From: Cladosporium halotolerans
Lineage: Eukaryota
Length of the DNA stretch: 64,000 nt
Assembly: GCF_011745625.1 (NCBI RefSeq)
Contig: NW_027191464.1
Span: forward strand, 248,001-312,000
Reading direction: 5' to 3'
Shown here: positions 1 to 64,000 of the stretch, in pieces
Position numbering within the stretch: position 1 is the first letter of the stretch
Layout: each line of letters opens with the position of its first letter
Position numbers and translations under genes: made by a program
The notes under the pieces: model-generated
Told to the model about the DNA's origin: nothing
What the model saw: the letters and a program-made list of their open reading frames with translations, nothing else
Database searches by the model: none

Positions 1-30
1 TGCCGATGTGGAGGACGTGCACACATCGTG

Positions 31-2283
31 CTAGGTACTTCGCGGGTCGCGCTCGAGCAGGCTTGAGCACTGTATGGGCGAGCCCGTGAGGCCGGTCGTT
101 GTGACCATTAGAGCCGGAGGAGCTTGGGGAGCGCCACCGCCGGTTACGACGGCCCGCTTCTCAGGCAGCGGCTCGTCCTTCATGCACGCGTTCTCCAGCA
201 TGTTCGTCCACTTGCCGCTGGTGCCGGCGTGACTGTGCTTGAGGTGCTGGCGGAAGTGGTCGGCGCGGAAGAACTTCTTGGCTTTGTTGCACTCGCCGAA
301 CTTGTGGACGTGGTTGAGGTGCTCCGCGCGTTGGTCCCAGCGCGGCGGGTTCTGGAACTCCTCGCCGCAGTAGCCGCAGACGTCTGCACCGCTGCCGGTT
401 ACAGATTGATGGAAGGCGGCTTCTGGGCCGGCGAGGGCGGCGCATGACCAGGAATGACGACGCAGGTGAAGGGAATTTTGGTGTCGCTCGGCTTCATTCT
501 TGTTCTTGAAGCGATTCGGACAGTAGGCGCAGCTATATTGCTTCTCGGACTCGTGACTCCTGCGAATAGTCAGTGATTGTACCTTCGAAGATATGTGGCA
601 CGCCTGAAGCTCACCTCAGCTCTTCCTCGCTGTCGAACTTTTTGGGCTTCTTCGGGCAACACTCGCAGATGTACATGCCCCTCAGCTGCGACAAGCTACT
701 TTGGCGGGAGTGCGGAGCGCTATCTGGTCCCGAGCTATGAGCCCCACCTTGGGTACTGCTGGATAGGGTTCGACCGTGGTGGGGGTTAGGAAGGATCGGA
801 CTAGGCTTGAGCGATTGGTCGCTGCCAGAAGGAGTCCTAGCTCGTAGCTCTGGGTCGATAGCGGGAGACATCATGCCGGGTGAAATGCGACCAGAAGCAT
901 AGCTGGTGGCGCTGCTGGGGACGCTCGGGATGCCGAGAGACGAACCGAATGAGCCGTGTCGAGGTGCGTAAGAAGATGCCGAAGACAGTGAGGAGTGGCT
1001 TGGCTGGAATCGTGCGACAGGGGAGCCACGCTCCGGAAGTTGGTGAAGTGAACGACGGTTGTAGGCATCAGTCTGACCGGATGCGCTGCTGACAGACGAA
1101 CGTTCGTCGTAGTATAGCTCCCTTGGCGGCGAAGATGCTCGTCGCTTGGTCCCGGCCTTAGCGCCGTTTGAAGATTCGTCTGAGAAGCCGGAAGGGCTGC
1201 GGTCGTGAATATGTAGGTTGCCCATGCGAGATTCCTCCATGGGGAAGTCCTCGTTCGCGTACATTGTGTTGTCGTAGCTGCCGCGATGAGACGATGAAAG
1301 GCTCCCATTGCGCGTATGTAGTCGGCTTGAGTCTGCAGGCCCGTGCTCCCAGAACCCAGCGAAACCTGGTGATATCGCGCCTGAAGAAGACATGCTTGGC
1401 GGGTAACGAGCATTCGCCGGCGACTCCAATAACGAACTTGGACGTCGCTCGTGAGTTGGGACGGTCAAAGGCCGCAATTGGCTATTTCGTCGTTCGCTTT
1501 CGGCATTTGCAAGTTGCGCTGTTTCTTGCATCCCTGAGCCATACGAAACTGATTGTCTCTTGGAGTCGGGTGTGCTGGGGCCACCAATTCGACTCAACAG
1601 TTGCTTGTCATAAGCTTGCGAAGAGCCTTCGAGCGTGGTTTGTTCCAATCGACGCTCGCTTTGAAGTCTGCTCGCAAAAGAGGTTAGCGGTTGTTACGAT
1701 GAAGGATAAAGTGATGTCTGGGGTCGTGAATGATTGTTTCCTTCGCATATCCCAAAAATTCGGCCGGGCCACTTTGATCGATGACCAGACATCTCCAACT
1801 CCAATTCAAAGCAGCATTCGCAACGAGGCGCACGTACCTGTAACTGGATCCTGTTCGCGAACCTTCATCGTCGCTTTGTTGCTGCGCGTCCGGCATCTCA
1901 TGATCCCGCGCGATTCCAACAACAGTTGACAAGGAACTGCCTCGCCGTCCATCGTCCATGCTGCCGTTTCCTGTGTGCTCAAGCTCTTTCGCATAAAGCG
2001 GGTTCCTCGTTCCCGCACCCAGAAGACTCGATCCAGGCTTCACTGCCGCGGTGCGCCCAAAATTCGAGGAGCTAGGATCGTTGCCCCATTGCCAGCCAGG
2101 ATCCTTGCCGCCGGTGATCTCGGGAATATGTGTGGGCGGTGGCAATGGAGGCGGTGCGCCTTCCTGGGCCTTCGGGATTGGCATTGGCGCGGCGGTGTCG
2201 GGCTGAGAGCCGGGATACGAGGGCGGGCTGGCGTATCGCTGGTGCTCCGAAATGCGAATGGAGGGCGTGGACGTGGGTGACAT
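31..2283 (-). CDS. C2H2 zinc-finger transcription factor (3 exons: 2283-1838, 1667-615, 559-31)
   Basis: Spliced translation joins ORFs 1684..2283 and 611..1648 to a terminal exon not in the ORF track. Introns are 1837-1668 (GTACGT...GCTAAC...CAG) and 614-560 (GTGAGC...CTGAC...CAG). C-terminal fingers: CECC...H, CAYCPNRFKNKNEAERHQNSLH, CGYCGEEF...HLNHVH, FFRADHFRQHLKHSH. Ser/Pro-rich N-terminus; TAG at 33-31. Confidence 0.9.
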
Positions 2284-2606
2284 TGTGAAGGCGAAGGCGG
2301 GCGGTTACGAGGTGGCGAAGGCGGAGCGCCAGTCGTGTGGGCAGCACGGGGTGCGACACACGGTCGAGCTGATGTCCAGGGCGCGAAAGGGCCGCCACAA
2401 GCACCCGGCTGTGGCGAGCAAGACGACGACGAGCTCTACACTCAGCGCTTATGTGCGCCGGGGTGCGCGGCCAGCCAGAGGGGTTGGAGGAGAAGAGTAA
2501 GCCGAAGGCACGCGGCGGGTCATGCGAGCACACGAGCGGCGAACCTTCAGCGGGCGGCGGCACGCAGAGGCGCACGGTAAGGCTGGATAGGGCGTAGGGC
2601 AGTGGA

Positions 2607-2641
2607 AGGGAGGGAGGGAGGGAGGGAGGAAGGGAGGGAGG
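2607..2641. repeat. (GGGA)n microsatellite; CT-rich tract on the - strand upstream of the C2H2 gene
   Basis: gggagggagggagggagggagg...gggagggagg read directly. Confidence 0.8.
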
Positions 2642-3628
2642 AAAGGACAGGCGGAGCGTGAGGGGTGGGTGGGAGGGCGAGGCGGCGGTGGTGGGCAGTC
2701 GAGATCGGGGCCTCGAACAGAGCTGCGGAGTTGCGTAGCGGATGGACAGCGACGAGACGGGCGATTATGGTGCGGAAGAAGAAACAGCGCGGCCGTCCCC
2801 AGCTGCTGGCTCAGCAGATGTCGGCGGCGCACATGCCTGGCAGGCGGCAGGGCGCCCGGAGGCTCTGAGGTGGTGATGGGAGCGTCAATCTGGTCGGCGA
2901 AATGTGGAGAGAGAGCTGCACTGCCTCAATCTTAGCGCGGCAGCTTGTCAGTAGGGAAAAGAGCATCCATGTGCCGCCAACGGCGCTCCCGCCCGCCGCC
3001 TCCCTGCGTGCCCGTGAGCAGTCTGTGAGTTCTGCCACTCACTGCGAGTCTGCCCTGCTGCCCTGCTGGCCCTCTGCCCTGCCCAGCCCTGGCCAGCGCC
3101 GGCGAACGAGTGGCCAGCGGCGCTGCTAGTCGCACTGTACCGTCGCTGCTCACCACCGCTGACCGCGACGAGACCTGCCTCCCTCCCGCGCCGTACGCCA
3201 TCACCACGCCCAGCGAGCGCTGCACCACCGACCGCGCCTCTGGCAGTGCAGCGCGCTCGCCTGGCCGCGCCCATGCACACATCCCATCCTGTCCCAGCCC
3301 ATCCCATGCCGTCGCCTCTGCGCCTGCGCCTGCGCCTGCACCTGCGCTGCACGCGGTGCCCGGCTCCAGGGGTCCAGCCCAGCCAGGCACGGGTGGCCAG
3401 AACCAAGTCTTCACAACCGCCGCACAAGGCCGTCAAGCCCACGCGCCCAGCAGCCCAGCAGCCTTGAGCCCGTTCGCCCGCCGGCCTCAGAGCCTCGAGC
3501 GCGCGCCGCTGCAAGGCTGACCGCAGCGTTGCCGTATGTACGCCAGCCCGTCTGTCACCGGCCTGCCACCTGTGCGATGCTCGCCTGCGCTAGGCTGCTT
3601 GTGTCGCAGCAGGCCGGCCGTCGCGCGG

Positions 3629-3663
3629 GCGTCCAGCGTCCAGCGTCCAGCGTCCGGCGTCCA
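3629..3663. repeat. 7-bp tandem repeat (GCGTCCA) x5
   Basis: gcgtccagcgtccagcgtccagcgtccggcgtcca read directly. Confidence 0.85.
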
Positions 3664-4326
3664 TCGCGGCGATTGACATGCAACCCCACTGGCGCCGTGG
3701 GGTTCCCAGGGCCCGGCAGCCTTGTGTCACTGCCCACGCTTCATTCGCTGGCCGCGAAGCTTCATTCGGCCCTGCTGCTGGGCCTCTTGTCTCGTGCGCC
3801 TGCGGCAAAATTGCCTTCGCCGCCCAACCTTAAACCCCTCGGGCAACGCTCTAGCGAAGTGCGCGAGGCCTGCCTCTTGTCTTTGGGGCAGTGCAAAACC
3901 TCCACATAGGGCTCTGCTGTCCGGCATTGATGAAGATGGGCACGTGCGGTCGCAGATCGGCGCCATGGAGCGCAGCATGAGCTCATCCGCCGTGCCGTGC
4001 TCGTACACATGCGAAGCGCGCCGCCTGGATAACACAAGACCAAGCAACGCCGCACGGGCGGCCTGCAGACTGTGACGGGTATAACGATTGCACACGGCCC
4101 GAGTCCGTCTTCTTGTGCACGCGAACAACGGCGCTGCGATCGGCTGGAGCAGAACGCACCCGGGCATGACTCGCGCGTTGTTTCGGCCAATCGGCGGCGT
4201 CTGCGGCACCTGAGACCTCACGAATTTGACGCTTACCTACAATATGACACGAGCCGAGCGCATCGTCTGAATCACGTCGTATAATACACACAAGCGAGGT
4301 CTGACATAGACACCATTGTCCCCACG

Positions 4327-5771
4327 ATGGCGCTGCTCGACAAAGTCTCGGGCGAGCTGAACCTCTACATCGGCGGGTACGTTGTCCGGTCTCACTCGCG
4401 AGGACCGCCAGACGTCAGCGGACCCGAGCGCCACCAGCGATAGAATCTGATACCGGTCCAGACTGTTCACTCTCCGCCGCAAGGAGTCTCTGCGCCAATC
4501 TGGAATCACCCATGTTCTCTCCGTGTTGAAGCTGCCAGTTGAGCAGGGCCTGTTCGAGGGGTTTACGCACAAGGCCGTTGAAGTAGACGATGTTGAAGAC
4601 GAGAATCTGCTTGAGCATTTCCCAGAATGCAACCGTTTCATTCAGAGCGGTATCGAATCTGGTGGCGGCGTGCTGGTTCACTGGTAAGTGACATCTCGTG
4701 CAGTTCCATCTTCAATAGTTTTCGTCACGAAATGCTTCCCCATTGGCAACTCGAGAGACCCATCAAAATACGGCGAAGACGCAATGGTTCGAGGGCTGAA
4801 GGAACGACATGATCAAGCTCCTTCCAGCATGAGATGCACCACTTCTTCGTGCCGCCAGGATGAGCCCTGCTCATCGCATCTCAACCCACAGTATCCATAC
4901 GAGGGTATCTCTCACGCCAAAATTCAAGGATTCCGGGCATCTGCGCAAGAGCGCCGTGGGGCAACATGCAACATATTTGATGCGCCGTCAAAGAGCTGAC
5001 ATTCCGTCTAGTGCAATGGGCAAGTCTCGTTCAGCAACAGTGACATGCGCCTTCCTCATGCAGAGATACGGTATTACGCCTGATCAGGCCCTTGCACAGA
5101 TCCGCGAAACCAGACCATTCTGCGAACCAAACGACGGCTTCATGAAGCAGCTCGAGCTGTATCACCGCATGGCAGAAACGGACGACATCGAAAACTCCCC
5201 TGTCTACCAACGCTGGCTCTACCAACGTGAGATTGAGATGAGCAGAGCATGCGGCCAAGCGCCAGAAGCAGAGAAAATCCGATTTGAAGACGAGCATGAG
5301 TCGCAAGGCACGTCTGACTTTGAGCTCAAATGCAAGAAATGCAGGTAAGATCTTGGCACCGCCTTACGATGGTCCCGGCTCCTTTACTGACCGGCTGCGC
5401 CAAGACGTCCGTTGGCTACATCTCAGTATCTTACCTCGCATGAACCTCTCCGCAATTCTCCCGGCGAGAAGTCTTCAAACACCTCCGCGGCTTGCGCGCA
5501 TTACTTCCTCGACGCCCTGTCCTGGATGAGGCCTGAGCTGGAACAAGGCAAGCTCGACGGCCGACTTGAATGCCCGAAATGCCAAACGAACGTCGGCAAA
5601 TACGCCTGGCAGGGCATGCAATGCAGCTGCGGAGATTGGGTCTTGCCCGCAATCAGTCTGGCAAAAGGCCGAGTCGACATGGCCAAGACTCGACCAATGG
5701 GATCGGTCGCAGGCGGAATGGGCATTCGAATGCCGCCAGGATCAAGGCCGAGCGGTGGTCAGAACTTGTGA
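4327..5771 (+). CDS. YVH1: Dual-specificity protein phosphatase Yvh1 (60S maturation factor) with C-terminal zinc-binding domain; exons 4327-4376, 4462-4683, 5012-5344, 5405-5771
   Basis: Spliced product: LYIGG, ITHVLSV, DDVEDENLL, catalytic VLVHC-AMGKSRSAT, EPNDGFMKQL, then CKKCRRPLA...CAHYF...GRLECPKCQTNVGKYAWQGMQCSCG. All introns GT-AG with CTGAC/CTGAT branch sites. Confidence 0.95.
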
Positions 5772-6781
5772 TCCTACCATCCTCACAGAGCGCACGACAT
5801 CATGCGCTGGTGTTTTTGGCGGCAACGGCGTGCGAGCTCGGGAGGACGCTTACCTGCGCCGGAAGCGCGATCGCCGGCTCAGCCCTAGTTCGCGATGGGC
5901 TGACATCTAGATGGGTGTCATCCACCTGCCCTACGAATGCACCCCGGCAATAGTATCTCTATGCCACCGCCAGCCTGCCGTCATCTAACACGTCGCCCTC
6001 GGCTTGGCGGCACGCCTGATGGCGCGCATACTGCAGTGTGTGTGTTCGCCCAAGTGCAACATCACTCGTAAAAGCAAGGCTTTTGTGAGATAAAAATCAT
6101 GTCTCCCGTTGACCGAGTCTCGTTCTCGACACTCCGGGCTTGTTGCACGGCGGGCTTGGCTTCTGCTAGCAGCAAGGCCTCCCACGTTAAGCTATCTCCT
6201 GTGCGGTCATACAGGTGCATCTTGTGTTGCACTTCACCGGTGATACTTTGCAAGCTGGTTACAGCTGGGAGACAACGTCGCTGGAATGATTCGGTTCCTA
6301 GGTATCTTGGGTACTGATATCATGCCTGTTCGCAACGTGCCAAGCGTCCATGGACGTCACGTTGTCGCTTTAGAAGACTAGAGCTACGGACAGCAATTCA
6401 TAACATCCCTTCTAAGATCTCAGCTGATCTTCTTGATCCAGCTCCTCGGCTTCGTACCAGTGCAGAAGCAACTCCGGCTTCCATCAGTCGTGCAACTATA
6501 TTACCAAATGTGATGACTACCGTTGGACACGTGATCATAGAGCAAAATCGTCCTCAGGTCTTCAAGTACAATCGATCGAAGAGCGGCCGTGAGAGATGTG
6601 CTCCATCAACTATGACTCGAGCAAGTGTGAGGAAAATATCGCCTCAGAACGTAGACTAAGTCGCCATCTCTCCACATATGCATATTACTATTAAACCGAG
6701 ATCTACAATGTAGGCCAGTCCCCAATGTCATTGGTCCAGGAGTGTCTCCCATTTCACACCACAGCTTCACGACACCCCAAT

Positions 6782-8329
6782 CTAGCTCGCGCTCTTCCCC
6801 CGTCTCCCATCCGTAATCTTCAGCAACCACTGCATGCAAAAGCTGGCCGTAATACTAGCCAACAACATAGCAATCATCACCCACATGCTCCCCAGATACA
6901 CCGGACTCCTGCTCGAATCCCCCTCCCAGCCCGAAAACAGCGCGTAGTTCGTCACCACACTCCCCAAGTTCCCCAACCCAGACACCAGCGCCGACGCCGC
7001 AGCAACGCCAATCTCGCCGTGCCGCGGCTGGAAAATCTCCGCCGTCCACGTCATGGCAATCGGCACCGTAGGCCCCAGCCCAAAACCCACAATCAGCAGC
7101 CCAACATACCTCCCCCATCTCTCCCCGCGCCCGTCCCCCGCGTACGTCGCGATCAGCAGGCCCGCAATCTGCAGCGCCGTCGGCACGCTGAACCACAGCG
7201 CGCGGTGCCGGTGGAAGTGGTCGCTGATGGGCGTGACGCACAGGATGCCGATGAGGTCGCAGATCCAGATCGGCGCGTACAGCAGGCTCAGCTCGACGCC
7301 CGTGAAGCCCGGGTTGATGGCGCGCAGGATCACGGTGCCGTACGACTGCACGCCGTTGCCCACGCCCACGACCCCGAAGTACATCACGAACAGCGGCCAG
7401 AAGCGCCAGTCCACCATGACGGCCCACAGGTCGCGCAGCGTCCAGTCCGCGCTGTGGTAGGCGCCGCTGAGGTCTTGGTAGTGCAGGATCGCGTCCTCGC
7501 CGGTCAGCGCGGGTTTGGTCTCGGGCAGGTGCTTGGTCAGGAAGTTCTTCTTGCGCTGCTCGCCCGGCGCGAGCGGGCGGTCCGGCAGCCACCAGACGAG
7601 CACGAAGCCGAGCACGAGCGTGACGAGGCCCCAGATCAGGAACATCCACTGGAAGCCGACGAGCCCGCCGTCGCCGTCCATCTCCTGGAAGCCCGCGCTG
7701 ACGAGCCCGACGACGGCGGCGGAGACCTGCGAGGCGGTGAAGTACCACCCGATGCGCTTCGCCATGCGGTGCGGCGGGTAGAACATGGTCAGGAAGAGCG
7801 ACATGCCGGGCCACATGCCGGCCTCGACGGCGCCGAGGAGCAGGCGGAGCACGTAGTAGCCGGCGGCGTTCTGCATGCCGACCATGGCGGTGCCGATGAC
7901 GCCGACGCTGATGACGATGCGCGCGAGCCAGACGGAGGGCGAGAGCTTGCTCATGGCGAGGTTCGAGGGGACTTCGAGCACGACGTAGGAGACGTAGAAG
8001 AGCGCCAGGCCGGTCGAGACTTGGTGCGCGGAGAGGTTGAGGCGGGTTCCGAGGTCGTGGCCTTCCTGCGTGTTCATGGTTTGCGCGAGGCCGACGTTGG
8101 AGCGCACGGCGGAGCAGAGGAAGTAGAGGAGCCAGAAGGGAGGGATGATCCGGAGGTCGAGTTTGCGGTACACGCGCTTCGTGCGAGAGGAGTCCATGGG
8201 GCCTTCGAGCGAGACGTGGCGGCCCTCATCTTCGTCGTATTGAGCTTCTTTGTGTTGGTCGTCGTGTTGGGCGGCCCATCGATGGGCATCGACACCCGTG
8301 GCGATGTCTGATTCCGCCATTAATGCCAC
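6782..8329 (-). CDS. MFS transporter, anion:cation symporter (Dal5/Tna1-like) family, single exon, 515 aa
   Basis: KLDLRIIP, FYVSYVVLEVPSN, RLLLGAVEAG, GFQWMFLIWG, WLPDRP motifs; about 12 hydrophobic segments; high GC3. Confidence 0.93.
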   Translation of the reverse strand: MALMAESDIATGVDAHRWAAQHDDQHKEAQYDEDEGRHVSLEGPMDSSRTKRVYRKLDLRIIPPFWLLYFLCSAVRSNVGLAQTMNTQEGHDLGTRLNLSAHQVSTGLALFYVSYVVLEVPSNLAMSKLSPSVWLARIVISVGVIGTAMVGMQNAAGYYVLRLLLGAVEAGMWPGMSLFLTMFYPPHRMAKRIGWYFTASQVSAAVVGLVSAGFQEMDGDGGLVGFQWMFLIWGLVTLVLGFVLVWWLPDRPLAPGEQRKKNFLTKHLPETKPALTGEDAILHYQDLSGAYHSADWTLRDLWAVMVDWRFWPLFVMYFGVVGVGNGVQSYGTVILRAINPGFTGVELSLLYAPIWICDLIGILCVTPISDHFHRHRALWFSVPTALQIAGLLIATYAGDGRGERWGRYVGLLIVGFGLGPTVPIAMTWTAEIFQPRHGEIGVAAASALVSGLGNLGSVVTNYALFSGWEGDSSRSPVYLGSMWVMIAMLLASITASFCMQWLLKITDGRRGKSAS

Positions 8330-9012
8330 GGTGAGGTTCCCTGGCCAGAAAACGAAAGAACGCGACAGGGGAACAGAACGGGACTCATATGTTGAGAAAA
8401 TCGCCGTCTTCGGACTTCGGACGTATGGCGGAGAGTCATCTTATCTGAAAATCTGATCAACATCATGTGGGGCACCTGCAGCAGACCCTCTGGTTCGTCC
8501 GCCGCCCAGACTCCATCTGCTGTAGCGTGACAGCGGCTACGATGCCGAAATGGAGCAGACTCCACAGCATCTACGACAGCAGGACATAAGAAGTCGAATC
8601 TGTCCTGGCTGGGATTGATAGGAGGCGGTCCAGTAGCATCTACTTTCACCGCTCGTAATGTACGTGGAACACCCCAATCTCGCGTCCAAGCGTCGTGACT
8701 ATGGCGACCTGTCCAAAATCCTGCGAGCGGCGCATCTTTCCCAAACAGGCTTGATTCAGCTCGAAGGATTCTTGCGCCTCAGGCCGGGCTCTGCGCCGTG
8801 TCAACTCAGCCTGCGCTCAGCCCGGCGTAGGTGGAGGGTGGAGTGACCACAGCCAAGTGTAGGTAGTAAGCTGTATGCTCTGATGGTGTATAATAAGGGC
8901 AACCCCCTCAATCCTTCCGACTGTAGAAACCAAGTTGATCAAAAAGCCAAAGGTCACATACAGTATTGTCATCCACCCCCGATTCTACCTTCTCAACAAA
9001 CAGCCGCACACC

Positions 9013-9748
9013 ATGTCTACGCCGAGCGATCTGAACGCGTACACCGTCGACTGGAGCTGGAAGAAACTCAGCTTCGACGTCCAAGACAGCAAAGATGACC
9101 GACAGATCATGCTGGGCGACTGCAAGAACTTCACGAAGCCTCACATCAAGTTCACAGGCCCGAACAGCGAGCCCATCGGCTCCGCCTCTTTCCATGTCGT
9201 TTCTATCCATGCCGACTGCGAGGTCCGCGGACGTGCGAAGAAGATTCAGGCGATGAAGCGCTGGACGAGCGAATACACTTACCTTTCCGACGCCTTCGCT
9301 GATGGCGGCCTTCCTGTGGCTATGTATTGGACTTCTTCATCTGGTACGTTGGCTTTCCCTTTGCTGTAACGCGTATAATGCATCCTGACACTCAACAGGC
9401 TTCAAGCACTGGGACTTCATCCTCCTGAACGCCAACAAAGAGCCCGTCGCGCGCTTCCGCAGCAACGTCTGGGCCCTCAAGAAACTCGGTCTCATCGAGT
9501 TCATGGCCGACTACAGCGACCGGACCAAAGAGGAGATCACCATCACCGGCATCACCGTCTACTACAACATGATCTCGCGCGTGAACAACCCTTTCCAGCT
9601 GGGCGGGGCGCTTTTCTCCAAAACGGGACCTCTCGATGCGAATGCCGCGGATGTTCAGATGCAGAATGTTTCAGCTCAGAAGCTCGATGCGAACGCCAAC
9701 GTCAAAACCGATCAACCGACTCCGAGCGACGCTGCAGTCATTCGCTGA
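9013..9748 (+). CDS. Hypothetical fungal protein (beta-rich, possibly tubby/LURP-one-like); exons 9013-9343, 9399-9748
   Basis: ATG in CACC-ATG context; intron 9344-9398 (GTACGT...CTGAC...CAG) joins ORFs 8935..9369 and 9503..9748 in frame (WTSSSG-FKHWDFILL...EPVARF). Coding-like codon usage. The fold assignment is inference. Confidence 0.8.
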
Positions 9749-10810
9749 AGATCTACCGCCAATGTCGCTCAGGCCATAAGGCATTGGAGCCTCATAGCGA
9801 AGCCGTCGGACGGAATCGGTCGCGTCTCCACGCGCCATCGACAGGCGTTTCCAGAGGCCCGAGACTGATTGGCAGACCTCGGATTATGTCAAAGTCCACA
9901 CGGAGAGCGCATAACTAGCGAGCATGCCCCGGAAATCCATTCTGCCAAAGCTTTTGGCGTAGGACGACCTGCTCGACTGGCCCGGAGAAGGTCCCCGGAA
10001 CTCTTGATTCTCTACAAGCGCTGATGCTTTGTTTCGATCATCTCCGGCCGGTGCGTGATTGGTTCTGGGAACAGCGCCTTCGATAGATCCATAATGGTGA
10101 AGCTAAGTGCTTAGGACTTCATTGGTCGATAGGTGACTGCGCTGCGGTCAAGAGGGTGAGGTGCGCGCTTGCGAAGCGAAAACGGCCTCCATGTCGCAGA
10201 TATCTGGAGATACAATCAATTTCAATGGATTCAAGTCTCTCGCCAATTCATTGATCAACCCAATCAACAGGAAAGTGCCATGTGCAGCTTCAGCCACGTC
10301 GAACGTCGTTATTCCTGCAGCGTCAGGTCTTCTCGTGCCACAAGTAACGTGCATTCGTGTTCGCTTACTGTATGCTTGCGTCTCTCGGGGTCATTGTATC
10401 AACAAGGTGCTACCATCGCCTCCAGGACATCTAAACGCGAATTTTGTTCAGAGAGTTCCCAGGTTGACGCGCCATCAGATAAGGGATGGTAGACCATCAT
10501 CGGTATGGAGGCGGCGGCTACAGTATGCACAATACCCCACAGACACGTAGCGTGCACCAATCGCCATGCAGGCAAAGGTATGGTGCTAGTACTGAGGCAT
10601 CTTGCCTTGTCACCTCTTTTCTTTGCAAGAATGGACGACAAAGAAAAGAGGTGACAAGTCCTCTACCATTCTTCTGCTGCCAAAGCTGTTGGCACGCCTC
10701 GCCATTTCCCTCGGCTCCACTAAAGAATCTAAAGCGGCCGGCTGATCGAGGCGACAAAAAACCCTCGGAGAACGCTCAATATCAGCACTCCAAGTGAGAC
10801 GTGAAAGAAG

Positions 10811-11239
10811 ATGGCAGCGACAACTGTACAAGCCAGCGTCGTGATCGAAAAGGGCATTCCTCTCGATTATCAAAAGTACCGCCACACCTCGCTGTACTTC
10901 GAGTTCGCGAACCTGGAACCATCGGCTACCATCCAGGTGATCGGACCGAAGAAGCAGTACATCTTCGAATGCAAGGATGACCACGATCCGACACAAAACC
11001 GGTCCCTCGCGAAGATCGTGGCCCTCGGGTCTCTGGCCGTCGAAACAAACCGCGCCCGCCTCATCCAGATCTTGCAGACCGTCCCTATCAGGAACAGAGA
11101 TTGGGATTTTGATTGTCAGCAGTGGGTGGAGGCGGCGTTGAGCCGCTTGAAGGAGCTGGGCATGTTGACAAGTGAAGCGTATACGAAAGGGCTTGATGGC
11201 ATGGTCGATGCGATCTCGGAGGCGCAAGACGAAGAGTAG
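10811..11239 (+). CDS. Hypothetical protein, 142 aa (resembles the fungal DUF6540-type family)
   Basis: Clean ATG-TAG ORF; RHTSLY near the N-terminus and WDFDCQQWVEAALSRL near the C-terminus. Family name is from memory, not a search. Confidence 0.75.
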   Translation: MAATTVQASVVIEKGIPLDYQKYRHTSLYFEFANLEPSATIQVIGPKKQYIFECKDDHDPTQNRSLAKIVALGSLAVETNRARLIQILQTVPIRNRDWDFDCQQWVEAALSRLKELGMLTSEAYTKGLDGMVDAISEAQDEE

Positions 11240-11256
11240 TTGAGTGCAGTGTGCGC

Positions 11257-11999
11257 CTACGGGCGCTGCCAACGGACTATTGCTTGGTGGACCACGAGTT
11301 CCTTTTTGTAGGATGTATCGAAGACATGTGGAGCGTAGTTCTTCCAGTCGTGGCAATCCGTGCAGCACTCGAAATTTTGACGTATTCCCAATGCTCAGGG
11401 AACCAGCCAGCAAACTCCCAATCGATGATGGCGCGAATCCCCCCGTCCTTGATGATGATGTTCCGCGGGGTGAGATCGCCGTGTGTGAACGTGATGCAGT
11501 GGTCTGATCGCATCTGGGACATCAGACTATCGCGTATAGGCTTCGGGCATTGCGTATAGAGGTTCAGGACGAAAGAATTGAATTCTGTTTCATTCGCGAA
11601 GGGGCCTCCCGTGTGGGAGTCGTACGCTCGGCACTCATGGGCGGGACCGTTGATTCCGCCAATGGCAATCTTTTCCTTTCGGTCTGAGCGCATGAGCGAG
11701 ATATATCGCCCGAGTTGCTGAGCATAAGCGATTTTTTCGCGGTCGGACAGTGTTGGCCATACGTCTTCCAGAAGTTCGCCTCCGACATACTCCATCCGTA
11801 TAGTTCGTGTATCAGAAGAGAACTCAGAGACTGTCGGGACCGGAACGCCCAGCTGTCGCGCATGTCTGAGAGCTTCGAACTCTTCCGCTCGTACCCTAGG
11901 GCCACCCTTAATCAAGCGACCGTCGGCCTGACGGAAACACTGAGTCCGTCCTGATAACTTGTCAGAGAGCAGACTAAAACGTGACTGTTCGAGTTCATG
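11257..11999 (-). pseudogene. Aminoglycoside phosphotransferase/choline kinase-like (APH) gene, disrupted or mis-assembled
   Basis: VPVPTV, MEYVGG, GGPF..E.EFN, FTHGDLTPRNII and IIDWEFAGWFPEHWEYVK motifs. A 1-nt frameshift at about 11374 precedes a family-like tail (FECCTDCHDWKNYAPHVFDTSYKKELVVHQAIVRWQRP*). There is no in-frame ATG between the first kinase residues and an upstream TAG near 12000. Confidence 0.75.
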
Positions 12000-14887
12000 C
12001 TACCTGCTGCACCTGCTACTTACATTCTGCCCAGGCAGATACGTAGGCAAACAAGCCTGCAAGTCACGAAGTCTGGCACTGGAAGGCCTCAAGTTCCTAC
12101 ACCGACAACACCCCAGACGCCCGGCAAGCGCTTGAGCATTGATGCCTCAGGCTTGAGGACAGCTTCGCACAAACGCAGCAGCGCCACAGAGCAATGGTGA
12201 TATTGTGCAATTTCGGATGATCATCGTAGGTAGATCATCAGAATGTAACTGACCCCTCGCAGAAGGATACACCGACAGCTGTAATGAGTCTAGACAACAT
12301 CAGGGTCCAGCTTCGAACTCAGCGTCCCGCTTGTCGAATAGCCAATTGCGCCAAAAGTGTGAGAACCCACACTCAGTGACTTCTGGCTTGGTATATCATC
12401 TGACACCGCCTCCGCCGGACTCGAGCTCGAGCGTGGCTCGCGTGGTTGATGGTGGAACAGTCTCCGTTCCGGTGTGCCGCTTGGCAGATCCTGATTATTC
12501 TCCTACAAACGACATGTCCCCCTGCTGGTATACGGGGTAAACGTCGGTCTCGCGTCAACAAAGTGAGACTCCCGGCAGCTCCGCGAAGTGACATCTCCAC
12601 GGCTCAGCGTATTATTGCCGAGGGACGAAAAAGCTTTCTAGGGCATAATGGCATATACAAGTGAGCCCTCATATCTTGCCCAGAGGATCACCATGTGCTT
12701 GACCTTTGATGGGGCAGCGCACGAGGCGTAGGCGAGTACTCCGCTTGGCAATCTTCAGTGGGTGTGGTTGAGTACAAGGCAAAATTCAGTGTGGCTTGAT
12801 CGCCTAGTCATGTCCTCTTGGACTGAGAGGCTGTGCTAGCTCGGCAGGTGAATTGCGCTCGAAAGGGCAGGTCGTGAACGGGCCGGCCAAGTGCCAAGGC
12901 AAGTGTGGCGGTGGGTTGAGACCCGCGCGCCTGCAGTGACATCTCGAGGCATGAGCGCCGGGAAGCTGATGTTCGCGTGGTGTTCTAGCGCGATGTGGCT
13001 TGCATGGACGGGGCCGCAACCTTCCATGGCTTCCACCGTAGGATTACAGTCAGCCGACTCCCGATCCGTGCAGGGCACTGAGTTTAGCCCCAACAGAGAT
13101 TGATTGAAGGCCTCCTTCCCTTCTGGGCATGCGAACCGATGAGAGGGGCTCTGCAGTCCGGGGAGTGGACTCGGTACAGCAATATATGTCACTGGCACCT
13201 GCGAAGCCGAAGATGTGATCGGAGCAAGCATCCACATGGGTCGTAGGATGCTGTTGAACAAAGGCTTGCAAAAGAATGAAGCTTAAACGCTGCAGCCCTA
13301 CCAGCCTAAGGAGGCCCGATGGAACGGCACTGTGGGGATTCTAGAGCAGCCGATGAAAGCAAGCTTTCGCTCGACATCAGAGTGACGATGATCCGCCGGG
13401 AATGTGCTCGGCTTGAATCTCGAGAGCCGAGCGCCGGAGCGACGAAGTCGTGGAGCGACTCGGAACAGACGATATGTCGGGTATCTGGAATTCATTATGT
13501 CGTGATTGTTTAGTCACCCCGTTTTTCCCAATGGAAGAACCCCGACTCTAACGTGGGCGATGCATATAGTACCGGCGTACCATTTCAGCTGATCCGACCC
13601 AAGCTCGTACTGTTCGTATTACAAAACACATGTATGCAGGCCCCGGGGATGGGCGCTTTCGCCGACAGTCGATTAGGGCTTGGTATTAGCACCTGGACTT
13701 CGAGCTCGCAGTGAACTCCGGCTATACTTGCAAGTGCGCACTGCTCAACCGCACGGCACGCTGTGAGGGCTCTCACTACTCGACCTCGGCAGTCTGAGCG
13801 GTGGCCAGCTAGTGGTCTTCCTCCCTAGGGGCAATCATCTTGACTCTGCTTACTTCCAGTAGCGACGCCTCCTCGACAGGACTGGCGCCGATCAGAGTTT
13901 AGCGGACAACGTCGTGGTTATCATGCCCTCGCCGAAATGCCATGGAGGCTGGCGGTAACTCAGTTGACTCCGCAAGAACGGCAAGCAACTCGCGAATGAC
14001 GTAGGGGGAGGCATGAGGTGCATTCAAGCATCTCAACTTTGAGCTCGGCTACTTCGGCATCCGATGTGGCTGTGCCCCCCAGTCGAAGAACAACTGTCCG
14101 CTGCTGGCTCAAGCGAGACCATGCCGGCAACCGAGTACCCTAGCCCGTCCACAAAAAAAATCGTCCACCGGCTTCTGATGTGCAAGGATGCAAAGACATC
14201 ACCGCATAATTCACGCGGGGCGTGTCATTCTCGGTGGAAGGGTCGTAACGGTCTGAGCCGGAGTTGAGTGGGCCAAGGCCAAGGCATCAAGTGCAACGGT
14301 CCCAACTTGATCGCCAACGTTACCGCAAAGAGCGCCAGTGGCCCGCATCCGCAGAGCCTATCGCTGTCGTGACGAGCCCTTTGCCGTCTCAACCGAGCCG
14401 TCCACCAGGCACGACGGCGTCTCAGGGTCCGGTGTGCTTGCCGCCACGATCTGCGCCCACATCGCATACCGACCCGAAGGTCTGAGGCTCGCAGCCACAA
14501 CCAATGCGAGCGCCAAGTTGGACTCCGGAGACCCATTGTATAGGCGCCAAGCGCTATGCCGGTGCATTTGAAATGCGGCACCCTGCTCCAGCGTTATGGC
14601 ACCGCAAACCCCGTACGGCTCTTGGCGGACCATTGCAGACTGTCGAGAGAAGGGAATGGACCGATGGCCAGAGAAAGCGTCTTAGAAATGCGGGATCGAG
14701 GGGACTCAATCTCACCCGAGAGCTTGCACAAAACTGAGTTGGAGCGCTGTGGCTGCCATCAATACTTTCCTCATAGCCTTTCTAAGCTGTGACCCCCCGC
14801 CGCTCGCTAGGTCTCTGATTGACTGTTCTCTTCCCACGCCCGCGGCGCAGGCTACAGTGCATTCGTCTAGTCACACACATACCTGGC

Positions 14888-17351
14888 ATGCCTCCCCGCC
14901 CTATAAGACCCAAGGACGAGGTCAGCATGATCGATGGCGTCGATTCCCCCGCTGAGAACAAGTCTGCAAAACGCCGTGCCGTTTCCTCTGCTTGCATTCC
15001 ATGCAGAAAGCGCAAATCGAAAGTTGGTTCACACCCCCCTCCGAATTCAAGCACAACGCTAAACTCTCGCAGTGTGACGGCGGCACGCCATCATGTTCCA
15101 CGTGCACAGCGGTGTACAGGACAGAATGCTTTTACGACCAAGACAGCGATCATCGCCGAAAAGGTGCACTGAAGCGTGATATTCAGTCATTACAACAACG
15201 AAACGATGCTCTGGATGTAATCGTCGCCTCTCTCCGCGCACTTCCGGAATCTGACTCTATCAACTTACTACACAGCCTTCGCAGCGACGATAACAATGAG
15301 GGCATCGCAGAATCATTACAGACCAATGTTCGCCTACCGCATAGCTTCGGACCCCAAACACTTGAATCCGAGTTTGTGCAGCATATGACACATCCTTCGC
15401 CAGCAAGGGCACAATCCGACGGTGCTTCGAGCGACTCGACATTTTCACCGCCTCACTTGAGACCGACTCATGAAGACCATCCGACGGGCGGCGGCATTCT
15501 CTACCAAAACCCAAGCCTCTGGTTCAGGTCCCCCCAAGACCCCGAGTTTATCGAGCATTTATTTGAGCTTTACTTCACATGGGTTCATCCGTTCTATCAA
15601 CCGTTCTCCCAGGATCGGTTCCTTGGCGACTTCAAGCGCGGCGAGACTGGACACTGCAGCGCTTTACTTGTGAACGCTATTGCGGCATTTGCATGTCATT
15701 ATTCTGATCGAACCGCTGCGCGCGCTGATCCGGATGACCCGCAGAGTGCGGGAGACCAATTTTTTGCGGAGGCCAAAAGGCTGCTGGACATGGACGAGAA
15801 GCCGTCATTGACAATGGTGCAAGCACTAGGCATCATGAGCTGGCGCGAAACATCCCACGGCCGAGACAGCAATGGCTACCAATATACAGGCAGATGCTTG
15901 CGTGTGGCGTTGGAGATGGGACTGCACCTATCAGTCATGAGCAGCAGCTTGCGCCCAGCCGAGTTTGAGGCACGGAAAATCACATTCTGGGGCGTTTTTA
16001 ACATCGAGACGTAAGTTGTATTCTACGGGGCTTACTATCCGGCCATTTACTGATCTTCAACAGAATCTGTTCCGTTGGCCTTGGGCGCCTGTCGCAGATG
16101 CCGCGTGCAGCCGCCGATATAGCGAAACCTACCGTGAGCGAGCGGACGGAGATGCAGCCCTGGAGGCCGTATCAAGACACTAACATGACCATTAGCCCTG
16201 CTTCAGAGCAGCCTGGCCGCTACATGAGTTTCACGCATTGTCTTAGCGATCTCTCCGAAATCGCCAGCGACATGGTTAACACGTTTTACGCTCCTCGAGA
16301 ACGGTTCACCAGCCGAAGATTGTCAACTACTTACGAGGCTTATCAGGAGTGGTTCAGGAAGTTGCCGCAGCATTTTCGACTTGAGCAGACCTCTCTGCCG
16401 CATGTCATTGTTCTGCATATGTATTACTATGCTTCCGTCCTGCAGTAAGTCAGAGAACTCCTCAGAGGCAGTAACATACTGACCATATCCTCCAGTCTGT
16501 TCCGCCCTTACATCAAGCTCGATCTCCAAGGAGCGAATCTGTACCCACTGGATACTTGCACGTTCTGTGCAAACGAAATCTCTGGATTGATGAATGCGCT
16601 GCGTGCAATGTACGGTCTCCGACGCGTTTGCCTACCACTCACAGGTCTTCTACTTTCAGCAAGCACAATCCACTTACTCAACCTGCCATCTGAGGCGTCC
16701 GGGCGACACCTTAGTCAAGCGATGCATGACTTGCAGGCCATGTCAGCAAACCACGTCTTCGCTGGTCGATGTGTGGACATCATCCGCTCGCTTGCAGCCA
16801 AATGGCAGATCGCACTGCCCCAAGATGCCCCAGCCGTCTCCTTTCCTCGACGGAGTGGGCGTGCCTCGGGCTCCCCTAAGTCCGCTTTCTATTCCGCTTC
16901 TATTCCGCGTCAGAACTCCTCGCAATCGGGCAATCGCTCCGGCGAGTCCCAAGAGTCTCTACCCAGTTCGCATGGCCAACACGACTCGCCATTCGCACCC
17001 CCTGCACCATCTTCACAGCCTTCGAGCGCGGGTACTGCTCAAGACTATTACGGTCAACATTTCCCTTCGATGGATGAGGTGTCGATGCAGCCATCATATT
17101 GGCTTCCGTTCCCTGTTCAGAGCATGCCTAACAACCACTTGACGGACGTACAGGCACCAGGTGCTTTCGGATTTTCAGATGTGCCTTCGGAGTCGCATTG
17201 GCAGCAGCAGTTCACTCTCCCGTCTCACAGTCCCGCGATGCAGCAGCAACTACACCCCCACCACCAGCAGTTCCTCCCACGACAGCATCCCCCGCCTACG
17301 AGGAGTGAAGACCATATAGGTCAGACGTTCGGCAATTGGCATTGGCAATGA
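14888..17351 (+). CDS. Zn(II)2Cys6 transcription factor with fungal-specific TF domain (NirA/NIT-4-like family); exons 14888-15022, 15073-16010, 16064-16444, 16496-17351
   Basis: ACIPCRKRKSK-CDGGTPSCSTCTAVYRTEC after splicing; YFTWVHPFY, ALEMGLH, RKITFWG, HLFRPY; three GT-AG introns of 50-53 nt. Confidence 0.93.
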
Positions 17352-18162
17352 AATCTTTCTTCGATTTTTCAACTTTTCGCATTTTGAGCACAGCATCATG
17401 AAAGAGTCAAAAAGTTCGGCATTTATGTACAAGTAATGTCTACATAGTACGGGAGACGCTATGCCTGGATGCAAAGCTCGCGCAATGATACCCGATTTTC
17501 CATTACATCGTACAGACCGCTCGTATCAGTTGAAGCGGATGCGGACCTCACTGGATGGTAATATTGCTTTCGTCCACACAATGCGGCACTCATGCCGGCA
17601 TGATCATGTGATGTCACGTGATCGTCCAACACATTGACGAGCGATGACGGAACGCCCGGAAGTTTTGTAAGCCATATGCATGAGATTTGAGATTCTGGTG
17701 TTCGGAGTAGTAATACAATCTGAGGGCAATAAGCAATCGTTAATTCTAGAAGATAGTTGCAATCACGACTTCGCATCGATGTGTACATTGTGTCTATCGC
17801 AGAAGTGTAATTAGCATAAGGCAGATAAGATAACCTGTGATCGCATCTATACCACATTGCCAGGCGAAGAATTGCCGATCCATCTCGTCATCTCGAAGCT
17901 TACCTAACGCGCAACCCAACCTGAGCCGCATGCACATCTGCACGTAATTGAAATCCTCCCCTCGTTCAAAGCGGTGTTGTTGCCTTTTCAAAAGCAACAC
18001 CCCGCGCCCCTCATCAACACCGGCAAGCTGTCTCCCCTCCGCCTCTTCAACGCCTCCGCGCGCACGACGTTCAGGACGGCAAACATTACTCCCACCTCCA
18101 CCGGAAACCCCTCCCAGCGCCTCGGCTCCTTCGCTCGCCAATTCTCCCACGCCTCCGCTATC

Positions 18163-19560
18163 ATGGCTCCTATCCAGAAAGAGGCCGACTACCTGGTCAT
18201 CGGCGGCGGTTCAGGCGGTCTCGCCAGCGCCAGGAAGGCCAGCGGCGCATACGGCGCCAAGGTCATCGCAGTTGAGAACAAGAGGCTCGGCGGCACCTGC
18301 GTGAACGTGGGCTGCGTGCCGAAGAAGGTGACGTGGAATGCTGCGGCGATCGCGGAGACAATCCACGACAGTAAGGCGTACGGCTTCAGCGTGCAGCAGA
18401 CGGCGCCCTTCGACTGGACGACCTTCAAGCACAAGCGCGACGCCTACGTCAAGCGCCTCAACGGCATCTACGAGAAGAACCTGGGCAACGACAAGGTCGA
18501 GTACCTGCACGGCACGGCCTCCTTCGTCGACCCGCACACCGTCAAGGTCGTGCTCGACGACAACACCGAGGTCAGCGTCAAGGCGAAGAACGTGCTTGTC
18601 GCCGTCGGCGGCAAGCCCAATATCCCTTCGATCGAGGGCGCCGAGCTCGGCATCACGTCGGATGGCTTCTTCGACCTCGAGACGCAGCCGAAGAAGGTCG
18701 CCGTCGTCGGCGCGGGCTACATCGCCGTCGAGATGGCCGGCATGTTCCACGCGCTGGGCACGGAGACGCATCTGTTCATCCGCCAGGACAAGTTCCTGCG
18801 CACCTTCGACCCGATGATCCAGGACAAAGTGACGGCCGAGTACGAGCGCCAGGGCCTGCACCTGCACAAGCGATCCTCGCAGAGCAAGATTGAGGACCTG
18901 GGCAACGGGCAGAAGAGGCTGCACTACAAGGACGCGGACGGCGAGGGCACACTCGATGTCGATACCGTGCTGTGGGCCATCGGCCGCTCGCCTGAGCTCG
19001 ACAAGCTCAACCTGCCCGCCAGCGGCGTCAGCACCAACGACAAGGGCCACATCCCCGTCGACAAGTTCCAGAACACGAACGTGCCGTCCATCTACGCGCT
19101 CGGCGACGTCTGCGACAAGGGCTTCGAGCTGACGCCCGTGGCCATCGCGGCGGGCCGCAAGCTGTCCGACCGCGTCTTCGGCGGCCACAAGGATGCGCAC
19201 CTGGAGTACGAGAACATCCCGTCCGTCGTCTTCGCGCACCCGGAAGTCGGCAGCATCGGCATGACGGAACCCGAGGCCGTCGAGGCGTACGGCAAGGAGA
19301 ACATCAAGATCTACTCGACCAACTTCACCGCCATGTACTTCGCCATGATGGAGCCCGAGGACAAGCAGCCGACTTCGTACAAGCTGGTGTGCGCCGGCAA
19401 GGAGGAGAAGGTGGTCGGCCTGCACATCATGGGTGCCGGTTCGGCCGAGATGCTGCAGGGCTTCGGCGTTGCGGTCAGGATGGGCGCCACCAAGGCTGAC
19501 TTTGACCGCTGCGTTGCGATCCACCCTGTCAGTGCGGAGGAGCTTGTTACGCTGAAGTAG
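18163..19560 (+). CDS. GLR1: Glutathione reductase (FAD-dependent disulfide reductase), single exon; a possible non-AUG N-terminal extension reaches at least 17974
   Basis: GGGSGG FAD motif, redox-active [22 protein letters not shown]-terminal AIHPVSAEE. Confidence 0.97.
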
Positions 19561-19735
19561 AGGGTTGCTAAGGTTGTAATGATATTCGTATAAGATACAG
19601 GTAAATTGAATCTCAGCACGATTTCCAGACAGTTTGCTCGAGGTGATATTCCTACGTGAAAGTGAAGTGAAGAAACTTCCAGCTTTGAACTGCTGGCTTA
19701 CTCTCGATGACGATTGGTTTCCTACCTTCAGCGCC

Positions 19736-22341
19736 CTATCTACCAAAATTCACACCTCGACTTGGGTCCCACCGCCCATCAACAGCACCACCCTGCCTCG
19801 CACCTTGACTGGCTTGCTGTGGCGGCGCGCCACCAGACGCCCCAGCACCACCCGGCGCGCCGAAAACAATCGGCATACCCTCCTGCCATGTCTGCACCGC
19901 GGGGCTCTTAACGGCAGCCACGGGCGGGGGCTGCGCCTGCGGCCGCTGCGGCATGGGAGCCGGCATGGGCTCCTGGCCTGCAGTCCTCGCAGGCGACGAA
20001 GCATGCTGCTCCTGCGCGGCCTTCTGCTGCCTCAAGCTGGTCTGGTTAGACTGCTGGATGCGCAGGCCGGCCATGGCGTCGGCCAAGTCGGCCTCGAGGC
20101 CCTGCGCCTCGGAGCGACGGGCGTAGACGAAGTTGCGGCACTCGTCGCGGAAGCGCGTGGTGATGGCGGCCAGGTCGTTCCAGAACTTGCGGCCGGTGTC
20201 AAGGTTGCGCAGGATCTCCTTGTACGCCGTGTAGGCGTTCTCGAGGTTCTGCAGGGCGGTTTCGCGCTCTTTCGAGGACGTGTCGCCGCGCTTGGCGGAT
20301 TGGAAGGAGTTGTTGGCCTCGCGGACGCGCGCGAGCAGCCGGTCTTGCTCGGCGCCTTCTTTGCGCACGTCGGCTTCGTCGACGTCGTACTTGTGCAGGC
20401 GCTCGTCGAAAAAGGTCTCGAATTGGGAGGCTACCAGGGGCTGCATGGGTAGCTCGCGCTCGAGTCTGGCTGCTTCGCGCAGGAGCTCGGGGTTGACGTC
20501 GTCTTCTTTGGCTTTCATGCGCAGAGTCTCCACTTTCTTCCTTCTTCGGCTCTCGAGCCTGTTGACTTCGTTAAGGGTTGCCCGCAATGTGTTGACCTCC
20601 CGCTCGACCTTGGCCGTGATCGTTGCTCTTCGACTCGACGGCACGTAATCTTCCAGATCCCGATCCGTGCCACCAAGTAGTCTAATCAGACTTTCGTTCT
20701 CCCGCAATCGATTCTGCACCAGGCGGTCGCTATTCTCTGCTTGCTTGAGGTATCCCTCGATATCGTTGACCTGACCGTACAGCTTTGGCACGGCGTCTGG
20801 CCCTGCTGGTCTACTCCACCTATCGGTGCCAAATTTGCGGCGTGCCGCTTCATCCTCACCAGCTTCCTGACGGAGGAGATCCACACCTTCCTGGTACAGC
20901 TGACGGTTGTTGTTCTTAAGCTTCTCCGTATCAGATATGGTACCATGGAGTCTGTGTACTCCATTTGCCTGCCGGATCTCTTCCGCGTGGGAAGCGACGC
21001 TTGGTGGCAGTCCGAGGGGCTTCTCCAGTGCCTGTAATGAGCCAGGAAGCTGCAGGCTGGACAGTAGCTCATGGACTTTCTGAGTAAGCATTTCGAGCTC
21101 TGCGATGATATTGTTATTGACCAGCCTGTCCCTTCGGTCGACGTAGATGGACGCGGCGACGTGTACACTATACGGGACAAGCTTTGCGAAAAGCGGCTTG
21201 CCCAACTCGCCGTGGTCCCCTAACATCTCTTGCGAATGGCTGACCTCTTTTGGTACTCGCGAAGCAACCATACTCGCCCTGTCCAGAGGTCGCAACTCGG
21301 ACTTTGGAGGCTCCGGCATGAGGTAGATGGTGTCATTGTCCTTTTCCGATCGCTTCAAGTCCTCCGTCACTCTTGTCTTCAGCCCATTCAGATCGCCCAG
21401 CACCGATCTATTGATGTACCTGCTCTCTTTCAGGGCTTCATTCACACAGTTCATGCTGTCTCGCAGACGAGCAACCTCCTCGCCATACTTTCTTTTCTCC
21501 AGACAGTCGCACGCAGCACGATACTGCGCAGCGGCAGCGAAGTGGTGATGCTTCGCGTTGGCATGGTGTATCCACTCCGAGCTCACGCTGTCACTTTTGA
21601 GCGCCCAGTCGCCAGCATCGGAGTATAGATCGCTGACTTTCGCGGCGAGCTTCGCGATCGAGGCATCTTTCAGCCCGTCCTTGACTGCCTTTTGCCAGAA
21701 ACACTCCTGCGCTTGCGCCAGCATCAAAGCCTCAACGCTCTCCAGTGTCGATGCATCCATATCTTCTGGCGGGTTGCTCCTCAGCTCAGGAATGATGTCC
21801 GTCTTCAGATAGCTAAGGACGCCTGCCGAGTGGCAGAAATTCGACGCAGCTGTCTTCAAGCCTTCTGAAGTCGCTCTGTTGGATGCTAGAGCGATCTGCG
21901 AATACATGGCGGCGAGGTTGAAAAGAACGTTGGCGAGTTCGAAGCGGAGGTTGTTTTCGGTGTGAGCATGGGTTGTGTGGTAGCCTAGGGCTGGATACCA
22001 TGTGAAGTCTGCACCGATCTACTTCATGGATGACTCTTGGTCAGTGAGGATGCTCTCCTAGTGTCTCTCCCTTGTGTTTTGCAACCTACATCAACCGGGA
22101 ACTTTCCTCCCATCCAGACGAGCTGGGCAGCATAGGCCTGCAGCTTCCGAATGCCACTCGCGTGTGGCTCGAGTGAGCTGACGGCATCCTTGCGCAGCTG
22201 GTCGATTATCTCCAGGTCTCGCGCAAAAGTGTCGGGGTGTTGATCGTATTTGGTGGAGATGTAGGCCTTGATCGCATCGGAGAGCAGCAAGTTGTGGGTG
22301 CGCCGGAAGGGAATGGGCAGGATGTTGCTGCTGCCGGACAT
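19736..22341 (-). CDS. palA: pH-response regulator PalA/Rim20 (BRO1 + ALIX V domain); exons 22341-22090, 22018-19736
   Basis: GGKFPVD-IGADFTWYPALGY across intron 22089-22019; FELANVLFNLAA, LMLAQAQECFWQKA, KDNDTIYL, LFAKLVP, GRKFWNDL; Pro/Gln-rich tail. Confidence 0.95.
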
Positions 22342-22947
22342 GATGCGAGGCTATGCCTGTCAGAACGACAGGATCACGCTCAGCAGAAAATACGAAACCT
22401 CCGTCCAAGAAGCTCTGTCGCGGCGGCAGAAACAAGAGCGCCGTGACCAAACACAGGCTTGGTGTGGTGTGAAGTCATCGCGGGGCGAGACCGCAGTGAG
22501 GCAGCCACAGGGCCACCGGCAGGCAAAGCCGCCGCGGACGCCACTCTCGTGCCCCGCCATCTCGCGCCATCCCGCCCAGCCCACGGCGAAACACGAGGCT
22601 TTGCCCAAACAAGCGAATACTTGCTCACTGGCAATTTGTACGCCGGCCGAGAGGCTGCGTCGCTAAGTCATGTCGCAGAGCCAGAGTGTAGGATATTAAC
22701 ACATAACATGCTCATAGCAGGGCCCTAGCACCGCTCGTCTGTCATCACGGTCCCTTTTGTCCCTGCCGATCATCAGCCAGAGCCGCTCCACTTCGCTTCG
22801 AACACCTCGCGTGAGATACATTACCAAGCACACCACCCTACCTTCACCGCCGTGACTGTCTCTTCGCTCTCTACTTTCCAAACTACAGCTCTTCTTGCGA
22901 AATCCGGCTGTCACCAACACATACGTTCACGAGTCACTACCAGCACA

Positions 22948-23246
22948 ATGGCCGAGCACAACTACAAGTTCAACATCACCATGACCTGCGGCGGCTGCTC
23001 CGGCGCCGTTGAGCGCGTGCTGAAGAAGCTTGAAGGTGAGTCTATGTTGTGCGCCAGAATCTAATCGTGGCAAGTCGCTGATCCTTCCTGCCAGGTGTCA
23101 AGTCCTTCGACGTCTCCCTCGAGTCCCAGACCGCCAACATCGTCACCGACGACAGCGTCGACTACGCCACCGTCCTGGAGAAGATTAAGAAGACCGGCAA
23201 GGCCGTGAACTCTGGCGAGGCGGACGGCGTCTCTCAGTCTGTGTAA
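22948..23246 (+). CDS. ATX1: Copper chaperone Atx1 (HMA domain), 79 aa; exons 22948-23035, 23095-23246
   Basis: [30 protein letters not shown]...KIKKTGK; intron GTGAGT...GCTGAT...CAG. Confidence 0.96.
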
Positions 23247-23420
23247 AATCGGTGCGCTGTCATCATGAAGGAGTTACAGGGAGTCTATACGGGCATGATA
23301 CGGGATACCGCTTTTGGCACTCGAATTTGTTTGAGCAAGGTGTTACCATGATAGATCGCAACAGGAATACCTACGAAGCAATTTCTACACAATTTGTTTT
23401 ATTCCATCTCAGGGACGCGC

Positions 23421-24797
23421 TCAGAATCTGGCCTCGACCTTGTCGTGCACATCTCCCAGCGCCCATTCGTTCCGCGCCCTCTTCGACCTGACAGCGTCCA
23501 CCTGCGCTCGGGTGAAGCCCTTCGCCTCGACAGCAGGGTTGTAACCCAGTCCGTTCCTCCTACCAACATCCGCGGAGCTAACAGGCTCACTCGCCTTACC
23601 GTCAGCTCGCTTGTAAACACTCACTACAACCGCGCCCCCCAGCCCAAGGTTGTGCTGCAGCGCCGCCGTAGTCCCCTTGACGAGTCTGTTGTTCGCCCAG
23701 CCACGCAAATGCCAGACCAGCTCTGCACACTGCGCGATACCACTCGCGCCGAGCGGGTGGCCTTTGCTGATCAAGCCGCCGGACGGGTTGACGACCATGC
23801 GGCCGCCGTAGGTGATGTCGCCGGCGCGCACCATCTCGTGCGCCTTGCCCTTCTCGCTCAGCCCCAGCGCGTCGATAACGATCATCTCGTTCGCACTGAA
23901 GCAGTCGTGCACCTCAGCAACCTTCACATCCTTCACATTAACCTGCGCCTCCGCCAGTGCAGCCTTCGCGGCCTGCTCGTTCATGCCGTATCCCATCAGA
24001 TCAATGGCCGACCGCGAGAAGACACTCTCCGTGTCGGTCGCCAGCACCTGACCAGCAATCAACACCGCCTGCTCCTTAAGATGCGGACGGGCGTCAAGGA
24101 ACTCCTGCGAAACGAGCACCGCCGCCGCTCCTCCATCGCTCGTAGGGCAGCACTGCAGCTTCGTCAGGGGCTCGTGGATCATCGGCGACTTCATCACCTG
24201 CTCAAGCGAGTACTCGTCCTGGAACTGCGAGTACGGGTTCCTCTTCGAATGCTCATGATTGACGCGCGCGATCTCCGCGAAATCCTCATTCCTCGCCCCG
24301 TACTTCTCCATGTACTCCCTGCCCGCGTTGCCAAACATCTGCGCCGCGCCCGGCGCGTTCGTGACGCCCCGCGTAGCCTTCATCATCTCGCCAAAGGTCC
24401 CCGTCGGGTTCGCGCGGTCCTGGAAGTACGACTGCAGGCTGCCGGGGTTCATCTTCTCGAAGCCGACGACGAGGACGGCGTCCGCCTGGCCGCCGGCGAT
24501 CATGTTGCGGCCGAGGTAGAGGCCCGTGCTGCCCGTCGAGCAGTTGTTGTTGACGTTCCAGATCGGGATGCTGGTCTGCCCGAACTGGTAGAAGACGCGC
24601 TGGCCGCAGGTGCTGTCGCCGTAGCAGTAGCAGGCGACGCCCATGTCCATGTCGTCGTAGTTGACTTGCGCGTCGAGCATCGCTTTGACGCCCGCTTCGA
24701 AGCCCAGCTCCGTGTAGTCGACTTTGCCGCGCGGTTTGATGAATTTGGTCATGCCGACGCCGAGGACGTAGACGGGGGCTTTTTGTTTGGGGGCCAT
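23421..24797 (-). CDS. SCP-x type thiolase (non-specific lipid-transfer protein/sterol carrier thiolase), 458 aa
   Basis: VLGVGMTKF, NVNNNCSTGSTG, CCPTSDGGAA, EVHDCF, NPSGGLISKGHPLGASG, LQHNLGLGG. Confidence 0.95.
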   Translation of the reverse strand: MAPKQKAPVYVLGVGMTKFIKPRGKVDYTELGFEAGVKAMLDAQVNYDDMDMGVACYCYGDSTCGQRVFYQFGQTSIPIWNVNNNCSTGSTGLYLGRNMIAGGQADAVLVVGFEKMNPGSLQSYFQDRANPTGTFGEMMKATRGVTNAPGAAQMFGNAGREYMEKYGARNEDFAEIARVNHEHSKRNPYSQFQDEYSLEQVMKSPMIHEPLTKLQCCPTSDGGAAAVLVSQEFLDARPHLKEQAVLIAGQVLATDTESVFSRSAIDLMGYGMNEQAAKAALAEAQVNVKDVKVAEVHDCFSANEMIVIDALGLSEKGKAHEMVRAGDITYGGRMVVNPSGGLISKGHPLGASGIAQCAELVWHLRGWANNRLVKGTTAALQHNLGLGGAVVVSVYKRADGKASEPVSSADVGRRNGLGYNPAVEAKGFTRAQVDAVRSKRARNEWALGDVHDKVEARF

Positions 24798-25415
24798 GGT
24801 TGCAGGATGTGAGGGGTCGGTTGGTGGGTTTGCTTTGAGATTTGGCCGATTGAATGGTTCCTGGCTGTTCGGCCCTGATTCTTGTTTTTTATTTTATTTA
24901 ATCTGGCAGTGATGGATGCCTCTTGAGTGGCGAGTGATCGATTGATGTACTGTGTGGAGTGAGAGCGCATATCCGGGGTTAATAAGCTCAGGACTGCGGG
25001 GATATGGATACCTCGCTGTACCCGCAAGCGAACGTGAGGCGAGGGTCAGACGGACCGAGGCATCTTCTGTCGGGAATACTTTGGGCTTACTTCGTCTCAT
25101 GACTTTTCAATAATCAGCCAGCGAACATTCGACTATGAACCGGGCACCATCGAGGGTGCCTTCGAAGCTTGAGACTGACGAAAGACTCTCGGGAAGAGTT
25201 ACGAGGAAGGCCCATTGATCCGCATGCACGCTTGTGAACGATTATGGTTCAAGGAGTGCACCTGTACTGCCGTTACATCTCATTGGATTCTATAGGGGTG
25301 AGCACATTCTTCGTTCGTTAAACCGCGCAAAAGAAAAGGGAAAAGGTTCCTTGTTTTGAAGGGAAGAGGGTGAGAGGAAGCAAAAGGATATCTCTCAATC
25401 GGAGAGATGTTCTGT

Positions 25416-25487
25416 TGACCGACGCAGGGATCGAACCTGCAATCTCTTGATTCGTAGTCAAGCGCCTTGCCATTGGGCCAGCCGGCC
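25416..25487 (-). tRNA. tRNA-Arg (anticodon ACG), intronless, 72 nt
   Basis: GGCCGGCTGGCCCAATGGCAAGGCGCTTGACTACGAATCAAGAGATTGCAGGTTCGATCCCTGCGTCGGTCA: acceptor stem GGCCGGC/GTCGGTC, anticodon stem CTTGA/TCAAG around CT-ACG-AA, T-loop GTTCGATCC; TTTT about 30 nt downstream. Confidence 0.97.
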
Positions 25488-27616
25488 TAGTTCATGCTGA
25501 CGGAACGTCTTGTACAACATATGATTCTTTGCGTTTGGGCGACAGCCCCATTGACTCGCTCGCAACCCTCCTGGTCATCCGTGCTCTGTTCCTTTGCTGG
25601 GGTTTCCTGTCAAATCGCGTGCACGGGGTCAAAATGACAATGTCAAATTGTGACGTGTGAAATTTCTGAAGGATTCACGACACCGTGCGAGCCGTCTAGC
25701 AGGCACGGCCTCAATCCCTGGAAGATATTTGTCGGAATGACATATCGTCGTCGTGTCATCGACTCATCGGGCAGCGTTTGTGTCAGCGAAGCTCGTCGCG
25801 GACGAGGCCCAAACTCAAGGTCTCCGGCTCGCGGGCGGAGACAGCATCCGAAGCGAGACCGTAGGAGTGAAGGACTATGCATGCATGGCGGGATCGGCGC
25901 GTGAAATGTGATGATCCGGCAGTACGATGGCAAGTACCGTACTGTACCTGCAATAGCAAAGCCAGGTATTCATCTCGATGCCTTCCAGACCGACTGCTGC
26001 GGTCTTGCGCCACGTTCTCCTTCGGGGAAGCACGCGTGGGGGAAGGATTTCGAGATATCAGGCCAAGTGACAGATTGTGAGACATGAGCAGGGTGGAGAT
26101 TGATGTGCCTCTGGCAACCGGGTGCCAGCCTGCTCTATTTGCGGCAGGGGGGCCGCTATCCGGCTGTTGTGAGTTGCGCAACCTCGTGGCGTGGAAGGCG
26201 AGGGCCAAGCGGCGGTTGCCGCGGAGCACAGCTGAGACAGGGGGGCTCTATTCGCATTGAGACCGCACCTCGTGCTGACGGCAGCGCTACGGCAGGTACA
26301 GTGCTTTTTCTCTATTACAGTTCCGCATTCGACTAGGTGCGACGCCTCTGTCCCAGGAACAGTCGATGAGGCTCACTTTGCGTACGTGTTGCGGTCGGTA
26401 CCCGCCGAGGGTAAGGTAGTCCAGCCCCCAATCCTGCCAAATGGAAAACGGCGCCCTAGGCCGCTTTCGCGCACACCAAGCTAATAGTGCCATTTCGCTC
26501 GCTGCGAGAACGGTGGCGTCGAGAGAAAATCCTGTACCCAGAACCTGGTAACACCCTTGGAGCAGATCATGAGATCACGGCGGAGGTCGGGGACCGCTTC
26601 CGTGCTGTAGGCACTCGCTACCCAAAAGCATCCTTGACTCGAGACCCAAGCCATTCAGGCAGCCACACAACCAGCTGTCGGGCGCGCCGTGCAGCCTCAC
26701 AGCCTTGCGACCGCATGTATGGCGAAGGGCATGCAGTATCTCGGCCACCTGTCAGCCATCCTGATTCACCTGCGTGGGATTAAAGGGGATGTGATAGTGT
26801 TGCGCAAAAAGGCGAAGGGCAAAAGGCGCCGCCCGAGCCCTTTTTTCCAGCCAGGCGTCTCAGATCGTGAGACGCGGCATCCGTGCCCGCGCCATCGAGG
26901 ACCCGATACTCGGACGGCCACGTGCGCGCCTCACCTTTTCGAGGAAACTGACCAACGGCCGCCCCGAGCAGGTGTTCGCGCTGGGCAAACGCCTTTTCCG
27001 TTGTCTCAGCCGCCCGCGGCGCTTTGCTTTGGTGCCGAGTGGTACCCTTAGGGATAGGCGCTTGCTAAAGGCAGCAAGCGAAACGCCAGCCTTCCTGAGG
27101 GCTGGAAATGCCACTACCGACTCCTCCGATTGGGCACCGTTGTTTGCCCATTATGACTGTGAGCCCATAAAATGGCAGGGATGTGAACGGCACTGCCTTC
27201 GGACACCCACGCCGGCCTGTCAACATCATGGCCTAGAGCTGGGGCCAGCCTGATAGCCTCGCAAGCCAGCTGGTCGGGCGCGCGTTTGGCTAGGGTGATC
27301 CCGACTTGTCTTAGATATTGCTGTGTGCTGCCTGGGCCTGTGAGTATAACATAAGGGAGACCTCCGCGAACTCTCGCTTCTCTCACCAATTGACGACATC
27401 GACACACCACGCTCTCTACCAACACGCTTTCTAGACACTCCTTTGGCCACAACCATCGACTCAAGTCACCTACCAGACAACCTTAACTTTACCGTCACCA
27501 TCACCGTCAACACTACCAGGAAACTTACCAACTACGACTACTACGATTCCAATCGCGACCACGACAAGCATCAAACAAGCATCACCAACATTTTCGACAA
27601 CCAAATCTCACTAGCA

Positions 27617-28033
27617 ATGGACCATCTTTGCCCTCGTCTCTCCTTCCCTCTGGCACCTTGCCTGCAGTGTTGCCTCTCTGGCAGTCTGCCGTCGACCGAA
27701 CCGAAGCCTCAGACTGGCCGCCGCTCCAACTCCATCCAATCTGTTGTCTTCCCCATGCCGCCCAAGTCAGTACGACCGGCCAAGTCAACTCAGTGGACTA
27801 AGAACGCCGACAAACGCTCTCGTCGCCCCAAGCTCAGCCTCCAGACTCGCCTGTCTTCCATCCCGCAGAAGCAGGTCATGGATGAGCTCTCCCTCAGCCT
27901 CGCCGCCTTCTGTTGGCAGCAGAAGGAGTCCACCCAGCCTCAGCCTCAGGCGCCTGCTGTGCGATCGATGAGAAAGGACTCGGCCACCGCACCCTGGCTC
28001 GAGCCCATCAGCCAGGTCCAGGCCAACACTTGA
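27617..28033 (+). CDS. Small hypothetical protein, 138 aa (no recognised family)
   Basis: GCA-ATG-G start context, C-ending codon bias, TATA-like TATAACATAA near 27344 followed by a C/A-rich leader. Confidence 0.55.
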   Translation: MDHLCPRLSFPLAPCLQCCLSGSLPSTEPKPQTGRRSNSIQSVVFPMPPKSVRPAKSTQWTKNADKRSRRPKLSLQTRLSSIPQKQVMDELSLSLAAFCWQQKESTQPQPQAPAVRSMRKDSATAPWLEPISQVQANT

Positions 28034-29220
28034 ACGACTGGCAACCGATCGACTGCGACGGCATTCCCCGCCATCAGATCGTATTTCACTTCTCCACTCT
28101 CTCCGCAAGACTGTATCGAAGCGCGAACATTCGAATGCACAGCAGGTCTGTCCTGCATTGAGGAAGCACCACCGAACGGCTCCAAGTAGTCACCGGATGG
28201 TCTTCCTTCGCCCGTCAGATTTTCCTTGGACCGAAGAATATCTCTACCGCAGATCTTTCGCGAGGCAGCGTCAAGAAGAACGCTGACACCACCTTGAGAT
28301 CGCGAGTGCAACTCCAGTGCGATTCTATCTCACCATTCGCTCGTGGCAACGTCCACGGAAGACGAGGCTGTCATTTCCACTTCCTTCTCGAACACATCAC
28401 AACGAGACTGCTAGTTGCACGCCTGTATTGCTTGGACAAAGAAAGCTAGGGGAGGGAAGATGCGAGCAGACTGATCGTGTCTGCGTTTTCTAATACAATA
28501 TTACCCCGGCTGGTCTGGCAATACTCAAAAGTAAAGCACTTGCTTCACTTGCTCCATGAGAACATTTAATTTACTCTTATGTACCTTCCGAACATTTACA
28601 ATCTTTCACAACTGCAGCCCAATGATTGACAGTGCATATTCCATAATTGCCGAGGATCAGTTGAGTCGTTGCTCTAGATGTCTAATTGTCTAATCACACC
28701 CGTCATCAAATCCTCGGCAAGATTCACTTGGATGTCGGTTCCCCTCCGGACCTGCGGCCGAAAAACCTTGGTATACGCCAGCGGCAACGCGGATTGGAGG
28801 GAATGATGCCTGGATGCCTTAAGTTTGGCCTTGCATGTGACAGCGAAGGGTCTTCCCCAGCCGAAAGCGCCCGGAGGAAAGAGAACGCACCGGGTGCACT
28901 ACCGGGTCCAAGCGTCGGACTTCCAGATGGGCACGGAAGGAAATCAGCCTCGACAGTCATTTGCCTCGCTTCTCTCCACCACCACCCATCCCATCGACAC
29001 ACGACGCTCTGACGAATCTCACGACCGCCACGCGCCCCTGAGCATCACAGCGACTACACCCGCCGATTGCGGCCGACGAAAAGCTATACACCGACAGCCT
29101 CCTGATCACGCGACACCCATCCGAAGGCTTCGCGCCGTTTTCATTTTTTCGCGACCACACGTCTAGTATCCGCGACGACAAGTTGAGCTCGGCCTCGCAG
29201 TCTATTTGTCCGCCAGCAAA

Positions 29221-29855
29221 ATGAAGATCTTCTCTGCCCGCCACGAGTATAACTACTCCTGGGAAGAGGTCTCCACCAACAACTGGCGCAAGTACTGCCC
29301 TTGGAACGACAAGGCCGAGCATGTCATCGGAGTGGACGTGTTGAGTCGGTCGCTCGACAAGAGCACTGGCATCGTAAGTGACTCCTGATTGCGACGAGCC
29401 ACCAGCCGCAGCAGCACAGACAGATCACTAATGGCCTTCTCTCACAGCTCCGCACTGAGCGCCTCATCACCTGCAAGCAAGCCCTGCCCTCATGGCTGAA
29501 GTCCTTCTTCGGCTCGAACGACACCAGCCTCGTCTACGAAGTCTCCTACGTCAACCCGCGCGAGAAGTCCGTCACCATGTGCTCGCAGAACCTCACCTGG
29601 AGCGAGCTGCTGTCCGTGCAAGAGACCGTCCGCTACACCGCCGGCAACAGCCCGGGCAAGACCAACTTCGACCAGACGGCCAAGATCATTGCGCTGTGCG
29701 GCGGCTGGCAGAAGATCAAGAACAGCATCGAGGAGGCGACCGTCGACCGCTTCAGCAAGAACGCGGCTAAGGGCCGCGAGGGCTTCGAGCGCGTCCTGGC
29801 CATTTCCAGGGAGGCGTTTGCCGAGCAGTGCAGGCAGCAGAAGCTGGTTGCTTGA
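29221..29855 (+). CDS. UPS2: PRELI/MSF1-domain mitochondrial intermembrane lipid-transfer protein Ups2; exons 29221-29373, 29448-29855
   Basis: MKIFSARHEYNYSWEEVSTNNWRKYCPWND...HVIGVDVLSR...GI-LRTERLITCKQ...MCSQNLTW...RFSKNAAKGREGFERVL. Confidence 0.92.
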
Positions 29856-30338
29856 GGGAGTAATGTCTTCCAAAGCGAAAAAGAAGGAGGTGCTAGAGGA
29901 TTTGCATTTTGACATTTTGTCTGCGTTTCAGCGAGCGGGCATGTGGTGGCGTTTCTATTTGATTCTGCGCTGGGCGTGGAACCCAGCGGCACCACTGCGG
30001 ACATCATGTCCTGAAGAAAAGCAATTTTGCGGGTTTGGCGAGCGAGCGTGTATTGATTATCATGGGCTTGCTGGCATCGGATACCTATTTGATACACCAC
30101 TCGGTTTCTTTCGGTTTTTGAGATTGAGCGGCAAAAACGTCCCTCGGCCATATACACGAAAAGAAAATACATGGAATAAATTTAGTTCATTAACATCATG
30201 CCTGGCTGTTCAGACATATTCCTCCAATGCCCAACAGATCCACACTTTAAATGTCTCGGGAAAACGGTTTAGACTTGCATATCCAAAATGAAGGTGGAAC
30301 TGATCGACTCTTACGCGTGAAGCAATCCACCTGTTCCA

Positions 30339-30579
30339 CTACGCCCCATAAGGCCTAGAGAACACCAACCCCACCATCCGTCTGCCTCACACTCCCAATC
30401 ATCCAGTCATTCTCAAACCCTCGCAACGCCCACCGGCGACACGAACCGCCCAGCAGGATACTGACTCACAGTGCATCAAAGTTCTTCGCCCACCCATGCT
30501 CCCCCTCATCCAGCGCCTCCTTCTGCTTAACAAGATTCTCAACGACAAGAGCGACTTTCGACACAACGAAGGGCCACAT
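30339..30579 (-). CDS. Candidate 50-aa microprotein; exons 30579-30470, 30381-30339
   Basis: AAAATCAAC-ATG context and a strong GTGAGT donor; spliced product MWPFVVSKVALVVENLVKQKEALDEGEHGWAKNFDALRMVGLVFSRPYGA*. The branch site is weak and no homology is recognised. Confidence 0.35.
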
Positions 30580-31272
30580 GTTGATTTTAGGAGATAGATT
30601 ATGATGAGGAGCAATTGAATACGAGGCATTCTGCTGGAATTACCTTTGCATGTTCAAACAAGCCTTTTACGTATGTCCCGGAGCTGGGAGAGAATTCAGA
30701 GCTGAAAGCTGAGGCCTATGCGGCTGAGACTGTGTGGAATGAGATTATACATTATGAGGGAGGTCCACTTCGCCTCAATAAACACTAGGAAGCTCCTGAT
30801 TAATGGGAGGTGCTCGAGGCTTCCAGTTCGGGGTTGACCGCAGGCCGGAGAAGGCCTCGTAGGTTGGGATACAATAGAGGACGGAGGGTTCATCGAAACT
30901 CAATGATTTCACGCGCGAATCGAACATAATTGGCATATGCATATGCGACGACTCTGTGTTTTATTTGAAGTGAAGTCGGCACGAGACGTTTGCTCGGCGA
31001 AGCGAAACAGGCGTGACGTTGGTGGGGCTTTCGAACAGCCCCTCCATTCTTCGGAGGCATCGCAGCGGAGGGCAGCCAGATGACTGTGCAAGAGAAATTG
31101 AATCTTCACACAGAATCACACACCACCACTACCACCTCTCAGTCTCGTCGCCTTTGTCTCTCTTAATCTCACAGTCGCATACTACTAGAGTAAAATCAAT
31201 CCTACAATCGCCGCGCCTCATCGCGCACACGTCGCAATCGCAAGAGCCGCACACCATCGGCAGCGAAACATT

Positions 31273-33207
31273 ATGGCTGGTGTAAAGAAGGAAATCCTCC
31301 CGGAGGAGGGCAAGAACAACATCCTGATCACATCCGCTCTGCCTTACGTCAACAATGTGCCTCATTTGGGCAACGTGATTGGCAGCGTTCTGTCAGCGGA
31401 TGTCTTTGCCCGTTACTGCAAGGCGCGCGGCTACCCTACGCTCTACGTTTGCGGCACCGACGAGTACGGTACTGCTACTGAGACCAAGGCGATCGAGGAG
31501 GGTGTCACGCCCGAACAGCTTTGCGACAAGTACAACAAATTGCACAAGGAGGTCTACGACTGGTTTGAAATTGAGTTCGACCACTTTGGTCGCACCCCGA
31601 CTCAGCAGCAGACGGATATTGCGCAGGACATCTTCAACAAGCTCAACGACAATGGCTACCTCGAGGAGCGCGAGACCACTCAGCCCTACTGCGAGAAGCA
31701 CAAGGGTTTCCTGGCCGACCGTTTTGTGGAAGGCGAATGCCCTCTGTGCGCCTATCCAGACGCCAGAGGTGACCAGTGCGATAAGTGCGGCCACCTGCTC
31801 GACCCGCTGGATCTGAAGAACCCCAAATGCAAGCTCGACGGCGCGACTCCCGAGGCGCGAAAGACGAAGCACGTTTTCATTCTTCTGGACAAGCTGCAGG
31901 AGGCGGTAGGTCAGTGGTCGGAGAAGAGCAGCACAGAGGGTGGCTGGAGTGAGAACGGCATCAACATCACCAAGTCGTGGATCAGGGAGGGTCTGAAGCC
32001 CCGTGGTATCACCAGAGATTTGAAGTGGGGCACTGCCGTCCCTCTGCCTGGCTACGAGGACAAAGTGCTGTACGTTTGGTTTGACGCATGCATTGGATAC
32101 GTTTCTATCACCGCCACATACACCGAGCACTGGGAGAAGTGGTGGCGCAACCCTGAGCAGGTGAAGCTGTATCAGTTCATGGGCAAGGACAACGTTCCTT
32201 TCCACACTGTGGTCTTCCCTTGCTCCCAGCTTGGTACCAAGGACAAGTGGACCATGCTTAACCACCTGTCGACGACCGAGTACCTCAACTACGAGCGCGG
32301 CAAGTTCAGCAAGAGCCGTGGTGTTGGTGTTTTCGGCAACAGCGCCAAGGACACTGGTATCGCTGCGGATGTGTGGCGCTACTTCCTCCTCCTCAGAAGA
32401 CCCGAGACGAGCGACACCGAGTTCGAGTGGGATGGCTTCATCGCCGCCAACAACAACGAGCTCGTCGCCAACTTCGGCAATTTCGTCAACCGCATCCTCA
32501 AGTACGTCAACTCCGCCAACTACGACTCCGTCGTGCCCGCGCCGCCCAAACTTTCCGAGGACAGCGACCTCTACAAGGCGCTCGAGCAGCACAAGGCCGA
32601 CGTCAACGCCAAGCTAAAGGAGTACCGCGACGCCTTCGAGGGTGTGCACCTCAAGCAAGCCCTCATCACCGCCCGCGAACTCTCCTCGCTCGGCAACCGC
32701 CTCCTCCAAGAAAACAAGCTGGACAACAACCTGTTCGCCAACGAGCGCGAGCGCTGCGACGCCGTCGTCTACCTGGCCGTCAACCACGTGCACCTGCTCG
32801 CGTCCGCCATCGCGCCCTACCTGCCCGCGACCACGCGCGCCATCCTCGCCCAGCTGCAGACGGAGCTGCTCATCATCCCCGACGAGTGGCAGGCCAACTC
32901 CATCCCCGGCGGCCACCGCATCGGCAAGGCCGCGCACCTGTTCAAGACTATTAAGCCGGAGAAGGAGAAGGAGTGGCGCGAGCTGTTCGGCGGCCAGGAG
33001 CTGCAGAAGCAGAAGGCTGAGAAGGAGGCTAAGGCTGCGGCTCGCAAGGCGGAGAAGGAGCGCAAGAAGGCTAAGAAGGCGGCCGAGAGGGGCCAGGCTG
33101 GTGTGGAGGATGCGGAGAAGGGTGGGAAGCAGACGGAGCCGAAGGCTGGCGATGCTGTGGAGGAGGTCACGAAGGGTACTGAGCAGGTTACTCTGCAGAC
33201 CAGCTAG
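31273..33207 (+). CDS. MES1: Cytoplasmic methionyl-tRNA synthetase, single exon, 644 aa
   Basis: ITSALPYVNNVPHLGN (HIGH), GTDEYG, zinc knuckle CPLC...ARGDQCDKCG, YVWFDA, GKDNVPFH, KFSKS (KMSKS); Lys/Ala-rich tail. Confidence 0.98.
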   Translation: MAGVKKEILPEEGKNNILITSALPYVNNVPHLGNVIGSVLSADVFARYCKARGYPTLYVCGTDEYGTATETKAIEEGVTPEQLCDKYNKLHKEVYDWFEIEFDHFGRTPTQQQTDIAQDIFNKLNDNGYLEERETTQPYCEKHKGFLADRFVEGECPLCAYPDARGDQCDKCGHLLDPLDLKNPKCKLDGATPEARKTKHVFILLDKLQEAVGQWSEKSSTEGGWSENGINITKSWIREGLKPRGITRDLKWGTAVPLPGYEDKVLYVWFDACIGYVSITATYTEHWEKWWRNPEQVKLYQFMGKDNVPFHTVVFPCSQLGTKDKWTMLNHLSTTEYLNYERGKFSKSRGVGVFGNSAKDTGIAADVWRYFLLLRRPETSDTEFEWDGFIAANNNELVANFGNFVNRILKYVNSANYDSVVPAPPKLSEDSDLYKALEQHKADVNAKLKEYRDAFEGVHLKQALITARELSSLGNRLLQENKLDNNLFANERERCDAVVYLAVNHVHLLASAIAPYLPATTRAILAQLQTELLIIPDEWQANSIPGGHRIGKAAHLFKTIKPEKEKEWRELFGGQELQKQKAEKEAKAAARKAEKERKKAKKAAERGQAGVEDAEKGGKQTEPKAGDAVEEVTKGTEQVTLQTS

Positions 33208-33499
33208 ACGATGAATCAGTTGTTGAGAATTGGGGTTGCGGGCCGGTTGAGCGAGGCGTTACGGGTTGGGAAGATGGTGTGCGATTCAGCAGATTTGCGC
33301 TGTAGACGCACCGCTTGGACGTGGACTTTGAATTGCATGGCTATACGAAAAGAAACGGAAGACGAGAAAGATTCGATAGAAGAATGTTCGGCGAGATATC
33401 AGAGAATTCCAAGACACGGCTTCAACGCCCAATATCGCACTCAACTCTACGGTGTCACCTTACACCTCACATTTCTCACGCTCCACATCCCATCACACC

Positions 33500-35041
33500 T
33501 CACACCTCCAAACCCAAACCCCCCTCCACAACCCCCTGCACCCTCCCCAAAAAGTCCTCCACCTCTCTCCTCTCATGGTACGCCTCATTGTACGCAACGC
33601 TCAACCTCAGCTCGCCCCTAAACGTGCCCAAAAACGCCCCCAGCCCCGTCCCCAGCTCCTCCCCCGTCACCCACGGATCCCACACCTCGAGCTCCCCGCT
33701 CCGCGCCGGGACGATCTCGTCCACTCTTCCCATGCTCGAAATCGACACGGACGGCGACGCATTCGGCGCCGGCAGCGGAGGCGGCTCGCGCGAGGCCCAG
33801 TCTTTGACGCGCGGGTCGGTGGGCGTCGCGAGCGTGAAGTAGTGCGGGACTAAAGGGGGGTGGGCCGCGTCGGAGCGGATGGCGGTGTAGTAGTTTTTCA
33901 CGAGGGGCGCGAGGCGGGCGAAGTCGGCGGCGGCGGGCTGGGGCGTTGGGTGGATGGTGAGGTCGAGCGCGAGGTGGGCGCCGGCCGTCGAGTGGTAGAC
34001 TGCCGCGGCGTGGGAGGGCGTGTTGTACGGTGGGCTGCAGTGGGCGCGTTCGTTGATGAGGCTGTAGTTTATGTAGCGTTTCTGGGTGGGCGTGGGGACC
34101 GGGGGTTGGATGTCGCGGAGGGCGATGGCGATGGCTGTGTGGTAGGCGTGGGTTACGCTTAGGGAGGCGGCGCGGCAGGCTTGGAGGATTGCGGTGGTTT
34201 TGGAGGCGGAGAGGGTTGTGGAGACGCGTTGGTGTTTGCCGGGTGTCGGGGAGGTTTGGTTGAACGGGACGGTGAGGGTGGGGAGGTCGCGGCGCAGGGA
34301 GGCGTTTGATGCGGTGATGTCTTCAATACGTTCTAGTTGTTGAGGTGTTATGGCGCCTGGGAGATTGGCTGCTACTCGAAAGGATGGAGAGATATTTTTG
34401 TGTTCGTCGCCAAAGAGTGGCATTGGCGATATGCTGTCGTGGCTCGAGTAGGCATCTGATGCGTGTTTGATGAGGTTGTTGAAGAGCATCAAAGTGCCGA
34501 TGCCGTCGATGATGTCGTGAGGCGCTCGAAAGACCAGATCACGACGGACGATCTGCCGAGCTATCCCATCAACCAGGGACTCCGAAGTCTTGAGCACAAA
34601 CAGCGTTGGAAGTCGAGGCAGAGGTGGGTCGGAATTGCACCACTCGAGGCCAGTCTTCTCGGTGAACACTGGTCGAAATGTGCTATCAAGCCAGGCATCG
34701 AGACCACCCTGCCCTTTCGCTTGCAGATCCACAGACTCGTAAATCTTCCGAGGTTGTTGACCGCGGAACTCGACCCAAGAGGCCAATGTGGGATGGTCGT
34801 ATCGCAGTCTCAGCCAAGCCGACCGCAAACATTGCTCAAGCTTGCTCTCACATTCGTCCAGGCGCTGATTAGGTGGCACCTCCAGCGTGATCGAGACATG
34901 GCCCATGATTGCAAAGAAGTGCCGACCACTCGCAGCATATTGTTTGTCGAGAGCGAGATAGAATTGCTCTATTTCGTCCGTGTCTCGTTCCCAGCGGCCC
35001 GGTTTGACTTCTTGCCAGGCAAATCTGTCTATTGAGCCCAT
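33500..35041 (-). CDS. CoA-dependent acyltransferase, Tri3 (15-O-acetyltransferase)-like, 513 aa
   Basis: Single ORF with AWLRLRYDHPTLAS, HxxxDG motif (HDIIDGIG), SISSMGRVD and TFRGELRLSVAYNEAYH. Family from recalled motifs. Confidence 0.8.
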   Translation of the reverse strand: MGSIDRFAWQEVKPGRWERDTDEIEQFYLALDKQYAASGRHFFAIMGHVSITLEVPPNQRLDECESKLEQCLRSAWLRLRYDHPTLASWVEFRGQQPRKIYESVDLQAKGQGGLDAWLDSTFRPVFTEKTGLEWCNSDPPLPRLPTLFVLKTSESLVDGIARQIVRRDLVFRAPHDIIDGIGTLMLFNNLIKHASDAYSSHDSISPMPLFGDEHKNISPSFRVAANLPGAITPQQLERIEDITASNASLRRDLPTLTVPFNQTSPTPGKHQRVSTTLSASKTTAILQACRAASLSVTHAYHTAIAIALRDIQPPVPTPTQKRYINYSLINERAHCSPPYNTPSHAAAVYHSTAGAHLALDLTIHPTPQPAAADFARLAPLVKNYYTAIRSDAAHPPLVPHYFTLATPTDPRVKDWASREPPPLPAPNASPSVSISSMGRVDEIVPARSGELEVWDPWVTGEELGTGLGAFLGTFRGELRLSVAYNEAYHERREVEDFLGRVQGVVEGGLGLEV

Positions 35042-36588
35042 CTTGATGGTCTACTTCGTTGAACCACTTCGTATTCAGAGGGAAACGTTAGTCAATGGCA
35101 CGCAGGGCTCAGATATACGGATACGTAGCCACATGTGGACACAACAATGGGCGTGAAGGCGGGACGACGGGCCGACATACATTCTCGCGTGAGGTCGATC
35201 AAACACAGGTATGCCATGGATATCACAAGATACAGGTCAAAACGTTACTTGAAGATGCTGTCTCGTCTTGAGGTGGAGACACGACAGGCAGACAAGGTCC
35301 ATCGGGAAGAGCTGGCCGAGGCCGAGGGCATACTGCACAGCGGCATGGAATACCCACAAAAGGATGTTTTCTCAGTTCCTGTGATGCGGTTCCGAGCAAG
35401 CCGAGTAGTACTGATTATTGTGAAACAAGGCAGACAATTTCCCTCGTCGTCTCTGCTCTCTGCCTCCAGGTGCCTGGAGGGCCCGACGTGCCGGGAGATT
35501 TCCACGTGCAAGGCTTCGGCGTTTGTCCATGTCGGCAATTGGGTGCAACGGTGGAGGCGCTGCGGTCGGCTCCACGAAAGCAACACGACTCGCTGTGTGC
35601 ACGAGGGATACCTTACGTTTGCCTCCATCAAAATACAAGAGCATAAGGACCTCAACAGCTTCTTGAGGCGCCAGAGAAGTGGCTCCAGTCCTCTAGACTC
35701 CCGTCGCGTCTTCCTCGTGCCCCAGGCTCACCGCAGCTCTTGCGGAGACTCCGCCCTGAGGAAGCAGCAGCTGATCACCTTCTCTCGTGCGTCGCGAGTC
35801 GGTTCGCGTTAAGCGACACGATGTACCGCTTGCTCGTCTTCTAGTCGCTCTTCTGGTATCCCAGCCCAAGCGCAAGATGTCGCCTTGCGAGCTGAATGCC
35901 CTCTAGTGGATCCTGGGAAACTGTATGCAAAGACAAACCTAACTTCAAACGGGACTCGCGCCGTTTCTCCGCACCTCAGACATTACCCGGACCATCCTAT
36001 CCCTGCCCCTCTATCCCCAAGTCGGCCGCCAAGTCGACGAAGTCATGTCAGCCTGCCTCCCCGGCGTGCTGTGCGAGCTGCACTTCCGGGCGAGAGTCAA
36101 CCATGGTCACATCCTCCACCTCGGAGAAATGCCGGCAACTGGCAGTATCCGTAGAGCAGGCCACTCTCAAGGATACGAGCAACAGCCACGCGATCTGTAA
36201 GCTATGTCTGCCACCGCGTAATAGATGCTCTTGGGTACCTTGCAGCTCTGCCAGCCACCGTAAGCTATACCATCACCGGGCAGGCGGCCAGGATTTGGGA
36301 TTCAGTCCTCGTGTCCCACATATTACTCCGTTACCCCATTTGTTAGTGAACTGGGCGAGAATGGAGAATAGTGGAGCGCGATTTTGACTGCGACCATGCA
36401 CTCCTCTTTCTGCAAGCGATCGCCGAGCCGGTCGACGATCCGCAGCCATGTGCGCCGGCCGTTGGAGAAAAAAAAATTAATAGACATATAAGTATCACCG
36501 CCGCCTGCCTCGTCCGGTCAATCCTGCAAGCGAGCGTGTCTCACTCTTCGCGCGTTCGACATCAGTAAGAGCAGACTTGCAGCACAAC

Positions 36589-39511
36589 ATGCTGCTCCCT
36601 CTCGCATGCCTGGCCGTTGGGGCTTTGGCGCAGTTTGGCAACAATGGAGCACCGGCACGCTGTTGGAAAGTCCTGTCTGCACCGGCAATGTGCTGACAAT
36701 CACAGTTTCCCGAAGTCACCTACGAAGACGCCATCTCGCCCAACCCGGACGTTGTTGCTGGAGCACAGTCCAACCAAAGGTCGCCTCCCAAGTACCCGAG
36801 CCCTTGGGGCAGTGGTGCTGGTGAATGGGCTGAGGCATACAAGAAGGCTATCGATGTCGTCAAGCAATTGACTCTCGAGGAGAAGGTCAATCTTACTACT
36901 GGTATGCGAGAGCGTTACTAGATATCAATGGCTCTGGACTAATCACCACAGGCTCTGGATGGCAGCAAGAACAATGTGTTGGTCAGACAGGTGGTGTGCC
37001 TCGCCTGGGCATCCGAGGACAGTGTCTTCAAGACTCGCCTGTTGGCGTCCGATACACCGAGTGAGTCTCTAGCGGCCAGTGACTGGCATTCTCAAAACAA
37101 CAAGCTGACAGTGGTTGTGCAGCCTTGTTTCTGTCTTCCCCGCTGGCATCAATGTTGGAGCCACATGGGACAAGCGTCTTGCGTATGAGCGCGGCAAGGC
37201 AATGGGCTACGAGAGCCGCGACAAAGGTGTTACGGTCCAGCTTGGACCTGTCGCAGGCGGCCTGGGAAGGGTGAGTCTGTCCACTCAATCGAGACTTCTG
37301 TGCCCTAACTTATGTCAATAGTCACCTGAAGGTGGCCGCAACTGGGAAGGATTTAGCCCCGATCCTTACCTTACCGGCAAGTTGTTCGCCGACTCCATTC
37401 GTGGCATTCAAAGCACCGGCGTACAGGCATGCGCAAAGCACTACGTCGGCAACGAGCAGGAACACTTCAGGCAGACGCCAGAAGCCCGCGACTACGGCTT
37501 TAATATCAGCGAGCCTGGATCCTCTAACATTGACGACCAGACGATGCACGAGGTCTATGCTTGGCCCTTCGCGGACGCCGTCAAGGCTGGCGTTGCATCC
37601 TTTATGTGCTCCTACAACCTCGTCAACAACTCGCAGGCATGCCAGAACAGCTATCTCCTGAACCACATTCTCAAGGACGAGCTTGGATTCCAAGGCTACG
37701 TCATGTCCGACTGGCAGGCGACTGCCGCCGGTGTCCCGGCAGTGCTCGCCGGTCTGGACATGACTATGGCAGGGGACATTCGTTTTGGCGATGGCGCAAG
37801 CTACTTTGGACCCAATTTGACCATTGCGGTCCTGAACGGCACTGTGCCGCAATGGCGTCTCGATGACATGGTCACCCGCATCCTCGCAGGCTGGTACCTT
37901 GTTGACGGCGATGCTGAGATCGAGCTGCCGAACTTCCAGTCGTGGACTCCATACACGAACGGAGCCGTCCACGCTCATGTCGGTCCCACTTGGGGTACCG
38001 GCGTCGTGAACAAGCACGTTGACGTACGTCGCGAGCATGGACGACTCATTAGAGAGATTGGTGCTGCTTCGACTGTTCTGCTCAAGAACACCAAGGGAGC
38101 TCTCCCTCTGACCAACAAGGAAAAACTGACCGCTGTCATTGGCGAAGATGCCGGCTCGAACCCCACTGGGCCCAATGGATGCCGCAACCACGGCTGCGAT
38201 GTTGGAACACTCGGTGTTGGCTGGGGTAGTGGCCAGGCGAACTTCCCTTACCTGATCAGCCCTGATGCTGCCATTCAGCACGAGGTCACCTCTCGCTATG
38301 GGTCGTACGAGTCGATCACGAACAACAGCGCTTTCACTCAGATTGACCTACTGTCTAAGCGTGTGACTGAGGCAGCTGGCGTGTGCCTGGTCTTTGCTAA
38401 CGCCGACTCCGGCGAAGGCTTCATCAACATCGAAAACAACTTCGGTGACCGCAAGAACCTGACTCTCTGGCAGGGCGCAGACGCCATGATCGCCAACGTC
38501 TCCGCCAGCTGCAACAACACTGTCTTGGTTCTCCACACAGTAGGCGCCGTCGAAATCGACCAGTACAAGAACAACGAGAACATCACTGCTATCCTCTGGG
38601 CTGGACTGCCAGGTAAAACCAACCATAACCCCCAATCAGCCCCTCCACCAAACTAACCCCCTAATCCAGGTGAACAATCCGGCAACGCCATCGCCGACGT
38701 CCTCTACGGCCGCGTCAACCCCGGCGCCAAACTCCCCTTCACAATTGGCAAAGCCCGCTCCGACTACGGCACCGACGTCCTCTACACGCCCAACCAGCCC
38801 GTGCCCCAGTTCAACTTCCGCGAAGGCGTCTTCCTCGACTACCGCTCCTTCGACGCCCGCAACATCACCCCCGTCTATGAATTCGGCTTCGGCCTCAGCT
38901 ACACCACCTTCGCCTACTCCAACCTGCGCGTCGAGAAACTCTCCGCAGAACCCTACACGCCGTCCTCCGGCTCCTCCGAGCCCGCGCCCACGTACGGCAG
39001 CATCGACAACCGCACCGCCTCGCACACATTCCCAGAAGGCTTCACCAAAATCCCCCTCTACATCTACCCCTGGCTCAACAGCTCGTCCCTCAACGCCTCC
39101 TACGGCGCGCCCGGCTACGGCGACAACTCCTTCATCCCGCCGGGCTCCCGCGACGGCTCGTCCTACTCCCACGCGCCCGCCTCAGGCCCCAACGGCGGCA
39201 ACGAGGGGCTCTGGGAGCCGCTGTACCGCGTCTGCGCCACGGTCACGAATACTGGAAGCGTGGCGGGCGACGAGGTCGCGCAGCTGTACGTTTCGCTCGG
39301 CGGCGAGTACGATCCGAAGGTTGTGCTGAGGGGCTTTGAGAGAGTGGGTATCGAGGCGGGGGAGAGTGTTGAGGTGGAGTTTGAGCTTGCGAGGAGGGAC
39401 GTGAGTTCCTGGGATGTTGTGAAGCAGGATTGGGTTGTTACGGAGGCGGCGAAGAAGGTTTTCGTCGGCAAGTCTTCTAGGTTGCTGGAGCTGGAGGGCG
39501 ATTTGGAGTAG
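36589..39511 (+). CDS. Secreted GH3 beta-glucosidase; exons 36589-36654, 36706-36901, 36952-37060, 37123-37270, 37322-38612, 38670-39511
   Basis: Signal peptide; [43 protein letters not shown], nucleophile [29 protein letters not shown]-terminal FnIII-like LRGFER. The first intron donor is uncertain (GC). Confidence 0.95.
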
Positions 39512-40025
39512 ACCTGTTCTGGATGGGAAGGGAGGGAGAGATGGGATTATGTCGGATAGTGGATTAACGCTTTCTAGCATCATTCGCCAATCTAATCGAA
39601 CTTTCCGTTCCAGAAAAACGAGGCTGAGGCTTCAAGCCTGTGATAGGTCGGTGCAACTCGCTACACCTGAGCTCAGGCTGAAGGCTCTAGACCACTGCTC
39701 AACGCGGCAGGCGCGAGGCTGAGATGCGGCAGAGGTATGCAAGTCGCCAGCCGTGTTCGTCGGCTCAGCCATGCAAGGTCAATCATGTGCGCAGATATGA
39801 CCAGGTCCATGACTCGGAGGCCAATAGAGGCGTTCAAAGGCGCACACGGGATGACTTCAGTACGAGTGGCAGTGTAGTTGTTGCACGGCAGGAGATTATG
39901 AGGCGGAAGGGCGGTAGCGTAGCCTGACTTGATATTTGCCTTGAGAAATGATCATCAGCTTTTTACTATCGGAAGGACATTCCGACAAGGTGAAAGCTAC
40001 CACATCGTTGTGTCGATTTTCGAAG

Positions 40026-41664
40026 ATGGCTACACAGATACGAATGTCGGCAGGGCCGAAAAGAAACTGGCAACCTATAACAATCCACCCCATAGTTACC
40101 GACAAATATCCAGCGACGACAACCTCATCGATTGGCGCTCTGCACGATGTAGCGTACTACCAAGGCATGCTCTCGAATCAGAACAATTACGCGAAAGACG
40201 GTCGGCTGGACGTATATGAGATCTCGGATGGACAGTTCATACAACAAACATTCTTGGACGACGCCCAATGTCGTTCGTACCTAGGAGTGAGTGCCATCCA
40301 CCTGGGAACTAAAATTACCTCCTCACATGACTGTGTAGGACATCAACTCCATGTCTCCCAGCAACAAGGTCTCTTTTCGAGTCATGTAGGCAGCCAAGCG
40401 GTTACAGCCACACTTCGAAGGACTATTTCGGTTGACCGCCAGTCACAGCTTCTGCTACATCGAACAGCAACAGCAGACAAGCTTCGGATGTCGAATCGCT
40501 CTGAGCCAGTCGGTAGTGCTCCAAATGCTCGAGGAGTTGCAAGTATCGCCGCAAGTCGCATGCGCCATGCTCGGGGAGCCTGACTACTGGGCTCCTGGAG
40601 ACTTCGTATCTCACGGCATGAACGGAGCCGCGCAGAAGCTTGGTTTGTGTTCCGGATTCCCACAGCCCAAAAGGCCGGAATGTTGACGTCTCTGTCCACC
40701 AGAGTTCTTCTGTCAGCACCCTCGCTGGCACATCCACACCAAAGGCATCCCCATGAGCGTCTACATGACGCACAATCTGAGCGACCGTACGACGTCTTAC
40801 ATCGTATTCACAGACCACCACCAATCCCGGCTCGAGCACGTGAAACGGCGCCTCACCGACTCCTTCGGAGCCGCGAAACCAGCAGACACGCAAGACCCCT
40901 TCATGTTCCATTGCCTCATCATCCACGAGATGTTCCTCGACGCCAAATCGGTCATCACCCCACTGCGCGGCAACCTCTACAACCAGCTTGATCTGGTCGA
41001 CGCCTACTCGACCAAGCCAGCGCAGAAGCGGGACAGGAACGAGCTGGAGAAGGTGACTATCCAGCTGCATGTCGTGTCGCAAGATATCGATTCGATGACG
41101 GCTTCTGCGGAGATGACTGCGATGATTATACGCCGGATGCAAGGCGCGCACGACCGGTTCCGTGAGCTGGTCGCACCGAATGGCGCAGTGAATGCGAGCA
41201 CGAAGATATTCGACGCTCTCCGTTACCTCTTGGAGTCCGCGGACTCTCAGAAAAGGTGGCTGACGAGCTACAAGGCGAGAAAAGACATCGCGCTGAATTT
41301 GGTAAGCTGCCTTGCTATCAAGCCCCAGACACGCTAAGCTGACTTCCTTTAGGTATTCAATCTGGTCACGCAACAGGATGCTACCACCAGCACCACCATC
41401 GCGCGGGAAGCTAAAGCCGACGGAGCAGCGATGAAGACGATCGCAGCGCTCACCATGGTCTTTCTGCCGGGAACGTTCCTGTCCTCTGTGTTCAGCATGT
41501 CTATGCTGGACGGCGCCAAGTGGTGGCTGTATGTTGCTCTAGCCGTTCCTTTGACTATTGTTGTCGTGAGCAGCTGGTGGCTGTGGATAACAAGGCCGGA
41601 TTTGCGTGTTTGGAGACCCCGGGCTCATGCCAAAGCACTAGCTGTTGCACAGAGCGTGCCATGA
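40026..41664 (+). CDS. Fungal CorA-like membrane protein (two C-terminal TM helices); exons ~40026-40286, 40339-40385, 40443-40642, 40703-41301, 41353-41664
   Basis: Four GT-AG introns join the ORFs in frame; LNL-VFNLVTQQD...MKTIAALTMVFLPGTFLSSVFSM...WWLYVALAVPLT. The start codon is uncertain (ATG 39948, 40026 or 40168). Confidence 0.8.
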
Positions 41665-41690
41665 GTGAGTTTTAACGGTGGCCATATTGC

Positions 41691-42629
41691 TCAATTTCGT
41701 GGTTCTTTAGGTACGCCGAATCTTTCCAGCATTTTCATGGGACCTTCTCGTACCCAGCTCTCATACTGTTCCTGTGATGAGCAATAAACCACTCCGATCA
41801 TAGCTGCGGCATTTGCCTGGATACCGTCTATGTCTGCCGTACGTCGAGGTATCACGACCATGCGACCGCCGACCAATATCATGTTGTAAGCCATGCCGGG
41901 CTTCACGTCGGCTTCATCACATAGACTGTGGAACAGATTTTGAAGTGCAACACCGTTAGCCTGCTCAGGTATTGTCCCTACAGCAAGGCGATAAGGCACA
42001 TCCAGAAGTCGTATATCTTTCGTGGGATCAAATTAGCAGAGGAATCTAAGAAGGTCTTGTAATGCGACGCACCCATGCCATCTGAACTCGACCCTTTGAG
42101 TAAGCTCTCCAACCCAGCTCCCTCAGGCCGCGGAAGGACTTGCAGATGCTTGTGATTCATCGAAGCGCCAGCGTCCTTGCCGCCGTTGAATATCACCATG
42201 TATTTGTTGCCCATTGACGTCAAAGCAAGCCAAGCAGCATGGAAGTCGTCTGCATTCAAAAGCTCATCCTGCGACTCGAATTCGACAGTGTGGAGGACCA
42301 TCTGAGGTCTGGTGACGCAGTACTTGTTCAGAATGAGTTTGTGGCGTGGACCGAATATTCCAAGACTGAAGTCCTGATTATCATCCATGAAAGCTGGTGT
42401 TCGCTTTTTGCTGCCCGCAGTCACCGGCTTCTTGGTCAGACTGTTGGCAACGTGAAATTGGAACTGGACGGTGCATCAGTCTCGCGATCAGTCGCAGGAT
42501 TGTCATATAGATCGTATGTACATCGAATGGCTTCGACGAAATGTGGCGAGGTTCATCATGCCGCCAAAGCAGCTCGCCTTGCTCAACGAGTCTGTCAAAT
42601 TGCTCCAACGCCTGTCGCTCAAGGCTCAT
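41691..42629 (-). CDS. ATP adenylyltransferase / Ap4A phosphorylase (Apa1/Apa2 family); exons 42629-42522, 42463-42073, 42016-41691
   Basis: LILNKY, FESQDELL, FNGGKDAGASMNHKHLQ (HxHxQ), YNMIL, VIPRR, NAAAMIG; two canonical introns. Confidence 0.9.
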
Positions 42630-43380
42630 TCTTCCCGGCGGATGCGACTAAAAGCTAGAAAATGCGAGGTTCAAAGCGATCAACCGTCTCCTTAGGAATT
42701 CAATGGTGCACAGGTGGATAACAAGCGTGGACTTGAAGGTAAAGGTGGCATTGTGGCTGAGATCCAACCGCAAGCGCGATGTTACTTGAAGCAAAACGAC
42801 TTACGTCATCAGCCACCATCCAAATGGCCGTCGTTGTCGTATTGCATTGCAATTGCCATGCATGCGTTTCCGGAACCTCTCAGCGCATGATGCTCCATCG
42901 TATTCTCGAATGAGGACGTCCAATGGCGCCATGGCGTCTTAGATATCGAGAAAAATGTACACGGCCGCTTCGTATTAGTGACCCGGCGAATCCAGCCAGA
43001 TGCATATGCATCTTCGAGAAGCCGGGCAGATCGCTATGCATTTCGTCGGCTCAGGCTGGCGAGCTGCTGCGACCGTACATGTTTCGAGGGTAAGCGGCTT
43101 TGGTCGACAGTATAGGACAATCCAAACGCGGATCTTGCTCTCCGTGCACTTCACCCCATCGGACAGACCGACTCGGCGAATCGCAAGTAGCTATCGCAAG
43201 GACCTTCCTTCGCCGTGCAATTTACCAGGAGAGGGCAAGCCATGTCTTTCATAGATCCCTCGTCCGGAGAGTACCATCTTCGAGAGCCTTCTCCGCCAGA
43301 ACCTCTGTTCCGGAATCTCGATCCGAGGACGTCGCAAGACCTCACTCCAGCCTTATTAACTTCCCAGAAAACCTCCCACC

Positions 43381-43836
43381 TCACCTCCCCGACCTCCCCG
43401 CCCTCAAAGCCCTAACCCTCTCCTCCTCTTCACTCCTCACCCTCTCCTTCCCCTCCCCATCCGCACCCTCCTCCCTCTCCCTCCTCCCAAAAATCTGCCC
43501 CGCCAACTCCCCCACCGTCCCCCTCTCGCCCTCCCTCCCTTTCACAAGCCCATGCCGTCTCCTACTCTCCTCCAGCAAACTCAGCCCCCCACCACCAGTA
43601 TCCTTCTCCCTGTACCGCCGCGCGTTCTCCTTCGCGGCCCGGATGCTCGTCGAGGTGTAGACGAAGAGGATGCAGGCCATTGTGAAGGCCGCAGCGGGGG
43701 CGATGATGGTGCGGGAGTTGAAGGGCCTGCGTTTGGCGAGGGGGTGCGCGGGAGTGGGAGGGGGAGGGGCGGAGGGCGGGTGCGAGGATTCGGTCGTGCC
43801 GGCTGGGCCGCGGGGTTGGGAGAGGCGGGCGCCCAT
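43381..43836 (-). CDS. Small single-TM hypothetical protein, 151 aa
   Basis: ATCAAAA-ATG-G context; core IIAPAAAFTMACILFVYTSTSIRAAKENA...DTGG resembles a conserved ascomycete hypothetical family. Confidence 0.75.
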   Translation of the reverse strand: MGARLSQPRGPAGTTESSHPPSAPPPPTPAHPLAKRRPFNSRTIIAPAAAFTMACILFVYTSTSIRAAKENARRYREKDTGGGGLSLLEESRRRHGLVKGREGERGTVGELAGQIFGRREREEGADGEGKERVRSEEEERVRALRAGRSGR

Positions 43837-44603
43837 TTTTGATTTTTTTTTGTGTGTGAGGGGCTTTGTGGATTGGTTGTTGGAAGGTTTGGTCGAGAAG
43901 GTCGGTTTGAAGTGGGTTTGCGGTTGTGGGAGTGTTTGTTTGGGAGCTGGAGCTCGAGTGATGGGAGCTTTGGAGCTTTGGCGCGAGTGACTTCATCGTC
44001 TGGGGATTTGGTTCGGTGGGCTAGAAGTGCACCTAGATCGACCGAGGGATGACTACGACTATTCGAAGATTATCGAGCCTACTCCCAAAATTGTCGGGTA
44101 GTTTTAAAGCCAACGTAACCGCTCATGAAAGAGCAACATCTAGGGCAAAGTAGAGTCACGTCAAAGCTCCAGCATCAAAGGCATCGCTTCAGCTTGAGAT
44201 TAACGAAAGTACAACGATTGCCATCCGGCCAAGTAACCCAAGAATAGAATTGAGCGATCAGCCTCCATGTATCTACAATGCTCGAAAGATTCAGCGCCCA
44301 GACATCCTATCTCAAAACCGACCTGAACTCCAAGCCCTATAACTCCATCGCCCAGCCATCACGACACGCTGAGAATTAGCCCTTTTCGGGCACAGCAAAT
44401 CACAATCCCTTCGTCAGACGCACGCCCTGTGATCGCTGCCACATAGGGACTCTCCAGAAGCGACGTCCACTCTCCGCCGTGAAGCAAGGAAAGAGACTGA
44501 AAGACCAGAGGAGAGAAAAGGAAAGAGACGACAAAAGCGATCTATGAGGGAAAAAATACAAAGAGCCGAAGGGCGCAGATGAGAATTAGTTTCGGCGCTC
44601 TTT

Positions 44604-46083
<1,480 letters not shown>

Positions 46084-46473
46084 GGGCGTGTATTACTGCG
46101 CCAGGCGGCGCTCTATGCGATCGTGCGAAAAGGTGTGAGACGGTTGGGGATGGATGGCCTTATGGGAATCGGCCGGTAGCGAGCTGGTGGCCGGTTGCGC
46201 TTGGTTGTCCGAGGGCTTCGTAAGGAGCGTGGGCGGGCGGGGAGTGTTGAAGCGTGGCTGCGTGGACCAGAAGCGGCCGTGGGAGGAAATTGGGTAGTTT
46301 TGGTGGTGGAGGAGGAGGTGGTGCAGAGAGCGTGGGGAGTCGAGTGCGGTCGATCGGTCGGTACCTGGGCGTGTTGCGTGGCCGTCGACGCGGGAGGACG
46401 GGGGGGATTGCGCCTTCCTCCGCAGAAACGCTCACGCTTCATCCCAGCCAGCCTCAGCCAGCCAGCCAGCCGA

Positions 46474-46509
46474 CTCCCTTTGGGGATGGACCTCCCTTTG
46501 GGGATGGAC
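46474..46509. repeat. Perfect 18-bp tandem duplication (CTCCCTTTGGGGATGGAC x2)
   Basis: Read directly; preceded by a (CAGC)n run. Confidence 0.9.
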
Positions 46510-47533
46510 GTTGCGGCCTTGGCACTGGTTGTTCTGGACCCCTGCATTACATGGGATATTCATCAGGCGGTCGTACAGTCGTGCGACCATGGCCGTCAAT
46601 CGTGTCGTTCAACAGCACCGTGCGATCTCGCACATACCATCATCGCGAGCGACAGCTGATCTAGAAGTCGACGATCCATTCTGGACTTTTGGTAGGGTTA
46701 GGGTTGGGGTAATCGAGACGCGACCCGGCATTTTGGGTGTTGGTGATTCGAATCACCGACTTCAGTATTGATTGATCTTATGTGCATTTAAGAGATGTAG
46801 GGTCTTGCTAAAGAGTACCACCGTCTTGTTAAACTCGTTTAGGCTTGTAAACGCGCATTTCACTTCAGATCACATTTCCAGACACCTATCAGCGAAAGAG
46901 GCCAGTGTAGCAACCCTCATTCGCACCCACCCCGAAATCACAGACGGCACACATTTCCGGAAAAGATTCAATTACAGATTACCAATACCGAAAAGCTAGC
47001 CAACTATTTCATATCTTTCAGCCGTCCCTCATAATTCACACTCATCAATGACAAGTATTTCTCTCCCTTTTCATCATTCTCATTCCATCATTCATGATCA
47101 GGGTCGTGACAAGGAACAAAAGCAAGAAACCAACCAGCGATCCATCCTCCGTCAATCTTCTAAAACGAAGAAGACGGAAGCCGCTATCGCAGAGTAAGAT
47201 ACACAGCGCTTGAAGATGCCCAGTACTGAGGGAATGACAAAGCCGAAAAAATAAGCAATGGATCAACTTTTGTGTAAAGCAGTGATAAGAGAGCGAACGA
47301 ACAGTAGGTAGGAAACGAGGTGGGGAATCCGAAAGAAGACTGTGCCGTCCATTAAGCTCCGTTCGGTCCCGCAAGAGGACGAGACGGAGGAGGGGCGATC
47401 GATCGCTCGCTTGCTCGTATGCGGATCGAAGGAAGAAGCAACGCTCGAAGCCGGCCCGGTGTGTTGTGTGTTGTAAGCAAAGAGCCGCGGGATGAATAGG
47501 TGGGTTCGTTCGACGTGAGGTGTGTAGATGTGG

Positions 47534-47559
47534 AGGCGGCGGCGGCGGCGGCGGCGGCG
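47534..47559. repeat. (GGC)8 microsatellite
   Basis: ggcggcggcggcggcggcggcggcg read directly. Confidence 0.9.
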
Positions 47560-47605
47560 AGCAATGTCCGCTCCGACCCTCGACGTATAGGGTAGTGGGA
47601 GACCA

Positions 47606-48792
47606 TTACCTGTGGCGGTGAACCAGATTTCTAGACTCGCTGCCGACGAAGGGAGCGACGGGTGCGCCGGGAACAGTGTTGGCCAAGAGTGCCAGCAGGT
47701 TGCGGGAGTAGTTCTCGGCCTTGCGGGCCTTGCGACAGTCGATAGAAGAGCCGTGGAGAAGGCACGAGCCATCATGCTTCTCGCCCGGGCAAGGGAGCTC
47801 GCCGGTGGGCGTGTCGGCAGCCATGAGGCTGCCGTGAGGCAGGACCCTTCCTTTGCTGTCGCGGGTGTGCGTGTCGAGCAGCGCGCGAGCTTCACGGATA
47901 AGGGCGTCTCTGCCCTCCTCGTCGTAGAATGGCAAGAGCTTCTGCCAGATGAACTCGGCGAAGACATTGAGGCCCTCAAAGCCCTGCTGTTTGTCGCCGA
48001 TCAGGCCGGACTTCTTCTGGTTGCCGGGCATCTGTCCCTTAGGCGCACGCCATTGGATAGCGTTCTCGAGGAAATCCTCCCCATGCTGGAGGTAGGTCGA
48101 TTGGTTGTGACGGCTGAGCTGCTCTTTTTTGATCTTCTTGACAGTGCGCTTATGCGCACGCTTGTTGCTGCATTCTCCGTAGGGCCTGTTGCACTTCTTG
48201 CACCATTGCATCTCCTCGACGTCAGAGTCATCGTCAAGCGAGTGACGCTTGGCCTCGCGCTCAGAGCTGGAGTCAGAGTTGCGCTTGTTGCGGCTGTTGC
48301 GAGTCGAGCGAGTGATGGTAGGAGTAGAAGAAACCGAAGCCGCTGGGTGGGTTGAGGATTCGCGGCTGGAAGACGAGATGGAGCTGCGGTCGAACGTGAA
48401 GTCGTTAAAGGCTGTGCGAGGGGATGAAGATGAGTTGGAGGAGCCCGATTCGATCTCAGCGTTGGTATAGCTTCGATGAGACCGCGTCAGAGGTTGAGCA
48501 CCTTGTGGGAGGAACTGTTGGGATGACAAGGACAGCCCGGAAGGGGAGGACAGAGCGGTGAACGACGAAGGGTGTTGTTGCGGCTGGGAGACGGGTGGAA
48601 GATCTGACCGCTCGGCGGTTGCAAAGAAGCTCGAGATGGGAGGAAGCGTCTGTCGCTCACGGCTGCAGAGAACATCAGACCTTACAAATCGGAAGCATGG
48701 TTGAGCCAAGCACGTCTGACTTACTGGTGTGGCAGAGTGTTGCTATCGCCAAGCCTCATGTTTTGAAAGCGATTGCTCTCAAGAGATTGCAT
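47606..48792 (-). CDS. Hypothetical nuclear/regulatory protein, possible divergent bHLH; exons 48792-48725, 48662-47606
   Basis: Intron 48724-48663 (GTAAGT...CTGAT...CAG) links MQSLESNRF... to RERQTLPPISSFF in frame; Ser-rich region, basic cluster, Cys/His motifs; C/G-ending codon bias. Confidence 0.75.
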
Positions 48793-51700
48793 TATGAGAG
48801 ATCGACCTTTGTCGATAGTCGTACGAAAACGTTGAAAGGCTGTGAAAGGGTCGATGTTCTCGTCGTCGAGGGTACGTGCGTGGTTCGGGTGTTGGTGCGA
48901 TGAGGCGACAAGCACAGACAAGAATTCACAGGGCCAACGAAAATTACAATACCGCCGCACAACAGATGTCAAAAGAAGGACACAGAGTCCGGTGGGGTCG
49001 AACGGGATGGAGAGAAAGAAGACGACTGGATGGAAGAGAGGAAGGGATCGTACTTATGCCTCACCGACTCCATGCCGAGGACCCCCATGGAATCTGCTCA
49101 TAACTGCTGACCAGCATGGCACCGGGTTGAGGTTGCACACTTACAGGCAGGAGCGAAGATCTCGGGCGTCAAAAACGGGAACATGGCTAAGTTCGAGAAT
49201 TGCCATCGAGCCGTGCGGCGTTCACCTTTGCGGGCGGATGTCAGGATGTGTCTCCGGTCATGGATGAGGAGCAGGGCTCAGCAGTAGCATCAAGTGCTAG
49301 AGACTGACACAATCCGTCGCGATCGTTCCCGTTGCGGCTCGTCGAGACCGAGCGGATCGTGGGGGGCTGGCATCCGCGAGAGCTGAGTGGAGGACGTCTG
49401 GATGCCACCCCTTGCGCAAACGCAGGGCGTCGACTAGCGAGGTGCAAAGTGATCGGACTGTGGTTCGCCGTTCTTCCCCACGGCCACCGTTTGATGTCGT
49501 GTTTACGCTTGCGCCGGCAGTTCGACGGCCCAGGCGGAAAGAGCTTCCCATCATCCACGCAGCGCCCCTCAATCGACACGGCAAGCCGATGAGAGCTGCA
49601 TCGTCGTCCATGCCGCGTGGGTTCGCCGTGCACAGAGCTAGGAACTAGACGCATGGGGCCTGGCAGACCGCCTTTCCCGCGCACAGCAAACATTGGGTTG
49701 GGGCAGGCCACTCGTGCTGTCGTCGCACGGCCAAAACGGTGCTGCAGCGTCTGAAGACGCAGCGGAGGGCTTGACAGACGCTAACGCATGTGTCAAAGGC
49801 GTTGCGATCTACTCAATCATCGCGTGTCGTCAACGTCCGGCGTGCTAAGCCGACAGGCTGGCGCGGTTGATGATGCAGGCGACCGTCTTCTACGGACCGG
49901 CGTCTAGGGGCGCTGGGGGCGCGGCTAATTAATCGGTGTCGACAGCTGTTGCGTGTGATGCTAATCAATATCACCTCGGTCAACTGCGTCTGCAGCTCTC
50001 GTCAAGCGCATGTGCGGCAGCATACAGGACTGCACAGGCGAAACGTATGCAACCGAGACGGGACGAGAAGCTCAGGCACAGACAGCAGCTCCACCCTCCT
50101 GCTGTACGCTGTGGGTTCGACCAGTGTGCGCGGTCTTGGAAGAGCTGCCAGGCCTAGTGACACAGCGACATGAGACAGCAGAGTCCTGCCGTCTAGATCC
50201 AGCGCTGGAGTGTCTAGACAAAACACGGCCAGCGGGTGCAGCCGCTGCAAGATCACGACCGAACATGACCGCAAGAGATACCAATGACCAGGTTGGGTGA
50301 TTGCATGCACGCATTCTAATCGTTGCGTGTGCTGTGCATTGGCGTCGGATACCTAGGAAACCCGCGCCGACCCCGGGTCGAAGGTTCCGAGGCACGCTCC
50401 GAGAGTAAGCGCCAGAGAGCAGCAATCACAGTCGCCAGACAGGCGCTGAGGATTTGCCGAAATGCAAGCATTTCCAAAAAGACGATCGAGCATGGGGCCT
50501 GCAGGAAGAGGGCTAGGTGGACAGCCTTGGGTGCACAGCCGGACGGCGCTCGCAAGGGCATATGCCATGCACGTCTGGCAGCGGTAGCCTTGCTGTGGGT
50601 GCAGGACGCGCATGATGAGCGAGCGCGCGCCAGATCTTCCAAGCCATAAGCAGGCGGGTGATGGCGTCGCGCGCCAGGCAGAGCGGGGGGAAGCAATTGC
50701 GCGAGGTTCGAGAAGGAGGTGGAGTTACGGGAAGATGCTGGTAGCCTGCGTGCGTGCGCTGGCATTGCAGAAGACATGCGACGAAGATGCGCGTGTCTTT
50801 GTGAACGGGTTAGTCAGGCGGGCGAAGCCGTGGGGGTGATGGCAGGGGCGGTCAATCCGACAGGCGTCGTGTGTGAAGATCTGTACGTCGAGTCATGTAG
50901 AGGGGCACTTGACCTCTGCATGTGTGCGGCGATGCCGATTACCTGGATGCATCGCCGGCAGTCGGCATGCCGACGGAGCATATTTGACGGCAAGATGGCG
51001 AATTTTTGGGGTTTCACGGCGAGGGGAAGTCGTACATAGCAGGGTGCCAAGCGCGGTGCATTACCGCGGGCACTTCTTCGCCCACCCGCTCCGACAAGAC
51101 CGTACAACCGGCAATATCAATCCGGAGGTCGTATCCAGCATACGTACTCCATTCCGGCAAAAGACGGTGAAAATGCCTGGCTGCCAAACCCTAGCCCAGA
51201 CCGCGCAATCAACATCTTGTGTTACATTTGGAAGGAATAAAATCGCTCATATCGGCACGTGAGCAGATGAACGAATTTCTCGATGCCGATTTAAACCTGC
51301 AGCCATGCATCTTGCATCTCGCTAGCCGATAGTCAGAGTATCAGGCTCCTTGTAGAGATTGCAGATCATGCGAGGCACCTATCAGACGAGAACGTCAGGA
51401 CACGTGCTCTAGGGGTATTGGCGGCAGGTCACGTGATTACAGTAAGTGAAAACAGATCGAAGAAAGATTGAGCGCAACAATCTCAACGCTCAACCGCAAC
51501 GACCAAATATTGTCCTGCGTTGTGACAATCGCTCACTCACCTCATCATCGACAAGCAGCGAGCACCAGGCTGAGCCATCCCTAGCCACCAATCACACCAT
51601 ATTCACTTGACCATCGACGAACCATCGATCGATCAAACACAACACCAAGCAACAGCAGACAAAAGACAGCCCTCGTATCCCAGCATCCCCATCGAAGCAT

Positions 51701-52715
51701 CCAAAGCATCCCAAAAACCCAAAAACCAACTTGACCAACCTACAATCTCCGCAAATGGTTCAGGAACTCATCGAATACGCCCCTCGAAATGCAACACGCC
51801 AAACAGTACACATCCAAACCTCCCAATAATCCATCTAGCGTGCCTCGGCCTCCCCAGGTACCATGAGGTGAGGCAAAGATAGACAAACCAGCTTCCCCTC
51901 CCCATCACGCCCGTCACGTGCCTCGCATCACTCACGTACAAAACCTACACATAGCCCCGCGACACACAGACCGCAGCGAACGAGTAACACTCAGAAAACC
52001 TCAACTGACCGTCTATCACACGATCTCATTCTCATTGCCTCATCATACCTACCCAGCAACTTACCCACCTACCAACCCCATCCCTTCCAGCCCCAGCGTC
52101 CCACTCAAAACCGAACGATCAAAGTGAGAGAAGACCTACAAACAACTACACATAGAGAGGAAGACTTGACTTATTATTCATTCTATGCACGCATGGTTAC
52201 TTCAAGAAGAAAAAGAAAACAATGATTAAAAAGAGAAAGGACCAGAACCAGAACCAGAGAGACACGTTCCCCATTTTACCCGATTCCCATTTGGCTAAAA
52301 ACAAATAGCAAGAAGACGCAGTACAAGTGGAGCGAGCACGAAGCAGCAGCAGTGCTTATCAATCAATCGAGAGTAGTGAAAGAGTTGAAGACCAGAAAAG
52401 AATCCATTGGTGGGAGTGACTTGTGATAGTAGAGAGAGATGGATTATGATAAGAGGGAAAGACGAGAGCCAGCCGGGGACGCGCGGGTCCGGCAGCGAGA
52501 GAGAAGTGCAGCATTCGGCCCCGCGCCCTCGCGGGGGAGGGGAGCGGGGAGGGGATGTGTGTTATTAACGTCGTCGCATCACGACTAATCTTCCACCGTG
52601 TCGTGCGTGGCGGGCTTCAAATCCCGCGCTGAGTAACCGAGATGCGACTGCGCGCCCTCGTGCCGTGCTTGTCCCATGTTTGAAAGCAAAAGTGACCATT
52701 TGGGGGTCAAATTGC

Positions 52716-54054
52716 TTAGAGAAGGCCGAAGAGGACGGCGACGACACCGAGGATGCCGGTGGCGCCGGTGATCTTGAGGGTGCTGGCGGCGCTGTCGGAG
52801 CCGCCGTTGCCACCGTTGCTGCCGCTGCCAGCGTTGCCGGTGCTGGTGCCCTCAGGCTTGTCAGAGCCCTGGCCCTCGGGGTCCTCCTCCTCACCGCGGC
52901 AAGTGAAAGAACCCTTGATGACGGAGTTGTCCTTGTACTGCTGGAACTCAGAGCAGGCCTCGTCGAGGTTCTGGTTGGACTGGAGGTTGAAGGCACCACG
53001 GACGTCGTTGAGCTTGGGGAAGTCGGCGCTGAAAATGCTGTTAGACGATTGCGCGGTATTGGAGAGAACGGGCGAGAAAACTTACGTGTCAATGGCATCA
53101 CCGTACATGTCGAGGGCACCACCAACGGTCTCGAGCTCGGGGAAGGCGCTAACGTCGGCGAGCTTGGTGTTGTTCTGGATGGACAGACCGCCACCGACAG
53201 TGGTGAGCTGGGGGAAGGAGATGTTGGTAACGGCCTCGTTGCCGGAGATGGCGAGAGTGGCACCGACGTCAGTCAGGTTGGGGAGACGGAGGCTCTCGAA
53301 GAAGTTGCTGCCGAAGAGAAGGGAGTTGTTGACGGAGGCGAGCGAGGGCATGCTGATGGTAGAGGCGTTGTTGATCTCAATGGACTTGCCCCACTGCAGG
53401 TTGGGGAAGGTGGCGGAGACGTTGCGGCCGTTGGCGTAGATCCTGAGGGACTCGCTGACATTGCCGAGCTGCATGGTGATATCGTCGAGGTAGCCGTTGT
53501 TCTGGATGTTGATCTCGTCGGCGACCTGGAGGTCAATGCCCTCGAGGGAGCTCAGGTAGGTGTTGACGATGGAGACGACACCAGCCTTCTGGACCTTGTT
53601 GGTGAAGGAGAGGCCCTGAAGACCGGGCAGACCCTCCCACTCGATCTGGTCAACCTCGTTGAGCTGGGGGAAGTTGAGGTTGGAGAGAATCTCGCAGGTC
53701 ATCAGGCTGAAGGAACCACCGATGCGCTCGAGGCTGTCAGCGGAGATGGAGGTGATCTCGGAGACGTTGTTGGCGACAAGGTCGCCGGTGATGGCACGGA
53801 CGCCATTGAGCTGGATGTTGTCGGTGGTGCCGGTGGCAATGGCGACGCTGCCAGAGAAGGTGGTGCAGGCGGCGAGGCCAGAGGCGTCACCCTGGTTCTG
53901 GATGGTGGTGGTGGCGGCGCTGCAAGACTGAGCTGGGGAGCTGTCAGCGAGCTGCTCTTGGACGGAGCTTTTCGCGTGGTGTCCGCGTGTTTCTGCTCTT
54001 ACCTGCCACACGGCCAGCGACGGCCACAACGGGCGCGAGGTACTTGAAGGACAT
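52716..54054 (-). CDS. ECM33: GPI-anchored cell wall protein Ecm33 (receptor L-domain repeats); exons 54054-54003, 53932-53086, 53028-52716
   Basis: Signal peptide MSFKYLAPVVAVAGRVAA, CTTFSGSV, repeated (F/L)PxLxxVGG units, ANGRN, DVRGAFNLQS, Ser/Gly stalk, hydrophobic GPI tail (GILGVVAVLFGLL*). Confidence 0.95.
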
Positions 54055-54079
54055 TTTTGAAATTACGGGTCGTGGATAA

Positions 54080-54290
54080 CTGTTGGGAGCTGTCAGAGCG
54101 GGTTCGTTGAGGAGGTGCGGCAGCTTCGGAGGTGGAATAGGGGCGGATTTCGAGCGAGGCGGCGGGCGATGGAGGCGGTGATGCGAGGGCGTTTGGCGTG
54201 CTTGTTGCAAGTGACGATGGAGATGCGGCGCTCGATTGACGCGTGTTTGTGGTGCGGTGACTGTCGTCCCGGCGGGCGGCGGATACTGAC
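54080..54290 (-). other. Probable 5'-UTR intron of ECM33 (211 nt)
   Basis: CAG|GTCAGT donor at 54290; CTGAC branch and CCCAACAG acceptor ending at 54080, 25 nt before the ATG. Confidence 0.65.
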
Positions 54291-57200
54291 CTGGGTATAG
54301 TAAAGCTGCTGCGCGAGACTGGCGACTCGGTGGATAGCCAATGGATGGTCTTCAAGGGCGCGGGCGGGGTGTGAACGAAGGGAGCACAGCGAGTGTAGGA
54401 GCCAGAGGCAGTCGAGTATGTGCGGAGTGAAGAAGAGAAGAGGAAGCAAACACCAAGCCAAGGTAAGGTACGGGAGCGAGAGAAGGTGCACGACGGGCGA
54501 GCGTGGCTGCTACAGGAACGGGGGCAGCTTTTGGGGAGGAGGCCGGGAAAGAAGGGGCGAGGGTTGGGCCGGTGCATTGGCCGCCGCGCGTCGTGCCCGA
54601 CACCCGGCTAGTGCGCGCGCGCTAGGCCTCAGTCATCCTGGCCGCGCTGCTCCAACGGCCTGAGGTGCGCGGTGCGAGTGCCCACCACAATCGAGGCTCA
54701 CACGGCTCGTCACTCGCCAACACCACCATTCTCCGGAGGCAGATGCGCTGCCAGTCTCCACCCTCCCGTGCATGGCCCTCACGCACACGCCCGCTGAAAC
54801 GGCGCAGGTCACCGAGCCCATGCTGCCACGGGAGCCGCGCGATCGCTGGTAGCGCTGCGCCAGTGGCGGCCTGCCGCTCCCTCTGCATGTGTTACAGGCC
54901 TGCGTGTGTACAGTATAACGAACGATGCAGTCGGCCCGCTCGTCGCCAGAACGACTCGCCTGGGCACGGCATGGCAGTGGCGAATGCCATGCTGGATGCG
55001 CCGCGGAGAGCTGCAGCTAGGAAGTACTACGAGCTGGTCTCCCACGACGCTCGACCACCTGCACATGAGGTAGCCCCAAGCAACACAGTAACCACCATCA
55101 AGACAACATTCAACACCACGTCCGTCCGCAAATTGACGCCTCGCTCGTCCCACGCCGCCAGATTTGATTGACGGACCGCACTGACTGCGCGATCAGCCAG
55201 CAGCCACTCACGCGCCGCGCTGCCTCGCGGCTCGCCCCAAACAGGCATGATGAGGTACACGATCGCAGAGCCGCGGTCGAATCAAGCCGCGCCGGCGTGG
55301 CCCAGCCGAAACGCCGTCGAAGACCGTCTCTCTGCAATCACCTCCCCTGCAGCCACCGAGCCACCCAATCTCGCATGGCCCATCTACTCGAATCCCATCA
55401 TCATGCTCCTCTAATCCCAGCGTGTCAATCATCTGCCGCTTATCAACTCGCCCACGCCCTCCCTCGAGTCACTAATCATCCAAGCACGCCCCTCCCCGCG
55501 TCGCAATAATCTCGCCTGTCGTTCATCATAAGCTCCGCCATGCATTGTCCTCAACCCCACGCCGCAGCCAGCGCGATGGGGCGCCCAGCAGGAATTGTCG
55601 GGGTGGCAAGGTGGAGCTTCGCCAAACTCTCTTTCGCTTTCTGTTGATAGATCTTCGTCTGTTGTGTCTGCGAATAATTACAAGCCCACGGACGGCTCCG
55701 ACGCACCCTCCAGCACCAGGCGGCCTGCCTGCCTTAACCCTAACCAATGCCCGCCAGCGTCTCTTTGATGATCTGCACGCGACACAGCAATAATCCTGCC
55801 CGCCCGCCTGCGTCGCACGCGCGGACGGCCAACACTGGCACGAAGGCTTGAAGCCGAAACTCGATGTCTCGCAGCAATTCGCCTAAAGCTTGCCGCTCCA
55901 TGGCATGTGCCCAGCGAGCTTGAGCACCGTCGAGTCTCCATCCCCATGCCGTTCCCGACGAGCCAAAAATGTCCGCTCCGACGAGTGTGCAGATCGCGAT
56001 TATGCTCGCCACCGAGTCCCGCGCGGCGTTGGCGAACTCTCACGGCTGAGCAGAGCGAGAGACAGACAGTCGCGCCGGCCGTCAAAGCTTGACTCGTTCG
56101 TTTCACAGCGCTACCGCGGCCGTGCCGGCCAACGGCCACCCCCGAGCGGCCGCGCGGAAAAGCGAGCGAGGTGATGATGGGCGCCGGCTTTTTTGCTCCT
56201 CTGATCAACTGTGGGGTGGGGACTTCTGCTGCGAGCTGCTGCAGCGCCGTTTTGTCCGTCAGTCCGCCCGCGATAAGGTAAACAAACATCCGCTTGCGGG
56301 CGTGGACAGGCCTCGTGTGAAGGTCGCTCGTCGCTTGCTACCTCACAACACTGCTATCGCTCACCATTGGGGCGCCTGCCCAGGACAGCTATAGCTACAG
56401 CTCGCAGCTCCCGCAGCACAAGAGCTCCCCCAACCCACCCACCCAGCTCGGCATTTGGCTTCGCCTCGATCTCGTATCGGCCCAGTACGTACCGCCCGGC
56501 GCCCGGCAGTGCAGTCTAGGAGAACGAAGCCGAGCGCTGCGATTGTAGCACGCCAGTCGTAGAGAGCGTGTGGCAACTGGCGTCACAAGCAAAAAGAAGA
56601 AGGCATGTCCAATCTGCACGCCGAGCCAGCCAGCCGGGCCTTTTTAGTCATTATAGCCGTTTCCTGCCAGGCTGCTCGCGCGGCTTGCGGGACTTGATTA
56701 GAGTTCTTCTACGCCAGCTTCCAGCAGGAATCGGGAGGGCGGATTCCTTGCTTTGCTGTACTGTGCATACAGGTGTGACGTGGCATTGGCGGGTGGCGGC
56801 GCTCCTTTATTTGTCAATGTTAATGCATGTCGGCTAAGCAGGATGGCGAATCTTGAGTTTGGGGTTGGCTTGGTTGTTGGTGATGGGTGAGGTCCTTGGT
56901 ACCGGTACTGGAGTTGCTTGCTGGTGGATCGAGATACCTGCAGGGTGTCTGGCCTGATACAGTACTTTGTCGTGAGTGCTCGTGCTCAGCTGTCACGCGA
57001 CAGATGGCATTCTTTGTTGGAGTGCTGTCACGTGGCTGTCAGCAAGGAGTACGTCGTGTTGTCTTTCTCTGCGTGGCGGACAGAATCTAAGCGAGGTGTA
57101 GTTGTCTTTCGGGCGAGCCACGAGATGGATGAATTCCCTCAGGAAGCCGTGAAGAGTACACAAAACACTCGCTAATTCATGTAATTGTTGTTGGAAATGC

Positions 57201-57386
57201 CCATTCTCAGCATAGCTACATATGGAGCCGATGCGCAAAGATCCTGAAAATCACCATCTTGCCGCAAAGACGCCCATGTCTTTTGCCCAATGCCATCCCA
57301 AATTCCACCGCCCAACCCCTCGCGTCCAATCAGCGTCCCGCAATCCCATCCAACCTCACTTCTACTTGCACCCAATTATACACAAG

Positions 57387-58558
57387 ATGCCACCCCGTCT
57401 CCGGCCGCATTTACGGCCTAGCAAACCATCATGGCAGTCCACGATCATCTCAATAAGATGGTCCAGCACATCTGCAAAAGCCCATGAGCCCCTCCGCATC
57501 CTCTTCTGCGGCGCCGACGCCTTCAGCATCCCCTCCCTCCACGCCCTCCACAACCTCCACAAACGCCGCCCAGACAAAATCGCCAGCATCGACGTCGTCT
57601 GCAAACCCGACGCCCGCGTCGGCCGCGGCCTCAAACAAATCCAAGAAGGTACGCAAGCCCCCCTCCCACCACCACCAACAGCAGCGCCACCCAGCTCTCC
57701 CAAACCCAATATAACCCATAAATCTGACTAACTCCAAAAACAAAAGTCCCCATAAAATCCCACGCCGCCGCCCTCTCCCTCCCCCTCCACCAACTCCCCA
57801 CCTTCACCCGCTGGACGCCCCCCACCCCGCCAAACCTCATCATAACCGTCTCCTTCGGCCTCCTCGTGCCATCGCGCCTCCTCTCCGCTGCAACCTACGG
57901 CGGCCTGAACCTCCACCCCTCCCTGCTCCCGGACCTCCGCGGGCCCGCGCCGCTCCAGCACGCTCTGCTGAAGAGGAGGCGGAGCACGGGCGTCAGTCTG
58001 CAGACGATGCACCCGACGGAGTTCGATCGGGGGGTTGTGCTGGCGCGGTCGGGGAGGGTGGGGATTCCTGCTGACGCGCGCTGGCAGGGACTTTTGGAGA
58101 CGCTGGCGCCGTTGGGGGCGGAGGTGCTGGTTAGGGGGCTGGAGGAGGGGGTGTTTGTGCCGCCTTTGGTGGGGTTGGGGGCCGAGGACGTGGATGGAGG
58201 GGAGCTGGCGCATGCGCCGAAGATCACGCCGGAGAATCGGAGGGTGCTGTGGGGGGTTTGGGGCGCGGAGGAGGTGGTGCTGAGGGATAGGGTGCTTGGG
58301 AGGTTGTGGGTGGGGAGTTTGGAGGGGAGGACGGGGAGGGCGGTGTTTGCGGGGCCGTGGAGGGTTGTGGAGGGTGAGGTGGGAGGGGTGGAGGCTGGGA
58401 GGGCGGTCTTGGTTCCTGGTGTTGGGGGTGTGGGGGAGGAGGTTGGGTTTGGGACTGCGGATGGGAAGGTTGTGGTCCCTGCTGGGATTACGATTGATGG
58501 TGGGAAAAAGGGGCAGGGAGGGAGAGTGGTGATCGAGATGCTGAAGGGGAAGAGGTAG
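57387..58558 (+). CDS. FMT1: Mitochondrial methionyl-tRNA formyltransferase; exons 57387-57648, 57747-58558
   Basis: Arg-rich presequence, PLRILFCGADAFS, GRGLKQIQE-VPIK, VSFGLLVP, GLNLHPSLLPDLRGPAP, TGVSLQTMHPTEFDRG, HAPKI; intron GTACGC...CTAAC...AAG. Confidence 0.93.
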
Positions 58559-58912
58559 GGCTTGAGGTTGTGAAGCGGCTGTAACAATATCGGAGATTGT
58601 AAGAATAGAGGTCGGTTTGAGCTAGATGGTGGTCTGCCATGCCACTGTGCTATGAAATGTATCATTAGAGAAGCACCAGTATTTCCGACAGCAGTAAGCC
58701 AATTCATGCCATGCAGTTCACTCGTCCCATCCTACAAAAGAGTATACATAAAGGACATTCAAAAAGCCAGCGCTCGCGATCCTCGCGCGCAAGCAAGGAG
58801 GGGTATCGTGCGCCATGCCACAGTAACAACAAAAATAAATGAGAGTCCCAGCCTTCGCCGTCACAACAATCCCACACCCTCTACCCTCTATCCCACCACA
58901 AACAAGACCCAC

Positions 58913-61132
58913 TCACAACCCAATCCTAACAACCCAATCATAAATCCCCAAGAAAACCCACCTCCTCAGCCCCTGCACCCTCCACACCACCGTCCCCAGC
59001 ACCACCAACACAACCGTCGCCGCCATCGTCCACAGCAACCCAACCGGCACCTCCCTCTCCCGCCCTTCTTCGGGCATCAGCTCTGGACTCTCCGAAATCC
59101 GAAAACTGCTCCCGCCGAACAAGTCCTCCAGCCCCGTCGCCTGCGCCGCCGCGTCGGCCGGCAAGTGCCACGCCGAGGGCCGCAGGTCGAGGTTCCCGCG
59201 CGTGCGGGCAGCCGCGGGGGAGAAATCGGAGTGGACGGAGTGCGCGTCGTCGTCGTCGGCGGCGGCGGCGAGGCGCGCGGAGCGCCGGCGGCTGGGCGTG
59301 CTGGGGTCTGTGGCTGTGGCTGTGGAGCGGGAGTTGGTTCGGTTGAACGGCTTGCCCTTGTCGATGCCCGCGCGCATCTGCTCGAGGAAGTTCTTCTGCT
59401 GCGTGACGGGCGGCTCTTTGAAGCTCGGCACCTGGCTGACGGGGTTGCGCAGGCGGCGCTCCATGCTCATGGGGGCCTGGGGCAGGCGGCCGCGGAAGGG
59501 GTTTTGCTCGGCGGGCGGGTTGTAAGCCAGTTTCGCGGCGTTCTGGGCGGCGATCAATTTCGAGCGCTCCGTCTGCGCGCGCATGTCGTCTTCGATGCTG
59601 AACAGGTTGCTGCGCATGTCTTCCCAGCCTTTGGGCGAGGGCGCACCGAAGCGGCGGGAGGCGGCGGGGGCTTCGCGGGGTTGGCGGCCGGTGGCGGTCG
59701 CGGCGTAGGGGTTGTAGGTGCGGGTGTCGGGGGCGCCGGGCATGCGGGATTGCGGTTGCGCGGGGGAAGTGAAGTCGAGGTCCATGGGGTCTTCGACTGT
59801 CGAGTCGGAGCCCTGCGGTGAGGGCGGTGGGCCGCCGGATTGGCGGGTGTAGATGTGGGATCCGTAGGTGGAGCGCTGGGGTGCGAGGGAGCTGATGGGG
59901 AAGGGCTCTTTGTGCTTTTTGGCGTGGATGTCGAAGGGGAGTTTGGTGGAGGCTTGCGGCGTGTGTTTCTCCATCGCCGGACCGGCGTACTGGCCTAGGA
60001 CGTCCTGGTCCTCGGGCTTCGGCATCATCTTGTTGTTCAGCCGCCACTTGTGGATCTGTATCGAGCGCCTGCTGAGCCATTGCCCGCCCAAAATCACCGC
60101 AATCGTCGCGCAGTGAACCGCCACGATCTGCGACCATTTCATCTGACTGAGTCGCGACTCGTCCGAAAGCCCCAGATACGCTCCCGTCCTGACCGCCGTA
60201 ACCATAAACTGAATCCAGAAGTGCTGCGTCTGCCCCGTAATCCGATCGTAGCGCACCATCGGGTTGTAGTACGCCCTCAAACCGTGGTTATACCAGATCA
60301 AACACAGATTCACCAACAGCATAGCCGGAACCCAAGCGCCCAGCAAATCCCAACAACCACTCTCAACCCTCCCCCTCCCCAACCCCGCCAAACACCCCCT
60401 CACCGTCGCCTGCACCGCCTCCTCCTCTTCCTCCCCAAAAACCAACCCCTCCCCTCCCCGCAACCCCCTCCCAAAAACCCCCTCCCTCACACCCCCCAAA
60501 TGCCACCCAACCTGCCCCACCACACACCCCCACCTCACCGCCCCCAACGCCCCCAGCAGAACCCTCATCCCCCTCTTCCCCCACCCATCCCTCCCCTGCT
60601 CAACCCCCCTCCCACGACCCCCCCTCCTCCTCCTCTCCCGCAAATGCGCCTTGTTCAAATTATCCGTGACGCTGAAGTAATCCGCGCGGTTGATCCGCGC
60701 CTGCGCCTTGGGCGCGCACGCCGTGCAGATCTGCGGGTAGCGCTTCTCGAGCGCGGCGCGCCAGGCGGGCAGGGCGCGCTCGTAGGCGGCGTAGGAAGGG
60801 TGCGTCTCGGGCGGCAGGTAGTTGGCCAGCGAGGAGGTGTAGACGGCTTGGTTGTGCTGGCAGGTGGAGCAGAAGATTTGCTGCTGGTCTGAGGAGGTGG
60901 AGGCGCTAGGGGGAGCTTGCCGGGATGAGGGGGGCGAGGAGGTGCTGGAGGTGGTGGTGTCGTGCGGCGTGTCGAGGATGTGGCCGGCGGCGTCGAGGTG
61001 GTTGATTGCTTCGCAGGAGGGGCATTGGAAGGAGGGCGGCGGGGCGGAGAGTTTGGCGTGCGGCGAGCGGGCGCCGCAGAAGTGGCAGGCGATGCGGGTG
61101 AAGGGGAGGAGGGTGGTGAGGAGCGCGGCCAT
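58913..61132 (-). CDS. ima1: Inner nuclear membrane protein Ima1 (Ima1_N zinc-binding domain + TM helices), 739 aa
   Basis: CHFCG...CPSCEAIN, IFCSTCQHNQ...NYLP...LEKRYPQICTAC; central TM segments; TGLEDLF...F and a C-terminal TM. Confidence 0.88.
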   Translation of the reverse strand: MAALLTTLLPFTRIACHFCGARSPHAKLSAPPPSFQCPSCEAINHLDAAGHILDTPHDTTTSSTSSPPSSRQAPPSASTSSDQQQIFCSTCQHNQAVYTSSLANYLPPETHPSYAAYERALPAWRAALEKRYPQICTACAPKAQARINRADYFSVTDNLNKAHLRERRRRGGRGRGVEQGRDGWGKRGMRVLLGALGAVRWGCVVGQVGWHLGGVREGVFGRGLRGGEGLVFGEEEEEAVQATVRGCLAGLGRGRVESGCWDLLGAWVPAMLLVNLCLIWYNHGLRAYYNPMVRYDRITGQTQHFWIQFMVTAVRTGAYLGLSDESRLSQMKWSQIVAVHCATIAVILGGQWLSRRSIQIHKWRLNNKMMPKPEDQDVLGQYAGPAMEKHTPQASTKLPFDIHAKKHKEPFPISSLAPQRSTYGSHIYTRQSGGPPPSPQGSDSTVEDPMDLDFTSPAQPQSRMPGAPDTRTYNPYAATATGRQPREAPAASRRFGAPSPKGWEDMRSNLFSIEDDMRAQTERSKLIAAQNAAKLAYNPPAEQNPFRGRLPQAPMSMERRLRNPVSQVPSFKEPPVTQQKNFLEQMRAGIDKGKPFNRTNSRSTATATDPSTPSRRRSARLAAAADDDDAHSVHSDFSPAAARTRGNLDLRPSAWHLPADAAAQATGLEDLFGGSSFRISESPELMPEEGREREVPVGLLWTMAATVVLVVLGTVVWRVQGLRRWVFLGIYDWVVRIGL

Positions 61133-61962
61133 TTGCGCTGCGCGGATGGCGGTCGTGGTTGGTTTTGGGTTGTTGCCAGGCTGTGGGTTGATTGTTTGGT
61201 GGTTCGTTTTGGTGTTAAAGTATTTGTCGTAGACGAGAAGAGACAGCGTGTTGATTAGCGCCGGCGTGGTGCGAGTGGATTATTGCGCGAGTTGGATGCA
61301 TGCGACGAAGCGGTTTCTTTGTTGATCGGCGCTGGAAATAGCGGCGTTTTGAGTCGAGTTTCAGGGTCGGCTGCTGCTTGCAGCCTCAGGCACAATGAGG
61401 AAGTGAAGGCAGGCAGCCGTGAAATTCAAGGTAACCTCAACCCTCAATGCAACCTTCACTGGTCTCGTTTGCGCACTTGAATGACGATGCTCTACCTAGC
61501 AGTGAATTCAAGAAAAACCAGTGTCTTCGACACGCACTTGTGAATCTCAATCATACTCGCCGAGGCCAAATCCAAAGCCTTCAAGCAGTTCCAATATTTC
61601 ATTCAAAGGCAATCCTGTATCGCCATTCACTACTGTAACAATCTTAGAGGTAGCCAGCAGACTCCCGGCTGGATGCAACCCAATCATGACATCAACGCCT
61701 TTCCCAAAAACAATCGCCTGTCCGTGACCCAACCGAAAAAGCCTGCCTCTAGCACAGAGCAGATCCGAGCCCGTCCGTCCAATGCAATCCCCAGTTCCCA
61801 ATTCACAGAGTCCACCAGCGCCGACGCTGAAAAGACGATTCTCACGATAACAACGAAAGCGCAATTTTCTTCCAATCCACCCGTTAATTCGGCGGCTTCT
61901 CTTGGCCGCTCGCGTAAACTCAAAGCTCCATGAAAGAGCTGACTGCTTTCCTTCCGGATTAA

Positions 61963-63024
61963 TCATCCAAGGTACCCCATCGTCTCGCCCTCCCGAACAG
62001 GCGGCGACATGGGCCCACACTCCATGACCGAAACCTCCGACTCGCGCGCGTCCTGTTTCGTCGCGCGGCCGCCGTCCGCCAGCACAGCCGGGTCGAGCGA
62101 GCTGCCGGAGAGATCGACGCCGCTGTCGGGCTTGCTGACGTCGGACCTCAGGCTGGCGTTCGAGGGCGCGAGGCCGTCCGTGGAGCCGAGGATGCGGACG
62201 AACTTGTCGACGTCCAGCAGGCCGGAGTGCAGCAGGGACGTCAGGGAGGGCCGGCGCTCGAACTGCGCGTGCAGGCGGGCGTGCGAGAGCAGGTGCTCGG
62301 GCTGGAAGACGCGCGTGATGAAGTCGAGGTCGCCGGCGCGGGCTTTGGGGTTCGCGTAGGCTTCGTATTCTGCGACGATGGCTTCGATGGGCCAGCCTTG
62401 GACTTTGCGCATGCAGGCGATGACGCAGCCGGTGCGGTGGCGGCCTTGGTTGCAGTGGATGTAGAGCGGGTAGTTTGCAGCGTCGAGGACGACGAGGAGC
62501 GCGTCGCAGATGGAGGCGACGGTCGTTTTGACTTTGCCTTCTTTGTTGGGGGAGATGTCGATGCGGAGGCGGGCGACGTTTTTGGCGCGCACGAAGGCCG
62601 CGTAGCCGTCGCTGGGCTCCGTGTCGACGAAGCAGAGCAGGGTCTTGACTTCGAGCGCGTCCAGGAAGTCCATGTTACGGTCTTGCGGGAACGCCGAGCG
62701 GAAGACCTTGTGGTCTGTGACTGCGCCGAAGTTGGGCGGGGGGATGAAGGGTTGCAAGCGGATTGGGTAGTCGAGGGATGGCGAGTCGGGCCGCGTGGGC
62801 GGCGAAGGCGGTCTTGACTTGATGTTTCCGAGGTCCTTGAAACCGTCCGGTGTCGATTCTTCTGTCATCGGCGCAAGCAGCCCGTCTTCTGCGGACCCTG
62901 CAATCCCCGTCGTCGCGCCGTCCTCCGCGTCGGTCATGATCACATCGTCTTGCGATGGTGTATCAACGGCGATCTCGATATGTGAAGCATTCTGCATGCT
63001 CTTGAACTCTGCCGACGAAGCCAT
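61963..63024 (-). CDS. Siw14/Oca-like (PFA-DSP) tyrosine/inositol-pyrophosphate phosphatase, 353 aa
   Basis: PPPNFGAV, VFRSAFP, NYPLYIHCNQGRHRTGCVIACMRKVQGW, EYEAYANPKARAGD. Confidence 0.88.
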   Translation of the reverse strand: MASSAEFKSMQNASHIEIAVDTPSQDDVIMTDAEDGATTGIAGSAEDGLLAPMTEESTPDGFKDLGNIKSRPPSPPTRPDSPSLDYPIRLQPFIPPPNFGAVTDHKVFRSAFPQDRNMDFLDALEVKTLLCFVDTEPSDGYAAFVRAKNVARLRIDISPNKEGKVKTTVASICDALLVVLDAANYPLYIHCNQGRHRTGCVIACMRKVQGWPIEAIVAEYEAYANPKARAGDLDFITRVFQPEHLLSHARLHAQFERRPSLTSLLHSGLLDVDKFVRILGSTDGLAPSNASLRSDVSKPDSGVDLSGSSLDPAVLADGGRATKQDARESEVSVMECGPMSPPVREGETMGYLG

Positions 63025-63406
63025 ATCCGCCGCCTTTCCAGTCCCTTACTTTCGGGACGTTCAACAAAAAGTAGGGGAAAAGTCGCTGTCGCGTGATATC
63101 GCTCCGTTCCAGGAAATCGCAAGCCTCGGCGCTCGCGAGTCGTCGTCGTCGTCCTCCGCCCGTCGTTCGGTTTAAGAAAACCCCCCGGCGCAAGAACCAC
63201 CGGTGAGTGCCCTCCTTACGTGGCCAGCAATTCCCACGTCGAGATCCACTCGAAGATTCGCGGTCCCAATCAGCGTCGCTACGCGAAGTCGCTGCGCACG
63301 TGAGCAGCTTCCTCACAGGCGGGGGAAAGTCGCGAGAAAGCCGTGCTCGCTCCGCGGTCGATCAGCCCTGCATTGCGACGCGGTGGGGTCCTTGTTGATG
63401 TGTTGG

Positions 63407-63414
63407 TATATATA
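63407..63414. promoter_or_regulatory. TATA-like element upstream of the SIW14-like gene
   Basis: TATATATAA in an otherwise GC-rich region, about 385 nt upstream of the ATG. Confidence 0.4.
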
Positions 63415-64000
63415 AGAGCTTGCTAGCGGGATCGGTGCTCGTCTTCTTTTTTTTCGCGAGCGAAACAGTTGGATTCCGGGTGCGAGAGGCGGGAATCAAA
63501 CGGCGGGCAGGCGCGCACAAGACGGCTCTTGCGGATTGAGGAGGGTGATCAAGTCCATCGTGTGAAGGTGGTGGGAGGCGAGCGAGGGTGATGGGTCGGT
63601 CGCGGGGATGTGGCAGAGCGTGTTGGTGATGGAGGGGGAGAGAGAGCGAGAGACGGCGACGGTATTTAGTGGGCGGCGGGCGGGTGGGCGATGGTGGTTT
63701 GAGTAAAGTGAATTCGGCGTGGGCGGGAGGGCGCGTTCGCAAGCTAAAAGCCCACCGAAAGGCTGAAGCCGACGCAGGCAGTGGTGAAGCAGGCAGAGGT
63801 CAGGCAAGCAGGCAAGGCTGGGCACGCGCGTGGGCAAACTGCCGACGCCACCGTCGGTCGCTGGGCCGGCGAAGTGTAGTGCAGCACTCACTGGCGGGCG
63901 GGCGGTTACGGTGGGATTACTGTGCGCAAGGCGACAGTGTGTAATGCTGCGGCGCTTGTCGCGATTGCGTTGCGTCAGTCGGTCACTGAATAATCACCCT

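Follow-up and report, generated by a model that had tools for sequence, protein, structure and literature searches.

Gene-anchored strand-skew switches in a 64-kb window of Cladosporium halotolerans

We analysed islands in a 64-kb window from Cladosporium halotolerans (the window being the whole stretch of DNA under analysis) in which the + strand is C/A-rich and then G/T-rich. With a probability of about 80%, the pattern is a known fungal within-gene skew that is anchored on genes and is present here at an extreme amplitude. The islands themselves are very probably protein-coding genes or the final ~1 kb of such a gene, and not autonomous elements, origins or hotspots. The pattern is anchored on gene ends and present at synonymous and intronic sites, its position is kept in orthologues, and the encoded proteins have changed in the direction of the skew. 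The force behind it appears to be mutational and coupled to transcription; for the mutational mechanism taken alone, we consider the odds to be even. An earlier note on this DNA was aware of no account of the pattern at sub-gene scale in fungi, but one was given by McLean and Tirosh in 2011 (PMC3315797).

Composition of the islands and controls

The composition of the arms on the + strand of the window was as claimed in the earlier note for all nine of its listed coordinate pairs. The GC skew of the left arms was between -0.25 and -0.78 and that of the right arms between +0.25 and +0.63, with an AT skew mostly of the contrary sign, and the GC content of the arms was 0.50–0.69 compared with 0.58 for the window. 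A tenth place near 62200 was real and weak, with GC skews of -0.31 (61600-62000) and +0.29 (62200-62800), and the pair at 24230-24900 was weak too.

The window was scanned for switches using 250-nt half-windows and a GC-skew step of ≥0.7, which gave 8 C-to-G and 3 G-to-C switches. The corresponding numbers over 50 trials each were 0 and 0 for mononucleotide shuffles, 0.34 and 0.22 for shuffled 50-nt blocks, and 1.6 and 1.8 for shuffled 100-nt blocks. Codons were also shuffled within 11 genes (1000 shuffles), and the largest sense-strand C-to-G step was taken as the measure. This step was matched by no more than 18/1000 shuffles in 10 of the 11 genes and by 0/1000 in six; the step of the remaining gene, BRO1, was not significant (140/1000). 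The islands are real and far exceed both sequence-shuffled and codon-shuffled controls.

The CG-rich core reported between the arms is present as a rise in CpG density, which was 8.7–18.7 per 100 nt in the cores and 3.3–13.5 in the arms. The observed/expected ratio of CpG was approximately 1 in both (0.85–1.50 and 0.78–1.54, respectively). The density is higher in the cores because C and G are both present there, and the core is mostly a by-product of their coexistence.

Anchoring on gene ends

All ten islands lie within genes backed by Pfam, homologues or RNA contigs (Table 1). The sample consists of the genes of one 64-kb window, for which several gene models are approximate. Supported gene spans occupy 46% of the window; they contain 8/8 of the strong C-to-G switches, and 3/3 of the strong G-to-C switches lie outside them, between genes. 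The C-to-G switches fall within exons, as had been claimed.

Table 1. Genes and spacers associated with skew switches (window coordinates; arms of - strand genes are given in the sense direction)
Feature	Span	Strand	Gene model and support	Skew and switch	Codon shuffles matching the step
MFS transporter	6750..8329 (island)	-	ORF 6785-8329, stop 6782-6784; Pfam MFS_1, E 4e-28	5' part 8290-7850 C-rich, final ~355 nt (7140-6785) G-rich; third-position GC skew -0.52 to +0.59 along the gene	2/1000
Thiolase-like gene	23424..24900	-	ORF 23424-24797; Pfam Thiolase_N/C	Weak island; 5' end and 5'UTR C/A-rich, remainder mildly G-rich	18/1000
Small gene predicted by eye (unlisted extra switch)	30300..30900	-	ATG ~30582, intron 30355-30469	Switch 30570; C-rich 5'UTR, G/T-rich CDS and intron	
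Methionyl-tRNA synthetase (MetRS)	31273..33290	+	Stop 33205; Pfam tRNA-synt_1g, E 4e-151	C-arm 32380-32940; switch 32939, 266 nt upstream of stop; G-arm to ~83 nt beyond stop	0/1000
Spacer, convergent MetRS / Tri3-like genes	33208..33499	.		Sharp G-to-C return switch 33407	
Tri3-like acyltransferase	33455..35041	-	Stop 33500-33502; Pfam Tri3, E 5e-8	5' 600 nt neutral; C-arm 34370-33810; switch 33732, 230-250 nt before stop; G-arm to 33455	0/1000
GH3 beta-glucosidase	37322..39560	+	3' part in two ORF segments, 37322-38653 and 38657-39508; stop 39509; Pfam Glyco_hydro_3, Glyco_hydro_3_C, Fn3-like	C-arm 38615-39200; switch 39194, 315 nt upstream of stop; G-arm to ~50 nt past stop	0/1000
Small conserved transmembrane protein	43370..44020	-	CDS 43384-43836, 151 aa; 137 Dothideomycetes homologues, top 99% identity	Gene is the entire island; 5'UTR and N-terminal half C-rich, switch 43634, C-terminal half G-rich; skew -0.78/+0.57	0/1000
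Ecm33/Sps2-like cell-wall protein gene	52153..54577	-	Introns 53029-53085, 53933-54002, 54080-54290 (RNA-supported); stop 52718; poly(A) site 52153 (poly-T loose end of RNA contig); Pfam Recep_L_domain; RNA contigs	C-skewed up to stop, without G-arm	
Mitochondrial methionyl-tRNA formyltransferase (FMT)	57270..58580	+	ATG 57222 or 57387, exon 1 to 57648, intron 57649-57746 (GT..AG), exon 2 57747-58555, stop 58556; Pfam Formyl_trans_N	5'UTR, exon 1, intron and early exon 2 C/A-rich; switch 57967; final 590 nt G/T-rich; third-position skew -0.40 to +0.90	
Spacer (both 3'UTRs), convergent FMT / Ima1	58559..58912	.	Ima1 3'UTR at least 173 nt (RNA contig 58740-58945)	G-to-C return switch 58674; skew ~0 over 58581-58740	
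Ima1, 3' cycle	58860..59960	-	Stop 58913-58915; Pfam Ima1_N, E 5e-34; full-length homologues 700-745 aa	C-arm 59960-59200; switch 59117, 202 nt before stop; G-arm to 58860	
Ima1, 5' cycle	60280..61240	-	Skew scan; third-position profile; G-rich block coding in relatives (alignment)	5'UTR and first 470 nt C/A-rich (61240-60770); switch 60666; internal G-rich block 60645-60280, codons ~160-290	
Tyrosine-phosphatase-family gene	61600..63024	-	ORF 61966-63024; Pfam Y_phosphatase2, E 7e-40	Weak island; body 62800-62200 C-rich; last 100 nt and 3' flank (62000-61600) G-rich	

A stop-anchored profile was calculated from 13 genes whose stop codon was clear and which were not selected by skew. On the sense strand, G skew was present in the 100 nt that precede the stop codon in 13/13 genes, between -200 and -100 nt in 12/13 and between 0 and +100 nt in 12/13, after which the skew was approximately 0. 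The mean sense GC skew was -0.23 at -800 nt, +0.42 at -100 nt and -0.05 beyond +100 nt. The Ecm33-like gene, which is additional to these 13, is the one exception among 14 genes. In a start-anchored profile, 9/10 genes had a C skew in the 100 nt that lead up to the start codon, with a mean of -0.35. The arms stop within 20–100 nt of stop codons. The earlier note had counted a polarity that follows only the distance to gene ends as contrary evidence, and these profiles show such a polarity.

The profile looks anchored at the 3' end and does not resemble a simple 5'-to-3' gradient, because long genes have a neutral 5' half and a C-arm placed directly ahead of the G-arm. In several genes, the skew is strongest beside the internal flip and not beside the intergenic spacer. 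The G-arm extends to the vicinity of the stop codon and not to the poly(A) site, which would be unexpected of a mutational process coupled purely to transcription. The 5' cycle of Ima1 is the sole island whose G-arm ends away from a stop codon, and gene ends do not explain this internal second cycle.

A C/A-rich stretch followed by a G/T-rich one is its own reverse complement. Genes on the + and - strands look alike on the + strand because the profile is reverse-complement symmetric. The earlier note had concluded from the shared polarity of + and - strand genes that the islands ignore gene orientation. This was a misreading, since a sense-strand rule (C-rich upstream, G-rich before the stop codon) predicts the shared polarity. 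The note was right that the pattern is not accounted for by a uniform transcription-strand bias.

Synonymous sites, introns, protein change and orthologues

The skew was highest at third codon positions. Four-fold sites pooled from 11 genes comprised C 666, G 347, T 59 and A 65 between -900 and -300 nt, and the final 300 nt had C 139, G 323, T 116 and A 17. Toward the 3' end, the four-fold skew fell in none of the 11 genes and rose by ≥0.35 in nine; the rise was marginal in the thiolase gene (+0.29 to +0.33), and PyrRedox was unchanged. Three of the 11 genes had no G skew at the four-fold sites of the last 300 nt (MetRS, 0.00; PyrRedox, -0.20; Yphos, -0.08). The AT skew flips together with the GC skew at these sites. 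Stretches of 100 codons in single genes reached third-position skews of -0.85 and of +0.9 to +1.0, the flips being ~100 nt wide, and C, or G, was wholly lost from ~100 consecutive synonymous sites.

The GC skew of introns matched that of their surroundings (FMT, -0.65; g52_c, -0.43; the predicted small gene, +0.52). In two other strains, most of the FMT intron (~70–75 nt) was swapped for different letters that are C/A-rich again, with G/C counts of 1/20 and 1/16 in the swapped stretches. The skew thus survives at synonymous and intronic sites, as the earlier note had supposed.

We tallied amino-acid replacements at which the residue in the window differs from one common to the relatives, counting changes at codon positions 1 and 2. 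The C-arm of Ima1 contained 33 changes toward C and 15 toward G, and its G-arm contained 7 and 32, respectively; the G-arm of FMT contained 17 toward C and 43 toward G. The protein follows the DNA, in that the skew pulls amino-acid replacements its way, and the coding sequence is overwritten in the sense originally proposed.

The orthologue sets consisted of eight metagenome loci for Ima1 (36–65% protein identity) and four loci for FMT. At third and four-fold positions, the flips of these orthologues occupy the alignment columns at which those of the window occur, at a lower amplitude and with positions 1 and 2 barely skewed. The internal G skew of Ima1 is also present at the four-fold sites of its orthologues. 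Their third-position identity to the window is 46–57%, i.e., the synonymous sites are largely randomised. It is a new observation that orthologues share the synonymous-site sawtooth in the same positions, including the internal second cycle of Ima1.

Possible causes and comparison with known systems

Sense transcripts are C-rich with A>T in the 5'UTR and the upstream coding part, flip within ~100 nt to G-rich with T>A at 200–600 nt before the stop codon, and are back to neutral within ~100 nt past it. The cause may be a regional strand-asymmetric substitution bias that is tied to the transcription unit, with the DNA or the nascent transcript as its target, and that does not act via protein function or mature mRNA. 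Close to the 3' end, this bias would change its sign. Its strength in this lineage would suffice to strip nearly all C, or G, from synonymous sites, and the same bias would drag amino-acid replacements along. Among the processes suggested in the earlier note, strand-specific mutation or repair is still the likeliest kind of cause, and origins are unsupported.

Selection on the composition of the nascent transcript, favouring a G-poor/C-rich 5' part and a C-poor/G-rich 3' end, is an improbable alternative that retains some weight. Possible adaptive reasons are the pacing of RNA polymerase II under limiting CTP, as McLean and Tirosh propose in their adaptive hypothesis (PMC3315797), and the avoidance of R-loops early and their promotion late for termination. 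Such selection would agree with the retention of the pattern across orthologues with largely randomised synonymous sites and in the swapped FMT intron, and with the inclusion of introns and 5'UTR, i.e., of the pre-mRNA. However, a persistent local mutation bias accounts equally well for the conservation of position, and the loss of C or G from ~100 sites together with many replacements in conserved proteins would require strong selection per site. Selection of this kind predicts neither the internal cycle of Ima1 nor a G-arm that ends at the stop codon, and the correlation with expression is very weak (R ~0.07–0.1; PMC3315797).

Double-strand-break or recombination hotspots in nucleosome-free gene flanks are a good deal less probable. 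Resection from such breaks would bare single strands of mirrored polarity, on which damage or strand-biased mismatch correction would produce the skew. On the top strand, the left side of an intergenic hotspot would become G/T-rich and its right side C/A-rich, with the centres at the G-to-C returns and not at the C-to-G switches. From 5'-to-3' resection, the polarity would fit only with a break in the intergenic spacer, and the strong G-to-C returns are indeed intergenic in 3/3 cases. The GC content of the islands is above that of the window, and meiotic resection tracts are of a similar order to the arm lengths of 250–700 nt. However, the C-arms of the GH3, Tri3-like and MetRS genes start in mid-gene without a mirror G/T arm opposite, the skew in several genes peaks at the internal flip instead of the spacer, and long genes show almost no skew at their 5' ends.

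Bidirectional replication origins located at every C-to-G switch have almost no probability. The sign of the switch is that found at bacterial origins, but there are about ten switches per 56 kb (roughly one per gene), 8/8 strong switches are intragenic and mostly 200–600 nt before the stop codon, the arms end 20–100 nt from stop codons, and orthologues in other genera flip at the same codons. A search for a motif shared by the switch centres found none; the best k-mers were reached by 21–36% of shuffles. Equally implausible is a protein-level cause, namely domains of differing composition (e.g., Pro/Thr/Ser-rich versus Gly/Val/Arg/Glu-rich): the arms do encode such compositions, which are partly ancestral (relatives share the Glu/Arg/Gly-rich C-terminal tail of the small membrane protein), but the four-fold-site and intron results contradict it, the skew of third and four-fold positions exceeding that of positions 1 and 2, introns and 5'UTR being skewed as well, and relatives being skewed at third positions and near neutral at positions 1 and 2.

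At bacterial origins, the top strand switches from C excess to G excess. The switches in the window have the same sign; however, they extend over hundreds of bases instead of a whole replichore, occur once per gene, are tied to stop codons and are kept at orthologous codons. Repeat-induced point mutation (RIP) in ascomycetes is likewise a strand-asymmetric change, from C to T. RIP turns repeats AT-rich, whereas the arms described here are unique conserved genes with a GC content of 0.50–0.69 and a CpG observed/expected ratio of ~1.

At human CpG-island promoters and gene 3' ends, according to Ginno et al. (2012, 2013) as cited in PMC4911931, a G/C asymmetry is likewise tied to transcription units. 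In that citation, a G-rich sense strand at human 3' ends is linked to termination, and the 3' sense strand is G-rich here too; the sign at 5' ends is contrary, with a G-rich sense strand in mammals and a C-rich one here.

The closest known system is that of McLean and Tirosh (BMC Genomics 2011; PMC3315797), who described fungal genes as having GC skews of opposite sign at their two ends, in a data set that includes the Dothideomycetes Pyrenophora and Stagonospora and contains no Cladosporium or other Capnodiales. As in that study, the sense strand has a C bias in the 5'UTR and at the 5' end and a G bias at the 3' end, which peaks near the stop codon; degenerate sites and UTRs are skewed, and amino-acid usage is shifted. 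The values of the paper are averages over genes, whereas the extremes reported here are those of single genes. The AT skew, which is flat and positive in the paper, flips here at four-fold sites. The internal second cycle of Ima1 is a further difference, and the conservation of flip positions in orthologues lies outside the scope of that paper (PMC3315797).

Skew blocks and the genes beneath them

The window contains 57.7% G+C and has no overall skew. The earlier note had named ten islands, each with a C/A-rich left arm followed by a G/T-rich right arm on the + strand. At nine of the coordinate pairs, the GC skew ranged from -0.25 to -0.78 in the left arms and from +0.25 to +0.63 in the right arms, and the AT skew was mostly of the opposite sign; the tenth place was weak (-0.31 then +0.29). 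The same blocks were visible in a 200-nt skew profile. A scan of adjacent 250-nt half-windows for GC-skew steps of at least 0.7 found 8 C-to-G and 3 G-to-C steps. The corresponding numbers in shuffle controls (C-to-G/G-to-C, 50 trials each) were none for mononucleotide shuffles, 0.34/0.22 for 50-nt blocks and 1.6/1.8 for 100-nt blocks. Read directly, 57200-61300 consists of several hundred bases nearly without G and then stretches nearly without C. These results indicate that the skew blocks are real and well beyond chance. The CG-rich core described between the arms is indeed rich in CpG, at a level that base composition predicts, and is not a feature of its own.

A total of 294 stop-to-stop ORFs of at least 90 aa were scanned against Pfam. 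The matches were ordinary filamentous-ascomycete genes on both strands, and each island sits within a gene (see the table). Homologues of the Ima1 ORF include one protein with 95% identity, a Cladosporium fusiforme protein with 61% identity, and remoter matches in other Capnodiales-type genera, which makes the source a Cladosporium-like fungus. The small membrane protein has 137 homologues across Dothideomycetes, with the invariant core AAFTMA..LFVY..TSIRAAK.NA. The RNA evidence consisted of unstranded contigs of two public runs with partial cover, from which introns, one poly(A) site and a minimum Ima1 3'UTR could be read; the contigs confirmed minus-strand introns in Anp1 and the Ecm33-like gene, and the poly(A) site of the latter. 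The deepest RNA contigs of the stretch belong to the Ecm33-like gene, which alone among 14 genes has no G-rich arm at its 3' end.

Genes under the islands, the Ecm33-like gene and shadow ORFs (window coordinates)
Feature	Position	Strand	Remarks
MFS transporter	6782-8329	-	island gene
Thiolase-like		-	island gene
Methionyl-tRNA synthetase (MetRS)		+	island gene
Tri3-like acyltransferase		-	island gene
GH3 glucosidase		+	island gene
Small conserved membrane protein	43384-43836	-	island gene; 151 aa, single-pass, without Pfam family
Mitochondrial methionyl-tRNA formyltransferase (FMT)	57270-58580	+	island gene
Ima1	58916-61132	-	two islands
Tyrosine-phosphatase-family gene (Yphos)		-	island gene
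Ecm33/Sps2-like GPI-type cell-wall protein	52153-54577	-	three RNA-supported introns, 563-nt 3'UTR, poly(A) at 52153
Shadow ORF	6725-8311	+	528 aa, opposite the real MFS gene
Shadow ORF	58652-59821	+	389 aa, opposite Ima1

In the arms, A is nearly absent from one strand or T from the other, so that several frames are free of stop codons and long shadow ORFs arise on both strands; the regions concerned are 6725-8329, 23394-24812, 57728-58731 and 58652-61132.

Position of the switches within transcription units

The gene statistics cover one 64-kb window and 15 metagenome loci. All 8 strong C-to-G steps fell in supported gene spans, which occupy 46% of the window, and all 3 strong G-to-C steps fell outside them, two in spacers of convergent gene pairs. 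The stop-anchored sample comprised 13 genes, picked regardless of skew, whose reading frame is backed by Pfam and whose stop is unambiguous. The C2H2 zinc-finger gene, DSPc, APH, the Fungal_trans gene and Anp1 were left out owing to an unclear 3' exon or stop; two small genes found by eye were also outside the sample, and the Ecm33-like gene was handled separately. Enlargement of the sample from the metagenome loci with a GC3-periodicity gene finder passed just 1 extra long ORF.

The sense strand was G-skewed in the last 100 nt of 13/13 genes, between -200 and -100 in 12/13 and in the first 100 nt past the stop in 12/13. The mean sense GC skew of the 13 genes was -0.23 at -800 nt, +0.42 in the last 100 nt and -0.05 beyond +100 nt. 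The Ecm33-like gene, the 14th, is the exception, and its C-skew continues to the stop. At the 5' side, with three of the starts placed only approximately, C-skew was present in the 100 nt ahead of the start in 9 of 10 genes (mean -0.35) and in the first 100 nt of the CDS in 8 of 10. The largest within-gene C-to-G step lay 250-590 nt upstream of the stop in 7 of 11 genes, and the step exceeded that of codon-shuffled versions in 10 of 11 (at most 18/1000, with six genes at 0/1000; BRO1, 140/1000). The arms are 250-760 nt long and terminate at gene ends, and the switches lie inside genes, 200-600 nt from the stops.

The earlier note had taken the constant polarity in + and - genes as independence of gene orientation. 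A C/A-then-G/T block is its own reverse complement, and equal polarity is therefore expected from a sense-strand rule; the rule "C-rich upstream, G-rich before the stop" predicts what is seen. The same note was right that a uniform coding-strand bias cannot explain the islands.

The skew was greatest at third codon positions. The third-position GC skew was -0.40 then +0.81 and +0.90 in FMT, and -0.85 and -0.59 then +0.37 in the last exon of GH3, and the third-position AT skew switched sign together with the GC skew. Four-fold sites were tested separately because the third base of two-fold codons is tied to the amino acid. In 11 pooled genes, the counts at these sites were C 666, G 347, T 59 and A 65 between -900 and -300 (skew -0.31), and C 139, G 323, T 116 and A 17 in the last 300 nt (skew +0.40). 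The rise toward the 3' end was clear in 9 of the 11 genes, marginal in thiolase and flat in PyrRedox; over the last 300 nt, 8 genes had a positive skew, MetRS had none, and PyrRedox and Yphos lay slightly below zero. Introns and the 5'UTR take on the skew of their arm: the FMT intron 57649-57746 (GT..AG) contains 9 G and 42 C, and the GC skew is -0.43 in an intron of 211 nt supported by RNA and +0.52 in the intron of a small gene at 30.4 kb. In two other strains, the greater part of the FMT intron, about 70-75 nt, is replaced by unlike letters, again almost without G. The skew at four-fold sites and introns indicates that the force acts on DNA or the primary transcript, and it is not driven by the protein or the mature mRNA. 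The asymmetry follows the transcription unit, operates beneath the level of the protein and changes sign near the 3' end.

Four rival explanations were considered: replication origins, break hotspots between genes, the composition of the encoded proteins, and selection acting on the nascent transcript. In regards to breaks, the G-to-C steps do lie outside gene spans; a hotspot centred on the C-to-G switch is rejected, as we would expect resection to give the reverse polarity. The reading as replication origins drew on the C-to-G polarity of bacterial origins, and the intragenic switches with arms ending at gene ends speak against it. The polarity tracks distance to gene ends, an outcome that the earlier note had itself set against origins and hotspots, and that interpretation is not supported; its observation of the skew holds at synonymous and intronic sites and against codon-shuffled controls. 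The idea of a self-reinforcing skew seeded by amino-acid composition is not supported at the 5' end of Ima1, where relatives have a skew of +0.2 to +0.3 at codon positions 1 and 2 and of -0.8 at the third.

No k-mer (k = 5-7) was common to the 8 switch centres beyond shuffles, and the motif that the earlier note had proposed to seek there was not found. An inverted repeat or hairpin element was also rejected, as the arms are complementary in composition only. When the left arm was locally aligned with the reverse complement of the right arm, the score differed from shuffles by no more than 2.1 sd in 7 of the 9 islands; the other two (z = 3.2 and 4.4) are both low-complexity. The predicted RNA folding energies of three islands (-286, -361 and -356 kcal/mol) are close to those of within-arm shuffles (-272±5, -352±8 and -362±8), and most predicted pairs would join the two arms, as composition dictates.

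Orthologues, other strains and protein rewriting

One metagenome scan yielded 15 loci that carry relatives of Ima1; FMT is present as well at four of these loci and the phosphatase gene at four, in conserved order. Among metagenome homologues of Ima1, which is a nuclear-membrane protein, two (P0007 and P0008) bear the source name "phage FluMu protein Com", presumably a mis-annotation from the N-terminal cysteine-rich zinc-finger-like domain. At the third-position and four-fold sites of Ima1, 8 distinct relatives (protein identity 62-65% and 36-41%) share the shape of the window: along the codon alignment, the 5' end has a negative skew, the columns around 150-300 a positive one, the middle lies at or below zero, and the 3' end is positive again. 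The FMT flip column is identical in four relatives. The third-position identity of the relatives to the window is only 46-57%, which indicates that the shared shape reflects a continuing position-specific force and not shared ancestry of bases. The amplitude is lower in the Ima1 relatives, positions 1 and 2 are strongly skewed only in the species of the window, and the G+C content of Ima1 is 66% in the window and 56-60% in the relatives. Four Cladosporium-like loci (L001-L004) were unfit for polarising substitutions because their mutual third-position identity is just 52-68%.

The N-terminal part of Ima1 in the window has an excess of Pro, Thr, Ser, His and Leu; at residues ~160-290 the excess is of Gly, Val, Arg, Trp and Glu, in places where the relatives carry other residues. 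We counted codon position 1 and 2 changes at sites where the window departs from a residue common to at least 3 of 4 relatives. In Ima1, the sense-strand C-rich arm (C-arm) had 33 changes toward C and 15 toward G, and the G-rich arm (G-arm) 7 toward C and 32 toward G. In FMT, the G-arm had 17 toward C and 43 toward G, and the C-arm 6 and 6. The claim that the skew overwrites coding sequence is thus borne out by directional replacements relative to orthologues in both Ima1 arms and the FMT G-arm, with the FMT C-arm even. At 58200-58350, inside the G-arm, FMT of the window lacks a segment of ~16 residues present in four metagenome loci (L002, L004, L005 and L006); the segment is rich in Lys, Gln, Asn and Asp and would need A-rich codons.

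Two DNA runs of other strains (X2 and X8) gave ~850 differences from the window over 43001-63000, with a mosaic divergence. X2 differs at 4 places in ~8 kb (45416-53470) and at 54 in the 1165 bases over FMT (57738-58902). X8 is ~2% different over 52148-57667 and ~4% to either side; between 46323 and 46694 it carries 4411 letters unlike those of the window, and 208 unlike letters stand in place of 51872-52148. Contigs of other strains break or enter unlike sequence in the extreme C-rich block of Ima1 (60361-60653), where the X2 contigs leave 60455-60653 open and loose contig ends lie at 60380, 60435 and 60617; either assembly is difficult in this block or its sequence is highly variable.

Proposed mechanism and comparison with known systems

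From the upstream region to the 3' arm, the four-fold composition changed from 59% to 23% C, from 31% to 54% G and from 5% to 19% T. We infer a strand-asymmetric substitution bias. In the 3' arm, the sense strand would have lost its amino bases, C and A, with the mirror image in the upstream arm. This would fit a single exposed strand that is damaged or less well repaired, with a change of the strand exposed near the 3' end. The mechanism does not account for the G-arm stopping near the stop codon though the Ima1 3'UTR extends at least 173 nt further, and the internal cycle of Ima1 is likewise outside it.

A broader reading, to which we assign a probability of roughly 0.18 and which is accordingly doubtful, is a position-conserved landscape of strand asymmetry. 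Flip points would be inherited per gene and kept, at synonymous sites, in the same codons from Cladosporium down to relatives of 36-41% protein identity, including the Ima1 internal cycle; one lineage would have reached a runaway amplitude that rewrote parts of conserved proteins. The flips would be set not by gene ends alone but by local transcription-linked features, such as sites of internal or antisense initiation or self-reinforcing R-loop-prone blocks. If this position-conserved landscape is real, the species would lend itself as a natural model in the search for what causes fungal gene skew.

The effect is near its maximum in this organism, with whole exons and introns nearly without G and then without C, sharp flips and measurable protein rewriting, which should make the mechanistic signal (strand-resolved mutation spectrum, antisense starts, RNA:DNA hybrids) unusually easy to see. 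Annotators of such genomes should expect false long ORFs, a hazard for ORF-based annotation, and short-read assembly breaks at the arms.

A full-text literature search found no later treatment of nuclear-gene fungal skew than that of McLean and Tirosh in 2011 (PMC3315797) and no literature on such skew in Cladosporium. That paper describes, for nearly all of ~60 fungi, a sense strand that is C-biased at the 5' side and G-biased at the 3' side with a peak at the stop codon, present at four-fold sites and UTRs and accompanied by shifted amino-acid usage. Its authors do not decide whether the cause lies in mutational regimes that differ between phases of RNA polymerase II or in an adaptive C avoidance linked to limiting CTP. 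According to the one relevant citing paper (PMC4911931), the budding yeast skew is too small to relate to RNA:DNA hybrids.

The genes of the window resemble those of McLean and Tirosh in the C-bias around the start codon and 5'UTR, in the 3' G-bias (the Ecm33-like gene excepted), in its presence at four-fold and non-coding sites and in the amino-acid shift. They differ in amplitude and sharpness, in the Ima1 internal cycle and in the position conserved between orthologues. The AT skew, approximately uniform and positive in that study, also differs, with A/T counts at four-fold sites that go from 65/59 upstream to 17/116 over the last 300 nt; this departure is one of degree or a variant, and not of the defining GC pattern. 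The R-loop skew of mammalian CpG islands has a G-rich sense strand past the transcription start, whereas the window genes are C-rich there. Unlike a replication-origin switch, which is independent of gene ends and has replicon-long arms, the switches here belong to genes, as do the limits of their arms. The pattern of the window is a known feature of fungal genes in an extreme lineage.
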